A stretch of 64,000 bases of DNA from an uncultured Acidimicrobiales bacterium (GCA_958296055.1 CATQHS010000001.1:23570-87569); one strand, 5' to 3'; counted from the stretch's first letter, positions 1 through 64,000 are shown. The notes: a model not told the origin generated them from the letters alone. Made by a program: numbers and translations.

Positions 1-405
1 CTCGAGCTGGAGCTGGAAGAGCCTCACCATCTCGGTGGCCGGGCCGGCCGCGCCGGCTATGGCCACCCCCGAGTGGCGGTCGGCGGGGAAGACCTTCTCT
101 ATGGCGTGGTGGCTGATGAGGTTGCCCGAGGTGACCCGCCGGTCGCCGGCCATGATCACCCCGTCGGCGCAGCGGATGGCCAAACAGGTGGTGCCGTGGC
201 GGACCTCACCGCCGAGGAGCGAACCCTCCGCGCCCGTAAACGGGTTTTTCGCGCCCGGGAGCGAACCTCCCGCACCGGGGAGCGAACCTCCCGCGCCGGG
301 GAGCGGGCCGGGCAGCCCCACCGGCTCGGCCCGGCCGGTGCGGCGCAGCAGGGCGGCGAAATCCGGGCCGGGATCGTCGCCGGCGCCGAAGAGGGGGAGG
401 GTCAC
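1..405 (-). CDS. prcB: 20S proteasome beta subunit (5' part, runs off window)
   Basis: Not in the ORF track. GTG at 405 overlaps the pup stop (GTGA). Translation [20 protein letters not shown]...[30 protein letters not shown]...IEKVF has the HG-TT propeptide cleavage site and the AGDRR motif. Confidence 0.95.
216..305. repeat. 21-bp tandem repeat in the prcB propeptide (LPGAGGS units)
   Basis: gggagcgaacctcccgc(a/g)ccg at 257-277 and 278-298, with degenerate units at 216-256 and a partial unit at 299-305. Confidence 0.85.
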
Positions 406-593
406 TCGCCGCCCTTCTGTATGTAGCTCTTGACGAAGTCCTCGGCGTTGGCCTCCAGGACTTCGTCGATCTCGTCGAGCAGGTCGTCCAGCTCCGCCTT
501 GATCTCGCCGCCCTGGCCCGGGGCGGTCGCCTCTTCGGTGCGGGGGGCCTGCTTCTCAGGAGCGGGTTTGCGAATCTGGGATCGTTCGGCCAC
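402..593 (-). CDS. pup: Prokaryotic ubiquitin-like protein Pup
   Basis: 63 aa with [30 protein letters not shown]-terminus; lies between dop and prcB. Confidence 0.97.
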
Positions 594-656
594 GGCCGGT
601 CACCTCTCCATTTCGGAAGTCACGGGGGATGTTCGCTGCACAGGCTGCGGGCGAGC

Positions 657-2165
657 CTAAGCGCCGAGCCGGCGCAGCAACTCGGCCACGGACGTGCAGT
701 CGTCGAACAAGGTACCGACGTGGTCGCGGGTGCCGCGCATCGGCTCCATCATCGGGACCCGGCGCAGCGTGTCGGCCCCCGCGTCGAACACGATGGAGTC
801 CCAGTTGGCCGCCACCACGTCGGAGGCGAAGCTCTGCAGGCACCGGCCCCGGAAGAAGGCCCGAGTGTCGGGGGGCGGGTCGCTGACCGCCCGGGCCGCC
901 TCGGCGTCGTCGACGATCCTCTCCAGACCGACCCGGCCGGCCAGCGACCGCTCCGGGCGCAGGTCGTGGTACTGGATGGCCATGGCCCGGAGGCGGTCGC
1001 TGGCCCATTCGAGCCCGTGGCGGCCGCGGTAGGCGTTCAGCAGGCGGTACTTGGCCACCCAGTCGAGCTGGTGGGCCAGCTCCATCGGGTCGTCCTCGAG
1101 CCCGGCCAGCACCGCCTCCCACCGGTCCAGAACCTCGTAGGCGGCGTCGCCGCCGGTGTTGGCCGCGCCGTTGGCCTCGACGTACTTGCGGCAGCAGCCC
1201 AGCAGCTCCCACTGGACCTCCAGGGCGGTGATGGTGCGGCCGTCGTCGAGCCGGAGCGGCTCGGACAGGGTCAGGTCCCGGCTGACCTGGCGCAGCGCCG
1301 CCACCGGCGCGGCGAAGCGCAGCTCCCGGGGCAGGGCGTCGTCCTCCACCAAGGCCAGGACGATCGCCGTGGTGCCGACCTTCAGGAAGGTGGCGGTCTG
1401 GGACATGTTGGCGTCGCCGACGATCACGTGGAGGCGGCGGTACTTGGCCGCGTCGGCGTGGGGCTCGTCCCGGGTGTTGACGATGGGGCGCTTCAGGGTG
1501 GTCTCCAAGCCGATCTCCTCCTCGAAGAAGTCGGCTCGCTGGGTGAGTTGGTAGGCGACGTCGTCGAGGCGCACTCCGGGGGCTTCGCTGCCCACCTTGC
1601 CCGCGCCGGTGTAGATCTGGCGGGTGACGAAGTGGGCGGTGGCCCAGGTGGCGATGCGGGAGAACGGGGTGGACCGGTCCACCAGGTAGTTCTCGTGGCA
1701 GCCGTAGCTGTTGCCCTTGCCGTCGGAGTTGTTCTTGTACAGCACGATGTCCTCGCCGTCGGGCAGCAGCGCCCGGGCCGCGTTCATGGAGGCCTGGGCG
1801 ATCAGCTCGGCGGCCCGGTCGTAGACCACCGCGGTGCGGGCGTCGGCGCACTCGGGGCCGGACAGCTCGGGGTGGGCGTGATCGACGTAGTAGCGGGCCC
1901 CGTTGGTCAGCACCGCGTTCACCAGGTGGGTCTCCACCTCGGGGGCCATGGCCCCGGCCGGGGTGAAGCCCCGGGCGTCGTTGCCGGGGGACTCGTCGAT
2001 GAAGTCCCACCCGACCGGGCCCGAGCCGGAGTCGGCCACGTGGTTGCAGCGGGCCAGATAGGCGTTTATCAGCAGGGAGGACGCGGCGATCGGGTTGGGC
2101 TCGTCGGCGCCGCGGTGGGCTATCCCGTACTCGGTCTCGATGCCCAGCGTCTTGGGGATGGCCAT
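657..2165 (-). CDS. dop: Pup deamidase/depupylase Dop
   Basis: GIETEYGI, NGARYYVDHAHPE, KNNSDGKGNSYGCHENY, RDEPHAD and AANWDSIVFD motifs; immediately upstream of pup. Confidence 0.95.
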   Translation of the reverse strand: MAIPKTLGIETEYGIAHRGADEPNPIAASSLLINAYLARCNHVADSGSGPVGWDFIDESPGNDARGFTPAGAMAPEVETHLVNAVLTNGARYYVDHAHPELSGPECADARTAVVYDRAAELIAQASMNAARALLPDGEDIVLYKNNSDGKGNSYGCHENYLVDRSTPFSRIATWATAHFVTRQIYTGAGKVGSEAPGVRLDDVAYQLTQRADFFEEEIGLETTLKRPIVNTRDEPHADAAKYRRLHVIVGDANMSQTATFLKVGTTAIVLALVEDDALPRELRFAAPVAALRQVSRDLTLSEPLRLDDGRTITALEVQWELLGCCRKYVEANGAANTGGDAAYEVLDRWEAVLAGLEDDPMELAHQLDWVAKYRLLNAYRGRHGLEWASDRLRAMAIQYHDLRPERSLAGRVGLERIVDDAEAARAVSDPPPDTRAFFRGRCLQSFASDVVAANWDSIVFDAGADTLRRVPMMEPMRGTRDHVGTLFDDCTSVAELLRRLGA

Positions 2166-2223
2166 CGGCCGGACCCTATCGTGGCCGGTCCGTCGCCACC
2201 GGCTTCACCGGGACCCGCCCCGG

Positions 2224-3012
2224 TCAGAGGATCTGGGACAGGAACTGCTTGGTCCGGTCCTCGGCGGGGCTGGTGAAGAAGTGCTCGGGCGTGCCGGTCT
2301 CCACGATCTGGCCCTCCTCCATGAACACGACCCGGTCGGCCACCTCCCGGGCGAAGCCCATCTCGTGGGTGACCACCATCATGGTCATGCCCGAGCGGGC
2401 CAGCCCCTTCATGACGTCGAGCACTTCCTTGATCATCTCGGGGTCCAGGGCCGAGGTGGGCTCGTCGAAGAGCATGACCCGGGGGTCCATGGCCAGGGCC
2501 CGGGCGATGGCCACCCGCTGCTGCTGGCCGCCCGAGAGCTGGCCGGGGTACTTTTCGGCCTGCTCGGGGATCCCGACCCGCTCCAGCAGGGCCCGGGCCG
2601 CCGCCTCGGCCTCCCGGCGGGGCTTCTTGCGCACCCATATGGGGGCCAGGGTGATGTTGCCGAGCACGGTCAGGTGCGGAAACAGGTTGAACTGCTGGAA
2701 GACCATGCCCACCTCGGACCGGATCTGTTCGATGTTGCGCAGGTCGTTGGTGAGCTCCACCCCGTCCACGACGATGCGGCCCTCCTGGTGGTGCTCCAAG
2801 TGGTTGATGCAGCGGATCCAGGTGGACTTGCCCGAGCCGGACGGCCCCAGCACCACCACCACCTCCCGCTCGGCGATGGTGGCCGTGATCCCGTCGAGGG
2901 CCTGGAAGTCGCCGAACCACTTGCTCACGCCCTCGCAGACGATCATGTCGGCCCTGGCGTGGGCCCCGGTGTCGGCGCCGGCGGCGCCGCCGGCGGTGTC
3001 GGCGGCGGTCAT
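2224..3012 (-). CDS. aapP: Amino-acid ABC transporter ATP-binding protein (AapP/GlnQ family)
   Basis: GPSGSGKS Walker A, LSGGQQQR signature, [26 protein letters not shown]. Confidence 0.93.
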
Positions 3013-3028
3013 GGTTGCCCTCCCGCGG

Positions 3029-4960
3029 TCATCTCTCCCCCACCCCGAGCCGGCGCTCCAGGCGCTGGCTGTACTTCGACATGGAGAAGGCGAAGATCCA
3101 GTAGACGATGGACACGAACAGCAGGCCCTCCCGCTTCACCCCCAGGAACTCCGACTGGCTGGGGATGGCCCGGTTGGCCAGGAACAGGAAGTCGAAGATG
3201 CCGATGACGGCCAGCAGCGAGGTTTCCTTGAAGGTGGAGATGACCTGGCCCACCAGCGGCGGGATCGACACCCGCAGACCCTGGGGCAGCACGATGAACA
3301 TGGTCCGCTGGACGGTGGTCAGCCCCACCGCGTCGGAGGCCTCGTACTGGCTGCGGCCCACGGCCTGCAGGCCGCCCCGCACGTTCTCGGCCAGGTAGGC
3401 GGCGGCGAACAGCGAGAAGCCCACCGTCACCGCGGCCACCGAGCCCAGCTCCATGTTTTGGGGCAGGAACAGGTTCAACATGTTGGCGAAGAAGAAGAGC
3501 ACGGTGATGAGGGGGATGCCCCGCATCGCCTCTATGTAGGCGGTGGACAGCACCCTGAAGATGGGCAGCTTCGAGGTGCGGCCCAGCGCCAGCAGCACGC
3601 CCAAGGGGAACGAGAAGATCAGGGTGAAGACGGCCACGAACAAGGTGACGCTGAACCCGCCCAGAAACTCCGAGGTCGGGGTGTTGAGGGTGGACTCGGT
3701 GTTGGCCATCGTCACCAGGTACTGGACCACGGTCATGGCCCCGGCCCAGCCCCAGACCAGGCGGAGCCGCTGGGCCCGCTCGCCGGTGAAGTTGGGGGCC
3801 AGCAGGGCGGCCAGGGCCAGCAGCAGGAACCCGAAGCGGGCCTTCTGGAGCATCGGGTACCAGCCCGCGAAGGCGGCCACCCAGTTGAACCCGGCGAAGG
3901 CCAGCAACCCCACCGCGATGACCCGGCCGACCTCGCCTATCCCGGGCCGGGTCAGCCCGTAGAGCACGGCTCCGCCCCCGATCACGAAGCCGGCGGCCAT
4001 GGGCAGGTCGGTGGACCAGACGTGGGCCCAGTCGATGGCCGGGTCCCGCAGCACCACCCAGAACAGGATGAAGGGGCTGAGCAGCCAGGCCAGGTTGACC
4101 AGAACCTTGAGGCGGCCCTCCGCCGGGGTGCCCCGGCCCTGCCGCCCGGCCGCCCAGCTCGCCATCAGCAGCAGCCACATGACGGTCCAGGGCAGCTTGG
4201 TGGACAGGGCCGCGGTGCGGTCCGGCTCGTACACGAATTCGTTGCCGGTGAAGGCGTAGTGGCCCCACCGGTAGAGCCAGAGAGTGGCCACGACCACCCC
4301 CAGGGACCCGAAGACGAGCGGAATGGTCGGCACGTAGGTGTGGCGCCGGCGCTCGTCCTCGAACCCGCGCCACAGGCCGGCCCCGACGCCGAACAGGACG
4401 GCGGCGGCCAGCCACCACCAGATGCGGTCGCCCATGGCCGCGCCGAACGACTGGCGGATCACCTCCCCGGCGGCGTCGCGCATCGGGTCGCCGTCGGGAC
4501 CGGACACCGCCGACGGCTCGCGCAGCACGACGCCGAGGGCGATGAGGCCGCCCGCGGTCATCGACCACATGGCCACCCGGGCCACCGGCACGCCCGACAG
4601 CCGGGCCCACAGGCCCAGCGACAGCCCGGACAGGGCGACGACGATTCCCACCGACACCCAAACCCGGATGTACTGGTCCTCCGGGTAGGCCTGGGTGAAC
4701 AGCAGGCGCAGGTTGACCCGCACCGCGTCCCAGTTGCGCTCCTCGCTGAAGGCGAAGTTCAGCAGGCCCCGCAGCCCGGCCAGGGCCACGACCGTGAACA
4801 CCAGGGTCAGCACCGTGTTGAAGGGGCTCGAGAACAGGTTCTTGCGCAGCCACTCCCCTACCGGCAGGCTCGGCTCATCCGGCGGCGCCGAGTCGACCGC
4901 GGCGGTGAGGCTGAACCCCTCGGGGTCGTGGCGCTCGAGCCCGAAATGCGGATCAGCCAT
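3029..4960 (-). CDS. aapM: Amino-acid ABC transporter permease (AapM/BztC-like, elongated)
   Basis: [17 protein letters not shown]-terminus, [27 protein letters not shown] loop, FKETSL. Confidence 0.9.
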
Positions 4961-4969
4961 CTCAGCTCC

Positions 4970-5060
4970 CCGCCGTCGCCGCGCTGGGCTGGCTCTGTAG
5001 TTCGAGCCCCATCAACGCCGCCGCCGCGCTGGGCCGGCTCTGTGGTTCAAGCCCCATCAG
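4970..5060. repeat. 45-bp tandem direct repeat between the two permease genes
   Basis: cgccg(t/c)cgccgcgctgggc(t/c)ggctctgt(a/g)gttc(g/a)agccccatca occurs twice; encodes linker ORF 5057..4962. Confidence 0.85.
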
Positions 5061-6592
5061 CGCTCCACCAGCCTCAGGCGGACGTTGAAGAAGTTGACGA
5101 TCGCGGAGATGGACAGCGAGCAGGCCAGGTAGAACAGCATCCAGATCGAGAAGATCTCGATCGACTTGCCGGTCTGGGAGAACAGCGTCTGGCCCACCTG
5201 CACCAGGTCGCTGTAGCCGACGGCGATGGCCAGCGAGGTGTTCTTGGTCAGGTTCAGGTACTGGTTTCCCAGGGGCGGCATGATGATCCGGAAGGCCTGG
5301 GGCAGGATGACCCGGCGCAGCATGGTCACCCGGCGGAGGCCGACGGCCTGGGCCGCCTCGGTCTGACCCCGGGGCACGGCCAGGATGCCGCCGCGGACTA
5401 TCTCGGCGATGAAGGCGGCCGTGTAGAGGACCACGCCGAAGTACACCGCGGCCATGCCCTGGGTGAAGTTGAGCCCGGCCGGGCCGTAGTTGGGGAAGTT
5501 GCCGAGCTTTTGGATGTCGGGCCGATGGCCGTCGATGGGCGGGCCGCTTCGGCCGTTGCCGAACTTGTCGCTCACCACCTCGAACAGATCCCGGCCCGAG
5601 TTGACCACCCAGCTCGCCAGCCCGGGCCAGACCACGAAGACGGTGACGATGACGAGGCCGGCGCCGACGCCGGCGAAGATCATCCTGAAGTAGTCGTCGT
5701 CGGTCAGCTTGGCCAGGCCGGCCGGGGTGCGGTGAGAGTCGACGAAGCGCTTGATCCACCATCCGGCCGCGGCCAGCGCGCCCAGCGAGATGGCCGCTTG
5801 GACCGCCCCGGGCGGCACCGCCCCCACCGCGTCGGCCACGACGGCGAAGACGGGGCCCAGCCACCCGAAGACGGGGTGGAGCCACCAGCCGGCCATCCCG
5901 AAGGCGGCCACCACCGCTAGCAGCCACAGCACCGGGTAGGCGTCGCGACCGGTGAGCTCCTGGCTGCGCCGCCGCCGCCGGGCCACGTACCGCCCGACCA
6001 CCGCCCCGATGCCCAAAAAGACCAGCCACTGGTAGAAGCCGTCGCCGGGGAAGACCCGGGGGACCGACAGGCCCTTGTTGGAGAGGTGGATCCAGCCGTG
6101 GATCGGGCCCTGGTCCTCGACCGCCCGGGGCAGCGCGGCGATCACCGCGAAGATGAGGAATATCTGCACCAGCAGCGGGACGTTGCGCACCAGCTCGATG
6201 TAGAGGCTGGAGAGCTTGGACACGATCCAGTTGCCCGACAGCCGGCCCACGCCGACGATCACCCCCAGCGCGGTGGCCGCCATGATCCCGGCGATGGCCA
6301 GCCGGATGGTGTTGACCATGCCCACCCACAGGGCCCGGCCCCCGGTGGCGGGGTCGGTGTCGATCCCCTCGGACAGGTCGAGGCCCGGGTTGACCCCCAA
6401 GAATTCGTACCCGGTGGAGATGTTCTTGGCCGCTAGCTCCTGCCCGGCCCGGGTGGTCAAGAAGAACAGGGCCGCCAGCACCAGCAGCAGCGTCGCCACC
6501 TGGGTGAGCCACTTGACGACGACCGCGTCGCGATAGAACGGCGGGCGCTGGGACTGCGTGGCCGCGAGCGTCGGGCTCGAGCTGTCAGACAC
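5057..6592 (-). CDS. aapQ: Amino-acid ABC transporter permease (AapQ/BztB-like)
   Basis: RALWVGMVNT, RNVPLLVQI, AFIAEIVRGGILAVPRGQTEAA, NQYLNLTKNTSLAIAVGY. Confidence 0.92.
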   Translation of the reverse strand: MSDSSSPTLAATQSQRPPFYRDAVVVKWLTQVATLLLVLAALFFLTTRAGQELAAKNISTGYEFLGVNPGLDLSEGIDTDPATGGRALWVGMVNTIRLAIAGIMAATALGVIVGVGRLSGNWIVSKLSSLYIELVRNVPLLVQIFLIFAVIAALPRAVEDQGPIHGWIHLSNKGLSVPRVFPGDGFYQWLVFLGIGAVVGRYVARRRRRSQELTGRDAYPVLWLLAVVAAFGMAGWWLHPVFGWLGPVFAVVADAVGAVPPGAVQAAISLGALAAAGWWIKRFVDSHRTPAGLAKLTDDDYFRMIFAGVGAGLVIVTVFVVWPGLASWVVNSGRDLFEVVSDKFGNGRSGPPIDGHRPDIQKLGNFPNYGPAGLNFTQGMAAVYFGVVLYTAAFIAEIVRGGILAVPRGQTEAAQAVGLRRVTMLRRVILPQAFRIIMPPLGNQYLNLTKNTSLAIAVGYSDLVQVGQTLFSQTGKSIEIFSIWMLFYLACSLSISAIVNFFNVRLRLVER

Positions 6593-6615
6593 TCGGCGTC
6601 CCCCGGATCTCCCGG

Positions 6616-6655
6616 TCGGGCGGCGGCCCGGGGAAGCCCCCGGGCCGCCGCCCGA
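6616..6655 (-). terminator. Perfect 18-bp GC-rich hairpin after the binding-protein gene (terminator or mRNA-stabilising stem)
   Basis: tcgggcggcggcccgggg-aagc-ccccgggccgccgcccga is an exact inverted repeat; this position between SBP and permease genes is typical. Confidence 0.8.
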
Positions 6656-6693
6656 TGCCGGTCAGTTCTGGTGCGGGCGGGACCGGGCCCCGA

Positions 6694-7833
6694 TCAGCGG
6701 GCCGGCGGCGCGTAGATGAGGCCGCCGTCCTGCCAGCCGGCGTTGGCCGAACCCTCTCGGGTGAGGCCCACCGGCCCCAGGTTGCGCTCGTAGATGTCGT
6801 TGTAGTTGCCGACCTGCTTGATGACCTGCATGAAGGCGTCGGCGTCTAGGCCCATGACGGACTGGAGCTCGCCCTCGCCGCCGAGCAGGCGGCCCGCCTC
6901 GGCGTCGGGCGGGTTGGCGGCCATGGCGTCCACGTTGGCCAGGGTGATGCCCTTCTCGTCGGCGATGATGGTGGCGTAGACGGCCCAGTTGACCACGTCG
7001 GCGAAGGCCGAGTCGTTCTGGCCGTAGGTCGGGCCCAGGGGCTCCTTGGAGATGGGGGTGGCCGGGAAGATCACCCAATCCTGATCGTCGGGCTCCTGGT
7101 TGGCCTTGCGGCCCACCAGCCCCGAGCCGTCGGTGGTGATGATGTCGCAGGCGCCGCTGATGAAGTTGTCGGTGACGATGTCGAAGTCCTCGAAGGTGTT
7201 GAGGGTGATGTCCACCCCCGCCGCTTCGGACGCGTCGGCGATGTTCTTCTCAGTGGTGGTGCCGGCGTTGGTGCACACCACCGCGCCGGCTATGTCGCTT
7301 ACGCCTGAAGAGTTGGAGTACCCGTCGGAGACCCGGGCCATGAGCTGCTGGCCGTCGTAGTAGGTGGTGGGGCCGAAGTCCATGCCCACGTCGGTGTCGC
7401 GGGACTGGGTCCAAGTGGTGTTGCGCATGAGCAGGTCCACCTGGCCGGTCTGCACCGCGGTGAAGCGCTCGGCCGCGGTGAGCGGCACGAAGTTCACCGC
7501 GTCAGCGTCGCCGAAGATGGCCGCCGCCACCACCCGGCAGTAGTCGGCGTCGAAGCCCTGCTGGGAGCCGTCGGGCTGGGTCATGGAGAAGGCGACGGCC
7601 GCGCCGGACACGCCGCAGTTCAGCGTCCCGCGGTTCTGGATCGTGCCCAACAGGTCGCCGCCCTGGGTGGTCTCGACGGTGTCGGTGGCCGGCTCGGGCG
7701 CAGCAGCGGCAGCGGTGGTGGTGGCGACGGGCTCGGCCGCCGGATCATCGCCGTCGTCTCCGCCGCAGGCCGCCGCTACCAACGTGACGGTGAGCAGCGC
7801 GGCTACCAACCGCAGAATGCTCGTCTTGGTCAT
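6694..7833 (-). CDS. aapJ: Amino-acid ABC transporter substrate-binding lipoprotein (AapJ-like), paralog 1
   Basis: Lipobox VAAAC, RGTLNCGV, GFDADYCR, LLMRNTTWT, ISKEPLGP, VGNYNDIYERN, GLIYAPPAR; SD GAGGAGG upstream. Confidence 0.93.
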   Translation of the reverse strand: MTKTSILRLVAALLTVTLVAAACGGDDGDDPAAEPVATTTAAAAAPEPATDTVETTQGGDLLGTIQNRGTLNCGVSGAAVAFSMTQPDGSQQGFDADYCRVVAAAIFGDADAVNFVPLTAAERFTAVQTGQVDLLMRNTTWTQSRDTDVGMDFGPTTYYDGQQLMARVSDGYSNSSGVSDIAGAVVCTNAGTTTEKNIADASEAAGVDITLNTFEDFDIVTDNFISGACDIITTDGSGLVGRKANQEPDDQDWVIFPATPISKEPLGPTYGQNDSAFADVVNWAVYATIIADEKGITLANVDAMAANPPDAEAGRLLGGEGELQSVMGLDADAFMQVIKQVGNYNDIYERNLGPVGLTREGSANAGWQDGGLIYAPPAR

Positions 7834-7987
7834 TGCTCGGTTCCTCCTCGGATATCGCTCGGTCTCGAGCGGGGAGTGACGCCCGGTTGTCTGTGTAATG
7901 GGTACGTCAGCCCGGCGGCGAAGTCTAACAGCCGGCGGCGCGTGTAGCCAGTGGGCCTGCCCGTTGGATATCCAGCGGTGCGGATGT

Positions 7988-9109
7988 CTAGCGGGCCGGC
8001 GGTGCGTATATCAGGCCACCGTCGAGCCAGCTCGCGTTGGCCGAGCCGGCCCGGACGAGCCCGACGGGAACCAGATGGCGCTCCCATATGTCGTTGTAGT
8101 TGCCGACCTGCTTGATGGCCTGGAAGAAGGCGTCGGGGTCCAGGCCCATGGCTGACTGGAGCTCGCCCTCGCCGCCGAGCAGGCGGGCGGTCTCGGCGTC
8201 GGGCGGGTTGGCGGCCATGGCGTCCACGTTGGCCTGGGTGATGCCTTTTTCGTCGGCGGTGATGGTGGCGTAGACGGCCCAGTTGACCGCGTCGGCGAAG
8301 GCCGAGTCGTTCTGGATGTACATGGGGCCCAGGGGCTCCTTGGAGATGGGGGCGGCCGGGAAGATCACCCACTCTTGGTCGTCCGGCTGCATGGTGTTGC
8401 GCCGCCCCACCAGCCCCGAGCCGTCGGTGGTGAGCACGTCGCAGGCGCCGTCGATGAAGTTCTGGGTGACGATGTCGAGATCTTGGAAGGTGTTGAGGGT
8501 GATGGTCACCCCGGCGTCAGCGGCCGCGTCGGCGATGTTCTTCTCGGTGGTGGTGCCGGCGTTGGCGCACACCACCGCGCCGTCTAGGTCGGCCACGGTG
8601 GAGGCGGCCGAGTAGCCGTCGGCGGTCCGGGCCATGAGCTGCTGGCCGTCGTAGTAGGTGACCGGGCCGAAGTCCATGCCCACGTCGGTGTCGCGGGACT
8701 GGGTGTGGGTGCTGTTGCGCATGAGCAGGTCCACCTCGCCGGTCTGCACGGCCACGAACCGCTCGGCTGCGGTAAGCGGCACGAAGTTCACCGCGCCGGC
8801 GTTGCCGAGGACGGCCGCCGCCACCACCCGGCAGTAGTCGGCGTCGAACCCCTTCTGAGAGCCGTCGGGCCGGGTCTCGGAGAAGGCGACGGCCACTCCG
8901 GACACGCCGCAGTTCAGCACCCCGCGGCTCTGGACGGCGCCCAGCAGGCCGCCGCCCCCGACGGCCTCGACGGTGTCGACGGGGGCCGCGGTGGTTTCGA
9001 CCGGGGCGCCGTCGCCGCCGGCCTGCTCCTCGCCCTCGTCGCCGGCGCAGGCCGCGGCGGTCAGCGCGACGGCGGCCAGCACCGCCGCGGCGATTATCGG
9101 CCGGCCCAC
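7988..9109 (-). CDS. aapJ: Amino-acid ABC transporter substrate-binding lipoprotein (AapJ-like), paralog 2
   Basis: Lipobox TAAAC and the same motifs as paralog 1; starts 10 bp after the arc stop. Confidence 0.92.
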   Translation of the reverse strand: MGRPIIAAAVLAAVALTAAACAGDEGEEQAGGDGAPVETTAAPVDTVEAVGGGGLLGAVQSRGVLNCGVSGVAVAFSETRPDGSQKGFDADYCRVVAAAVLGNAGAVNFVPLTAAERFVAVQTGEVDLLMRNSTHTQSRDTDVGMDFGPVTYYDGQQLMARTADGYSAASTVADLDGAVVCANAGTTTEKNIADAAADAGVTITLNTFQDLDIVTQNFIDGACDVLTTDGSGLVGRRNTMQPDDQEWVIFPAAPISKEPLGPMYIQNDSAFADAVNWAVYATITADEKGITQANVDAMAANPPDAETARLLGGEGELQSAMGLDPDAFFQAIKQVGNYNDIWERHLVPVGLVRAGSANASWLDGGLIYAPPAR

Positions 9110-9119
9110 GCCAATCGCC

Positions 9120-10889
9120 CTACAGGTATTGGCCGGTCTGGACCCGCTCGATCGAGCGGCCCCCCTCGGGTTCGGCCTCGGAGGACACCAGGGTCCGAAC
9201 GAAAACGATCCGCTCCCCCTTCTTGCCGGAGATCTTGGCCCAGTCGTCGGGGTTGGTGGTGTTGGGCAGATCCTCGTGCTCCCTGAACTCCTGGCGGATG
9301 GAGGCCAGCAGATCCTCGACGTTTATGCCCCGCCCGCCACCCGCGATCTCGCGCTTGATGGCCAGCTTCTTGGCCCGGCGGACGACGCTCTCGACCATGG
9401 CCCCCGAGGCGAAGTCCCGGAAGTACATGATCTCCTTGTCGCCGTTCTGGTAGGTGACCTCCAAGAACTGGCTGGCCTCGTCGGCGCTGTACATCTCCTC
9501 GGCCGCTCGCTCGATCATCCCCTGGACCGCCTTGGCCGGGTCGCCGCCGCCGACGGTCTCCACCATCTCGGCGGCGATGGGCAGATCGGGCTTGAGGTAG
9601 CGGGCGAAGATGGCCGTCGCCGCCTCGGCGTCGGGCCGCTGGATCTTGATCTTCACGTCGAGGCGGCCCGGGCGCAGGATGGCCGGGTCGATGAGGTCCT
9701 CGCGGTTGGAGGCCCCGATCACGATCACGTTGCGCAGGGCCTCCACCCCGTCTATCTCGGCCAAGAGCTGGGGCACGATGGTGGACTCGATGTCGGAGCT
9801 GATCCCGCTGCCCCGGGTGCGGAACAGCGACTCCATCTCGTCGAAGAACACGATGACGGGCCAGCCCTGTTCGCTCTTCTCCCGGGCCCGCTGGAACACC
9901 AGCCGGATCTGGCGCTCGGTCTCGCCCACATACTTGTTGAGCAGTTCCGGCCCCTTGATGTTGAGGAAGAAGCTGCGGGCCTCGCGGTCTCCCGACACCT
10001 CGGCCACCTTGCCGGCCAGGCTGTTGGCCACGGCCTTGGCGATGAGCGTCTTGCCGCAGCCCGGGGGCCCGTAGAGCAGCACCCCCTTGGGGGCGGGCAG
10101 GTCGTAGTCGGCGAACAGGGCGCCGTGCAGGAACGGCAGCTCGACCGCGTCGGTGATCTGCTCGATCTGCTCGTCGAGCCCGCCCACGTCGGCGTAGGAG
10201 ACGTCGGGGACCTCCTCCAGTATGAGCTCCTCGACCTCGGGCCGGGGCAGGCGCTCCAGCACGATCCCGGCCCGGGAATCGACGAGCACCGTGTCGCCGC
10301 TGCGCAGGGGTTGGCCGTCCAGCCCGGCGGCCATCTCCACCACCCGCTCCTCGTCGGCCCGCCCCACCACTCGGACCCGGTCGCCCTCGGCCATCACCTC
10401 CTTGACGGTCGCCACCTCCCCGGTTCGGTCGGGATGGCGGGCCCGGACGATGTTGAGCGACTCGTTGAGCACCACCTCTCGGCCCCGAGTGAGGTCGGCC
10501 GCGATCTCGGGATCGACCGAGACCCTCATCTTGCGCCCGCCCGCAACGACGTCGACCGTGTCGTCGTCGTTGCGGCCCAGAACCGTGCCGTAACCGCTGG
10601 GGGGCTGGGTCAGCTTGTCCACCTTTTCGCGCATCTCGGCGAAGCGGTCCCGCTGATCCCGCAGCGCGGCCGCGAGCTTCTCGTTCTGGGCGGCGGCCCG
10701 AGTGAGCTGGCCCTTGGTCTCCAGCAGGCGCTCCTCCAGGGTGCGGATCCGCTTGGGCTCGTCGTGGTGGCGGCGCCGCAGGGCGGCCACCTCGTTGGCC
10801 AGCTCGGCCGCCCTCAGCCGGAGGCGCTCCAGCTCTCGTTTCTCTCGCTTCTCGTCGGAGTCCGATGGGATGGGATCGGTGTCGGGCAC
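9120..10889 (-). CDS. arc: Proteasome-associated AAA+ ATPase ARC/Mpa
   Basis: N-terminal coiled coil, [47 protein letters not shown]-terminal GQYL motif. Confidence 0.97.
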
Positions 10890-10919
10890 GGCTCACCTCC
10901 CGCCTGGCCCAGGGTCGTC

Positions 10920-10942
10920 ACCCTAATAGCCGCCGCCGACAA
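10920..10942 (-). promoter_or_regulatory. PafBC-type (RecA-NDp) promoter upstream of arc
   Basis: Minus strand reads TTGTCGG-CGGCGGCTAT-TAGGGT, i.e. TGTCGG-N10-TAnnnT, followed by SD GGGAGGT and the arc start. Confidence 0.65.
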
Positions 10943-11124
10943 GGATACGACACCGGTTCGCGCCGAACGGGGCCACCGAGGCGGCCGCGGTGCCGGTCTC
11001 GCCAACATTGCAAAAAAAGACGGCGCCGGATTCACCGCATTCGGGCGTCGGGGTAGTTATGATGGCACCCACGAAACGGAGCGGGGCTGCTCCGCGACCG
11101 AGCGAGGTGAATCCCGTGAGCGCG

Positions 11125-11358
11125 ATGAAGGTCTGGATCGATCAGGATCTGTGCACTGGCGACGGCTTGTGCGAGGAGATAGCCCCCGACGTGTTCACCC
11201 TTCTCGACGACGGTCTCGCCTACGTGAGAGAAGACGACAAGGTGTTCTCCGACCCGGGCGGGCCCGAGGGTTTGGCCATCGTGCCCGACGGCCAGGAAGA
11301 GGCCGTGATCGAGTCGGCCGAGGAATGCCCCGGAGAGTGCATCTTCATCGAGGTGTGA
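11125..11358 (+). CDS. Monocluster ferredoxin
   Basis: MKVWIDQDLCTGDGLCEEIAPDVF...AEECPGECIFIE; SD-like GAGGTG upstream. Confidence 0.92.
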   Translation: MKVWIDQDLCTGDGLCEEIAPDVFTLLDDGLAYVREDDKVFSDPGGPEGLAIVPDGQEEAVIESAEECPGECIFIEV

Positions 11359-11364
11359 GCCTCC

Positions 11365-11384
11365 GGGTCCGAGCCGGGACCCGT
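11365..11384 (+). terminator. Hairpin downstream of the ferredoxin
   Basis: cgggtcc-gagccg-ggacccg inverted repeat between convergent genes. Confidence 0.45.
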
Positions 11385-11425
11385 CGGGCAACTCGTGATT
11401 CGAGCGCCATTCGAACCAGGTTCGG

Positions 11426-12226
11426 TCAGCGGCAGTCTGGGATCTCCGTTGGGGCGGCCAAGTCGCTGACCTCCAGCAGGCGCTGAAGCTCCGTGGCCCT
11501 GGTGGCGTAGGCCACGTCGGCGTCCCGGCGGGTGGCGGCGTAGGCCACGCCGACCACCACCCCGTCGCCGTCCACCAGCGCGGCGCCTGAGTCGCCCGAC
11601 TCGATCCGGGCCGCCACCAGCCACGACTTGCGCTCCACCCGTTCGTCGTCGCCCACCCTCTCGATGCGGACGGTCACGGGCCGGTCGATCCGAAACGGCG
11701 TCGGCTCGGGGGCGGCCTCGCCCTCCCAGCCCACCAGGGCGCCGACGGCGCCGTCGGCGGCGTCGCCGAGCTCGAGGGGGGCCAGGTCCGCGCCGGGCAC
11801 GGCCAGCACGGCCAAGTCGTTCACCGGGTCGAAGGCCACCGGCGCCCCCGCCAGCTTGCGGCCGTCGGCCAACTCCACCTGCGGTTCGTCCACCCCCAGC
11901 AGCAGGTGGGCGCTGGTGGCCACCAAGTCGGCGCCCACCGCGAAGCCGCTGCCCTCCCTGGTGACCCCGCAGGAGTGGCCGGTGACCCGAACGGTGGAGG
12001 CGACGACGGCCGATCGCCGCCAGTCGCTCATGCCGTCGTGGGCGGGCGCCGGGGGCGGGTCGGGGGGATCGTCCAGCGGGGCCCGCACCGTCGGGTCGGG
12101 CGGGGCCGGGGCCGGGGCGGGGGCGGGGGGGCTCTGGCACCCGGCGGCCAGCGCCGCGGCGACCGATGCGGCCGCGGCCAGGCGTCGAGCCCGACCGGTC
12201 GCGGGGGCAGCGGCTCGTTCGCTCAG
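11426..12226 (-). CDS. Trypsin-like serine protease, probable lipoprotein (MarP-like protease domain)
   Basis: Triad motifs TSAH, NDLAVL and ESGDSGAAL. The frame is open upstream of the GTG at 12088 and encodes RARRLAAAASVAAALAAG-C. Start uncertain (CTG at 12226 proposed). Confidence 0.8.
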   Translation of the reverse strand: MSERAAAPATGRARRLAAAASVAAALAAGCQSPPAPAPAPAPPDPTVRAPLDDPPDPPPAPAHDGMSDWRRSAVVASTVRVTGHSCGVTREGSGFAVGADLVATSAHLLLGVDEPQVELADGRKLAGAPVAFDPVNDLAVLAVPGADLAPLELGDAADGAVGALVGWEGEAAPEPTPFRIDRPVTVRIERVGDDERVERKSWLVAARIESGDSGAALVDGDGVVVGVAYAATRRDADVAYATRATELQRLLEVSDLAAPTEIPDCR

Positions 12227-12244
12227 GCCCCTAGCCCTCGCTGT

Positions 12245-13069
12245 TCACGGCGCCAGCAGGCGGGCGTGGGTCAAAAAGCCGGTGTGAGCGACCATCCGGT
12301 GGGCGGGGCGGACGGCCGCGCCGTCGATGTGCCAGCTCCGGTGCAGGACCTCGACGGTCTCGCCCATCCCGAACCCGGCGCCGTCGAGAGCGTCGCGCAT
12401 CCGGGCGGCCTGAACGATGCTGGGCGTGTAGGCCAGCAGGATCCCGCCGGGGCGCAGGGCTCGGGCGGCGTGGCCCGCCACCTGCCAGGGCTCGGGCAGA
12501 TCCAGGACGGCCCGGTCCAGGGCGGTCTCGTCGATGCCGGCGTAGGCGTCTCGGATCTGAGTGCGGTACCGCCCCATGGCCTCCGGCCCCAGGAAGCGCT
12601 CCACGTTGGCCCGGGCCCGCTCGCAGAAGTCCTCGCGCAGCTCGTAGCCGACCACCTCGGCTCCGGCCCGCAGCAGGGCGGCCGACAGGGCCCCAGACCC
12701 GAGGCCCGACTCGAACACCCGGGCGCCGGGGAAGATGTCGGCCAGCATCAGGATGGGGCCGAGATCCTTCGGGTACACCACTTGGGCCCCTCTGGGCATC
12801 TTCAGCACGAAGTCGCTCAGGGTGGGCCGCACCGCGGTGAAATAGACCCCCCGGCTCGATCGCAGCCGTTCCCCCTCGCCGGTCCCGATGATGGCACCGT
12901 GGTCGATCACCCCCGAGTGGGAATGAAACGAGGCCCCCTCGGCCAAGTCGAACAGGTAGCGGCGGCCTTTGCGGTCCACCAACAAGACCGGGTCCCCGAC
13001 CGCGAAAGAACAGCCGGCTGGCGGCGGAGGAGGGTCGCTCACGGCCGCGGGTGGTGGCGGGTCGCTCAC
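12245..13069 (-). CDS. trmI: tRNA (adenine-58-N1)-methyltransferase
   Basis: VLKMPRGAQVVYPKD, FESGLGSGAL, LDLPEPW, RPAHRMVAHTGFL; GTG at 13069 overlaps the upstream stop. Confidence 0.95.
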   Translation of the reverse strand: MSDPPPPAAVSDPPPPPAGCSFAVGDPVLLVDRKGRRYLFDLAEGASFHSHSGVIDHGAIIGTGEGERLRSSRGVYFTAVRPTLSDFVLKMPRGAQVVYPKDLGPILMLADIFPGARVFESGLGSGALSAALLRAGAEVVGYELREDFCERARANVERFLGPEAMGRYRTQIRDAYAGIDETALDRAVLDLPEPWQVAGHAARALRPGGILLAYTPSIVQAARMRDALDGAGFGMGETVEVLHRSWHIDGAAVRPAHRMVAHTGFLTHARLLAP

Positions 13070-13287
13070 GGCGGCGGGTGGTGGCTGATCACCATCCCTT
13101 CGCCGGGGTGCAGCCGCTCGGAGAGCACCACCGGCATCTCGCTGGCGCTGAGGGACTTGAGCAGCCGCTTGCGGACGAAGCCGGCCACGAAGACCGCGAA
13201 CCACAGCCTCGACCCGCCCAGAAGGCCGCGCTGGACCGCCCGGGATCGGATTCGGCCGCCCAGTCCTCCCGGCAGCCTCCACCCCAA
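13066..13287 (-). CDS. Small hypothetical membrane protein
   Basis: 73 aa (RGLLGGSRLWFAV...ERLHPGEGMVI); tightly packed in the operon with GTGA overlap into trmI. Confidence 0.7.
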   Translation of the reverse strand: MGWRLPGGLGGRIRSRAVQRGLLGGSRLWFAVFVAGFVRKRLLKSLSASEMPVVLSERLHPGEGMVISHHPPP

Positions 13288-13289
13288 CT

Positions 13290-13502
13290 TCAGATCCGCC
13301 TGATCTCGACGACGGTCGATCGCTTGCGCCCGGCCCGGCGCCCCAGCAGGAAGGCGACGACGGCTGCCGCGGCCAGGGCCACGGCCAGGACGGGAAGCAC
13401 TCGGGTGACCAGCGCCGGTATAGCCCGGTCGACCTCGCCCTGCAGGTCGCGGAAGGCGTCCTCCAGCGTGTCGCGGGTGATCTCCTCGCCGGTTTCGGTC
13501 AC
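13290..13502 (-). CDS. Small membrane-anchored hypothetical protein
   Basis: VTETGEEITRDTLEDAFRDLQG...AFLLGRRAGRKRSTVVEIRRI; GTG overlaps the upstream stop. Confidence 0.75.
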   Translation of the reverse strand: MTETGEEITRDTLEDAFRDLQGEVDRAIPALVTRVLPVLAVALAAAAVVAFLLGRRAGRKRSTVVEIRRI

Positions 13503-13822
13503 CCCAGGCTCCTCTTGTTGATGCCGCGAACCATCGCGTAGATCCCCGTGGCCAAGACCGCCGCGGTCACCAGGTACGGGATCCACGACAGGTTGCCCGC
13601 CAATGCCGTTCCGGTTTCGGTCTGGAGGGCCCGCAGAACGGCCAGCAGCATCGACACCGAGCCGAGGACGACCATCAGGCTCCCGGCTATGCCCATGGCC
13701 AGCCAGCGGGGTGCCGCGGCCAGCGGGTCGAGCAGCTCCTGGCGGGCGTACGCCTTGAGCAGCTCCGCCACTTCCTTCAGGTCCTTCTTGCGCGCCACGC
13801 ACCCCTCCCCGTCGGCTGACAC
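13499..13822 (-). CDS. Two-TM membrane protein, actinobacterial holin-X-like
   Basis: ELLKAYARQELLDPL followed by two hydrophobic helices; alternative start GTG 13798 after SD GGGGAGGGG. Confidence 0.7.
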   Translation of the reverse strand: MSADGEGCVARKKDLKEVAELLKAYARQELLDPLAAAPRWLAMGIAGSLMVVLGSVSMLLAVLRALQTETGTALAGNLSWIPYLVTAAVLATGIYAMVRGINKRSLG

Positions 13823-13884
13823 CCTAACCCTCGCTCATCCCCATTCGCGCCGTCTCCGCCGGACCGGGCTGGGGCGGCGGCCGG

Positions 13885-14511
13885 TCATCGGTCGCTCATC
13901 CCCATTCGCCCCCGCAGCAACTCGATCTGCTCGGACACCAGGCGGTTGACCAGTTCCGCTCTGGCCGCCGCGGTCGGGGCGCTGAGCACGGCGAAGCGAT
14001 CCAGCGGGCCGACGGGCGCCGCGGCCGCGGCCCCGTAGGCGGCCCGGCTCGGGTCGGCGCCCAGATTCACCGGGCCGGGCTCGGGCAGCCCGTGAACTCG
14101 GGCCATCAGGGTCCGGGCCTCGGCCACCAGTCCCGGTAGCTCGGCGGTCAGCCCCATGGTCTCGGGCGAGGGCTTGGCGTCGTCATCGTCGGGCCAGTCC
14201 TGCACCTCGGCCCGGGGGTAGGGGTCGTCGGCCAGCCACCGCCGCACCCGGATGCGGCTGATTCCCACGACCGTCACCCCCCATTGGCCTCCGCCGATGG
14301 GCATCGCCTCAAGCACCTGGGCCATGGTCCCGACATCGCAGCGAACGTCGCCGCCGCCGACCTCGCTGCCCCGCTCGATCAAGACCACCCCGAAGGTGCC
14401 GTCGCCGCCCAGCACCTCCTCGAGCATGGCCAGGTACCGGGGCTCGAACACCCGCAGCCCCAGCCGAGACTCCGGCAGCAACACCATGCCCAGCGGGAAC
14501 ATCGGGGTCAC
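13885..14511 (-). CDS. Stand-alone LON peptidase substrate-binding domain protein
   Basis: PMFPLGMVLLP, LRVFEPRY, FGVVLIERGSEVGGGD, WLADDPYPRA. Confidence 0.9.
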   Translation of the reverse strand: MTPMFPLGMVLLPESRLGLRVFEPRYLAMLEEVLGGDGTFGVVLIERGSEVGGGDVRCDVGTMAQVLEAMPIGGGQWGVTVVGISRIRVRRWLADDPYPRAEVQDWPDDDDAKPSPETMGLTAELPGLVAEARTLMARVHGLPEPGPVNLGADPSRAAYGAAAAAPVGPLDRFAVLSAPTAAARAELVNRLVSEQIELLRGRMGMSDR

Positions 14512-14574
14512 GGTTCGGTCACATCCAGCGGGAATGCCGTCGCCGGTCTTCTGCGTCGGGCCGGTCCGGGGCGG

Positions 14575-16200
14575 TCACCCGGCTGCGTCGGGTGCGGCTG
14601 CCTCCGGGGGGGCCGGCGCCCGAGCCGGCGCCGGGGTCACTTCGTCGGCGCTGGGTCCGTAGGGGTGGCCGGCGGTGGCGGTGATGATGGTTCGCTGAAG
14701 ATCGTTGCACAGTCCGAGGGCGCCGACGGCTTCGCCGTTGGCGATAACCGCGAAGGTGATCACGTCTCCGATAGCGGTCTCGGTGATCCCGGCCAGGGCG
14801 GTCACGTCGTTGAGGGTCCCGGTCTTGGCCCGGACCCTTCCGGTCACGGCCGGGTTGCGGCTGAGGCACTCGCTCAGGGTTCCGCTCTGGCCCACCTCGG
14901 CCAGGCCGTCCACCAGGGCCGAGTCCGGCCCGGCCCGGCGCAGCACTTCGGCGACCAGGGTGCAGGTGATCCGGTTGTAGGAGGACAGGCCCGAGCCGTC
15001 GCTGATGACGATTTCATCCAGCGACAGCCCGAACTCCTGCAGCACCCCGTAAATCCCGAACACCGCCGCCATCCGGGCCGATTCCAGTCCCGACCTGATC
15101 CCGATCTCCTTGAGCAGCATCTCGGCGATGGTGTTGTCGGAGTAAGAGAGCATGCGGGTGACGATCTCGTTCAAGGGGGGGGACTCCACCCGGCCCAGGG
15201 AGGTGCGCTCGTCGGGAATCCCAGGGGCGGTGCCTTTGCTGGTCCGGCTGCGGATGCGGAACTCGCGCGCTTCGAGGAGGTCGTCGAAGAGTTCGACGGC
15301 CTGGCGGGCCGGGTCCTCGGCCCTCACATTGGCCCGGCGGTTCGGCTCGTCCGGATAGGAGACGTAGCCGTCGTTCACCAGCAGGGCTGACAGGGGCCCG
15401 GCCTGGTTCTCAGTGAGGAAAGACGGCTTCCAGATCAGCGCGGCGGCGCCCTCGTCCTCGTTGTTCTCGTCCTCGTTGCCCCCGTCTTCTTCGTTGCCCT
15501 CGTTGTTCTCGTCTTCTTCGCCCGTAAAGACCGCGCCCGGCAGCTCTTGGGTGTAGTCGCGCTCCTCCTCGGGGTAGCGGGACTCGTCGGCCACCACCCC
15601 GCCGGTGATGGTGTCGACCCCGAGCCGGGTGAGCTCGGCCGCCACCTGCTCGGCCAGGTCGGTGATGTCGGTATAGACCCGAGGCTCGTCCCAGCGGTCG
15701 ACGTAGTCGGGCGTCGACAGCACCGGGTCGCCGTCGCCGACCAGGTACAGGTCGCCGTCCAAGACCCCGTCGGCTATCGAGTCCCGGGCTTCGGTGGTGA
15801 TGAACACCTCGGTGACGTAGGTGTCGTCGGGGCCGGCTAGTTCCAGGATGACCGCGGCGGTGAGGATCTTGTTGAGCGACGCCGGCACCAGCGGTTCGTC
15901 GCCCCGAACCTCGGTCACCAGTTCGTCGCCGCGGTAGGCCACCACGCAGGTGCGAGCCGGGGCCGAGGGCACCGACGCCACTCCTTCGACGGCCGAGGCC
16001 AGCCTCTGGTCGGTAATGTCGGAGACCAGCCACTCCGGCATCCGCCGGACGCTGAGCAGCGGCGTGGTCACGATCCGCTCGGGCGGCCCCGAGTAGGCGG
16101 CCCACTCGACCTCTGAGCCGGTGTCGGTGGATCGGGCCTGGTACAGGGCGACGGCGGCGAAGCCGAGCAGCAACACCGGGACCACCAGACGGCGAAACAC
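14575..16200 (-). CDS. dacB: D-Ala-D-Ala carboxypeptidase/endopeptidase (peptidase S13)
   Basis: N-terminal TM, PASLNK (SxxK), GDGDP, SDN, DGSGLS, KTGT. Confidence 0.92.
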   Translation of the reverse strand: MFRRLVVPVLLLGFAAVALYQARSTDTGSEVEWAAYSGPPERIVTTPLLSVRRMPEWLVSDITDQRLASAVEGVASVPSAPARTCVVAYRGDELVTEVRGDEPLVPASLNKILTAAVILELAGPDDTYVTEVFITTEARDSIADGVLDGDLYLVGDGDPVLSTPDYVDRWDEPRVYTDITDLAEQVAAELTRLGVDTITGGVVADESRYPEEERDYTQELPGAVFTGEEDENNEGNEEDGGNEDENNEDEGAAALIWKPSFLTENQAGPLSALLVNDGYVSYPDEPNRRANVRAEDPARQAVELFDDLLEAREFRIRSRTSKGTAPGIPDERTSLGRVESPPLNEIVTRMLSYSDNTIAEMLLKEIGIRSGLESARMAAVFGIYGVLQEFGLSLDEIVISDGSGLSSYNRITCTLVAEVLRRAGPDSALVDGLAEVGQSGTLSECLSRNPAVTGRVRAKTGTLNDVTALAGITETAIGDVITFAVIANGEAVGALGLCNDLQRTIITATAGHPYGPSADEVTPAPARAPAPPEAAAPDAAG

Positions 16201-16296
16201 CCTTGCATCGTAGGGGCATGGAGCGCCCGGAGCGCGCCGCCCGCCGTTCCGCCGCCGTTCCGCGCCTTGACGGGGCATCCTGGCTATGTTCGGGGG

Positions 16297-16683
16297 ATGG
16301 ACATCGTGGCTGCCCTGTTCATCGACGACATCGAGCTCCGGCCGGTCCCCGGTCCCTCCACCCGCATCGACCTCACCGGCGTCCAGTTCTCCGCCGCCGC
16401 GCCCGAGTCGCCTCCCCTGGTCTGGGCCCCCCATTTGGTGGTGATCGTCAGGTGCCGGCCCGACGAGCCGGGCCGGGGCGCGCTAGAAGTCACCTATCAC
16501 CGCGGCGACGAGCAGATCGCCCGCAACGTCCAAGCCCTCGCCGTGGACCCGGGCAAGTTCAACTACCGCCTGGTCCGAGCCGAGCTGGCCTTCGACGACT
16601 ACGGAACGGTCGAGGCCCGGTGCCGGATCGACGACGGGCCGGTGGTCGCCGTGCCCTACACGCTGCTGCCGCCGGTCGGGTGA
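16297..16683 (+). CDS. Hypothetical beta-rich protein
   Basis: 128 aa with typical GC3 codon usage; TATGTT 6 nt before the ATG; stop overlaps the FIST start. Confidence 0.75.
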   Translation: MDIVAALFIDDIELRPVPGPSTRIDLTGVQFSAAAPESPPLVWAPHLVVIVRCRPDEPGRGALEVTYHRGDEQIARNVQALAVDPGKFNYRLVRAELAFDDYGTVEARCRIDDGPVVAVPYTLLPPVG

Positions 16684-17843
16684 GGGCTCGGTACGGGGCG
16701 GCCGTCTCCGCTCACCCGGCGCCGGCCGAGGCGGCCGGCGCGGTCATCGGCGAGGTGATCGAGCAGGCGGGCCTGCAGCCGTCGGTGGCGGTGCTGTTCG
16801 TGTCGGGCGGCCATGTCGCCGCCTTCGACGACATAGCCTCCGCCGTCCGCCGGGCGCTGGAACCCGAAGTGATGGCCGGGGCCAGCGCAGTGAGCGTCAT
16901 CGGGGGCCCGACCGAGGTGGAGGACACCGCCGCGGTGTCGCTGTGGGCCGCCGACCTGGAAGGGGTCGGGCCGGTCCTTCCCGTTCGCCTGGAGGCGGTG
17001 ACCACCCCCGACGGCGCCGAGTTGGTGGGCATGCCCGCCGAGGCCTCCGATTCTGACCGCACCCTGGTCCTGATGGCCGACCCCTACACGTTCCCGGCCG
17101 ACGAGCTGCTGGACCACGCCGCCGAGCGGTATCCCACCCTGCGCGTCGTCGGCGGTCTGGCCTCGGCCGGCGGGCCGGGTTGGAACCGGCTGGCCTTCGA
17201 CGACGCCGTCTGCGCCGACGGCGCCGTAGGGGTGCTGTTGCCCGCGGGCGTGGGCGGCCGCTTCGTGGTGTCTCAGGGGTGCCGGCCGGTGGGCGCCCCC
17301 TACATCGTCACCGCCTCGGAGGGCAACGTGGTCGGCGAGCTGGGCGGCCGCCCGGCCCTGACCAGGCTGGCCGACCTGGTGAGAGCGGCCGATCCCGGCG
17401 AGAGGGAGCTGCTGAGCCGGGGCCTGCACATAGGCATGGTGATCGACGAGCACAAGGCCTCTTTCGGGCCCAACGACTTCCTCATCCGCGGCGTCCTGGG
17501 CGCCGATCGGTCCACCGGCGCGGTGGCCATCGGCGCGACGGCACCGGTGGGGTCCACGCTGCAGTACCACGTGCGCGACCGCGACACCGCCGACGCCGAT
17601 CTGCGGGCCATGCTGGCCGGCGCGGCCGGCGGCGCCGGCGCCCTGGTGTTCACCTGCAACGGCCGGGGGACGAATCTGTTCGGCGAGCCCCACCACGACG
17701 CCGCCCTGGTACACGAGGCCACCGGCGGCGGGGCCGTGGCCGGGATGTTCTGCGCGGGCGAGATGGGCCCGGTAGCCGGTCGCAACCACCTCCACGGGTT
17801 CACCGCCTCGGTTCTGCTGTTCGACTCGGGGGAGGATCGTTGA
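16680..17843 (+). CDS. FIST domain signal-transduction protein
   Basis: EVEDTAAVSLW, DPYTFP, VVGGLAS, VSQGCRPVG, DFLIRGVLG, FTCNGRG, GMFCAGEMGP, HGFTAS. Confidence 0.9.
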   Translation: MRARYGAAVSAHPAPAEAAGAVIGEVIEQAGLQPSVAVLFVSGGHVAAFDDIASAVRRALEPEVMAGASAVSVIGGPTEVEDTAAVSLWAADLEGVGPVLPVRLEAVTTPDGAELVGMPAEASDSDRTLVLMADPYTFPADELLDHAAERYPTLRVVGGLASAGGPGWNRLAFDDAVCADGAVGVLLPAGVGGRFVVSQGCRPVGAPYIVTASEGNVVGELGGRPALTRLADLVRAADPGERELLSRGLHIGMVIDEHKASFGPNDFLIRGVLGADRSTGAVAIGATAPVGSTLQYHVRDRDTADADLRAMLAGAAGGAGALVFTCNGRGTNLFGEPHHDAALVHEATGGGAVAGMFCAGEMGPVAGRNHLHGFTASVLLFDSGEDR

Positions 17844-19867
17844 CCGGCTCCGGGGCCGACCTCGGGCCCCGGGGGGTCAGCGTGATCCGGGGGCTGGCCA
17901 TGGACGCCCCTCACGCGGCCCGCTCCGGCCATCAGGGGACGGCCATGGCCTTGGCCCCCCTGGCCCACGTCTTGTGGACCCGGGTCATGCGCTACGACTC
18001 GCAGCGCCCGGCCTGGCCCGACCGGGACCGCTTCGTGCTGTCGGCCGGGCACGCCTCCATCCTCCAATACGCCATGCTGCACCTCACCGGGTACGGCCTG
18101 GGGATCGACGACCTCAAGGCCTTCCGCCAGTGGGGCTCGATCACCCCGGGCCATCCCGAGGCGGGCTGCACCCCCGGGGTCGAGGTCACCAGCGGGCCCC
18201 TGGGCCAGGGCATCGCCAACGGGGTGGGGATGGCCATCGCCGAGGCCCAGATGCGAGCCCGCTTCGGGGCTGAGATTTGCGACCACCGGGTCTTCGTGAT
18301 CGCCTCCGACGGCGACCTGTGCGAGGGGGTGGGCCACGAGGCGGCCTCGTTGGCCGGGCACCTGCGCCTGGGCCGCCTAGTCGTCTTCTACGACGACAAT
18401 CAGATCACCATCGACGGGTCGACCGACCTAGCCCTGTCCGACGACGCCCCGGCCCGCTTCCGGGCCTATGGCTGGCACGTGGAGGACCCGGGCCCCGACC
18501 CCGACGACCTCGACGCCATCGAGGCCGCGGCCCGCCGGGCCGTCGAGGAAGCCGAACGGCCATCGCTGGTGCCGATCCGCTCGGTGATCGCCGCGCCCGC
18601 CCCGGCCTCGGCGGGGACCCCGGCCGCCCACGGCTATGCCCTGTTCGACGAGGAGATCGCAGCCACCAAGGCCCTCATGGGGCTCCCCGCCGACGAGACC
18701 TTCCACGTGCCCGGCGCCGTGGCCGAGATGTACCGGGCGGCCGGGGCCAGAGGCCGCCCCGCCCGCCGAGCCTGGGAGGCCCGGATGGACGCCTTCGACG
18801 GAGACCGGGCCGCCTTGGACGCCTGCCTGGCCGGCGCCGGCCTCGACGGCTGGGCCGAGAAGCTGCCGAGCTGGCCGCCGGGCCGGCAGGTGGCCACCCG
18901 CCAGGCCTCCAGCGCCGCCCTGGCCGCGCTGGCCGAGGCGGTGCCCGGGCTCACCGGCGGCGGGGCCGACCTGACCGGCAACACCGGCACCGCCATCTCC
19001 GGGGCCGAGGCGTTCACCGCCTCCGAGCGCCGGGGCCGCCAGATCTACTTCGGGGTGCGGGAGCACGCCATGGGGGCCGTGGCCAACGGCATGGCCCTGC
19101 ACGGCGGCGCCATCCCGGTGGTGGGCACCTTCCTGGTCTTCTCCGACTACATGCGGCCCGCGGTGCGGCTGGCCGCGTTGGCTGAGGCCAAGGTGATCTT
19201 CGTGTGGAGCCACGACTCAGTGGGGGTGGGCGAGGACGGTCCCACCCATCAGCCGATAGAGCATCTGGCCTCGCTGCGGGCCATTCCGGGCCTGCGGGTG
19301 ATCCGACCCGCCGACGCCAACGAGACGACCGGCGCCTGGCGGGTGGCATTGGAGCGGAACGGCCCCACCGCGCTGATCCTCACCCGCCAGAAGGTGCCGG
19401 TGCTCGAAGGCACCAGCGCCGAGTCGGTGGCGGCCGGGGGCTACGTGCTGCGGGACCCGGCCGGGGCCCGGATCACGCTGGTCGGCACCGGCAGCGAGGT
19501 CGAGGTGTGCTGCGCCGCCGCCGCTGAACTGGCCGCTGATTCGGTGGCGGCCCGGGTGGTCTCGCTGCCGTCGTGGGAGCTGTTCGCCGAGCAGCCTGCC
19601 GCCCGTCGGGCCGAGGTGCTGGGGGCCGGGCTGCCGGCGCTGGCGGTGGAGGCGGGCTCGACCATGGGCTGGCGCCGCTGGGTGGACGACGCGGTGGGCA
19701 TCGACCGGTTCGGGGCCTCGGCGCCGGGGGCTACCGTCATGGAGAGGCTCGGCATCTCGGCGGCCAACGTGGCGGCCCGGGCCCGGGCCCTGGTGGCGGG
19801 CGGGCCCGAGAGCGGCGCCTCGCTTCTGGAGGGCGATGTGGAGGGCGGCCATGACCCGGTTGCATGA
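17840..19867 (+). CDS. tkt: Transketolase
   Basis: [56 protein letters not shown]; TTG start overlaps the FIST stop. Confidence 0.96.
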
Positions 19868-20942
19868 TCTCTTCGAGAGCCAGGGCCAGAGCCCCTGGCT
19901 CGACAACATCCGGAGGGGATGGATCACCGGCGGCGAGCTGGAGAGGTGGGTTCAGCGAGGGGTGAGGGGCCTCACCTCGAACCCCACCATCTTCCGCAAG
20001 GCGATAGCGGAATCAGAGGACTACGACCGCCAGCTCGGCCAGGCCGCGGCCGAAGGGCTCGACGCCACCGCCGCCTACTGGAGGCTGGTCGCCTCCGACA
20101 TCGTCGCGGCCGCGGAGATCCTGCGGCCGGTGTATGACGCCTCCGACGGGCGCGACGGCCACGTGTCGGTGGAGATCGATCCCGGCCTGGCCCGGGACTC
20201 CGCCGGGACTGAGGCGGCCGCCCGCCGGCTCGGCGACCGGATCGCCGCGCCCAACCTGTACGTGAAGATCCCGGCCACGGCCGAGGGGCTGGCCCCCATC
20301 CGGCGGATGATCGCCGAGAAGCGCAGCGTCAACGTGACCCTGATCTTCGGACTCGACCGCTACGCCGAGGTGGCCGAGGCCTACCTGGCCGGGCTGGAGG
20401 GCGCCGAGGGCGACCTGGGCTCGGTGTCGAGCGTGGCCTCCTTCTTCGTGTCCCGGGTCGACACCGAGGTGGACCGGCGCCTGGAGGCCATCGGCGCCGA
20501 AGCCGCCCTGGCTCTGAGGGGCAAAGCCGCGGTGGCCAACGCCAAGCTGGCCTACCAGCGGTTCCGCGAGCTGTTTTCCGGGCCTCGCTGGGAGGCTCTG
20601 GCCGCCCGGGGCGCCCGCCCCCAGCGGGTCCTGTGGGCCAGCACCTCCACCAAGAACCCGGACTACCCCGACACCCTCTACGTCGACGAGCTGATAGGCC
20701 CCGACACGGTGAACACCCTGCCCGAGGCCACCCTGGAGGCCTTTGAGGACCACGGCGCCGTGGCCCGCACCCTCGACGCCGGGACCGACGAGGCCCGGGC
20801 CGTCCTCGACGAACTGGCCGAGGTCGGGGTGGACTTCGACCAGGTCGCGGCCCAGCTCACCGACGAGGGGGTGGCCGCCTTCGAGAAGAGCTTCGACGAG
20901 CTGATCGAGGTGCTGGCCGACCGGGTCGAGACTTCGATCTGA
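19851..20942 (+). CDS. tal: Transaldolase
   Basis: GQSPWLDNI, GLTSNPTIF, YVKIPAT, NVTLIF, ASFFVSRVD, WASTSTKNP. Confidence 0.96.
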   Translation: MTRLHDLFESQGQSPWLDNIRRGWITGGELERWVQRGVRGLTSNPTIFRKAIAESEDYDRQLGQAAAEGLDATAAYWRLVASDIVAAAEILRPVYDASDGRDGHVSVEIDPGLARDSAGTEAAARRLGDRIAAPNLYVKIPATAEGLAPIRRMIAEKRSVNVTLIFGLDRYAEVAEAYLAGLEGAEGDLGSVSSVASFFVSRVDTEVDRRLEAIGAEAALALRGKAAVANAKLAYQRFRELFSGPRWEALAARGARPQRVLWASTSTKNPDYPDTLYVDELIGPDTVNTLPEATLEAFEDHGAVARTLDAGTDEARAVLDELAEVGVDFDQVAAQLTDEGVAAFEKSFDELIEVLADRVETSI

Positions 20943-20987
20943 CCGGGGCCAAGCCCGATGCCGGGGATCGATCGGGCCTGACCGCCG

Positions 20988-21188
20988 TCAGGTTTCGGGA
21001 TCGATCTGGCGGAGGGCGGCGGCGGCCCTCTCGACCGCCCGGCGGGCTTGGGTGAGCCGCTTTTCGGCGGCCGGGGGCTGGGCGCACCCGTCCTCGACCG
21101 ACTGGCGCAGGCGGTCCAGGGCCAAGTCGGCCAGTTCCTCGCCGATGGCCTCCAGCCGCTCCCGGATCTGGTCGTGCTCCCCGGCCAC
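20988..21188 (-). CDS. Small helical hypothetical protein
   Basis: 66 aa (IGEELADLALDRLR...EKRLTQARRAVERA); -10 TAGCGT 6 nt before the GTG. Confidence 0.7.
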   Translation of the reverse strand: MAGEHDQIRERLEAIGEELADLALDRLRQSVEDGCAQPPAAEKRLTQARRAVERAAAALRQIDPET

Positions 21189-21208
21189 GCCGGTACGCTA
21201 ACCGCGCC

Positions 21209-22948
21209 GTGAAGTTCAGCCATGGCCCGCCTGACTTGGTGCGCCGACTCGTTCGCAGGCCCGTCCGCAACCTCACCCGGTCGCGCAATCCCCGGCTGCT
21301 GACCGCCTCGGCCGTCACCGGGGCGGGGGTGGCCGTGGTGGTGGCCGGATTCGAGACCCTGGCCGATCAGATGGTGCTGCGGCGGGTGCTGGGCGCCCCT
21401 CTGGCCGTGCTGGTGCTGGCCCCGGTGGCCGGCGTCATCGCCGCCCGGTTCATCCTGCGGCTCGGCGGCCGGGGAACGTCGGGCTCCACCTCCGACGAGT
21501 ACATCCGGGCCTTCCACGAGCGCCAGCCCCGCATCCCCATCCGGGAGCTGCCGGCCAAGCTCCTGGCCGGGGTGGCCACCATCGGGGGCGGCGGGGCGCT
21601 CGGGCTGGAAGGCCCGTCGATCTACGCCGGATCGTCGCTGGGCCTGTTCCTGCACGGGCGCCTGGGAAGCTTCTTCCGCCGGGATGAGGCCCGCATCCTG
21701 CTCACCGCCGGGGCCGCGGCCGGAGTGGCCGCCGTCTTCAAGGCGCCGGCCACCGGCGTGATCTTCGCCCTGGAGGCCCCCTACCGCGACGACGTGGCCC
21801 GCCGGGCCCTGCTGCCGTCGCTGATCGCCTCGGCGGCGAGCTACGCCACCTTGGTGGCCATCCTGGGCAGCACCCCGGTGGTTCCCTTCCCGGGCGAGGG
21901 CGGGGTCTTGGTCGGCGAGGGGGGCTTGATGTCGGTCCTCGAAGTTCAGATCGGGGACCTGTTCGGAGCGCTGGTGCTGGGCGTGGCGGCCGGCCTCGGC
22001 GGCCGGGGGTTCGCCTGGCTGGTGCGCCGGGCCAAGACGACGACGGCCGGGGTGTCGTGGCCCCGGCGGATCGTAGCGGCCGCCGCGGTCATGGCCGGGC
22101 TGGCGGTGGCCTCGGAGGCCGTGTTCGGCGAGGCGCTCACGCTCGGCCCCGGCGTAGAGGCCATGGCCTGGGTAGTCGAGAACCAGGGTCTGGGCCTCAT
22201 CGCCCTGCTGTTCGGGATGCGGATCGCGGCCACCCTGGCCACCCTGGTGGGGGGCGGGGTCGGCGGGCTGTTCATCCCGCTGGCCACCCTGGGGTTCGTG
22301 GTCGGGCAGTTCGTGGGCGAGGTCCTGGGCCAAGACCTGACCGGCCTCTACCCCACCCTGGGCCTGGCCGCTTTCCTGGGCGCCGGATACCGGGTCCCGA
22401 TCGCCGCGGTGATGTTCGTGGCCGAATCCACCGGCGGCATCGGGGCCTTCATCGTCCCGGCGCTGGTGGCCGCGGCGGTCAGCCAGGTGGTGGCCGGATC
22501 ATCGTCGGTGGCCGAGTACCAGCGGTCCGAGAGGCTGGGCCACCTCGAGCACCGGTTCACCATGCCGCTGAGCTCGGTCCTGAACACCGACGTGCTGACC
22601 GTCCCCCCCGACGCCACCGTTTCAGAGTTCGTGTACATGCACGTGCTGGGCCGGCGGGAGCGGATCGTGCCGGTGGTGTCGGGAAGCCGCTACCTGGGGC
22701 TGGTGCAGCTCTCCGCCCTGTCGTCGGTCGACCGGGACGACTGGGAAGCCACGACGGTGGACTCGCTGATGGAGACAAACGTGCCCACCGCCCGCCCGTC
22801 GTGGACGATACGCGATGCGGTGGTGGCCATGGACAGCGCCGGCATCGGCATGCTGGCCGTGACCGACGACGACGCCGGCTTCGTGGGAGTCGTCACCGAG
22901 GACGACGTAGTGAAGCTGGGCGAGATCCTCGAGGAGACCGAGGGCTAG
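21209..22948 (+). CDS. ClC-family chloride channel/antiporter with C-terminal CBS pair
   Basis: GLEGPS, GAAAGVAAVFKAP, GGLFIP, AVMFVAE; CBS domains at the C-terminus. Confidence 0.92.
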   Translation: MKFSHGPPDLVRRLVRRPVRNLTRSRNPRLLTASAVTGAGVAVVVAGFETLADQMVLRRVLGAPLAVLVLAPVAGVIAARFILRLGGRGTSGSTSDEYIRAFHERQPRIPIRELPAKLLAGVATIGGGGALGLEGPSIYAGSSLGLFLHGRLGSFFRRDEARILLTAGAAAGVAAVFKAPATGVIFALEAPYRDDVARRALLPSLIASAASYATLVAILGSTPVVPFPGEGGVLVGEGGLMSVLEVQIGDLFGALVLGVAAGLGGRGFAWLVRRAKTTTAGVSWPRRIVAAAAVMAGLAVASEAVFGEALTLGPGVEAMAWVVENQGLGLIALLFGMRIAATLATLVGGGVGGLFIPLATLGFVVGQFVGEVLGQDLTGLYPTLGLAAFLGAGYRVPIAAVMFVAESTGGIGAFIVPALVAAAVSQVVAGSSSVAEYQRSERLGHLEHRFTMPLSSVLNTDVLTVPPDATVSEFVYMHVLGRRERIVPVVSGSRYLGLVQLSALSSVDRDDWEATTVDSLMETNVPTARPSWTIRDAVVAMDSAGIGMLAVTDDDAGFVGVVTEDDVVKLGEILEETEG

Positions 22949-23166
22949 ACCTCTCGGCTGCTCTCCTTAGCCTGCTCCTCGTCGTCGGCCGCCTCGGCAT
23001 CGGAGTCGGGGCCGGGTCGGGCGAACTCCTCGGCCCAGGCCGCGTGCTCGGGCTTCTCGTAGTCGTCTCGCTCGTCGAACTCCTGGATCAGCCCCTGCAG
23101 GTCGTCTCCGTGGGAGCGCTTGAACTTGCGAGCCTCCTCGTACCGTCGGTGTCGCCCCTTCTTCAC
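22945..23166 (-). CDS. Small hypothetical protein (basic N-terminus, acidic C-terminus)
   Basis: VKKGRHRRYEEARKFKRSHGDDL...; SD GGAG before GTG 23166; fills the gap between rnd and the ClC gene. Confidence 0.6.
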   Translation of the reverse strand: MKKGRHRRYEEARKFKRSHGDDLQGLIQEFDERDDYEKPEHAAWAEEFARPGPDSDAEAADDEEQAKESSREV

Positions 23167-23194
23167 GGCTCCGCTCCCGGTCGGTAGTTGCAGG

Positions 23195-24424
23195 TCAGTC
23201 GTCGCCAGACCGGTGATTGTAACCCCGGCGTCCGGGGCGGCCACCACCGGGAAGGGGATGGTCGACGGGACGGCGGCTGCGCTCCTCGAACACCACCGCC
23301 CCGCTCTCGAAAGCCAGCGCCGCGTCCCCCGCCACCAGCCGGCGGATCGGCGCGCCCACCAGATCGGCCCGCCAGCCCCGGTCGAGGCGGGCGTCGGCGT
23401 CGCCTCGCATCAGGGCCTCGATGTCGGACCGGGTGGCCAGCATGGACGGGTCGATGGCCAGGTCTCGGGCCGTCTGCTGTATCCAGGTCGACACCAGGCC
23501 CACCGCCGGCTTCAGGTCTCGGCCGAGCCGGGGCCGCTTCGGCGCCGGGGGCGGGCGCCAGTCCAGCTCGATCCCCTCGGCCACCGCGGCCAGGATCGGG
23601 GCGCCGAGACGGCCGCGGGCCAGGCCGGAGTCCACCCCCCGCAGCTTGGCCAGCCCCTCGGCGGACCGGGGCGCGGCCTCGGCGATGGTCACCACGGCCA
23701 TGTCGGACAGCACGAAGCGGACGGGCCGGTTGGTCTCGGCGGCTCGCCGCTCCCGCCAGGCCGCCAGCGAGCGGGCCACCGACAGGGTCCGGCCCCGAAG
23801 CCGGCGGGCTTCCTTGATCCGCTTCCAGGCCTCCTCGGGGCGGCGGGGCTCGCGGGCCCGCCGCAGCAGCGCCTCGAACTCGTCGGAGGCCCAGGCCCGC
23901 CGGCCCCACTGGTCGAGCCGGGCGGCTTGGCGGTCGGCGATGTCGAGCAGGCAGGCCACGTCGGCGGCCGCGTAGTCGAGCTGGGCCCGGCGCAGAGGCC
24001 GTTCCAGCCAGTCGGTGAGCCGCCCCGCCTTGGGCAGCCCCCGGCCCAGCTCGCGCTCGCACAGCGACGCCAGCGACGGGATGTCCGGGCCCAGGAACCG
24101 GGCCGCGATCTGGGTGTCGAAGATACGGCCCGGCGCGGTCTCGGCGGCCCGGTCGAGCACCTCGAGATCCTGGTCGGCGGCGTGGGCCACCATCACCGCG
24201 TCCCCGCCTATCACCCGGGCCAGCGGGCGCGGGTCGACGGCCAGCGGGTCGATCAGGGCGATCTGACCGTCCCAGGCGATCTGGATCAGCGCCGGGTCGG
24301 GCCAGTAGCCCTTCTCCCGGTGGAACTCGGTGTCGAGTGCGTAGCGGGGTTGGCCCCGAAGGGCGTCGACGACCTCGCCGAGGCCTTCAGCGGTGTCGAC
24401 GTAGCGGTATGGGGCCGCAGTCAC
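23195..24424 (-). CDS. rnd: Ribonuclease D (3'-5' exonuclease plus HRDC)
   Basis: ALDTEFHRE, HAADQDLE, FDTQIAA, TDWLERPL, YAAADV, WRERRA; GTG overlaps the mobA stop. Confidence 0.93.
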   Translation of the reverse strand: MTAAPYRYVDTAEGLGEVVDALRGQPRYALDTEFHREKGYWPDPALIQIAWDGQIALIDPLAVDPRPLARVIGGDAVMVAHAADQDLEVLDRAAETAPGRIFDTQIAARFLGPDIPSLASLCERELGRGLPKAGRLTDWLERPLRRAQLDYAAADVACLLDIADRQAARLDQWGRRAWASDEFEALLRRAREPRRPEEAWKRIKEARRLRGRTLSVARSLAAWRERRAAETNRPVRFVLSDMAVVTIAEAAPRSAEGLAKLRGVDSGLARGRLGAPILAAVAEGIELDWRPPPAPKRPRLGRDLKPAVGLVSTWIQQTARDLAIDPSMLATRSDIEALMRGDADARLDRGWRADLVGAPIRRLVAGDAALAFESGAVVFEERSRRPVDHPLPGGGRPGRRGYNHRSGDD

Positions 24425-24999
24425 GGGGCCAAGTCGCCGGGGGTGTCGGCGTCGTGAAAGGCGCCGGGTGGCCAGCCCCGCTCGGGTCCAGGCCAGATCT
24501 CCACTTGCAGTTGAGACGCGACCTGGCTGGGACCCCGGGCACCGCGGGCGAAAGCCGCCTCCAAGACGGGCAAGCAGGCCGACCGCCAGGCCGCGTGCAG
24601 CCACTGCCGCCGCCCGTCGACCACCGGAACCACTACGTCGGCCCCGGCCGCCGCGCCCGCCTGGTGGATTACCGGGGCCACGGCATCGGGCGAGGGCCCG
24701 GTCAGGTCACAGGCCAGGATCATCACCAGCGGCGCGTCCAGAGCGGCGAGGGCGGTGATGATCCCCCCCAGCGGCCCCTGGCCGGGGCAGCGGTCGGGAA
24801 TATGGCTCAACCCGAGCTGGCGAAGCCGGGGCCCGTCGCCGCCGACGACCACCGCCGGCTCGGCCCCGGCCGTCTCGAGGGCCCCGATGGCCCGGACCAC
24901 CATGGGGACGCCGGCGACGGCCACGAAGGCCTTGTCGGCGCCCATGCGCCGGGAGGCGCCGCCGGCCAGAACCGCTCCGGATGCATCCGGGGGCGTCAC
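24421..24999 (-). CDS. mobA: Molybdenum cofactor guanylyltransferase-like NTP transferase
   Basis: VLAGGASRRMGADKA, GQGPLGGI, LACDL, DADTPGDL. Confidence 0.85.
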   Translation of the reverse strand: MTPPDASGAVLAGGASRRMGADKAFVAVAGVPMVVRAIGALETAGAEPAVVVGGDGPRLRQLGLSHIPDRCPGQGPLGGIITALAALDAPLVMILACDLTGPSPDAVAPVIHQAGAAAGADVVVPVVDGRRQWLHAAWRSACLPVLEAAFARGARGPSQVASQLQVEIWPGPERGWPPGAFHDADTPGDLAP

Positions 25000-25454
25000 C
25001 CGCCGGCTCGGTCCCGGTCGTCGAAGTCGGGCGGGGGCCAGGCCGGGTCGAGCTGGCGCAGGAACAGAGCGCACCGCTCGGCCTCGTCCATCTCCCCGAT
25101 GGCGGCTGCCATTCGCCGCACCCCTTCGAGGGCCCGGAGGAACCCCCTGTTCGTCGGGTGAGTCCAGCGCACCCAGCCCGAGCCGCGCCAGCCATTGGCC
25201 CGCAGCCGGTCCAGCCCCCGGTGGTAGCCGGTCCGGAAGGCGGCGTAGGCCAGCGCCGGCTCGGCGGTCGCCTGGCCCAGCCGGGCCCAGGCCTCCAAGA
25301 ACCGGGGCCAGCGCACGCAGACCAGCCCGATGGCGGCGATCGGGTCGTCGGACCGCTGGGCCGCGGCCAACGCCTCGCGGGCCTGGGCCGGCTCGGGCTC
25401 GAGAACGGTCTCGGGCGGTCCCGCCGGCGTGAACGAGATGGGGCTGTCAGTCAT
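24996..25454 (-). CDS. DUF3151 family protein
   Basis: YAAFRTGYHRGLDRLRANGWRGSGWVRWTHPTNRGFLRAL motif. Confidence 0.88.
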   Translation of the reverse strand: MTDSPISFTPAGPPETVLEPEPAQAREALAAAQRSDDPIAAIGLVCVRWPRFLEAWARLGQATAEPALAYAAFRTGYHRGLDRLRANGWRGSGWVRWTHPTNRGFLRALEGVRRMAAAIGEMDEAERCALFLRQLDPAWPPPDFDDRDRAGG

Positions 25455-25564
25455 GGCCCGGGAGAGTACCGGCTCGCCCCCAAGCCCAACCGGTCGGCTC
25501 GTAGCCGGTCCCCGGCCGGCGGCGGTCCCCGGCCGGCGCCCGCCGGGCCGGTACGGTGCGGGCC

Positions 25565-25834
25565 GTGCCCGGGGAATGGGGCGACTGGCTCGACACGGAG
25601 AAGCTGCGGTGGCTGCTTTTGGCGCCCATCGGGCTGGTGGTGGTGGGGCTGTACTTGGTGGTGCGGTTCGTCGGGAAGTTCCTGATGAAAGTGGCGTTGG
25701 TGGTGGTATTGGTCGGGCTGGGGGTGTCGGTGTGGCTGCAGCGAGCCGATCTGGCCGAATGCGCCGAAACCTGCTCGTGCACCCTGTTCGGCCGAGCCGT
25801 GCAGATCCCCGCCGACAAAAACCCAAACTGCTAA
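25565..25834 (+). CDS. Small two-TM membrane protein with C-terminal Cys motif
   Basis: Two hydrophobic helices then CAETCSCTLFG; TACGGT 7 nt before GTG 25565. Confidence 0.7.
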   Translation: MPGEWGDWLDTEKLRWLLLAPIGLVVVGLYLVVRFVGKFLMKVALVVVLVGLGVSVWLQRADLAECAETCSCTLFGRAVQIPADKNPNC

Positions 25835-25861
25835 CCCCCCGCCGGCCGGAGGGCCGCACAA

Positions 25862-27292
25862 CTAAGGCACTAGCTCCAAGCGCAGGACGTTGGCGCTGCG
25901 GGACCGGTTGTCGGCCCCGGCCAGCACCGCGACAAGTTCGCCTGAGCGGACCAGCTCGCGGTCCCGGGCCACCCGCACCGCCTGCTGGACCATCTCGTCG
26001 TTGGAGCCCTTGTCGTCCACCAACACGGGGACGGTGCCCCAGCTCAGCGATATCTGCTGGGCGGTGCGGGGGTTGTGCGTCAGCCCGACGATGCGGGCTT
26101 GGGGTCTGAACCGGGCCATGGACCGCACCGTGAACCCGGTTCCGGAGATGGCCAGGATGGTGGAGATGCCCAGCTCGCTCGAAGCCCGCCAGGCCGCCAT
26201 GGTCATGGCGTCGGTGACGGAGGCCGAGTCCCGGGTCGAGCCGTCGGTCATCCGCAGATCGGCCAGCCGTTTGGCCCACCCCTCGTAGTCGAACTCCTCG
26301 TCGGCCCGGCTGGCTATGCGGCACATGGTCCGCACCACCCCGACCGGGTCGACCCCCACCGCCGTCTCCCCCGACAGCATCAGCGCGGAGGACCCGTCGA
26401 ACACGGCGTTGGCCACGTCGCTGGCCTCGGCCCGGGTGGGCGTCGGCTGGGTGATCATCGAGTCCAGCATCTGGGTGGCGGTGATGGCCGGAAGCCCGTC
26501 GGCGATGCATTTCTGGATGATGCTCTTCTGGAGGTGGGGAAGCTCCTCGATGCTGCACTCCAGCCCCAGGTCGCCCCGGGCCACCATGATGGCCCCGGCC
26601 ACCTCGATGATCCCGGCCAGGTTCTCCACCGCCGCCCTGGTCTCGATCTTGGCGACGAGCAGCGGGCCCTGGGGGTGCGGATCGGTGCCGGCCCGGCGGA
26701 TGTCGTGGGCGGAGCGCACGAACGAGATGGCCACCAGGTCCACGCCTAGGTCCACGAAGGCGTCCAAGGCCTTGAGATCCCAGGACGTGGGGGTGGGGGC
26801 GCTGAGCCGGTCGGCGGGGACGTGGATGCCGGGCCGCCCCGACAGCACTCCCCCGTTGACGACGGTGGCCGTCAGCCGGTCGCTCCCCCGGTCGGTGATC
26901 TTGAGCACAACCCGCCCGTCGCCGATGTCGATCCGGTCGCCGGCCTTCATGTCCCGCAGCAGGTTCTCGTAATCGACCTCGATCACCGAGGCGTCCGAGG
27001 AACCGCGGCCGACTCGCAGTTCGACCCGGGCCCCGGTGGCCAGATCGACGTTGGAGTCGCCGAAGGAACCGGATCTCACCTTCGGGCCGGGCAGATCCAC
27101 CAGGATCCCGACCCGGCGGCTCTCCTCGGCCGCGATCCGGCGGATCCGGCGGTAGCGCTCGACGGCCTCGTCCAAGGTCCCGTGGGCCAAACCGAGCCGG
27201 GCCACGTCCATGCCGGCCCGGATCATCTCCCGCAGGGTGGCCTCGTCCTCGCTGGCCGGGCCGATGGTGGCCACGACTTTGGTGCGCCGCAT
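25862..27292 (-). CDS. pyk: Pyruvate kinase
   Basis: RRTKVVATIGPAS, DLPGPKVR, AKIET, IMVARGDLG, ATQMLDSM, PTRAEASDVANA, MLSGETA. Confidence 0.96.
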   Translation of the reverse strand: MRRTKVVATIGPASEDEATLREMIRAGMDVARLGLAHGTLDEAVERYRRIRRIAAEESRRVGILVDLPGPKVRSGSFGDSNVDLATGARVELRVGRGSSDASVIEVDYENLLRDMKAGDRIDIGDGRVVLKITDRGSDRLTATVVNGGVLSGRPGIHVPADRLSAPTPTSWDLKALDAFVDLGVDLVAISFVRSAHDIRRAGTDPHPQGPLLVAKIETRAAVENLAGIIEVAGAIMVARGDLGLECSIEELPHLQKSIIQKCIADGLPAITATQMLDSMITQPTPTRAEASDVANAVFDGSSALMLSGETAVGVDPVGVVRTMCRIASRADEEFDYEGWAKRLADLRMTDGSTRDSASVTDAMTMAAWRASSELGISTILAISGTGFTVRSMARFRPQARIVGLTHNPRTAQQISLSWGTVPVLVDDKGSNDEMVQQAVRVARDRELVRSGELVAVLAGADNRSRSANVLRLELVP

Positions 27293-27332
27293 GGCGCCCA
27301 AGCTACCGTCCTGCCCCCTACGGTGGTCGGCG

Positions 27333-28109
27333 ATGGCCGCTCACCCCTACCTGGAAGCGGACGGCCCCATCGCCTTCGCCCATCGGGGCGGCGCCGGCGT
27401 CTTCCCCGAGAGCACCATGCGGGCCTTCGCCCACGCCGCCTCGCTCGGCTTCACCCACATGGAGACCGACGTCCAGGCCACCGCCGACGGCGTGGCCGTC
27501 GTCTTCCACGACGCAGCCCTGGACCGGGCCACCGACGCCAAGGGCCGCATCGGCGCCATGAGCTGGCGGGAGGTGCGGCGGGCCCGGGTGGCCGGCGCCG
27601 ATCCCCTCCTGCGGCTAGACGAGCTGCTGGAAGAGCTGCCCGAGGCCCGGTTCAACCTCGACCCCAAGACCGGCCGGGCCGTCGAGCCGCTGGTCGAGGC
27701 CATCCAACGGACCGGGAGCCTGGAGCGGGTGTGCGTGTCGTCGTTCTCGGACCGGCGCACCCGGCGGGTGCGGGACCGGCTCGGGCCCGGGCTGTGCGTG
27801 GGGGCCGGGCCCCGGGCCGTGCTCCGGCTGATGGCGGCCCGGTGGCCGCTGCCCTGGCCGGCGCCGGTGGGGCCGCCCCGCTGCCATGCGGCCCAGGTCC
27901 CGGTTCGGATGAGGGGCGTGTCCGTCGTGACCCCCGGCTTCGTGGAGACGGCTCACCGCTATGGCGTCGTCGTGCATGTCTGGACCATCGACGATCCCGA
28001 CGAGATGCACCGCCTCCTGGACATGGGGGTGGACGGGATCATGACCGACCGCCCCGAGACGCTGCGCCGGGTGATGATGGCGCGAGGCGACTGGCCATCT
28101 GCCGGGTGA
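27333..28109 (+). CDS. Glycerophosphodiester phosphodiesterase family protein
   Basis: FAHRGG, PESTM, ETDVQATADG, VFHD, VHVWTIDD, GVDGIMTDRP. Confidence 0.92.
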   Translation: MAAHPYLEADGPIAFAHRGGAGVFPESTMRAFAHAASLGFTHMETDVQATADGVAVVFHDAALDRATDAKGRIGAMSWREVRRARVAGADPLLRLDELLEELPEARFNLDPKTGRAVEPLVEAIQRTGSLERVCVSSFSDRRTRRVRDRLGPGLCVGAGPRAVLRLMAARWPLPWPAPVGPPRCHAAQVPVRMRGVSVVTPGFVETAHRYGVVVHVWTIDDPDEMHRLLDMGVDGIMTDRPETLRRVMMARGDWPSAG

Positions 28110-28942
28110 TGGCTGGACGACTGTTGGGTGATGATGGCGCGAGGCCGCTGGCCGACTCCGGGTGACGATCGATCAGGGGCGGCTGTGGATGAGGTGTGGA
28201 AATCCGGGAGTCGTGTGGGGATTTCTCTTCGATTCGGAGGATGGGGCTGGGGATTTCGCATTTCGGGTTGACTCGGCCGGCCGCAGGCACCATGATGCCG
28301 ATCGTCCGAGGCGAGCAGCGCTTCTGGTAATCGACTCGATCTGTAAGGCGCAAGCCGGTAAGGACCGAGCCGGGGCCGGAGGAGCGGTCCGCGGAGGACA
28401 CGGCCGCCAGGCCGGCTCCCAGGAGCCGGCGGGTCGACCGGGCGCACGGCGACCGGTTCCGGGCCAGGGCTCCGAACCTCACCGGATCGGCGTCCGAGAC
28501 CGGAGACGGGTTCCATCTCGCCGGGAAGCCGGAGGCCGCCCCCACCTCGAGGAAGGGGCGAGCCATCGGAAACCTCTTCTCGGATGGGAGCGCCGGATCG
28601 AGCCGGAGCTGTCCGGATCCCGACGGGGGATCGGAACGGCCCGGGTCGAGACGAGGCGCCGACGGGCGCTGCCGGGAGATTCGGGTCCACGGATCGCACG
28701 ACGTGCGCTCCGGGGGCCAGGGCCGGGGCCAGGATCAGCCCCCGGCTCCGATGGTTGCATCGTCCTCAGGAAGGTGCGGCCGGTGGCAGGCCTTCGAAGC
28801 CCCGAGAAGTTGACCGGGTTCCGATCCGGGAGGCTGCTCGGGGCTTCGTCGCGCCGCCGGGCGTGTACGCTGAACCGCCTCGCGGTCGCTAACGGCTCCG
28901 TGGCTCATGACACCATGGCCCGACACTGAGGTACATGACTCC

Positions 28943-30385
28943 ATGGCGCAGGACACCGGTGCGGCGGACGGGCCCGGTCCGGTCATCATCGGCGCCGGTC
29001 CCGCCGGGCTGACCGCGGCTTACCAACTGGCCAAGCGCGGCGTCCGCTCCACCGTCCTGGAAGCCGACGGGCAGGTGGGCGGGCTGTCCCGGACCGTGGT
29101 CCGAGACGGCTGGCGCTTCGACATCGGGGGCCACCGGTTCTTCACCAAGGTCAAAGCGGTGTCGGACCTCTGGCACGAGATCCTGGGCCCCGAGGACTTT
29201 CTGGTCCGACCCCGGCTGAGCCGCATCTACTACCGCGGCAAGTTCTACAACTACCCCCTCGACGTGCGCAACGCCTTGGGGAACCTGGGCTTGGCCGAGA
29301 CGGCCCGCTGCGCGGCGTCCTATCTCTGGGTCCGGCTGCGCCCGCCCGCCGACCGGTCCACCTTCGAGGGCTTCACCGCGGCCCGATTCGGCTGGCGGCT
29401 CTACCGGACCTTCTTCAAGGGCTACACCGAGAAGGTGTGGGGCGTCTCCGCCGACGAGATCCAGGCCGACTGGGCCGCCCAGCGAATAAAGAACCTCAAC
29501 CTGTTTCGGGCCGCCCTCAACGGGCTCCTCCCCCGCCGCAAGCCGACCGGCATCACCAGCCTCATAGAGCAGTTCCACTACCCCCGCCACGGGCCGGGGA
29601 TGATGTGGGAGCGCTGCGCCGAACTGGTCTCGGCCCGCGGGTCCCAAGTCCGGCTGGACCATCGGGTCCAGACCGTGCACCACCGCGGGGGCCGGGCCGC
29701 CGCCGTGCTGGCGGAGGGCCCCGGCGGGGACCTGGAGTTGGCCCTCACTCACGTGGTGTCGTCCATGCCGATCTCCGGGCTGGTTCAGGCCATGGCACCG
29801 GCGCCGCCCGGCCCCGTCCTCGACGCCGCCCGGGCCCTCGGCTACCGGGACTTCCTGACCGTGGCGCTGGTGGTCCCCGCCGACCGGGTCTTCCCCGACA
29901 ACTGGATCTACGTCCACGAGCCCGACGTGGCGGTGGGCCGGATCCAGAACTTCGGGGCCTGGTCCCCCGCCATGGTCCGCGACGAGGGCTGGACCTGTCT
30001 GGGCCTGGAGTACTTCGTGTTCGAGGGGGACGAGCTGTGGTCGGCCTCCGACGATGATCTGGTGGAGCGGGCCAAGCGGGAGCTAGACCGGCTCGGGCTG
30101 ATGTCCGCCACCGACGTGCGGGCCGGCTACGTGGTCCGGGTGCCCAAGGCCTACCCGATGTACGACGCCGGCTACCGGGACAACATTCAGACGCTGCGGG
30201 CCTGGCTCTCTGAGCACGCCGCCAACGTCTGGCCGGTCGGCCGCAACGGGATGCACCGCTACAACAACCAGGACCACTCGATGTTCACGGCCATGCTGGC
30301 GGTGGAGAACATAGTGAGCGGCGCCGGCCACGACATCTGGGCCGTGAACGTCGAGGCCGAGTACCACGAGGAGCTCCACGACTGA
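28943..30385 (+). CDS. FAD-dependent oxidoreductase (UDP-galactopyranose mutase/PPO-like superfamily)
   Basis: IIGAGPAGL, GGLSRT, FDIGGHRFFTK, YTEKVWG, KAYPMY, GRNGMHRYNNQDHSM. Confidence 0.88.
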   Translation: MAQDTGAADGPGPVIIGAGPAGLTAAYQLAKRGVRSTVLEADGQVGGLSRTVVRDGWRFDIGGHRFFTKVKAVSDLWHEILGPEDFLVRPRLSRIYYRGKFYNYPLDVRNALGNLGLAETARCAASYLWVRLRPPADRSTFEGFTAARFGWRLYRTFFKGYTEKVWGVSADEIQADWAAQRIKNLNLFRAALNGLLPRRKPTGITSLIEQFHYPRHGPGMMWERCAELVSARGSQVRLDHRVQTVHHRGGRAAAVLAEGPGGDLELALTHVVSSMPISGLVQAMAPAPPGPVLDAARALGYRDFLTVALVVPADRVFPDNWIYVHEPDVAVGRIQNFGAWSPAMVRDEGWTCLGLEYFVFEGDELWSASDDDLVERAKRELDRLGLMSATDVRAGYVVRVPKAYPMYDAGYRDNIQTLRAWLSEHAANVWPVGRNGMHRYNNQDHSMFTAMLAVENIVSGAGHDIWAVNVEAEYHEELHD

Positions 30386-31155
30386 TGTCTGGCGCCGACT
30401 TGACGCCCCGCACCGACTTGATGTCTGGCGGCGACTTGACGCCCCGCACCGTCGTGGTCGTCCCGGCCTACAACGAGTCCGAGGCCCTGCCCGGCGTGCT
30501 GGCCGAACTGGACGCCGAAGTGCCTGACCTCGATGTGGTGGTGGTTGACGACGGATCCGCGGACGGAACCGACCGGGTGGCTCGGTCGGCCGGCGTCGTC
30601 TGCGTTCGACTGCCCTTCAACATGGGCCTAGGCGGCGCCCTGCGAACGGGGTTCCGGTACGCGGTGGACCGCGGTTACGACCGGGTGGTGCAGGTCGACG
30701 GCGACGGCCAGCACCGGGCCGCTCATGTCCAGCGGCTTCTGGACGCCATGGACGAGGGGGCCGATCTGGTCATCGGCAACCGGTTCGCAGGCGGCGACTA
30801 CCGGGTGGGGCGCACCCGCAGCCTGGCCATGGCCCTGCTCCGATTGGAGGTGAGGGCCCTATGCCGCCGGCGCTATCGGGACCCCAGCTCGGGGTTCCGA
30901 GGCATAGCCGAGCCCTTGCTGAGCGTCTTCGCCGCCGAATATCCGGTCGAGTTCATGGAGTCGGTCGAATCGCTGGTGGCGGCCACTCGGGCCGGCTACC
31001 GGGTGGTCGAGGTGCCGGTGGAGATGGACCGTCGGGTCAGCGGGGTCCCCTCCACCCGCGGGGTCCATCTCGCATACCACTACGCCCGCTTGGCCGTGTC
31101 CTTGGTGAGCAGGCCCCACCGGTTCCCGGCCCGGGAAACCGTCGCCGATTCGTGA
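30385..31155 (+). CDS. GT2 glycosyltransferase (polyprenol-phosphate glycosyltransferase/DPM1-like)
   Basis: VPAYNE, VDDGSADGT, QVDGDGQH, DPSSGFR. Confidence 0.92.
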   Translation: MSGADLTPRTDLMSGGDLTPRTVVVVPAYNESEALPGVLAELDAEVPDLDVVVVDDGSADGTDRVARSAGVVCVRLPFNMGLGGALRTGFRYAVDRGYDRVVQVDGDGQHRAAHVQRLLDAMDEGADLVIGNRFAGGDYRVGRTRSLAMALLRLEVRALCRRRYRDPSSGFRGIAEPLLSVFAAEYPVEFMESVESLVAATRAGYRVVEVPVEMDRRVSGVPSTRGVHLAYHYARLAVSLVSRPHRFPARETVADS

Positions 31156-31165
31156 GCATGGCTGA

Positions 31166-32323
31166 ATGAGACCCGAGGCGGCCCGGATCGCCGCCCTGGC
31201 CGCCGGGGCCGGGCTGGGCCGCATCCACATCCTGGCCTGGCGGGACTTGGACGACGCCGAGGCCGGAGGGTCGGAGATCCACGCCGACCGGGTGGCCCGC
31301 CGGTGGGCCGAGGCCGGCATCGAGGTCACCATGCGCACGTCAAGAGCGGCCGGCGCGCCCGAGGCAGCCGGCCGGGCCGGTTACCGGGTGGTGCGCCGGG
31401 CCGGGCGGTACGCGGTCTTCCCCCGGGCGGCCTTGGCCGAGATCGGCGGCCGCCACGGACCCCGCGACGGGCTGGTGGAGATATGGAACGGGGTGCCGTT
31501 TTTCGCGCCGGTGTGGGCCCGGGGGCCTCGGATCACCTGGCTTCATCACGCCCACACCGACATGTGGCCGATGGTCATGGGCCGCCAGCTGGCGGCCTTC
31601 GGCCAGATGCTCGAGCGCGACCTCGCGCCCCTGCTCTACCGGCGGACGGCGATCGTCACCCTGTCGCCGTCGTCACGCGATCATCTGATCGACAGCTTCG
31701 GGTTCCCGTCCAACCGGGTCCGAGTGGTGGCCCCCGGCATCGACGAGCGGCTCCAGCCCGGAGGGGCCCGGAGCGAGCGGCCGCTGCTGGTGGCCGTGGC
31801 CCGGCTCCTGCCCCACAAGGGCTTGGACCGGGTGATCCGGATCGCGGCTCAGCTCCGCCGACGCCACGACCTGAGGCTGGTCATCGCCGGCGAGGGCTAC
31901 CATCGGGATCGCTTGGAGAGGCTGGTGGACGACCTCGGCGCCGGTTCGTGGTGCGAGCTGGCCGGCCGGGTCGACGACGAGACCAAGATCGGCCTCTACC
32001 GGCGGGCCTGGGTGCTGGTGAGCGCTTCGGTCAGCGAGGGCTGGGGCATGACCGTCACCGAAGCGGCCGCCTGCGGCACCCCGGCCGTGGCCAGCCGTAT
32101 CCCGGGCCATCTCGACGCCGTCGCCGACGGGGTCACCGGCCATCTGGCCGGCGGCGACGAAGAGTTCGCGGCCGCGCTCGAACGGGTCATAGTTGACCCC
32201 GAGCACCGCCGGCGCCTGGGCGCGGCCGCTCTGAAGCGCTCGGCTGACTACACCTGGGAGCGCACCGCCCACGACACCCTGGCGGTGCTGGCCGAGGAGT
32301 CCCGGCGCCGCCGGCGGCGATGA
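31166..32323 (+). CDS. GT4 glycosyltransferase
   Basis: WRD...AGGSE, RLLPHKG, EGWGMTVTEAAACGTP. Confidence 0.92.
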   Translation: MRPEAARIAALAAGAGLGRIHILAWRDLDDAEAGGSEIHADRVARRWAEAGIEVTMRTSRAAGAPEAAGRAGYRVVRRAGRYAVFPRAALAEIGGRHGPRDGLVEIWNGVPFFAPVWARGPRITWLHHAHTDMWPMVMGRQLAAFGQMLERDLAPLLYRRTAIVTLSPSSRDHLIDSFGFPSNRVRVVAPGIDERLQPGGARSERPLLVAVARLLPHKGLDRVIRIAAQLRRRHDLRLVIAGEGYHRDRLERLVDDLGAGSWCELAGRVDDETKIGLYRRAWVLVSASVSEGWGMTVTEAAACGTPAVASRIPGHLDAVADGVTGHLAGGDEEFAAALERVIVDPEHRRRLGAAALKRSADYTWERTAHDTLAVLAEESRRRRRR

Positions 32324-32357
32324 TCCCGAACCGCGGCCGGTCCCCAGCCCGGCGGCG

Positions 32358-35300
32358 ATGACCCCCCGATCGCCGCGCCAGGCCGGGGGTTGGAGGCCGC
32401 GGTGGTGGCCGGACCGCTGGACGGTGCTGGTCGCCGTCGCCGCGGGCTACGGGCCGGTGATGGCTTCGAGCCCGGGCTGGGTCTCCGCCGACACCAAGAC
32501 CTACCTGTATCTGGACCCGGGCCGCCTGCTGGCCCGGGCCCCCACCCTGTGGGACGCGGACCGGGCCCTCGGCACCGTCACCCACCAGAACATCGGCTAC
32601 TTGTGGCCGATGGGGCCCTTCTACTGGCTCACCGACGCCCTGGGCTGTCCCGACTGGCTGGCCCAGCGGCTGTGGCTGGGCACGCTGCTGGCCGCGGCCG
32701 GGCTCGGGGTGCGGTACTTGCTGCGCACCATGGGCTGGGAGGGCCGGGGGCTGCTTATAGCCGTCTTGGCCTACGAGCTGAGCCCGTACCTGCTGCACTA
32801 CTCGGCCCGTATCTCCATAGTCCTGGCCCCCTGGGCCGGGTTGGGCTGGCTGATCGGGCTCACGGTCAAGTCGGCCCGAGTCGGCGGGTGGCGGTACCCG
32901 GCCTTGTTCGCCTTGGCCGCGGTCACAGTCGGAAGCGTCAACGCCACCAGCCTGGCGCTGGCCGGGCTGGCCCCGGCGCTGTGGCTGGCCCACGCGGTGT
33001 GGGTGGAGCGCAGCGTCGCCTTCCGGCGGGCCGGGGCCGCCGCCGGCCGCATCGGCCTGCTCACCGCGGGGGTGTCGCTGTGGTGGATGGCCGGGCTGGC
33101 CGTCCAGGGCGCGTTCAGCTTGCCGGTCACCCGCTACACCGAGAGCTACAAGGCGGTAGCCGACGCCAGCACCGCCCCCGAGATCCTGCGCGGGCTCGGC
33201 TACTGGTTCTTCTACGGCAACGACAAGCTCGGCCCCTGGATCGAGCCCAGCGTCGACTACACCCAGGGCCTCTGGCTGGTGTTCGTCAGCTTCGGGCTGG
33301 TGGTCGGGACCCTGGCGCTGGCCGCGGCCCTTCGCTGGCGGCACCGCGGCTACTTTCTGCTCCTGCTGGCCGTAGGGGCCTTGATCGGGGTGGGCGCCCA
33401 CCCCTGGGACGGCTCGTCGCCGGCCGGGGCCCTGTTCAAGGCCTTCACCCGCACCGATGCCGGCCTGGCCCTGCGGTCCACCCCCCGGGCCGTTCCGCTG
33501 GTGGCGCTGTCGGTGGCGGTGCTGGCCGCGGCCGGCGTCAACGCCCTGTGGCGGCGGATGCCCCGGCTCGGCTCGGCGGTCGGCGCCGGGGTGCTGCTGG
33601 CCGTGGTGCTCAACAACCCGGCCATGTGGAAGGTCCGCATGGTCGAGGAGCACCTGCGCCGCCCCGAGCACTTGCCCGAGTACTGGCTGGAGGCCGCCGC
33701 CGACTTGGACCGGGCCGGTCCGGGCCGGGTGTGGGAGGTGCCCGGCTCGGACTTCGCCTCCTACCGGTGGGGCAACACCGTGGACCCGATCACCCCCGGC
33801 CTGATCGACCGGGGCTACGCGGCCCGGGAGCTGGTCCCCTTCGGCTCGGCCCAATCGGCGGCCCTGCTCACGGCAGTGGACCGGAGGCTCCAAGAGGGGA
33901 CGCTGGCAGCCGAGAGCCTCACCCCGGTGGCCCGGCTCATGGGGGCGAGCGAGATCGCGCACCGGGCCGACCTGATCTTCGAGCGGTTCCGGACCCCGCG
34001 CCCACCGGAGACGGCGGCTCTGCTGAAGCTGGCCCCGGGCCTGAGGGAGGTGGCGGCCTACGGCGACCCGGTCCCCAACGAGGCCGGCCCCGAGCAGACC
34101 ATGATCGACGAGATCCACCTGGCCCGGCCCCCCGGCACCGTCCACCCCGCTCCGGTGACCAGATTCGGGGTGGCCGACCCCCGGCCCATGGTGGGGACCC
34201 GGTCCGCGGCCTCGGCTGTGGTGGTGATCGGAGACGCCGACGGCATCGTGGACGCGGCCGCGGCCGGCGTTGTGGACTTCACCGGCGCCAGCCCGCTCTT
34301 CTTCGCCGCCGACTTGGTGAGCGCCCCCGAGCTGGCCGAGAGGGTTCTGGGCGCCGACGGCCCGGGCGAGCCCGCCGACATCGTGGTGACCGACAGCAAC
34401 CGGCGCCGGGCCCAGCGCTGGGGAACGCTGCGCGAGAACCGGGGCTACACCGAGATGGCGGGCGAGACCCCCCTGGTTTATGACCCCACCGACAACCGCC
34501 TGGCCGGGTTCGGGGCCGATCCGACCGACGACACCCGGACGGTGAGCGAGCAGCGGGGCCCGGTCGCAGCCCGGGCCACCGCCTACGGCAACCCGGTCAC
34601 CTACACCGCCGACGACCGCCCCGCCTTGGCCGTCGACGGCTCGCCGGCCACGGCCTGGGTGGTCGGCGCTTTCAGCGACCCCCGGGGCGAGGTCCTGCGG
34701 CTGGAGTTGGCCGAGCCCGGCCCGGTGGCCGCCGTGAGGCTGCTCCAGCCCCCGGGCCCGGCCAACCGCCGCATCACCGAAGTCGAGATCCGGGCCGACG
34801 GCCGGGCCGCGGGCCCCTTCGCCTTAGATGAGCGCTCGCGGGCCGAGCCGGGCCAGAGCGTGGCTCTGGGGGTGGAGGCCTCGGTGATCGAGATCGAGAT
34901 CACCGCCACCGACCTGGACCGGCTGAGGACCTATCCCGGCATCGACCCGGTCGGCTTCGCCGAGGTCGACCTGGGTCTGGGGCCGACCGCCGAAGTGATC
35001 CGCACTCCTCGAGCCCTCATGGACCGGCTCGGCGAAGACCTCGATCACCACGACTTGGCCGTTGTGTTGACCCGGGAGCGCTCCGATCCCCGCGAGCCGG
35101 TGCGCGCCGACCCCGAGCCCGGCATGGTCCGGGCCGTACCACTGCCCGTCGGGCGGCAGGCGACCCTGCGGGGCACGGCCCGGCTGTCGGCCCTGGCCCC
35201 GTCGCCGGTCATCGACGGTCTGCTGGGGCTGGGGACGGCCCCGGTGACGGCCACATCGTCAGACAAGCTGGCCGGAGATTTGCCCAGCCGAGCCTCGGCG

Positions 35301-36794
35301 GTGCTGGACGGAGACCCGGCCACGGCCTGGACCGCCGGCTTCGGCCCTCAAACCGGCCGATGGATCGAGTTCACCCTCGCCGCGCCAACCCTCGACCCGA
35401 CGCTCGACCAAGACGCCCCGCCCGGCGCAGGGGTCGGGGCTGAGATCGACGTCGAGGTAGTCGAGGTCGATGTGGTGACCGACCGATTTCACTCGGTCCC
35501 GGCCGCGGTGGAGGTGCTGGTCGACGGCGTCTCCGCCGGCGTCTTCGCCACCGGCCTGTCGGCCGACGACGCCTCGGCCGCCGCGCCCCTCGACTCGACG
35601 GCCACGGTATCGATCCCGGTGAGAGCCTCGGGGCGGACGATCCGGCTGGCGGTGGCCGAGGTGAGCGAGCGGCTGACCCGGGACTGGTACAGCAACACCT
35701 TCCAGCCCCTGCCCGTGTCCATCGCCGAGGTGCGCCTGGGCGCCGAGCCCGTACGGCTGGGGTCCCCGGCCCCGGTGGACACCGGCTGCCGGGACGACCT
35801 GGTGCGGGTGAACGGCCGCCCGGCGCCGGTGCGGGTCACTGGGCCGGCCGCCGCCGCCGAGGCCCGTCGCCGTCTCGATCTGGAGGGCTGCGAGCCGGTG
35901 ACCCTCGCCGCTGGCGAGACCCTGGTGGTCACCGCTTCGGGGGCCGACACCGGCATCGACGTGGACCAGCTCGTGTTCTCCAGCCCCGCCCCCGCCCCCC
36001 CGGCGCCGGGCCCGGCGCCGGTTTCGGCCGCCGGAGCCGGGGTGGTCGAGGTGCAGCGCCACCGCGACACCAGCTTCACCGCCACCGTGCCCGGGTCGGA
36101 AACGGGCCGCTGGCTGGTGCTGGGCCAGAGCCACAACCGGGGCTGGCAGGCCGTGGCCGACGGGGTCGACCTGGGCGAGCCGGTGGTGATCGACGGCTAC
36201 GCCAACGGCTGGTGGCTGCCCGCCGGAGCCGAGACCGCGGTGCAACTGCGCTGGCGGCCCCAGCGCCTGGTGGACATAGCCCTAGCCCTGTCGGCTGTCT
36301 TCGTCGTGCTCACAATCGGACTGGCCTGGCGAGGCCGCCGCGGCCCCGACCTCTCAGACCCCCCCGGGTCGCCCCTTCCCCGTCTCCCCGAGCTGGTCTG
36401 GCCCTTCTTCGAACCCCAGCGCCAGCCCCAAGCAGCCCGGGCCTCCCGGCGCGCCGCCGCCGCAGCCGGCCTGGTCACCGCCGCCATAGCCGCCGTCACC
36501 CTCCCCCAGTGGCCCACATGGCTGCCCGCGTCACTAGCGCTGGGCGCAATCGCCGTCATCTCCCTCCGCTGGCAACGAGGCTCGGCGCTGCCCCTAGCCG
36601 CGGCGGCCGCCTCCCTCGGAGCGGCCGCCGCCTGGATCATGGTCTCCCAACGCCGCTTCCGCCACCCCCCCGACTTCGACTGGCCCCAGCGTTTCCAAGA
36701 AGTCCACATCCTAGGAATGGCCACCATCCTCCTAGCCGCCATCACCTACATCCAAGAATTCACCACCCGCCCGGCCGGGGAACGAAAACGCTAA
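32358..36794 (+). CDS. aftD: AftD-like (DUF3367) GT-C arabinofuranosyltransferase with carbohydrate-binding modules
   Basis: 1478 aa; ADTKTYLYLDP, HQNIGYLWP, WLAQRLW, multi-TM N-terminus, DG-PATAW CBM repeats, NRGWQA...DGYANGWWLP. Confidence 0.88.
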   Translation: MTPRSPRQAGGWRPRWWPDRWTVLVAVAAGYGPVMASSPGWVSADTKTYLYLDPGRLLARAPTLWDADRALGTVTHQNIGYLWPMGPFYWLTDALGCPDWLAQRLWLGTLLAAAGLGVRYLLRTMGWEGRGLLIAVLAYELSPYLLHYSARISIVLAPWAGLGWLIGLTVKSARVGGWRYPALFALAAVTVGSVNATSLALAGLAPALWLAHAVWVERSVAFRRAGAAAGRIGLLTAGVSLWWMAGLAVQGAFSLPVTRYTESYKAVADASTAPEILRGLGYWFFYGNDKLGPWIEPSVDYTQGLWLVFVSFGLVVGTLALAAALRWRHRGYFLLLLAVGALIGVGAHPWDGSSPAGALFKAFTRTDAGLALRSTPRAVPLVALSVAVLAAAGVNALWRRMPRLGSAVGAGVLLAVVLNNPAMWKVRMVEEHLRRPEHLPEYWLEAAADLDRAGPGRVWEVPGSDFASYRWGNTVDPITPGLIDRGYAARELVPFGSAQSAALLTAVDRRLQEGTLAAESLTPVARLMGASEIAHRADLIFERFRTPRPPETAALLKLAPGLREVAAYGDPVPNEAGPEQTMIDEIHLARPPGTVHPAPVTRFGVADPRPMVGTRSAASAVVVIGDADGIVDAAAAGVVDFTGASPLFFAADLVSAPELAERVLGADGPGEPADIVVTDSNRRRAQRWGTLRENRGYTEMAGETPLVYDPTDNRLAGFGADPTDDTRTVSEQRGPVAARATAYGNPVTYTADDRPALAVDGSPATAWVVGAFSDPRGEVLRLELAEPGPVAAVRLLQPPGPANRRITEVEIRADGRAAGPFALDERSRAEPGQSVALGVEASVIEIEITATDLDRLRTYPGIDPVGFAEVDLGLGPTAEVIRTPRALMDRLGEDLDHHDLAVVLTRERSDPREPVRADPEPGMVRAVPLPVGRQATLRGTARLSALAPSPVIDGLLGLGTAPVTATSSDKLAGDLPSRASAVLDGDPATAWTAGFGPQTGRWIEFTLAAPTLDPTLDQDAPPGAGVGAEIDVEVVEVDVVTDRFHSVPAAVEVLVDGVSAGVFATGLSADDASAAAPLDSTATVSIPVRASGRTIRLAVAEVSERLTRDWYSNTFQPLPVSIAEVRLGAEPVRLGSPAPVDTGCRDDLVRVNGRPAPVRVTGPAAAAEARRRLDLEGCEPVTLAAGETLVVTASGADTGIDVDQLVFSSPAPAPPAPGPAPVSAAGAGVVEVQRHRDTSFTATVPGSETGRWLVLGQSHNRGWQAVADGVDLGEPVVIDGYANGWWLPAGAETAVQLRWRPQRLVDIALALSAVFVVLTIGLAWRGRRGPDLSDPPGSPLPRLPELVWPFFEPQRQPQAARASRRAAAAAGLVTAAIAAVTLPQWPTWLPASLALGAIAVISLRWQRGSALPLAAAAASLGAAAAWIMVSQRRFRHPPDFDWPQRFQEVHILGMATILLAAITYIQEFTTRPAGERKR

Positions 36795-36803
36795 ACCAAA
36801 GCC

Positions 36804-38267
36804 TCAAGCCAAAGGCATAGAAGTCGGGCTAACAGGCGCAGGCAGATCCCCCGCCCCGCCGAGCCCGGCATCCACCGCCGCCGCGCAAGCCCGCCCCTCG
36901 GCAATGGCCCACACGATCAGGCTCTGGCCCCGGCCCATGTCGCCGCACACGTACACCCCGGGCGCGCTCGTCTCCCAGCGCCGGTCCCGGGCCACGTTGC
37001 CCCGCTCGGTCATCTCCACTCCGAGCTGGTCCAGCAGCGGCCCCGGCTCGGGGCCGGTGAACCCCAGGGCCAGCAGCACCAACCGCGCGGGCCATTCCTG
37101 CTCGCTGCCCGGCACCGGCTCGAAGCCCATGCGCCCGTCGGCGAGGGTCTGCTCCACCCGCACCGTCTGCAACCCGGCCAGGTTCCCGGACCCGTCGCCG
37201 ATGAAGGCCACCGTGTTTATGGCGAACTCCCGCTCCCCGCCCTCCTCGTGGGCCGACGACACCCGGTAGACCACCGGCCAGGTCGGCCACGGGTTGGCGC
37301 CGGGCCTCGAGTCGGGGGGCCGGGGCATGATCTCGAACTGCACCACTCGGGCCGCCCCCTGGCGGTGGGCGGTGCCCAGGCAGTCGGCGCCGGTGTCGCC
37401 GCCGCCGATTATCACCACGTCCTTGCCCGCCGCGGTGATCGGCGGCTCGGCTAGGTCGCCCTGCTGGACCCGGTTGGCCCAGGGCAGGTACTCCATGGCC
37501 TGATGGACCCCGGCCAGGTCCCGGCCCGGTATGGGCAGGTCCCTCCAGGCCGCCGCGCCGCCGGCCAGGACCAACGCGTCGTGGCCCGACCGCAGCTCGG
37601 CCCCGGTCACGTCCACGCCCGCCTCCACCCCGGTGCGGAACCGGGTCCCCTCGGCCCTCATCTGGTCCAGGCGCCGGTCGAGGTGGCGCTTCTCCATCTT
37701 GAACTCCGGGATCCCGTACCGCAGCAGACCGCCGAGCCGGTCGGCCCGCTCGAAGACGGTGACGGCGTGGCCGGCCCGGGTGAGCTGCTGGGCCGCGGCC
37801 AACCCGGCCGGCCCCGACCCCACCACCGCCACCGAGGCCCCGGTGGCCGCGGCGGGCGGCTGGGGTGCCACCCAGCCCTCGGCCCAGGCCCGGTCGATGA
37901 TCTCCGCCTCCACCTGCTTGATGGTCACCGGGGGCTCGTTGATGCCGAGCACGCAGGCCTCCTCGCAGGGGGCCGGGCACAGCTTGCCGGTGAACTCCGG
38001 GAAGTTGTTGGTGGCGTGCAGTCGGTCGATGGCGTCGCGCCACGCTCCCCGGTGCACCAGGTCGTTCCAGTCGGGGATGAGGTTGCCCAAGGGGCAGCCG
38101 TTGTTGCAGAACGGGATGCCGCAGTCCATGCAGCGCGACGCCTGCTGGCGCAGCGCCTCGGCCGGGAAGTCCTCGTACACCTCCCGCCAGTCCCGGAGTC
38201 GCACCGGCACCGGGCGGCGCCCGGGCAGGACCCGGTCATGGGTCAGAAAGCCCCGGGGATCGCCCAT
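36804..38267 (-). CDS. gltD: Glutamate synthase small subunit
   Basis: RCMDCGIPFC, NNFPEFTG, GSGPAGL, GGGDTGADC, RGQSLIVWAIAEGR. Confidence 0.97.
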   Translation of the reverse strand: MGDPRGFLTHDRVLPGRRPVPVRLRDWREVYEDFPAEALRQQASRCMDCGIPFCNNGCPLGNLIPDWNDLVHRGAWRDAIDRLHATNNFPEFTGKLCPAPCEEACVLGINEPPVTIKQVEAEIIDRAWAEGWVAPQPPAAATGASVAVVGSGPAGLAAAQQLTRAGHAVTVFERADRLGGLLRYGIPEFKMEKRHLDRRLDQMRAEGTRFRTGVEAGVDVTGAELRSGHDALVLAGGAAAWRDLPIPGRDLAGVHQAMEYLPWANRVQQGDLAEPPITAAGKDVVIIGGGDTGADCLGTAHRQGAARVVQFEIMPRPPDSRPGANPWPTWPVVYRVSSAHEEGGEREFAINTVAFIGDGSGNLAGLQTVRVEQTLADGRMGFEPVPGSEQEWPARLVLLALGFTGPEPGPLLDQLGVEMTERGNVARDRRWETSAPGVYVCGDMGRGQSLIVWAIAEGRACAAAVDAGLGGAGDLPAPVSPTSMPLA

Positions 38268-38327
38268 CAGCCGCCCGCCAGTCCAGGCGGAGGGGTCAGC
38301 CGGTCGCCCATGGCCGCAGCGGCCGTC

Positions 38328-41300
38328 TCAGCCCGAGGCCACGGCCATGACGGCCTCGACCTCGTCGGCGCCCGCGGCCCGGGCCCGCTCCGACGCCTCC
38401 AGCACCCGCCGGTAGTCGACGGGCATCACCTTGACGAAGGCGGCCGAGGCCGCGGCCCAGTCAGCCAGGATGCGGCCGGCCAGCGGGCTGCCGGTCTCGT
38501 GGCGGTGGCGGCCGATCCGGTCTCGCAGCCACTCCAGGTCGTCGGGGTCGGGCTCGCCCAGCTCCACCATCTCCGGGTTGACCCGGCGGCGGGACCGGCC
38601 GCCGGGGTCGTGCAGGTAGGCGACCCCGCCCGACATGCCGGCCGCGAAGTTGCGGCCGATCTCCCCCAGCACCACGGCCCGGCCCCCGGTCATGTACTCG
38701 CAGCCGTGGTCGCCGACCCCTTCCACCACCGCCGTCGCCCCGGAGTTGCGGACGCAGAACCTCTCCCCCACCCGCCCCCGCAGGTAGATCTCGCCGCTGG
38801 TGGCGCCGTAGCCGATCACGTTGCCGGCGATCACGTTGTCCTCGGCCGCGAAGGAGGCGTCGGCCGGGGGCCTCACCACCACCCGGCCCCCCGACAGCCC
38901 CTTGGCCGCGTAGTCGTTGGCGTCGCCTTCGAGGCGCAGGGTGATCCCCCGGGGCACGAAGGCCCCGAAGGAGTTGCCGGCCGAGCCGGTGAAGTTGACC
39001 ACGATGGTGTCGTCGGGCAGCCCGGCCCCGCCCCAGCGGCGGGTCACCTCGTAGCCGAGCATGGTCCCCACCGTGCGGTTGACGTTGCGGATGGGGATGT
39101 CGATGGTGACCGGCCGGCCCTGGGTGATGGAGCACTCGGCCATCTGGATCAGGGTCCGGTCCAGGGCCGACTCCAGCCCGTGGTCCTGGGGCTTGACCCG
39201 GTGCAGGGCCGCGCCGGGCGAAGGCTCGGGCCGGTGCAGGATGGGGGACAGATCCAGGCCTCCCGCCTTCCAGTGGTCGACCGCGTCGGCCAGGTCGAGC
39301 GCTTCGACCCGCCCCACCGCCTCGTCGAGGGTGCGGAACCCCAGCTCGGCCAGCAGCTCCCGCACCTCTTCGGCGACGTACTCGAAGAAGTTCACCACGA
39401 ACTCGGGCCGGCCGTCGAACTTGGCCCGCAGCTCGGGGTTCTGGGTGGCCACTCCCACCGGGCAGGTGTCGAGGTGGCACACCCGCATCATCACGCAGCC
39501 CATGACCACCAGCGGCGCGGTGGCGAAGCCGAACTCCTCGGCCCCCAGCAGAGCGGCCACCACCACGTCCCGACCGGTTTTGAGCTGGCCGTCGACCTGC
39601 ACGGTGATCCGGTCCCGCAGGTCGTTGAGCACTAGGGTCTGCTGGGTCTCGGCCAGCCCCAGCTCCCAGGGCACCCCGGCGTGCTTGATGGAGGTGAGCG
39701 GCGACGCCCCGGTGCCGCCGTCGTGGCCGGAGATCAGCACCACGTCGGCCCGGGCCTTGGCCACCCCGGCGGCCACGGTGCCCACTCCCACCTCGGCCAC
39801 CAGCTTCACGTGGATGCGGGCCGCGGGGTTGGAGTTCTTGAGGTCGTGGATGAGCTGGGCCAGGTCCTCGATGGAGTAGATGTCGTGGTGGGGCGGGGGC
39901 GAGATCAGCCCCACGCCCGGGGTGGAGTGCCGGGTCTCGGCGATCCAGGGGTAGACCTTGTGGCCCGGAAGCTGCCCCCCCTCCCCCGGCTTGGCCCCCT
40001 GGGCCATCTTGATCTGGATGTCGTCGGCGTTGACCAGGTATTCGCTGGTCACCCCGAAGCGGGCGCTGGCCGCCTGCTTGACCGCGCTGCGTCGGGAGTC
40101 GCCGTTGGGGTCGGGGGTGTAGCGGCGGGCGTCCTCGCCCCCCTCGCCGGTGTTGGACTTGGCCCCCATGCGGTTCATGGCGATGGCCAGGGTCTCGTGG
40201 GCCTCGGCCGAGATGGAGCCGTAGCTCATGGCCCCGGTGGCGAACCGCTTGACGATCTCGCCCACCGGCTCGACCTCGTCGATGTCCACCGGCGGGCGGT
40301 CGCCGGAGCGGAGCCGGAACAGGCCCCGCAGGGTGCCGAGCCGGCGGGACTGGTCGTCCACCCGGCTGGTGTAATCCTTGAAGACGTCGTAGCGGCCCTG
40401 GCGGGTGGCGTGCTGGAGCTTGAAGACGGTCTCGGGGTTGAAGAGGTGGTACTCGCCTTCCCGCCGCCACTGGTACTCGCCTCCCGGATCCAAACCCCGG
40501 TGGGCCCGGCGGGCCGGGTTCGCCGGAAAGGCCTGGCGGTGGCGGGCCGCGGCCTCGGCCGCCAGCTCGTCCAGGCCGATGCCGTCGAGGCGGCTGGCGG
40601 TGCCGGTGAAGTACTCGTCCACCACCCCCCGGCCCAGGCCGACGGCCTCGAAGATCTGAGCCCCGGTGTAGGAGGCGACGGTGGAGATGCCCATCTTCGA
40701 CATCACCTTGAGAATCCCGGCCCCGGCCGCCTTGAGGTAGTTCCGCGGGGCCGACCCGGCCGGGTCGAGGCCGTGCTCGCCCGCCGCGGCCATGGCCGCG
40801 ACGGTCTCCAGGGCCAGGTAGGGGTTGACGGCGTTGGCGCCGTAGCCGAGGTGCAGGCACAGGTGGTGCACCTCCCGGACGTCGCCGGCCGATACCACCA
40901 GGCCGACCCGGGTGCGGGCCCGGGTTCGCACCAGGTGGTGGTGGACCGCGGCCAGCGCCAGCAGGGACGGGATGGGGGCCAGGCGCTCGTCGCAGTCCCG
41001 GTCCGACAGCACCAGGGCGGTGGCGCCGGCCTCCACTGCCTCGGTGGCGGCGGAGCGCAGCTCGGCCAGGGCCCGCTCCAGGCCGGCGCCGCCCCCGGTC
41101 GCCGGGTACACGATGGGCAGCACCGCGGCGGTGAAGCCCCGGGCGGCCGCGCCGGGGCCGGTCAGCCGGTCCAGCTCGGCGTCGGAGATCACCGGGGTGT
41201 CGAGGTGGATGGTGCGGCACGACTCGGGCCGGGGGTCCAAGAGGTTGGCCTCGGGCCCGACCCGGGCGTGCAGCGAGGTGATCAGCTCCTCGCGGATGGC

Positions 41301-42983
41301 ATCCAGCGGCGGGTTGGTGACCTGGGCGAAGAGCTGTTTGAAGTAGTCGTAGACGAGCCGGGGCCGCTGGGACAGGACGGCCAGCGGGGTGTCGCTGCCC
41401 ATGGAGCCGACCGCCTCTTTGGCGTCGCGGGCCATGGGGGCCAGCAGCAGCTTCTGCTCTTCATGGGTGTAGCCGAAGATCCGCTGGCGCCGCAGCAGTT
41501 CTTGGTCGGCGGGCGGCGTCGAGCCGTTGGACTCGGCTCTGTTGGACCCGTTGGCCGGGGCCGGGGCGGTCCGGGGCGAATCGCTCGCGGCCGGGGCGGC
41601 GGGGAGCTGGTCCAGGCGCACCAGGTTGTCGTCCAGCCACCGCCGGTAGGGCCGGGCCCGGGCCAGCCGGTCCTTGATCTCGTCGTCGCGCACGATCCGG
41701 CCCTGGTCGGTGTCCACCAGGAACATGCGGCCGGGCCGGAGCCGGCCTTTCTCGGTCACCTTGTTCTGGGGGATGTCGAGCACCCCCACCTCGGAGGCCA
41801 TGACCACCAAGCCGTCGCCGGTCACCCAGTACCGGGAGGGGCGCAGGCCGTTGCGGTCGAGCACGGCGCCGATCACGGTCCCGTCGGTGAAGGCGATGGA
41901 GGCGGGGCCGTCCCACGGCTCCATGCGGGCGGCGTGGTAGCGATAGAAGGCCCGGCGGTCCTCGGCCATCTCGCCGTGGTTCTCCCAGGGCTCGGGGATC
42001 ATCATGAGCATGGCCTCGGGCAGGGAGTAACCGCCGAGGGTGAGCAGCTCCAGGACCTCGTCGAAGCTGGCGGTGTCGCTGGCGCCGGGCGTGCAAATGG
42101 GGAGGGCCCGCTCCAGGCCGTCGAGGTGGGGCGAGGACAGCAGGGCTTCCCGGGCCCGCATCCAGTTGCGGTTGCCGCCGATGGCGTTGATCTCGCCGTT
42201 GTGGACGATGAGCCGGTAGGGGTGGGCCAGCGGCCAGGAGGGGAAGGTGTTGGTGGAGAACCGGGAGTGGATCAGTATCAGGGAGGTGGTGACCCGCTCG
42301 TCGAGCAGGTCCGGGTAGAAACGGGCGAGCTGGTGGGGCACGAGCATCCCCTTGTAGACCAGGGTCCGGGAGCTGAGGCTGGCGAAGTACACCCCCCGGT
42401 GGGCGCCGGCCGCGCCGCCCATGCCCCCGCTGGAGGCGGAGGCGGGGCCAGCGGCGGCGATCTCGCGCTCGATGCGCTTGCGGGCGATGTAGAGGCGGCG
42501 GTCCAGGGCGATTCCCGACAGCCCGGCGCCGGTGACGAAGAGCTGGCGCAGGGCCGGCATGGCCCGGCGGGCTCCCAGCCCCAGCATCGTGTCGTTGGTC
42601 GGCACATCCCGCCAGCCCGCCGTCTCCAAGCCCTCCTCGCCGAGGATCCTCTCCACCTCGGCAGCGGCGGCGGCGGCGTCATTCGCGTCGGGCGGGAAGA
42701 AGCCGATGCCGGTGGCGTACTGGCCGGCCGGGGGCAGAGGGAAGGCGACGATGTCTCGTATGAACCGATCGGGGATCTGGATGAGGACCCCGGACCCGTC
42801 GCCGGTGTCGGGCTCGGCCCCTCGGGCGCTGCGGTGGTCGAGGTTGCACAGAGCCTCGATCCCCATGGTGACGATGTCGCGTCTGGGCTTGCCCGACATG
42901 TCGCACACGAAGCCGATCCCGCACGAGTCGTGCTCGCCGCGGGGGTCGTACAGGCCCTGGCGCGGGGGGAGGTCAGCGATCAT
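38328..42983 (-). CDS. gltB: Glutamate synthase large subunit
   Basis: [64 protein letters not shown]. Confidence 0.97.
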
Positions 42984-43064
42984 CCGGCTCCTCGGGTCGG
43001 CTTGTTCTTGGGGTGCGATCTCGGGGCGGGGCGGCGCCGGGATCGATCCGGTCCGCTCCCGACC

Positions 43065-43109
43065 GTGCGGGACGCCGTTGGCCCGAACAGCAAGCTGTGG
43101 AAAAAGCTA
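43065..43109 (-). promoter_or_regulatory. gltB promoter (-10 TAGCTT) and 5' leader hairpin
   Basis: TAGCTT at 43109..43104; about 115-nt leader containing GTTCGGG-CCAACGGCGT-CCCGCAC; SD GAGGAG before the ATG. Confidence 0.45.
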
Positions 43110-43172
43110 GCCAGTGTTCGCCGGGTTGCCAAAGCCGGGCCGTCGGGGGGCGGGCGGGGCCATCATGGGCGG

Positions 43173-44576
43173 ATGAGAGATGCGCACCCGACGGCAGGCC
43201 CACCCGCCGGCCCCACCGACGACACTTCCGCCGAGACAGCCGCGGCTGACGCGACCGCCTCGGCCGACGCCACCGCCGACCCCGCGGCGGGCATCGACAT
43301 GGCCGCGGCCGAGCGGATCGGCGGCCACATCGACGCCTCTCCCACCCCGTTCCACGCGGTGGAGCACGCGGTCGGCCTGCTGACCGCGGCCGGGGGGCGG
43401 CTGGCCGCCACCGCGGTCGAAGCCGCCTCGGCCGGGCTGTGGTACGAGGCTTCAGCCGGGTCGCTGACCGCCTGGTGCGTCGGCCAGCGCCACGGCCCCC
43501 GCAGCGGGTTCCGCATCGCCGCGGCCCACACCGATTCGCCCAACCTGCGGGTCAAGCCCCGCCCCGACCGCGGCCGGGGAAGCTGCGGCCAGATCGGGGT
43601 GGAGGTGTACGGCTCGGCCCTCGTCAACAGTTGGCTCGACCGAGACCTCGGGGTGGCCGGGCGCCTGGCCGTGCGCGACGGCGCCGGCGGGGCGGCCGCC
43701 CGGCTGGTGCGCATCGACGGGCCGTGGCTGCGGATCCCCCAGCTCGCCATCCACTTGGACCGGGGCATCGACGAGCACGGCCTGCGCCTTAACCGCCAGC
43801 TCCACCTGTCGCCCATCTGGACCCTGGACCCCGGGGCTGAGGCCTTCCTGAGCGCGGTGGCCGCCGAGGCTGGGGTGGCCGCCGCCGACGTGGTGGGCCA
43901 CGACCTGATGCTGTTCGATCCGGCCCCGTCGCGGCTGGTGGGGCCGGGCGGCGACATGCTGAGCGCGTCCCGCATCGACAACCTGGTGTCGTGCTTCGCC
44001 GCGGTGGAGGCCCTGATCGACGCGGCGGCCGCCGACGAGCCCGGGTCGGCCGTGCCGATGGTGTGTTTGTTCGACCACGAGGAGGTGGGCAGCGTGTCGG
44101 CCACCGGGGCGGCCTCGCCCCGGCTGGCGAACGTCTTGGAGCGGCTATCCGCCGGCTTTGGGGCCTCGGCCGACGACGGGGCCGCCGCCCGGGCGGCCAG
44201 CCTGGTGCTGTCGGCCGACGGGGCCCACGCCACCCACCCCAACTATCCCGACCGCCACGAGCCCGAGCATCTCGTCGCTCTCAACGGCGGCCCGGTGCTG
44301 AAAGTGAACGCCAACCAGCGCTACGCCACCGACGCCCTCACCGGCGCCGCCTTCCGGCTGGCCTGCGAGCGGGTCGGGGCCCCGGTCCAGCTTTTCGTCA
44401 ACCGGAGCGACCTGGCCTGCGGCTCGACCATCGGCCCGGTCACCGCCGGCCGCCTCGGCATCGGAGTGGTGGACGCCGGCTGCCCTCAGTTGGCCATGCA
44501 CTCGATCCGCGAGCTGGCCGGCCGCCGAGACGTGGCCTGGTTCCGGGCCGCGGTGGCCGAGTTCCTGCGGGGCTAG
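43173..44576 (+). CDS. apeB: M18 family (aspartyl) aminopeptidase
   Basis: ASPTPFHAV, AHTDSP, RIDNL, FDHEEVGS, SADGAHATHPNY, AMHSIRE; this is the real 3' part of track ORF 39681..44576. Confidence 0.92.
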   Translation: MRDAHPTAGPPAGPTDDTSAETAAADATASADATADPAAGIDMAAAERIGGHIDASPTPFHAVEHAVGLLTAAGGRLAATAVEAASAGLWYEASAGSLTAWCVGQRHGPRSGFRIAAAHTDSPNLRVKPRPDRGRGSCGQIGVEVYGSALVNSWLDRDLGVAGRLAVRDGAGGAAARLVRIDGPWLRIPQLAIHLDRGIDEHGLRLNRQLHLSPIWTLDPGAEAFLSAVAAEAGVAAADVVGHDLMLFDPAPSRLVGPGGDMLSASRIDNLVSCFAAVEALIDAAAADEPGSAVPMVCLFDHEEVGSVSATGAASPRLANVLERLSAGFGASADDGAAARAASLVLSADGAHATHPNYPDRHEPEHLVALNGGPVLKVNANQRYATDALTGAAFRLACERVGAPVQLFVNRSDLACGSTIGPVTAGRLGIGVVDAGCPQLAMHSIRELAGRRDVAWFRAAVAEFLRG

Positions 44577-44669
44577 GGGGATTCAGCGCCCCGGCCATCG
44601 ACCAGCGCTCTCCAGCGGCGCTGCGCAACCGTCGGGTCTCTCGGCCGGGCCGAGGCGGCCGGCCGGCGG

Positions 44670-46286
44670 TCAGGACGCGGTCAGGCGGCGGCCGGGGGGG
44701 CTGGACAGGTCTTGGAGCCGTCGCCATCCGGCGGCGAACATCAACAGGATGGGGACGATCTCCAGCCGCCCGATCACCATGCACAAAGCCAGCACCAGCC
44801 GGGCCGGCAGGTTGAAGGCGTCGGCGAAGGTGGAGGTGGGCCCGGCCTCGGCTAGGGCCGGTCCCATGTTGCTGAGGGCCCCCACCACCGCCCCCAGGCT
44901 GCTCTCGAAGTCTCCGCCCAGGGCGGTGACCGCCACCAGCCCGACCAGCACCAGCGTCAGGTGCAGCAGGAAGAACCCCACCACCCGGGCCACGACCCCC
45001 TCGGCCAGGGCCCGGTCGCCGAGCTTGACCGGGATGACGGCCCGGGGCATCTGGGTCCGGCGCACCGACCGCACCATGACCACGCCCAGCACCTGCATCC
45101 TCAAGGTCTTGATGCCCCCCGCCGTGGACCCCGAGCAGCCCCCCACCACCATCAGGAACAGCAGCACCATCTGGGCGCCCCCCGCCCAGACGACGTAGTC
45201 GCCGGCCGAGCCCGGTCCGGTGGCGTTGGAGAAACCGCCGCTGGTGCCCAGCGACACCGCGTTGAACAGGCCAACCCGGACCGACTCGACCAGCCCGAGT
45301 CCCCCGTCCAGCCACAGCAGGGCCACGATGGCGGCGGCCGCGGCGGCCAACACCAACATGAAGGTCCGCAGCTCGCTGTCGCGGTGGTAGGCCGGATGGC
45401 CGGTGATGGCCCGCCAATGCAGCGTGAAGCTGACGGCCCCCGCGATCATGGCCGCCATCATCACCACTTCCACCGCCACGCTGCCGAAATGGCCGATGGA
45501 GTCGGGGTGGGGGGAGAACCCCCCGGTGGAGGCGGTGGTGAGGGCGTGGGCCACCGAGTCGAACAGCGACGGCCCCGGCACCGCGAACAGGGCCAGCGCC
45601 ACCGCCAGGGTAAACCCGGCGTAGACCGCCCACAGCCGCCTCACCGTCTGGCTGACTCTGGGGGTCAGGCGGTCCGAGCCCGGTCCGGGCACCTCAGCCG
45701 AGACCAGCTCCAGGCCGCCGACCCCCAGAAACGGCAGCACGGTCACAGCCAGCAGCACCACTCCCATGCCCCCGTACCACTGGGTGGCCTGGCGGTACAT
45801 GAGCAGGCCCCGGCCGGGCCGCTCGAAGTCGGCCAGGACCGTGGACCCGGTGGAAGTGAACCCCGACGCCGACTCGAAGAGGCTGTTCACGACCTGCTCG
45901 AGGCCATCGGCGCCGCCGACGGCGAAGGTGGCGGCCAGCAGGAAGGGCAGGGCCCCCATCAGGGTGGTGACCACCCAGGTCCAGCCCACGGCCGAGAACA
46001 CGTCGCGGTTGCGGACCGCTCCCGGCGCGGTAAGGTACCACGCCCCGGCGCCGATCACCGCGGCCGCGGCCCCCGAGACGGCCAGCGCCGCGGTGTCGCG
46101 GTCGGTGGTGAGCCGCTCCAGCAGCGCGCAGGCCAGCATCCCCGCCGAGACGAAGCTGAGGGATATGCCGCAGACGTGGAAGGTGGTGCTGGAGTAGCGG
46201 CGCCGGTGGCGGCGCAGGATCGGGGGCGAGGCCGGGCCGGGCCTGGCCCCGGGTTCGGCCGGGGACCGAGCCGCGGGCTCAGCCAT
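44670..46286 (-). CDS. trkH: Trk potassium uptake membrane subunit
   Basis: FESASGFTSTGST, QWYGGMG, TASTGGFS, GGCSGSTAGGIK, SNMGPA, GRLEI. Confidence 0.93.
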   Translation of the reverse strand: MAEPAARSPAEPGARPGPASPPILRRHRRRYSSTTFHVCGISLSFVSAGMLACALLERLTTDRDTAALAVSGAAAAVIGAGAWYLTAPGAVRNRDVFSAVGWTWVVTTLMGALPFLLAATFAVGGADGLEQVVNSLFESASGFTSTGSTVLADFERPGRGLLMYRQATQWYGGMGVVLLAVTVLPFLGVGGLELVSAEVPGPGSDRLTPRVSQTVRRLWAVYAGFTLAVALALFAVPGPSLFDSVAHALTTASTGGFSPHPDSIGHFGSVAVEVVMMAAMIAGAVSFTLHWRAITGHPAYHRDSELRTFMLVLAAAAAAIVALLWLDGGLGLVESVRVGLFNAVSLGTSGGFSNATGPGSAGDYVVWAGGAQMVLLFLMVVGGCSGSTAGGIKTLRMQVLGVVMVRSVRRTQMPRAVIPVKLGDRALAEGVVARVVGFFLLHLTLVLVGLVAVTALGGDFESSLGAVVGALSNMGPALAEAGPTSTFADAFNLPARLVLALCMVIGRLEIVPILLMFAAGWRRLQDLSSPPGRRLTAS

Positions 46287-47832
46287 CCCGCGCCCTCCCG
46301 CCCTCCCGCCACAGCCGGCGGCCCCGCCGCAGCAGGCTTCGCCTGAGCTGCAGCGCGGCCCCGATCACCGACAGCAGGGGCAAGATGGCGACCCGGCCCG
46401 TGACCATCAGCGCGGCCAAGACCAGCCGGGCCGGCCGGGTCACGCCGTCGAGGTGCCCGAAGGCGCCGATGTCGCCGAAGGCCGGGCCCAGGGTGGACAC
46501 GGCGCTGACCGCCGACCAGACCCCCGACGGCACCGACATACCGGCTGCGCCCAGCAGCAGGGCCCCGCCGCCGATCACCGCCAAGTGGGCCACCGAGTAG
46601 CCGCCCAGCCGGTCGAGGGTCCGGTCGCCGAGGGGCTGGCGGTCGTGGCGCACCACCACCACCGCGTGCGGGTCGAGCTGGCGGCGAAGCTCCCGCCCCC
46701 CGAAGGCGACCAGCAGCCGGGCTCGCAGCACCCGGGTCCCGCCTCCGGCCGATCCGATCATCGACCCTATGCCCGCTGCCACCAGCAGGACCCCGGCCGC
46801 GGTGCTGCCCAACGCCGTCCACTCCCCCGTCGCGAACCCGGTCGTGCTCGACACCGACGCCGCCGTGAACAGGGCGTCGCCGACGCCGAGGCCGTCCACC
46901 CCGATCGCCAGGATGGCCGTGGCCCCGGCCAGGATGGCCAGGTAGAACCGCAGCTCCTGGGACCGCCACAGCCACCCGGCCCGGCCTCGGACCGCGCCCC
47001 ACATGGCGAAGACGCCGGCCCCGGCCGCGATCATGGCCCCGGTGGCCACCGCTCGGGCGGCTGGCCCGTAGCCCGCGAACGAATCGGCGTTGCTGGAGAA
47101 GCCCCCGGTCGACGCCGTGCCCAGGCCGTGGACCGCCGCTTCGGTCGGGCCCAGGCCGGCGGCCAGATAAGCCGCCGCGCAGGCCAGGGTGAAGCCGGCG
47201 TACAGGACGGCCACCCGGCGAAGGCCCGCCGCCGTGGTGGGCATCAGGTCCACCCAGCGGTCGCGGGTGGTGTGGGCCAGCAGAGCCGTGCCCCCTAAGG
47301 CCCGGGGCAGGGCCCCGAGCGCCACCACGATGGCGATCAGGCCTCCGACCCAGCTCGTGGCCGCCCGCCACAGCAGAACGGTCCGGGACGCCTCCTCGAC
47401 CGCCAGCGTGGTCACCGCCGTGGTGGTGAGCCCGGCGGCCGCCTCCACCACCGCGTCGTCGAGCCTTCCGACCGCGCCCGTGGCCAGATACACGGCGGCG
47501 ATCAGACCGATCATGGCCCCCCAGACGGTCCCGATGCCGACGATGACCCGGCGGGGGGCGACGTCGGCGGGCCGGCGGGTCCGGTGCCGGCCCGCCAGCC
47601 CGACCCCGGTCAGGATCGCCCCGGCGGCGGTGAAGGCCAAGGCGTCGCCGTTGTCGTCGCCGAGACCGCCCAGCCCGCAGAGAACCGTCACCGGACCGAG
47701 GACCGAGACGGCGTCGGCCAGCCCGGCCAGGGTCCACGAGTCCACCCGGTGCTGGCCGAGGGCACCGAACCGGGTTTCGCCCCGCAAACCGGCCCTTTGG
47801 CCGAGCCTCCGGCTGTCGGTTCCGCCTCTCAC
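46279..47832 (-). CDS. trkH: Trk potassium uptake membrane subunit, divergent paralog
   Basis: WRAATSWVGG, TASTGGFS, SSTTGF, GSAGGG, TLGPA, GRVAI; GTG overlaps the trkA stop. Confidence 0.85.
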   Translation of the reverse strand: MRGGTDSRRLGQRAGLRGETRFGALGQHRVDSWTLAGLADAVSVLGPVTVLCGLGGLGDDNGDALAFTAAGAILTGVGLAGRHRTRRPADVAPRRVIVGIGTVWGAMIGLIAAVYLATGAVGRLDDAVVEAAAGLTTTAVTTLAVEEASRTVLLWRAATSWVGGLIAIVVALGALPRALGGTALLAHTTRDRWVDLMPTTAAGLRRVAVLYAGFTLACAAAYLAAGLGPTEAAVHGLGTASTGGFSSNADSFAGYGPAARAVATGAMIAAGAGVFAMWGAVRGRAGWLWRSQELRFYLAILAGATAILAIGVDGLGVGDALFTAASVSSTTGFATGEWTALGSTAAGVLLVAAGIGSMIGSAGGGTRVLRARLLVAFGGRELRRQLDPHAVVVVRHDRQPLGDRTLDRLGGYSVAHLAVIGGGALLLGAAGMSVPSGVWSAVSAVSTLGPAFGDIGAFGHLDGVTRPARLVLAALMVTGRVAILPLLSVIGAALQLRRSLLRRGRRLWREGGRARDG

Positions 47833-49172
47833 CCGAACAGGCGGCTGACCTCGTCCACCGAGCCCGGCATGGCGAAGACCACGACGTGATCGCGGCGCCG
47901 GAGTCGGCTCCGGCCCCGGGCGATGTGCGCCTTGCCGTCCCGCACGATGGCGCCGATCAGGACGTCCTTGGGCAGGCCCAAGTCCTTGACCTGGGTGTCG
48001 TCGGCGGTGCTGTCCCGGCCGACCTCCAGCTCGAGGACCTCGGCCTCTCCCTCCAGGAAAGTGGCCACCGCGGCCACGTCGCCCCGCACGAAGCGCATCA
48101 CGCCGTTGGCGGTGGCGGTCCGGGGCGACAGGACCACGTCCACCCCGGCCTCGCCCAGCAGCGACAGCAGGGCCAGCTCGTGCACCACCGCGATGGTCTC
48201 GCCCGCGCCGGCCGCCTTGGCGTAGAGGCAGGCCAGGATGTTGGCGTGGTCTTCGCCGGTGAGCGCCGCGACCACGTCGAACCGGCTGACGTCGGCCTCT
48301 TCGAGCAGGTCGGCGTCGGTGATCTCGCCTTCGAGCACCAGCGCGTCGTCGAGCCGCTCGGCCAGTTGCCGGGCCCGGGCCGGGTCGCGCTCGACCATCA
48401 CCACGTCCACTCCCCGGCGGGCGAGCTGACGGGCCAGGATCTCCGCGGTCCGCCCCCCGCCCAGCAGCATCACCCGGTTGGGCAGCCCCCGGGACAGGCC
48501 CAGCAGCTTGCTGACCCGGTTGCGGGCCCGGCGCTCGCACACCACCCGGACCAGGTCGTCGGCGGCCAGGCGGTGATCGGCCCTGGGGATGACGGTCTGG
48601 TCGCCCCGGGTTATAGAGCCCACCAGGAACTCCCAGTCGGGCTCGTACTCGGCCGCGATCTCCGACAGCGACCGGCCCACCAGCGGGGCCCGGGCCGAGA
48701 GCCGGGCCCCGATCACGATGGCCTCGCCCTGGGCCATCACCGCCACCTCGGCCGCGCCCGCGTTCTCGCACAGCTCGAGGATCTCGTGGGCGGTCTCCTG
48801 ATCGGGATCGATGACCAGATCGGCGCCGAAGACGGTGCGCAGCCTGGCCGCCTCCTTGCCCCGCAGCTCGGGCGCCTCGATCCGCACGATGCTGCTTTCC
48901 ACCCCCCGCTGTTTGGCGATGAGCGAGGCCACCAGGTTGACCTCGTCGTCGCTGGTCACGGCCACCAGCAGCTCGGACCGGCCTACGCCGGCCATCTCCA
49001 GGATGCTGGGGTGGGTGCCGCTCCCGGTGACGGTGAGCACTTCCAGGTCGCCCTCGACCTCCCGGAGGCGCTCGGGGTTGATGTCGACCAGAGCCATGTC
49101 GTGGCCCTCGCGGCTTAGGCGGTGGGCGATGTAGGAGCCGACTTCGCCCGCCCCGACGACGATGACGTGCAC
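47829..49172 (-). CDS. trkA: Trk potassium uptake NAD-binding subunit
   Basis: VIVVGAGEVG, AVTSDDEVN, second RCK domain LLGGGRTA, about 447 aa. Confidence 0.94.
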   Translation of the reverse strand: MHVIVVGAGEVGSYIAHRLSREGHDMALVDINPERLREVEGDLEVLTVTGSGTHPSILEMAGVGRSELLVAVTSDDEVNLVASLIAKQRGVESSIVRIEAPELRGKEAARLRTVFGADLVIDPDQETAHEILELCENAGAAEVAVMAQGEAIVIGARLSARAPLVGRSLSEIAAEYEPDWEFLVGSITRGDQTVIPRADHRLAADDLVRVVCERRARNRVSKLLGLSRGLPNRVMLLGGGRTAEILARQLARRGVDVVMVERDPARARQLAERLDDALVLEGEITDADLLEEADVSRFDVVAALTGEDHANILACLYAKAAGAGETIAVVHELALLSLLGEAGVDVVLSPRTATANGVMRFVRGDVAAVATFLEGEAEVLELEVGRDSTADDTQVKDLGLPKDVLIGAIVRDGKAHIARGRSRLRRRDHVVVFAMPGSVDEVSRLFG

Positions 49173-49218
49173 GGCCACCGTTCTAGCGCATTCCGGCCCG
49201 CGGGCCGCGGGTGGCGCC

Positions 49219-49311
49219 GTCCTGCGCCTGGCCCGGGTGGTGCGGGTGTTGGCCGTGGCCGCGGTGATGCGGCGCGCCCTCACCACCGTCGGCTACGGCG
49301 ACTACTACCCC
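49219..49311 (+). pseudogene. Collapsed remnant of a voltage-gated K+ channel
   Basis: In-frame VLRLARVVRVL (S4-like) joined to LTTVGYGDYYP (K+ selectivity filter). Confidence 0.75.
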
Positions 49312-49973
49312 TCGACTCTCGGCGGGGCGATCTCTACCAGCCCCGACTCGGTGACGACGGCGTCGAGGGCCGCGTCCCACCGGTGGCGGGGCACCTCGTC
49401 CACCTGCTGGAAGGAGTGGGCCACGCCGATCAGGACCGGCCCCGGCCGCCCCGGCCCGCCCCCGGGCTCGGCCTCCAGCCCCGGCCGCCCCGGCCCCGGC
49501 CCTAGGGGCGCCAGGGCCCGGTCGTAGAAGCCCTTGCCCTGGCCGACCCGGTACCCGTCGGCGTCGAAGGCCACCACCGGCACCAGCACCACGTCGTGGT
49601 CGGCCAGGGCTACGACCTCGCCCCCGACCGGCTCGGGTATGCCGAAGGCGCCGGGCTCGACCGTCTGGTCCCGGCGGTGGACCACCATCTCCAGGTCCCG
49701 GCCCCTCACCCGGGGCAGCGTGTAGCCGATCGGGCCCCGGCCCGGAGGGGGGCCGTCCACCAGGCCGTCCAGCGAGATCTCCCCCCGCACCGCCCGGTAG
49801 GCCGCCACCAGCCGGGCCGCCCTCATCACCGGCAGCGCCCGCAGCCGGGCCACCGCCCCGGCGCTGGCCGCGGCCAGCGCGTCGGCGGTCAGCCCGGCCC
49901 GGCGCCGGCGCATGGCCGCCCGGATCTCGGCCTTGGCCGCGGCCACCCGGTCGTCGTCGGGGCCTGTCACCAT
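49305..49973 (-). CDS. 5-formyltetrahydrofolate cyclo-ligase
   Basis: KAEIRAAM, FGIPEP, VLVPVVAFD, RVGQGKGFYDR, DAVVTE. Confidence 0.92.
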   Translation of the reverse strand: MVTGPDDDRVAAAKAEIRAAMRRRRAGLTADALAAASAGAVARLRALPVMRAARLVAAYRAVRGEISLDGLVDGPPPGRGPIGYTLPRVRGRDLEMVVHRRDQTVEPGAFGIPEPVGGEVVALADHDVVLVPVVAFDADGYRVGQGKGFYDRALAPLGPGPGRPGLEAEPGGGPGRPGPVLIGVAHSFQQVDEVPRHRWDAALDAVVTESGLVEIAPPRVEG

Positions 49974-50031
49974 CCGTTCAGGCTACGGCCCGGCACCGGT
50001 AGGCTGCCGCCGCCCTACCAGAGGAGCGCGC

Positions 50032-52666
<2,635 letters not shown>

Positions 52667-52670
<4 letters not shown>

Positions 52671-53731
52671 CGGGCCTTGGCGCTCGGCCTCAGGCCGAGC
52701 GCCCTCCCGACCCGCCCTCGCCGCGACGGGCCCCTTCGTTTGTCGATGACTTCCTCTATGAGCCGGGCGTAGTTGTCGACCATGGCATCCGGCGAGAACA
52801 TCTCCTCCGCCATCCTCCGTCCGGCCAGGCCCATCTTTTGGCGAGCCTCACGGGAAATGGCGGCGAACCTCAAGATGGCGTCGGCCATGTCCCGGGCCGA
52901 CGAGGGTTCGAACAGCAGGCCGTTTCGCCTCTCCTCGACCAGCCTGGGGTTGTCGCCGACTCGGCCGACCAGCAGCGGGATGCCGCAGGCCATGGCTTCG
53001 CAGATGACGTTGGCCGTGCCCTCGAAGAGGGAGGGCAGGCACACCACGTCGGATCCGTGGTACAGGCGCTCGACGTCCTTGGCCGCCGGGCGCAGCCGGA
53101 AGGCGCCCCCCAACGACTTGCGGGCGATGGCCTCCTCCAACTGGGCGTAGTAGCCCTCCCGCTTCCACTGGTCCCCGTGCCAGTCCACTCGCACTTCGAG
53201 CCACGGCTGCTCCCGCCGAACGATCTCCACCGCCTCCATCAGCCCCAGGGGATTCTTTTGAGGGTGAAAGCGGGCCAGCACCAGCATTCTCAGCTCTCCG
53301 GGCTGGCTCGGGGGCGGCGAACCTGGAGTGAACCTCTCCAGATCCACCCCGTTGACGATGATGCGGGCCCGGTCTCGAAGCCGGGGGGCCAGTTCGAGCA
53401 TGCGCCGGTACTGGGCGTGGGAGTTGCTCACCACCGCGTCGGCGAGGAGATGAAACCTGTAGCGCAAGGCTCTCCTCAGGCTCGGGCCGGTGATGTCCAG
53501 AGCCGCCTCCCTGGCGACGAAGGCGAAACTCCGGCGGGGCAGCCCGGCCAGTTCCACCAGCATGTTGGGTCCCTTCCATGCCGGCAATGACCGCATCCGG
53601 GCCGCTCGTCTTGATGGCCTTGCGCATGGTGCGGACAAGATGGGCCTTATTGCGGGACGGCACGAACCGACGGTGACGCGGGCCCGGGTCATGCTCCGGC
53701 GGCATTGTCCACTGTCGGCTGCATTGTTCAT
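52667..53731 (-). pseudogene. GT4 glycosyltransferase, 5'-damaged paralog of 60136..61278
   Basis: C-terminal two thirds intact (EGTANVICEAMACG). The GGAQRQL N-terminal segment is missing and VPSRNKAHLVRTMRKAIK lies in another frame. Confidence 0.8.
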
Positions 53732-53739
53732 GTCCTAAC

Positions 53740-54902
53740 TTATGGTGCCTTGCCGATTTGGAAAATCGGCGTTTCCATCCCTTTGACCCGATATTCCTCG
53801 GCTGCTTCTAGGAAGAATTCGTGACGGATCGATTCGTAGTAGCCAGCCTCCGGATAGATGTTGTTTATGTTCTCCCGGTTCCATGCGTTCCAGAGTTCGA
53901 CCAGGCGGGTCGTCGCCTCGGTTTTGCTGTCGAACAGGTTGGTGGTTTCCCCGGGGACTTCTGCCAAATTGAAGAGCTGCATCTTCCCCTCAGGATCGTC
54001 CTTGACCAGCTTTGTCCGGTCGGCGCGGACCGCGAGCGTCGTCCTGTTCGGATCCCACGCCGACTGTCGCCAGAAGAGGGCCCAAAAGAGGGCCTTGCGC
54101 GGTGAGCCGGTCTCTGATCCTCGGACGAAGGGGTCTAGGTTCACGCCGTCCAACGGCCGATCAGGGTCGACCGCCGAGCCAGCCAGGGCCAAGGCGGTGG
54201 CGGCTATGTCTAGGCTGGAGACCATCGGCTCGAACGTCTCGCCCTCAGGCCATCGGGTGGGCCACGAGGCGACGAACGGCACGCGTATCCCGCCCTCGAG
54301 GAAACTCCCTTTGTCCTTGCTGAACGGGGCGTTATCCGCCCAAGTCAAATTCGGTGAGCGCGTCGGTCAGGTAGCCGTCGAACCCGACGGCCCCTCTATT
54401 CTCGTTGAGCGGCAGATACGCCATGTCGGCGCGAGTGAGATCAACGCTGAAGTAGTCATGCCCGCCGCCGAGAAAGCCTTAAAAGTAGTTGAACCCGCGG
54501 TTGAGAGGGTGGAAGGTCGGCGCGGCCCCCAGTTGCCACTTGCCGACGATCCCGGTCCGGTAGCCGGCCTCGTCGAGATAGGCGGCCATGGTCTTTTCCT
54601 CCGTTGGAAGAACCATGCCCTTCGTACCGGCGCGCGACGGGCCGCAGAAGGGATGCACGACGTAGCCGTTGGAGAAGACCACGCCTTCTTCGGCCAGTCG
54701 GTCGATGTTGGGGGTCTTGATCTCCGTGGCGCCGTTGTAGCTCACGTCGTTGTAACCGAGGTCGTCTACGAACACGACGACGATGTTCGGCCGGACATCC
54801 TCACCAGCAGACCCGGGGCTCTGCTGGTGGACTGCGAGCATCCCGAAGCGATCACCAGAACAGCCAGAAAGCCTAGGCTGACGATCGTTTTGAAAGGATC
54901 AT
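53740..54902 (-). pseudogene. Lipoprotein sulfatase, fragmented paralog of 61291..63300
   Basis: Lipobox IASGC and CGPSRAG present, but with frameshifts, an in-frame stop at 54479 and two internal deletions relative to the intact paralog. Confidence 0.88.
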
Positions 54903-54984
54903 TCTCTCCTGTTCCATGCTATCAGCGGAGCCGCTGAATCAAGGGTGAGACGTTCTTCATCACCAGAAACGGTTGGTTCAGCGG

Positions 54985-57051
54985 TCATCGGACTGTGGGG
55001 CTGAACCTTTCTTGCCAGAGGCGGCCTTCTTCGGGTATCCATTGGCCGGTTATGATCATGCGGTGTTCATAGTCGGGTAGGATGCGGGTGATGGCGCATC
55101 GTCCTCCGAATGTGAATCCGTACACTTCGTCCGTGAATGTGTCTGTATAGAAAGTGAAGTCGAGATTGTCGAAGTCAAAAGCTTTGCGATGGTCGGGAAG
55201 ATCGGAGCGATCGGTTGGGTAGATGTGCAGAAAAAACGGTGTTTCAGTGTCGACATCGCGGCATGAGTCCGCTATGTATACCAGCCTATCTCTGTCGAAG
55301 TATATGTTGAATTTGGAGCGTGTGACGAGTTGGGCGTCTCCTAGAATGGATTCAAGTATCAGGTCTTCGTTTAGACTTTGTCCAATATTATCGTGGCAGG
55401 CTTTCAGTATGACACCGTCTTCTAGCAATGCAGTTACTGTCAACTCTGGCAAGAGAGGAAATTCTATAAAATCATATCCAGTGAAATTTTCTCTGAAGTA
55501 TCCAGCGTCTAGTCGACTGTAGAACCAAACGACATGCATGTCAAGGTTTCCGGTGCGGGTACAGTCGGCAAATTGTAAATTGGGGCGATCAGGCCACAAT
55601 CTATGGTACTGAATTTCTACTTCGGCTGGGATATTCGCATTCATATTGGCGTAGATGGCTCTTATGGCGTTGCTCCAGATATGCCCATTGAGGGGATTGG
55701 ATTTGAGGTATTGGATGGTCTGGGATTCTGTCCAGGATTTGGATGTGTAACCGACTCCTGATGCTAAGTGTTTCTTTATTTGCTCATGGCTGGAGGATGC
55801 TGGCAGGGCAAGCCAGAGAAACAGGCCCACCATTGTGATGTGCTTGAGCCCTACTTTTGGTTGCCGTATTTTCGTAGAGACAACCCGGCATCCGCCTTTT
55901 TGAGTGCTGTAGGTTATGAGTCCATTCAGATAAATCGCGACTGCGGCTAGTGCGGGTACGTATATTGGTGCAATGTATCGGCTTGTAAGACTAAAGTCTA
56001 CCATGGGTAAGGTTATAGTTAAAACAATTGAGTAGATTGACACGAAAACGACAGGGACAGTCAACCCTTTTAATTCTTTGATTCTTCCTCTACGCCACAA
56101 GAATATGAGTCCGCATCCGAAAGCAGCCGTTACAGTGATCAGGAACGCGATTTGCACTGATAAATCGCTGATTCCGTTTCTCTCTGCCTGTCTGTTCAGA
56201 TAGTCAAAGCCGTAGTCCTCTAGAACCCACTTGGTGAACTCTGAGCTGGCAACATTAATAGAGATAAGCCAGTCGAAGCCATCCGGATGCAAACCTTGAG
56301 CCCATTTCCCCGACTTGAGGTAAGTTCGCAATGTCCACATACCTATGGGAGCAATTGATATGACAGAATAAATAGCGATATGTCTTACTTTTGATAGAAA
56401 CCCTGGACCCTTCTTTGTCAGGACAACAAGGATTGTGGTGGCGACTATTGCAATCCCCATATTACGCGTTAGCAACGCTAAACTGGTGAACACTGCAGCT
56501 AAGATCAGCGCAGATTGCTTGTCGCTGTCCAAGAACCTATCCAACTTATAAAGTGATAGAACAGTGAACAAGATAAACAGCGGTTCCTGTAAAGCGTAGC
56601 TAAATATATTGCCTAGAAATGGTGATAAGGCACAGGCACTACCTGCCCATAGAATAAGAAAACGGGATTCGATCCTACCGGATATCCACACAAGTAATAC
56701 TATGATTGTAAACCCAAAGGCGATCGTATTCACATATTGGGCTGCGACCAGCCCATTTTCAATACCCAAGGCTATGACGACTGCCATCATCAACGGGAAT
56801 AAAGGTGGATAATATGCTTCATTAAAACCTTTCCCTTCCGACAAACCTTCACTGATAATGATGTACAATATTGCATCTGGACTCGTTGATATACCGTAGT
56901 TTAATTGACGCAATACTACCAAGGTTACACCCACACAACCAAGCAGCAGAATGATTCCTTTCCATCCCCTCCCCCCCCGGGGGGGCTTCCCCCGATCAGA
57001 AGCTATAACCGTTCTCATGAACATTTTTATCCCGATTGGATCAGCGGTCAT
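54985..57051 (-). CDS. GT-C/ArnT-PMT-like membrane glycosyltransferase with extracytoplasmic C-terminal domain
   Basis: AT-richer gene; STSPDAILY, YPPLFP, EPLFILF, LALLTRNMG, SRYIAPIY; multi-TM. Confidence 0.8.
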   Translation of the reverse strand: MTADPIGIKMFMRTVIASDRGKPPRGGRGWKGIILLLGCVGVTLVVLRQLNYGISTSPDAILYIIISEGLSEGKGFNEAYYPPLFPLMMAVVIALGIENGLVAAQYVNTIAFGFTIIVLLVWISGRIESRFLILWAGSACALSPFLGNIFSYALQEPLFILFTVLSLYKLDRFLDSDKQSALILAAVFTSLALLTRNMGIAIVATTILVVLTKKGPGFLSKVRHIAIYSVISIAPIGMWTLRTYLKSGKWAQGLHPDGFDWLISINVASSEFTKWVLEDYGFDYLNRQAERNGISDLSVQIAFLITVTAAFGCGLIFLWRRGRIKELKGLTVPVVFVSIYSIVLTITLPMVDFSLTSRYIAPIYVPALAAVAIYLNGLITYSTQKGGCRVVSTKIRQPKVGLKHITMVGLFLWLALPASSSHEQIKKHLASGVGYTSKSWTESQTIQYLKSNPLNGHIWSNAIRAIYANMNANIPAEVEIQYHRLWPDRPNLQFADCTRTGNLDMHVVWFYSRLDAGYFRENFTGYDFIEFPLLPELTVTALLEDGVILKACHDNIGQSLNEDLILESILGDAQLVTRSKFNIYFDRDRLVYIADSCRDVDTETPFFLHIYPTDRSDLPDHRKAFDFDNLDFTFYTDTFTDEVYGFTFGGRCAITRILPDYEHRMIITGQWIPEEGRLWQERFSPTVR

Positions 57052-57108
57052 CGGATCCTCTCTTTCCAGAACCGCGGCTTTGAGACGGCCGACCGTTCAG
57101 CAACGCCG

Positions 57109-57656
57109 TCAGATGTCGAAAACACCGTCGGCCCCCAGACTGGCCCCGACCAGGATGGCCGCCGCTCCGGTGAGCGCCTGACCAGTCCGGATCACTCGGG
57201 GGCCGATCTGGCCACCCGGCGGCATCACCGCTACTGTCAACGCCAGAGCGGCCCGACCGCGACGCCGGTCCGCGCCGGCCCCAGATCGGCGCCGGCGCTC
57301 ACGGCCAGCACTCCGAGGCCGGGCCCGAACAGGTGGGGTACGGCCACGGGTACGATCGCCGCCTTCCATCCCGGCAGCCCTGGCTCAGCCCGGGCCGGTC
57401 CGGTGACCGCGTCTCGGCCCCCTACCACGATCAGAGCTACCCCGGCCCCGATCCGGGCGGTGGGCGCGCTGACTCCCAGAGACTCCAGCAGCGGCCCTGA
57501 GAGTCCTGCGATCGCCGACACCGCGGCCAGTACCGCCAGCGCGCCGCCGGCCGCGCCGCAGAGCCTCCGGCGTCGGGACCGGGCCGGCCCGCCCGGCCAG
57601 ACCCTCAGCGGGTTGACGGTCACGGCTGCGGCCACTGCCGCCATCAGAACGTTCAC
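57109..57656 (-). pseudogene. MarC-like membrane protein, frameshifted paralog of 63552..64000
   Basis: APTARIGAG, WKAAIVPVAVPHLFGPG; the C-terminus ADGVFDI lies in another frame after about 57255; IS inserted just upstream of the start. Confidence 0.8.
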
Positions 57657-57667
57657 GGCCCCCGAAT

Positions 57668-58627
57668 CTAGTTGTCAGTTCGCGTGAGGTTGTTAGCGCG
57701 TGATGCGGGCGGGCCGCCGGCTGCGGTGTGGTGTCGGTGGCAGTTGTAGTCGCAGTTCCAGCGTTTGAGGCGGATGCGGCGGTCGGTTTCGGATCGGAGG
57801 CGCCGGTTGTAGAGGAACTCGTCGGCGATGGTGCGGTTGAAGCGTTCGGCTTTGCCGTCAGTCGGGGCCGGTAGGGGCGGGTGCGCAGATGGGTGATGCG
57901 GCGTTGGGCGAGTTGTTCGGCGAAGAGCCCGGAGCAGAAGTTGGCCCCGTTGTCGGTCATCACCGCGTCCACGGCCATGTCGTTGGCCCAGAACCAGTCC
58001 TGGGCTCTGGTCCAGAACCCGGCCAGGGCAGCGGCGGTCTCGTCGTCGAGGGCTTCGACGTAGGCGACCCTGGAGTAGTCGTCGACGGCTACGTGCAGGT
58101 AGGTGTACCCGCCGCGGCGGGGGCCGCGGCGGGAGCGGCGGGCCTGGGGGCTTTGGCGGCCGTGTGCCCTCCAGCCGCCCCCGGGCGGGATCTTCGCCAC
58201 TTTTTTGATGTCGAGGCGCCAGCTCCCCCGGCGCCGACCTCTCATAGCGGCGGATCACCCGCCCGGTCGGGCGGTCGATGACGTCGAGCCGGTTCAGCCC
58301 GTGGCGGCGAAGGACCCGCCACACCGTCGAGGCCGCCACGCCGGTGCGCGCCGACAGATACGCCGGGCCCCGCTTGGTGCTGCGCCGCAGCCGGCAGATC
58401 CGCTCCTCGGTCTTCGCGTCGGTGCGCCGAGGAGACCGGCGCGGCCGCGAGCTGCGGTCCGCCAGCCCGCAATCGCCGTGCTCCTGCCAGCGCCGCCACC
58501 ACTTCGCGACCGTGCCCCGCGACAGGCCCATCTGGCGGGCCACTTCGGCCTGGGGCTCCCCCGCAGCCACCCGCTGGACCAGCAGCAGCCGCCCCGCGGG
58601 AGTCAAACGTGCATTAGCGTGCGACAT
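57668..58627 (-). pseudogene. IS481 transposase with two compensating frameshifts
   Basis: MSHANARLT, RYERSAPGEL and GKAERFNRT are in one frame; LDIKK, VDDYSR and MTDNG are in another. Confidence 0.88.
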
Positions 58628-58718
58628 CGAGCCTCCTGTGCTCGTGGGTTGGTACACCACCACACTCGCACAGGAGGCTCACCCCATCACGCTGCTACCA
58701 ACCTCTATGCCCAGAACA
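57673..58718 (-). mobile_element. IS481-family insertion sequence (1046 bp)
   Basis: TGT...ACA ends with imperfect TIRs (TGTCAGTTCGCGTGAGGTTGTTAGC / TGTTCTGGGCATAGAGGTTGGTAGC); flanks TCTAGT and ACTAGT fit the NCTAGN target. Confidence 0.92.
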
Positions 58719-58724
58719 ACTAGT

Positions 58725-59122
58725 GGACCTTGATCTTCATTGGTATTGACAAGAGTTAATACGGCGACGGTCTCATTCATGGCAAGACGGAGCGCGTAGT
58801 TGCTGACGATCGGACCTTTTCCGTCATAAATTAGCCAGACCTGTTCCACTCGTTCTTGATAATCGGAGGAATGGAAGCGTGTCAAAGCACGGAATGGAAT
58901 CCCTACCACTGGTAATAATTGTATGAAACCACTCAAAGAGAAGCGCTTTGGGGCCAGCGGAGACAGGACCAGGAAAAGACCTACAATAAGTAAACTATTG
59001 GCAAATCTAACGTTTAATATCCAGTCCGTTGCCCAATGAAATAGAAGTAAAAACTATTCCGAAGGGTCGATGTAGATGGGGTCTGAACAAGATAAATAAT
59101 GCTGATATTTCTACATAAATAA
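58725..59122 (-). pseudogene. AT-rich fragment of a membrane protein
   Basis: HWATDWILNVRFANSLLIVGLFLVLSPLAP...LLPVVGIPFRALTRF; no intact start; truncated by the IS and by repeat copy B. Confidence 0.5.
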
Positions 59123-59237
59123 TGGCCATATCCACCAAAGCCTCGCTGCGGGAGATGATGCTGCCGGGGGCCCTGGCCGTGGTGGTGCCGCTGGTGATCG
59201 GCTTCGTCGACGTCGACTCCCTGGGCGGTTCCTGTGA
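59123..59237 (+). pseudogene. Duplicated, internally deleted hppA 3' fragment
   Basis: 59123-59234 matches 51797-51909 (one G lost), then jumps to the hppA stop region at 52153 (243 bp missing). Confidence 0.92.
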
Positions 59238-59278
59238 TCGCAACTAGGGGGCGCGGGCGGCGGCCCGTCTGACCACAA

Positions 59279-60037
59279 CTAGAGGGCGCGGACGGCGGCC
59301 AGCCAGTCGAGGATGGTGCGGACCAACTCGTCGGAGTGGCGGCGGTCGGTGAAGAGGTGGTCGGCCCCGGCGACGGTGCGCAAATCGGCTGAGCCGGCCG
59401 CGGCCAGGGCCTCGGTCTGATCGGAGCCAACCACGGTGTCAGCGCCGGCCTGCACCACCAGCAGGGGCCGGCCCAGGTCGGCCGCGGCGGCGGCCACGTC
59501 ATGGCGGTGAAGGTCGTCGAGGAAGTCCCGGCCCACCGTCACCGGCCGGGCGCCGATGGTCACCTCCCCCCGGCCGTCCTCGCGTATGCGCCGCAGGGCG
59601 TCGGCGTCGAAGAGGTGCTCGACGTGGGCGGCCGAGGCCGGCGAGGCCACCGCCGCCACCGCGGCCACCGTGTGCAGGCGGGACGCGGCCAGCACCGCGG
59701 CGGCCCCGCCCAGGCTGTGGCCGATCAGCGCGCAGGGTCCGGCCCCCCGCTCGATGAGCGCCACCGCGGCCCGGGTGACGTCGCTCACGTTGGTGGTGAC
59801 GGTGGTGTCGGCCAACTCGCCGCCGCTGGAGCCCAGGCCGGTGAAGTCGAAGGCCAGGGTCAGGTAGCCCCCGGCGGCCAGGCCCCGGGCCATGCGGGTG
59901 GTGGTGAACAGGTCCTTGGAGCAGGTGAAGCAGTGGACCAGCAGCGCCGCGCCGACAGGGGCGACGCTGGGGTGATGCAGCGCGCCCGCCAGCCTGGCCC
60001 CCGCTCCCCCCGTGAACTCGATCGACTCGACGCTCAT
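59279..60037 (-). CDS. Alpha/beta hydrolase (type usually fused to OsmC)
   Basis: HCFTCSKD, FDFTGLGSSGG, GHSLGG, DTVV, GADHLF. Confidence 0.92.
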   Translation of the reverse strand: MSVESIEFTGGAGARLAGALHHPSVAPVGAALLVHCFTCSKDLFTTTRMARGLAAGGYLTLAFDFTGLGSSGGELADTTVTTNVSDVTRAAVALIERGAGPCALIGHSLGGAAAVLAASRLHTVAAVAAVASPASAAHVEHLFDADALRRIREDGRGEVTIGARPVTVGRDFLDDLHRHDVAAAAADLGRPLLVVQAGADTVVGSDQTEALAAAGSADLRTVAGADHLFTDRRHSDELVRTILDWLAAVRAL

Positions 60038-60135
60038 GAATCTAATAAGAGCACTAGCTGCGTCAAATCGTATTGTAGTAATAAAACCCCACCTCCGTAT
60101 AAATAACGGGTCTTCACTGTTTTCAAAAGCATCAT

Positions 60136-61278
60136 TTAGAAGGTTCTTCGTTTATCAAGGACTTTTTGGATAAGTTCTATGTAGCTATCAATAAAGAAAT
60201 CTGGAGAGAATATTTCCTCTACTAATCTACGGCCAGTCAAACCCATTGCTCGTCTAGTTTCGTGTGGTTTTCTAGCGAACTGTACAATTTTATCGGCCAT
60301 ATCTTGGGCTGATGGAGCATCGAACAACAGACCGTTTCTTCCTTCTTTGACTAGTCTAGAATTGTCTCCGGTCCGGCTGGCTAGTACCGGGACGCCGCAC
60401 GCCATCGCTTCGCATATGGTGTTTGATGTGCCTTCATAGAGGGAGGGTAAACATACGACATCAGCCCTGTGGTAGAGTTGTTCAATGTTCTTAACCGCCC
60501 GGTGTAGACGAAAAACGTCCTTCAACATCCGACGCTCAATGGCCTCCTTCAGTCGGGCATAATAATCCTCATTCTGCCACCAAGGATCCCCATACCAATC
60601 CACCAGCACATCCAGTTGCGGCTGCTCTCGCCGAACAATCTCCACCGCCTCCACCAAGGTGAAGGGGTTCTTTTGTGGATGCACTCGAGCTAGGACTAGC
60701 ATTCGCAGCTCTCTCGACCGGATCGGCGGCGACTGGACTGGGGAGAATCGTTTTAGATCCACCCCGTTGACGATAATATGAGTCCGGTCGGCAAGGCGCG
60801 GAAATGTTTCGAGTATGTGGCGGTGCTGGGAATAGGAGTTGCATACCACCGCGTCAGCGAGAAAGTGAAGACCGTAGCGCACGAAACGCTTCCTACCGAC
60901 GGCATCCAAACATCGCTCTGAGGTAATGAGAGCGAATCTTCGGCGAGGCAGTCCGGCCAACTCCATCAACGAGTTCGGCCCAGTCAGATAGGAAACGACT
61001 ACGTCTGGGCTGCTCGCCTTGATAGCCTTGCGCATGGCGCGGACAAGATGCGCCTTGTTTCGGAATGGCACAGAATTGAGAGATACTCCAATCTCGGTGA
61101 GATCATCGGCAAAAAAACCACCCCCGTGATAGATGAACGTCTCTACGTCGTAGCTGCGGTCCTTTAGAGCAGCAGCCAGCATCACCAGTTGTCTCTGCGC
61201 CCCCCCTGACTCCATCTTGTCTATGACGAAAGCGACTCGGGGCAAAGTGGGGTCTGATACCCGGGCCGTGTTGCTCAT
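60136..61278 (-). CDS. GT4 glycosyltransferase
   Basis: SGGAQRQL, IVNGVD, ARVHPQKN, EGTSNTICEAMACG; AT-richer than core genes. Confidence 0.93.
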   Translation of the reverse strand: MSNTARVSDPTLPRVAFVIDKMESGGAQRQLVMLAAALKDRSYDVETFIYHGGGFFADDLTEIGVSLNSVPFRNKAHLVRAMRKAIKASSPDVVVSYLTGPNSLMELAGLPRRRFALITSERCLDAVGRKRFVRYGLHFLADAVVCNSYSQHRHILETFPRLADRTHIIVNGVDLKRFSPVQSPPIRSRELRMLVLARVHPQKNPFTLVEAVEIVRREQPQLDVLVDWYGDPWWQNEDYYARLKEAIERRMLKDVFRLHRAVKNIEQLYHRADVVCLPSLYEGTSNTICEAMACGVPVLASRTGDNSRLVKEGRNGLLFDAPSAQDMADKIVQFARKPHETRRAMGLTGRRLVEEIFSPDFFIDSYIELIQKVLDKRRTF

Positions 61279-61290
61279 GTTTAGAGCCGC

Positions 61291-63300
61291 TCAACTGTTT
61301 CCAGCAACTTCACAGAACGGGAGTTCACCTTCGTTGAAGTCGTTGTCGACATACTGCAACGAATCTGGAATGCATCCGGTCAGCGAGTTGCCGCTCAGCC
61401 GGATCAGTTCCAAGTCGTCCAAGCCGGCCAATGTTTCGGGCACCGATCCAGTCAGCATATTGTTGCCGAGCCGCAACTCTCTCAACTTCGTCAGATTGGC
61501 GATCTCAGACGGTATCGGCCCTGTCAACCGGTTGTTTTGCAAGTTCAGCTTTATCAGCTCGTCTAAGTTGCCCAATTTCGGTGAGATATTTCCTTCGATA
61601 CTGCGGGACGGAAGTTCTAGTTCTCGGATTCGGTTGGGGTCGCCTCCGATAGTCACATGGTCCCAGTTTACGAGCGACTCGTCATAGGTCCAGTTCACAC
61701 CTGCCCCTTCGGTCAGAGCATCCTTGGCCGCCATCAAGCTCTCGCAATCGCGGACCAAACCGAGACTGTGTTCGGGGCTCGGCACAACTATGCCATTGGA
61801 GCAGGACGTATCATACGGTTCCGGCGCTATGCCTACCTGGAAGATCGGCGCTTCTTTCCCGCTTGACTTGTACCCTTCGGTGAACTCAAAGACAGCATCG
61901 GCCTTCACCGTCGCATAGTGGCCTGCCTCCGGGTAGATATTCTGGATGTTCTCTCGGTTCCAAGCGTTCCAGAGTTCGGCAAGGCGGGCCGCCGTTTCGA
62001 TGTCGCTGCCGATCAGGTCGTCGGTCTCTCCGGGGTCTTGCGCCAGATTGAAGAGTTGTGGCCCTCTCTCTGAGTCTTCTTTGATGAGTTTCGCGTTGTC
62101 GGCGCGGACCACGAACTTAGTCGAACTCGGGGTGCGAGACGACTGTCGCCAGAATAGCGCTTCATGCGGTGCTCCAACCTTCTCTCCGCGAACGAAGGGA
62201 TCAAGGTTCACACCGTCCAGTGGCCGGTCGAGGTTGGGTGCCGATCCGGCCAGGGCCAAAGCGGTGGCTGCTATGTCTAGGCTGGAGACCATCGGTTCGA
62301 ATGTCGCACCACTCGGCCATTCGGCTGGCCACGAGGCGATGAAAGGCACGCGTATTCCACCCTCGAAGAAGCTCCCCTTGCCTGTGCGGAAAGGAGCATT
62401 GTCAGCCCAGTCGTGACCCGGGTAGACGACAGGAGACACTCCACCGTTGTCGCTCAGAAAAAAGACGACGGTGTCGTCCCGGACGCCCGACCGTTCGAGT
62501 GCGTCGAGCACCCGGCCCACGTTGCCGTCCAGCGAGTCGACCATCGCTAAGTAGAGCCGGCGATTCTCGTCTTCTATGTGCGAATACTTCTCGACAAGAT
62601 CTTCAGGAGCTTGCAAAGGGGTATGGGGCGCGTTATAGGCGAGGTACAGGAAGAACGGATCCTCTCGCCGCTCTTGCACAAAGCTCACCGCCCGGTCGGT
62701 CAGAGCGTCGGTTAGATAGCCGTCCATTCCGGTGGCGCCTCTGTTCTCATTCAACGGCAAGTAGTCAATTCCCGGACGAGTGAGATCAATGTGGAAGTAG
62801 TCGTGTGCGCCGCCGATAAAGCCGTAAAAGTAGTCGAATCCACGATTGAGGGGATGGAAGGCTGGGGCGGCCCCTAGTTGCCACTTGCCAACGATGCCGG
62901 TCTGGTAACCTGCCTCGCTCAGATAAGCCGCCATGGTCTTTTCCTCCACCGGAAGGCCGTGTCCTTCGTCGAGAGGCGCATAAGCGACGTTGTACTCCAT
63001 ACCGAAACGAGCTGGATAGCGGCCGGTCATCAAACCGGCGCGTGACGGGCCGCAGAAGGGATGCACGACATAACCGTTGGAGAAAGCCACGCCCTCTTCG
63101 GCCAACCGGTCGATGTTTGGGGTCTCAATCTCGGTCGCACCGTTGTAGCTGACGTCGTTGTAACCGAGATCATCAACGAAAATGACGACGAAATTCGGCC
63201 GATTATCCTCAGAAGATCTAGCGGCCTTTCGATCAGGCAGTAGTGAGCACCCTGAGGCGATCAAAAAAACGATCAGAAGGCAAATGCGGGCGCTCTTCAT
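61291..63300 (-). CDS. Lipoprotein formylglycine-dependent sulfatase fused to a C-terminal leucine-rich-repeat domain
   Basis: Lipobox IASGC, VDDLGY, CGPSRAGLMTGR, GKW, APHTP, SDNG; then LGNLDELIKLNLQNNRLTGPIP-type repeats. Confidence 0.92.
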   Translation of the reverse strand: MKSARICLLIVFLIASGCSLLPDRKAARSSEDNRPNFVVIFVDDLGYNDVSYNGATEIETPNIDRLAEEGVAFSNGYVVHPFCGPSRAGLMTGRYPARFGMEYNVAYAPLDEGHGLPVEEKTMAAYLSEAGYQTGIVGKWQLGAAPAFHPLNRGFDYFYGFIGGAHDYFHIDLTRPGIDYLPLNENRGATGMDGYLTDALTDRAVSFVQERREDPFFLYLAYNAPHTPLQAPEDLVEKYSHIEDENRRLYLAMVDSLDGNVGRVLDALERSGVRDDTVVFFLSDNGGVSPVVYPGHDWADNAPFRTGKGSFFEGGIRVPFIASWPAEWPSGATFEPMVSSLDIAATALALAGSAPNLDRPLDGVNLDPFVRGEKVGAPHEALFWRQSSRTPSSTKFVVRADNAKLIKEDSERGPQLFNLAQDPGETDDLIGSDIETAARLAELWNAWNRENIQNIYPEAGHYATVKADAVFEFTEGYKSSGKEAPIFQVGIAPEPYDTSCSNGIVVPSPEHSLGLVRDCESLMAAKDALTEGAGVNWTYDESLVNWDHVTIGGDPNRIRELELPSRSIEGNISPKLGNLDELIKLNLQNNRLTGPIPSEIANLTKLRELRLGNNMLTGSVPETLAGLDDLELIRLSGNSLTGCIPDSLQYVDNDFNEGELPFCEVAGNS

Positions 63301-63396
63301 CTTCGCAGCAGTGAACTTTCCAGTTTCGGCAGTTGCATGGCAGGCCGATGCGCGGGCAGGAGCAGTCTGGGATCGGCGGGATCGGCGTTGCGGCAA

Positions 63397-63515
63397 ACTT
63401 CCCGTTGCGGCGAACTTCGAAGTGCAGGTGAGGACCAGTGTTCCATCTCGTTGAGCCTACTAGTCCGATGACCTCGCCCCGAGTGACGTAGTCTCCGGCT
63501 TCCACCGTCAGCTTC
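63397..63515 (-). pseudogene. M23 peptidase C-terminal fragment
   Basis: KLTVEAGDYVTRGEVIGLVGSTRWNTGPHLHFEVRRNG, with no upstream HxxxD part of the domain. Confidence 0.8.
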
Positions 63516-63551
63516 GACGAACAACGCGCCGCCTGGTCTGAGATGAGGCGG

Positions 63552-64000
63552 TCAGATGTCGAAGACCCCGTCGGCGGCCAAGGCGGCCCCGACTAGGACG
63601 GCCGCCGCCCCGGTGAGCGCTTGGCCGGCCCGGACCACCCGGGCTCCGGTCCGGCTCTGCGGCGAGGGCTGGGCCATCACCGCCGCCGTCACCGCCAGGG
63701 CGACCCCGACCACGGCGCCGGTCCGCTCCGCCCCCAGATCGGCGCCGGCGCTCACGGCCAGCACCCCGAGGCCGGGCCCGAACAGATGGGGCACGGCCCC
63801 GGGCACGATGGCCGCCTTCCATCCCGGCAGCGCCGGCTCCACTCGGGCCGGGCCGGCGACCATGTCCCGGGCGCCTACTGTGATCAGTGCCGCCCCGGCC
63901 GCGATCCGGGCGGTGGGAGCGTTGATCCCCAGGACATCCAACAGCGGCCCCGAGAGCCCCGAGATCGCCACCACCGCGATCAGCACCGTCAGCGCCCCGC
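63552..64000 (-). CDS. MarC-like membrane protein (5' end outside window)
   Basis: LSGPLLDVLGINAPTARIAAG, WKAAIVPGAVPHLFGPG, ADGVFDI. Confidence 0.75.
   Translation of the reverse strand, partial: GALTVLIAVVAISGLSGPLLDVLGINAPTARIAAGAALITVGARDMVAGPARVEPALPGWKAAIVPGAVPHLFGPGLGVLAVSAGADLGAERTGAVVGVALAVTAAVMAQPSPQSRTGARVVRAGQALTGAAAVLVGAALAADGVFDI

What the first reader, a model, noticed from the sequence alone, without database searches (positions are those of the whole stretch)
3009..54988. Operon junctions bridged by tiny start/stop-overlapping linker ORFs (possible translational-coupling relay)
Seen: gaps between co-oriented genes are repeatedly filled by a mini-ORF whose start overlaps the upstream stop and whose stop overlaps or abuts the next start. 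Cases: 3032..3009 MTAGGQP (aapM to aapP); 5057..4962, 31 aa (aapQ to aapM); 12248..12231 VNSEG (trmI to protease); chain 13888..13835 plus 13838..13824 (LON to holin-like); chain 14578..14519 plus 14522..14508 VTEP (dacB to LON); 28109..28165; 31152..31169 VSMAE (GT2 to GT4); 32320..32361 MIPNRGRSPARRR (GT4 to aftD); 38311..38267 (into gltD, only the stop is coupled); 54988..54899. Several begin with the same bases as the downstream gene (ATGACCGC, GTGACC, ATGGGCGA, CGGCGGCGATGA). Duplicated starts seen are either in frame (27, 36 bp) or offset by 2 mod 3 (11, 20, 38, 44, 56 bp), the spacing that preserves coupling. Several junctions lacking a linker (aapP/dop, dop/pup, SBP/SBP) have their own -10 or SD. 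Established: termination-reinitiation at ATGA/TGATG overlaps. Inference: junction duplications or gene-deletion scars are tolerated only when ribosomes can still be relayed, leaving a hidden layer of micropeptide ORFs.
Basis: partly seen in the sequence, partly recalled or inferred. Interest (0 to 1): 0.75.

Follow-up and report, generated by a model that had tools for sequence, protein, structure and literature searches.

The report
Duplicated gene junctions leaving relay mini-ORFs
In this high-GC actinobacterium the short DNA stretch where one gene stops and the next starts has often been copied in tandem, and the surviving copies are almost all of a length that lets a throw-away mini reading frame pass ribosomes on to the next gene, much like the MIRU repeats of mycobacteria.

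Summary
All 12 mini-ORFs exist as written. Of the 10 junction cases, 4 are complete stop/start-overlapping relays (3009-3032, 14508-14578, 31152-31169, 32320-32361) and 2 are partial (4962-5057, 38267-38311). Four rest on a wrong downstream start or gene (12231-12248, 13824-13888, 28109-28165, 54899-54988).

The pattern is far above chance genome-wide. With my own gene calls, 133 of 209 junctions with NTGA at both ends are in phase, against 1/3 expected (p=5e-19). There are 169 complete relay chains, against 36-48 after a 1-2 nt phase shift.

The linkers are decayed tandem duplications of ancestral 4-nt-overlap junctions:
- they are not coding-like;
- they are not a dispersed repeat family;
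- they are lineage-specific: present in the close relative G002, absent in G001, where many of the same junctions still overlap.

Among young duplications that truly span a start, units of 2 mod 3 outnumber 1 mod 3 by 22 to 1. In stop-only controls the ratio is 19 to 13. A neutral codon-register microhomology bias explains only a 1.5-2.9-fold preference. A translational phase filter therefore probably acts as well.

The principle is known from MIRUs, and this scan reported it before for this genome (e1-5018519) and for others. Translation of the linkers is untested.

The parts
3009..3032 (-). 7-codon relay mini-ORF between the permease gene 3029-4960 and the ABC ATPase gene 2224-3012. It has ATGA at both ends and a unit of 20 nt.
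   Evidence: relay = 1. A GGGAGGG Shine-Dalgarno match lies in the 16-nt gap. G002 carries a two-link chain here (gap 63).
4962..5057 (-). 31-codon mini-ORF made of a 45-nt tandem repeat (2.1 copies) between the permease genes 5057-6592 and 3029-4960. The start overlaps the stop by 1 nt (TGATG) and the stop lies 1 nt before the ATG.
   Evidence: (4971-5063, period 45, 89% matches). Contigs of runs X5 and X10 skip 4959-5053. G002 has a different duplication at this junction.
12231..12248 (-). Remnant start (VNSEG*) of the trypsin-like lipoprotein gene, which is out of frame with its signal peptide in this genome. It is not a linker.
   Evidence: in G002 and G001 the GTG that overlaps the trmI stop opens into the protease. 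In this genome it stops after 5 codons and the lipobox lies in the +1 frame.
13824..13888 (-). Duplicated 3' end of the LON-domain gene: an 18-nt repeat 62 nt apart, giving two mini-ORFs. The chain ends 26 nt before the likely real start, GTG 13798.
14508..14578 (-). Two-link GTGA-coupled chain (19 + 4 codons) from the S13 peptidase gene to the LON-domain gene, which starts at GTG 14511.
   Evidence: One search shows the ...TPMFPLG N-terminus shared with G001 and G002.
28109..28165 (+). Mini-ORF after the GDPD gene stop, inside a non-coding stretch of about 830 nt with repeated copies of the stop context. No downstream gene begins at its end.
   Evidence: no family; GC by codon position 0.758/0.641/0.695; this gap is 52 nt in G001 and 852 nt in G002.
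31152..31169 (+). 5-codon relay mini-ORF (GTGA...ATGA, unit 14) between the GT2 and GT4 genes.
   Evidence: G002 has a relay with gap 7 and G001 has a 4-nt overlap.
32320..32361 (+). 13-codon relay mini-ORF (ATGA...ATGA, unit 38, with CGGCGGCGATGA repeated) between the GT4 gene and aftD, which starts at 32358.
   Evidence: One search shows WRPRWWPDRW conserved upstream of GTG 32424. By my reading of the frames, G002 has a 20-nt unit here.
38267..38311 (-). Duplicated gltD start (ATGGGCGA, 44 nt apart). The decoy ORF ends on a TGA that overlaps the real ATG. It is not coupled to the gltB stop.
   Evidence: gap 60 here, 19 in G002, 11 in G001.
54899..54988 (-). 29-codon ORF from the stop of gene 54985-57051 to the ATG of a frameshifted sulfatase pseudogene.
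   Evidence: No orthologous pair was available.
30379..30451 (+). In-frame 36-nt x2.1 duplication spanning the TGATG junction of the amine-oxidase and GT2 genes.
   Evidence: 94% matches.
13032..13085 (-). In-frame 27-nt x2.0 duplication spanning a GTGA stop context.
   Evidence: stop at 13066.

Best explanation
The linkers are by-products of short tandem duplications of gene junctions at which the upstream stop and the downstream start originally overlapped (NTGA, more rarely TGATG).

After such a duplication the upstream gene still ends at the first copy and the downstream gene still starts at the last copy. In between lies a copy of the downstream 5' end joined to a copy of the upstream 3' end.

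The outcome depends on the unit length:
- 2 mod 3: the first copy's start codon opens a mini-ORF that ends exactly on the TGA overlapping the next copy's start. A ribosome can then terminate and reinitiate link by link. Several units give chains.
- 0 mod 3: the result is an in-frame N-terminal repeat.
- 1 mod 3: the decoy start reads across the true start in the stop-poor frame of the downstream gene.

Two forces give the 2-mod-3 excess:
(a) A neutral one. Slippage between microhomologies is favoured when both arms are in the same codon register, and across a 4-nt overlap that means distances of 2 mod 3.
(b) Probably a filter. Duplications of 1 mod 3 that include a start codon, and usually its Shine-Dalgarno copy, are quickly lost.

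The peptides themselves are meaningless.

Shown: duplication origin, phase distribution, lineage specificity and lack of coding signal. Inferred: slippage as the mechanism, actual termination-reinitiation, and the fitness cost of 1-mod-3 units.
For: Origin:
- In-phase linkers with a unit length (L) of 31-60 nt have mean tandem identity 0.525 against a null of 0.376. 31 of 132 exceed the null's 99% quantile.
- Outgroup state: 13 of 32 single linkers are -4 overlaps in G001. Of 88 G000 -4 overlaps, 10 are single linkers in G002, and many others there are multi-copy arrays.
- A start codon is required. Gap mod 3 is ATGA [11,44,5], GTGA [24,73,24], TTGA [7,16,5], against CTGA [37,53,35] and flat counts for TAA/TAG.
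- Replication: G002 [15,51,11]; G001 [11,14,17].
- The linkers are not a dispersed family: 56 short inter-locus hits against 36 in control gaps.

Phase filter:
- 55 relays, 2 broken chains and 4 in-frame among 61 clear junction duplicates.
- 22/4/1 (2/0/1 mod 3) among 27 young duplications whose last copy opens into the downstream gene. The other 37 + 6 events give 19 (2 mod 3) against 13 (1 mod 3). Fisher one-sided p is about 0.002 by my arithmetic.
- With the downstream start located by homology to the overlap genome: 28 relays against 4 broken chains (p=0.012 against a 2.16:1 expectation).
- TRF arrays spanning only a start: [28,2,21], [19,5,24], [5,2,4]. Arrays spanning only a stop: [51,36,51], [24,20,30], [11,9,5].
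- All 21 arrays whose gap+4 is an exact multiple of the period have a period of 2 mod 3.

Neutral part:
- Microhomology distances across the 286 overlaps are [2575,2522,3875] at k>=4 and [30,17,49] at k>=8.
- 17 of 38 two-copy arrays extend 4 nt or more beyond one unit.

Literature:
- Gaps of about 20 nt abolish termination-reinitiation in E. coli and Haloferax (PMC10666635, abstract read).
- MIRU ORFs are coupled at -4 (PMC12548453, passage read).
Against: - No expression or ribosome data exist for this organism, so the relay is inferred from sequence alone.
- Downstream genes behind relays have Shine-Dalgarno matches as often as other genes: 46% with 4 nt or more, against 45-47% in the other gap classes and 54% at -4 overlaps. 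They may not need a relay.
- In G001 the 42 NTGA/NTGA junctions show no phase bias, so there is no general selection on chance configurations.
- With my caller's starts taken at face value, polarised events give only 45 relays against 25 broken chains, which fits the neutral bias alone. The stronger ratios depend on re-locating starts or on requiring copied flanks.
- By my reading of the inserted letters, metagenome relatives carry an out-of-phase 49-nt unit at the 3009-3032 junction.
- Events in G000 and G002 may be shared by descent, so the counts are not independent.
- All counts rest on a home-made gene caller.
Confidence: 0.6

Rival explanations
1. Purely neutral. Junction duplications are harmless whatever their phase, and the 2-mod-3 excess comes only from codon-register microhomology during slippage.
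For: - Predicted ratio 1.5-2.9.
- Caller-based polarised events give 45:25.
- The start-independent scan of NTGA stops gives [14,14,38] and [7,7,16].
- There is no bias in G001.
- Relays show no Shine-Dalgarno deficit.
Against: - 22:1 among start-containing young duplications against 19:13 in controls.
- 55:2 among clear duplicates.
- 28:4 with homology-located starts.
- Arrays spanning only a start give 49:9 summed over the three genomes.
- Only 17 of 38 arrays show a flanking microhomology of 4 nt or more, which would weaken the predicted bias further.
Confidence: 0.2
2. Adaptive relay. The mini-ORFs are kept because they tune or insulate the expression of the downstream gene, for example its stoichiometry or copy-number phase variation, rather than being merely tolerated.
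For: - Relay status is retained in 31 of 42 orthologous junctions between G000 and G002, although 38 of the 42 differ in length. The length differences are 22/9/7 for 0/1/2 mod 3, against 75/58/74 in control gaps.
- Copy number differs among close relatives.
Against: - Linker peptides and lengths are not conserved.
- There is no coding signal.
- G001 manages the same operons with plain overlaps.
- Independent duplications under the same bias could give the same retention.
Confidence: 0.1
3. Insertion of a MIRU-like mobile element that duplicates the tetranucleotide NTGA as its target site.
For: MIRUs are described as inserting at start codons, with tetranucleotide direct repeats and a -4-coupled ORF (PMC12548453 and PMC3184786, passages read). 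Many older linkers show no similarity to their flanks.
Against: - Linkers share no consensus: only 13-17-nt GC-rich hits, about as many as in control gaps.
- Unit lengths are spread from 11 to 218 nt.
- Young units are plainly copies of the local flanks.
Confidence: 0.04
4. Chance or artefact: rare stop codons in GC-rich DNA, wrong start calls, or frameshift errors that cut gene ends.
For: - Stops are rare, and shuffled gaps still give 119 chains.
- Several window starts were miscalled.
- One case (12231-12248) is indeed a frameshift.
Against: - The phase bias has p=5e-19.
- The table rotates when nucleotides are inserted.
- The CTGA control is weak.
- There is no codon periodicity in the linkers.
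- The bias replicates in G002 but not in G001.
Confidence: 0.03
5. The linkers encode functional micropeptides.
For: They are open frames with start codons, and often a copied Shine-Dalgarno site.
Against: - GC by codon position is 0.73/0.78/0.80 against 0.72/0.51/0.93 in genes.
- Sequences and lengths are not conserved between G000 and G002.
- They are absent in G001.
Confidence: 0.03

Closest known systems
MIRUs (mycobacterial interspersed repetitive units; Supply et al. 1997, known to me only through the review PMC12548453 section 11 and PMC3184786, passages read)
   Same: - Units of 40-100 bp sit between co-oriented genes.
- The ORF inside a unit is coupled to the neighbouring gene at -4.
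- Tetranucleotide direct repeats flank the unit.
- Tandem copy number varies.
- Nine of the 12 classic typing loci have units of 53 or 77 bp, both 2 mod 3 (table in PMC3558156, passage read).
   Different: MIRUs are a dispersed family with a shared consensus and are thought to be mobile. Here every unit is a copy of its own junction and no consensus is shared. The scale is also larger: 169 junctions in 3.3 Mb.
Translational coupling by termination-reinitiation at ATGA/TGATG overlaps (Huber et al. 2019, PMC6728339, search listing only; Huber et al. 2023, PMC10666635, abstract read)
   Same: The same overlap motifs are used at each link. The reported loss of coupling at about 20 nt explains why a bare gap would uncouple the genes.
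   Different: The known cases are direct gene-to-gene overlaps. Here one to five non-coding mini-ORFs stand between the genes, and nothing has been measured.
Short upstream ORFs that deliver ribosomes, and synthetic bicistronic designs (as summarised in PMC12548453 section 11, passage read)
   Same: A throw-away short ORF ends on the start of the gene of interest.
   Different: Those are leader ORFs with their own initiation. Here the ORF is fed by the upstream gene's termination and arose by duplication.
Earlier notes of this scan (e1-5018519 on this genome; e1-5623673, e1-2141294, e1-2817779, e1-4189913 and others on other genomes)
   Same: They describe the same reading: duplicated stop/start junctions forming relay mini-ORFs, compared with MIRUs.
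   Different: This report adds:
- genome-wide counts with controls;
- the lineage contrast between G002 and G001;
- the neutral codon-register alternative;
- the start-containing versus stop-only comparison.

Membership tests
MIRU-type junction minisatellite | Sits between co-oriented genes, with an internal ORF whose ends overlap the flanking stop and start | tested here: met
   169 complete chains in G000. Window cases at 3009-3032, 14508-14578, 31152-31169 and 32320-32361.
MIRU-type junction minisatellite | Dispersed family: units at different loci share a consensus sequence | tested here: not met
   All-against-all blastn of 169 linkers gives 56 pairs with only 13-17-nt hits, against 36 pairs among 169 control gaps.
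MIRU-type junction minisatellite | Tandem copy number varies among close relatives | tested here: met
   Multi-copy arrays in G002 where G000 has a plain overlap. Contigs of X5 and X10 lack the 95 nt at 4959-5053, and X7 has 73 letters there.
MIRU-type junction minisatellite | Unit length of 2 mod 3 (53 or 77 bp in MIRUs) | tested here: met
   22 of 27 young true-junction units. All 21 exact arrays.
Termination-reinitiation coupling | Stop and start overlap by 4 nt or 1 nt | tested here: met
   Holds by construction of the chain test and is visible in the sequences.
Termination-reinitiation coupling | Downstream translation depends on upstream termination | not testable with these tools
   Needs reporter assays or Ribo-seq.
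Small-protein genes | Codon-position composition like that of genes, and a peptide conserved in relatives | tested here: not met
   GC by codon position is 0.728/0.776/0.800 in 106 linkers against 0.724/0.508/0.925 in genes. Orthologous linkers differ in length and sequence.

The most novel reading that the evidence does not exclude
Local tandem duplication of overlapped stop/start junctions may be the general birth process of MIRU-type minisatellites. It would be pre-biased to 2 mod 3 by the one-base register shift between the two genes and then filtered by translation. In lineages with high slippage, such as this one, more than a tenth of short operon gaps would be crossed by ribosomes through chains of meaningless mini-ORFs. 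Copy-number changes could then retune downstream expression without breaking coupling.
Probability: 0.35. Interest if true: 0.65.

Novelty: new variant of a known kind. Interest (0 to 1): 0.5.

Why it matters
The finding gives a simple account of how tightly coupled operons tolerate junction mutations. It may also explain why mycobacterial MIRU units are 53 and 77 bp long. It offers a natural experiment on how far termination-reinitiation constrains genome evolution.

For annotation it has three practical consequences:
- short gaps in high-GC operons can hide decoy starts;
- N-terminal in-frame repeats at overlaps are the 0-mod-3 class of the same event;
- start callers are misled there, as happened at three window genes.

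It is not a new principle, and this scan has met it repeatedly.

Tried and rejected
- **C-terminal frameshift remnants or assembly indels as the source.** Rejected for the bulk. The linkers lack codon periodicity. The CTGA class, which that model predicts to be as strong as GTGA, is weak. This explanation does apply to 12231-12248.
- **Dispersed mobile family.** Rejected.
- **Gene-caller artefact.** Rejected by the insertion test and by the start-independent scans.
- **Shine-Dalgarno loss behind relays.** Not seen.
- **Read-through test** (does the ORF from a coupled start stop inside the gap more often than in CTGA controls). It was positive (76 of 103 against 81 of 142), but it is confounded by two-link chains and was not used.
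- **Caller-based polarised events** (25). Inspection showed that many 'broken' chains were start miscalls. The analysis was redone with homology-located starts, where 62 of 114 events could not be located.
- **Register-versus-selection test on duplicated non-overlapping junctions.** The first version was flawed. The redone version has too few events ([1,1,1], [5,6,6], [2,0,5]), so it is inconclusive.
- **Start arrays with a divergent upstream gene.** Only [14,3,7], too few.
- **A third genome from another genus (G005).** It could not be fetched, so generality beyond this genus is untested here.
- **RNA evidence.** No RNA holder was listed for the stretch.
- **Family-level relatives of the 3009-3032 junction.** They have gaps with their own Shine-Dalgarno sites, not overlaps, so its ancestral state is unclear.
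- **Literature.** Searches found no paper describing genome-wide junction duplication with a 2-mod-3 rule outside MIRUs. Supply et al. 1997 itself is not in the library, and PMC12817950 (find only) held nothing relevant.

Full report
**What the window is.** The window is G000:C1:23570-87569 of a 3.3-Mb, 69% GC actinobacterial genome. It carries pup, dop, the proteasome ATPase, an amino-acid ABC transporter, trmI, a glycosyltransferase/aftD cluster, gltBD and trk genes. The last 12 kb have lower GC.

**The claimed mini-ORFs.** All 12 mini-ORFs of the finding are present exactly as written. The junction sequences show the stated overlaps and repeated start motifs.

**Gene calls.** No annotation was available, so I wrote a gene caller (dicodon log-odds, a second model for atypical genes, iterated start-codon and Shine-Dalgarno weights). 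It gives 3075 genes and 2166 co-directional junctions. Of these junctions, 286 overlap by 4 nt and 58 by 1 nt. Its starts are imperfect: in the window at least three had to be corrected from relatives (14511, 32358, 13798).

**Is the pattern more than chance?**
- There are 1095 junctions with gaps of 5-100 nt.
- The 209 that have a start codon overlapping the upstream TGA (NTGA) and a TGA overlapping the downstream start (NTGA) have gap mod 3 = [42,133,34].
- Junctions with neither feature are flat at [147,140,144]. The binomial test of 133 of 209 against 1/3 gives p = 5e-19.
- The effect needs a start codon. Upstream ATGA gives [11,44,5], GTGA [24,73,24] and TTGA [7,16,5]. CTGA gives [37,53,35], and TAA and TAG are flat.
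- Following chains of NTGA-coupled mini-ORFs from the upstream stop to the downstream start gives 169 complete chains among 1438 junctions with gaps of 5-250 nt. These comprise 123 single links, 33 double, 9 triple and 4 longer.
- Inserting one or two random bases into each gap leaves 36.1 +/- 2.7 or 47.7 +/- 4.0 chains. Shuffling the gap at constant length leaves 119 +/- 4.7.
- Re-running my start caller after such insertions simply rotates the table ([34,40,106] after +1, [128,36,38] after +2). The caller therefore does not produce the bias.

**What the linkers are.**
- They are not coding-like. GC by codon position is 0.728/0.776/0.800 in 106 linkers, against 0.724/0.508/0.925 in genes.
- A listing shows that many are flanked by direct repeats. 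The context of the upstream stop reappears at the downstream start.
- Tandem identity at the period set by the two NTGA sites is raised. The mean is 0.525 against a null of 0.376 for periods of 31-60 nt. 31 of 132 in-phase linkers lie above the null's 99% quantile and 54 above its 95% quantile.
- They do not form a dispersed family.
- Unit lengths spread from 11 to 218 nt, with most between 35 and 71.

**Relatives.**
- A 20-kb query found a same-genus genome G002 (median 88% amino-acid identity), a more distant same-genus genome G001 (76%), and family-level relatives.
- I fetched 1.6 Mb of G002 and 1.2 Mb of G001.
- G002 repeats the bias ([15,51,11], p = 6e-9). G001 does not ([11,14,17]).
- Chains: 91 of 627 junctions in G002 and 20 of 395 in G001.
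- Tandem arrays of period 9 or more number 592, 708 and 357 per Mb in G000, G002 and G001.
- Of 32 G000 single linkers with an orthologous junction in G001, 13 are plain 4-nt overlaps there.
- Of 88 G000 overlaps with an ortholog in G002, 45 are overlaps and 10 are single linkers. Many of the rest are multi-copy arrays of the junction, with units of 32, 38 or 71 nt.
- Contigs of close relatives in public runs differ at the same places. Those of X5 and X10 skip window 4959-5053, which by my reading leaves a TGATG overlap. X7 has 73 letters there.

The state is therefore derived, recent, recurrent and variable in copy number.

I first looked for a neutral cause. Across a 4-nt overlap the downstream frame is the upstream frame minus one. 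Positions in the same codon register in the two genes therefore lie at distances of 2 mod 3, and with strong codon-position composition chance microhomologies peak there. Across the 286 overlaps, exact repeats with one arm upstream and the other downstream occur at distances mod 3 as follows:
- k>=4: [2575,2522,3875];
- k>=6: [237,210,454];
- k>=8: [30,17,49].

This is a 1.5-2.9-fold preference. About half of the young two-copy arrays (17 of 38) extend 4 nt or more beyond one unit, as slippage between microhomologies predicts.

**Tests that fit the neutral bias alone.**
- A scan of all NTGA stops for recognisable duplications, whatever follows, gives [14,14,38] in G000 and [7,7,16] in G002.
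- Polarised events, taken with my caller's starts, give 45 relays against 25 broken chains.

**Tests that do not fit the neutral bias alone.**
- Inspection showed that many 'broken' chains were start miscalls.
- I then located the downstream start by similarity to the genome that still has the overlap. Of 114 events, 62 could not be located and 13 were still overlaps. The rest gave 28 relays, 4 broken chains, 6 without a coupled start and 1 in-frame repeat. This gives p = 0.012 against a 2.16:1 expectation and p = 0.058 against 2.88:1.
- Among junctions whose two NTGA contexts are clear copies (at least 16 of 24 flanking positions; null frequency 0.13%), G000 and G002 together have 55 relays, 2 broken chains and 4 in-frame repeats. 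G001 has none in 53.
- A caller-independent scan of 71 young duplications splits into three groups:
  - 27 whose last copy opens into the downstream gene: units 2/0/1 mod 3 = 22/4/1;
  - 37 in which neither copy is in frame with the downstream gene: 18/9/10;
  - 6 with no co-directional neighbour: 1/2/3.

  The remaining event is one whose first copy opens into the downstream gene (an in-frame repeat).
- By my arithmetic, 22:1 against 19:13 has a one-sided Fisher p of about 0.002.
- TRF arrays agree. Those spanning only a start are [28,2,21], [19,5,24] and [5,2,4]. Those spanning only a stop are [51,36,51], [24,20,30] and [11,9,5].

I conclude that a neutral register bias exists, and that duplications carrying a start codon are additionally filtered by phase. 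A copied start usually brings its Shine-Dalgarno copy with it. That may explain why chance NTGA pairs in G001 show no filter.

**Points against a functional relay.**
- Genes behind relays have Shine-Dalgarno matches as often as others.
- Linker sequence and length are not conserved.
- By my reading, an out-of-phase 49-nt unit exists in metagenome relatives at the 3009-3032 junction.
- Nothing is known about translation here.
- Relay status is kept in 31 of 42 orthologous junctions of G000 and G002, although 38 differ in length. The differences are 22/9/7 for 0/1/2 mod 3, against 75/58/74 in controls. Independent duplications under the same bias could give this result.

**The ten cases.**
- Complete relays:
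  - 3009-3032;
  - 14508-14578, with the start at GTG 14511;
  - 31152-31169, which is an overlap in G001 and a relay in G002;
  - 32320-32361, with aftD starting at 32358. G002 has a 20-nt unit at this junction.
- Partial:
  - 4962-5057, a 45-nt x2.1 repeat absent from close relatives;
  - 38267-38311, a start duplication in which only the stop is coupled.
- Not bridges:
  - 12231-12248, the frameshifted protease 5' end;
  - 13824-13888, a 3'-end duplication in which the real start lies 26 nt further on;
  - 28109-28165, which has no downstream gene;
  - 54899-54988, which ends on a pseudogene start.

**Comparison with what is known.**
- The closest thing is the MIRU. A 2025 review says MIRUs insert at start codons so that an internal ORF becomes coupled at -4 (PMC12548453, passage read). 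An earlier review notes tetranucleotide direct repeats and ORFs overlapping the neighbours (PMC3184786, passage read).
- Nine of the 12 classic MIRU loci have 53- or 77-bp units, both 2 mod 3 (PMC3558156, table read).
- The difference here is local origin without a shared consensus, and the scale.
- Termination-reinitiation at overlaps, and its loss at about 20 nt, are established in E. coli and Haloferax (PMC10666635, abstract read).
- This scan has already reported the same reading for another window of this genome and for at least seven other genomes.
- My searches found no paper on a genome-wide 2-mod-3 rule or on the register argument. Supply et al. 1997 was not readable here.

**Verdict.** The kind is known. 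The value lies in the quantitative picture and in separating the mutational part from the selective part.

Noticed in passing
window 12088-12248 (-): The trypsin-like lipoprotein gene has lost its reading frame near the 5' end. The GTG that overlaps the trmI stop is followed by a TAG after 5 codons. The signal peptide with its lipobox lies in the +1 frame, with no ATG, GTG or TTG upstream. In G002 and G001 the same GTG opens straight into the protein. This could be a pseudogene, an assembly indel or a non-canonical start.
   Followed up: partly
window 53740-54902 (-), within the 58-62% GC stretch from about 52000 to 64000: A sulfatase gene is broken into pieces. The Sulfatase N-terminal part is at 54479-54841 and the SGSH_C part at 53740-54348. 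Its start and lipoprotein signal lie in different frames.
   Followed up: partly
window 28110-28942: A stretch of about 830 nt without coding periodicity or Pfam hit lies between the GDPD gene and the amine oxidase gene. It is present in G002 (852 nt) but is only 52 nt in G001. Its 5' end holds repeated copies of the GDPD stop context.
   Followed up: partly
window 3029-4960 and 5057-6592 (-): The two ABC permease genes are unusually long (643 and 511 aa). The BPD_transp_1 domain occupies only the last 135-190 residues. Family-level relatives align only to the C-terminal parts.
   Followed up: no
G002 loci (for example the gap after the ortholog of window gene 2224-3012, and two other junctions listed): G002 carries a dispersed GC-rich repeat of about 22 nt or more, seen in both orientations in several intergenic gaps. 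It looks like a REP- or MITE-like family separate from the junction duplications.
   Followed up: no
whole genomes G000, G002, G001: Tandem-repeat density (period 9 or more) is 592 and 708 per Mb in G000 and G002, but 357 per Mb in G001. The burst of junction duplications therefore goes with a general rise in slippage products.
   Followed up: partly
window 15454-15527 (-), inside the S13 peptidase gene: Contigs of close relatives replace 72 nt by 39 other letters here, an in-frame length variant at a 15-18-nt tandem repeat.
   Followed up: no
G001 ortholog of the junction at window 32323: G001 has its own mini-ORF between GT4 and aftD. Its start overlaps the stop by 1 nt, and its stop is directly followed by the aftD ATG. 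Its first residues (MTPR) match the aftD N-terminus of G000.
   Followed up: no
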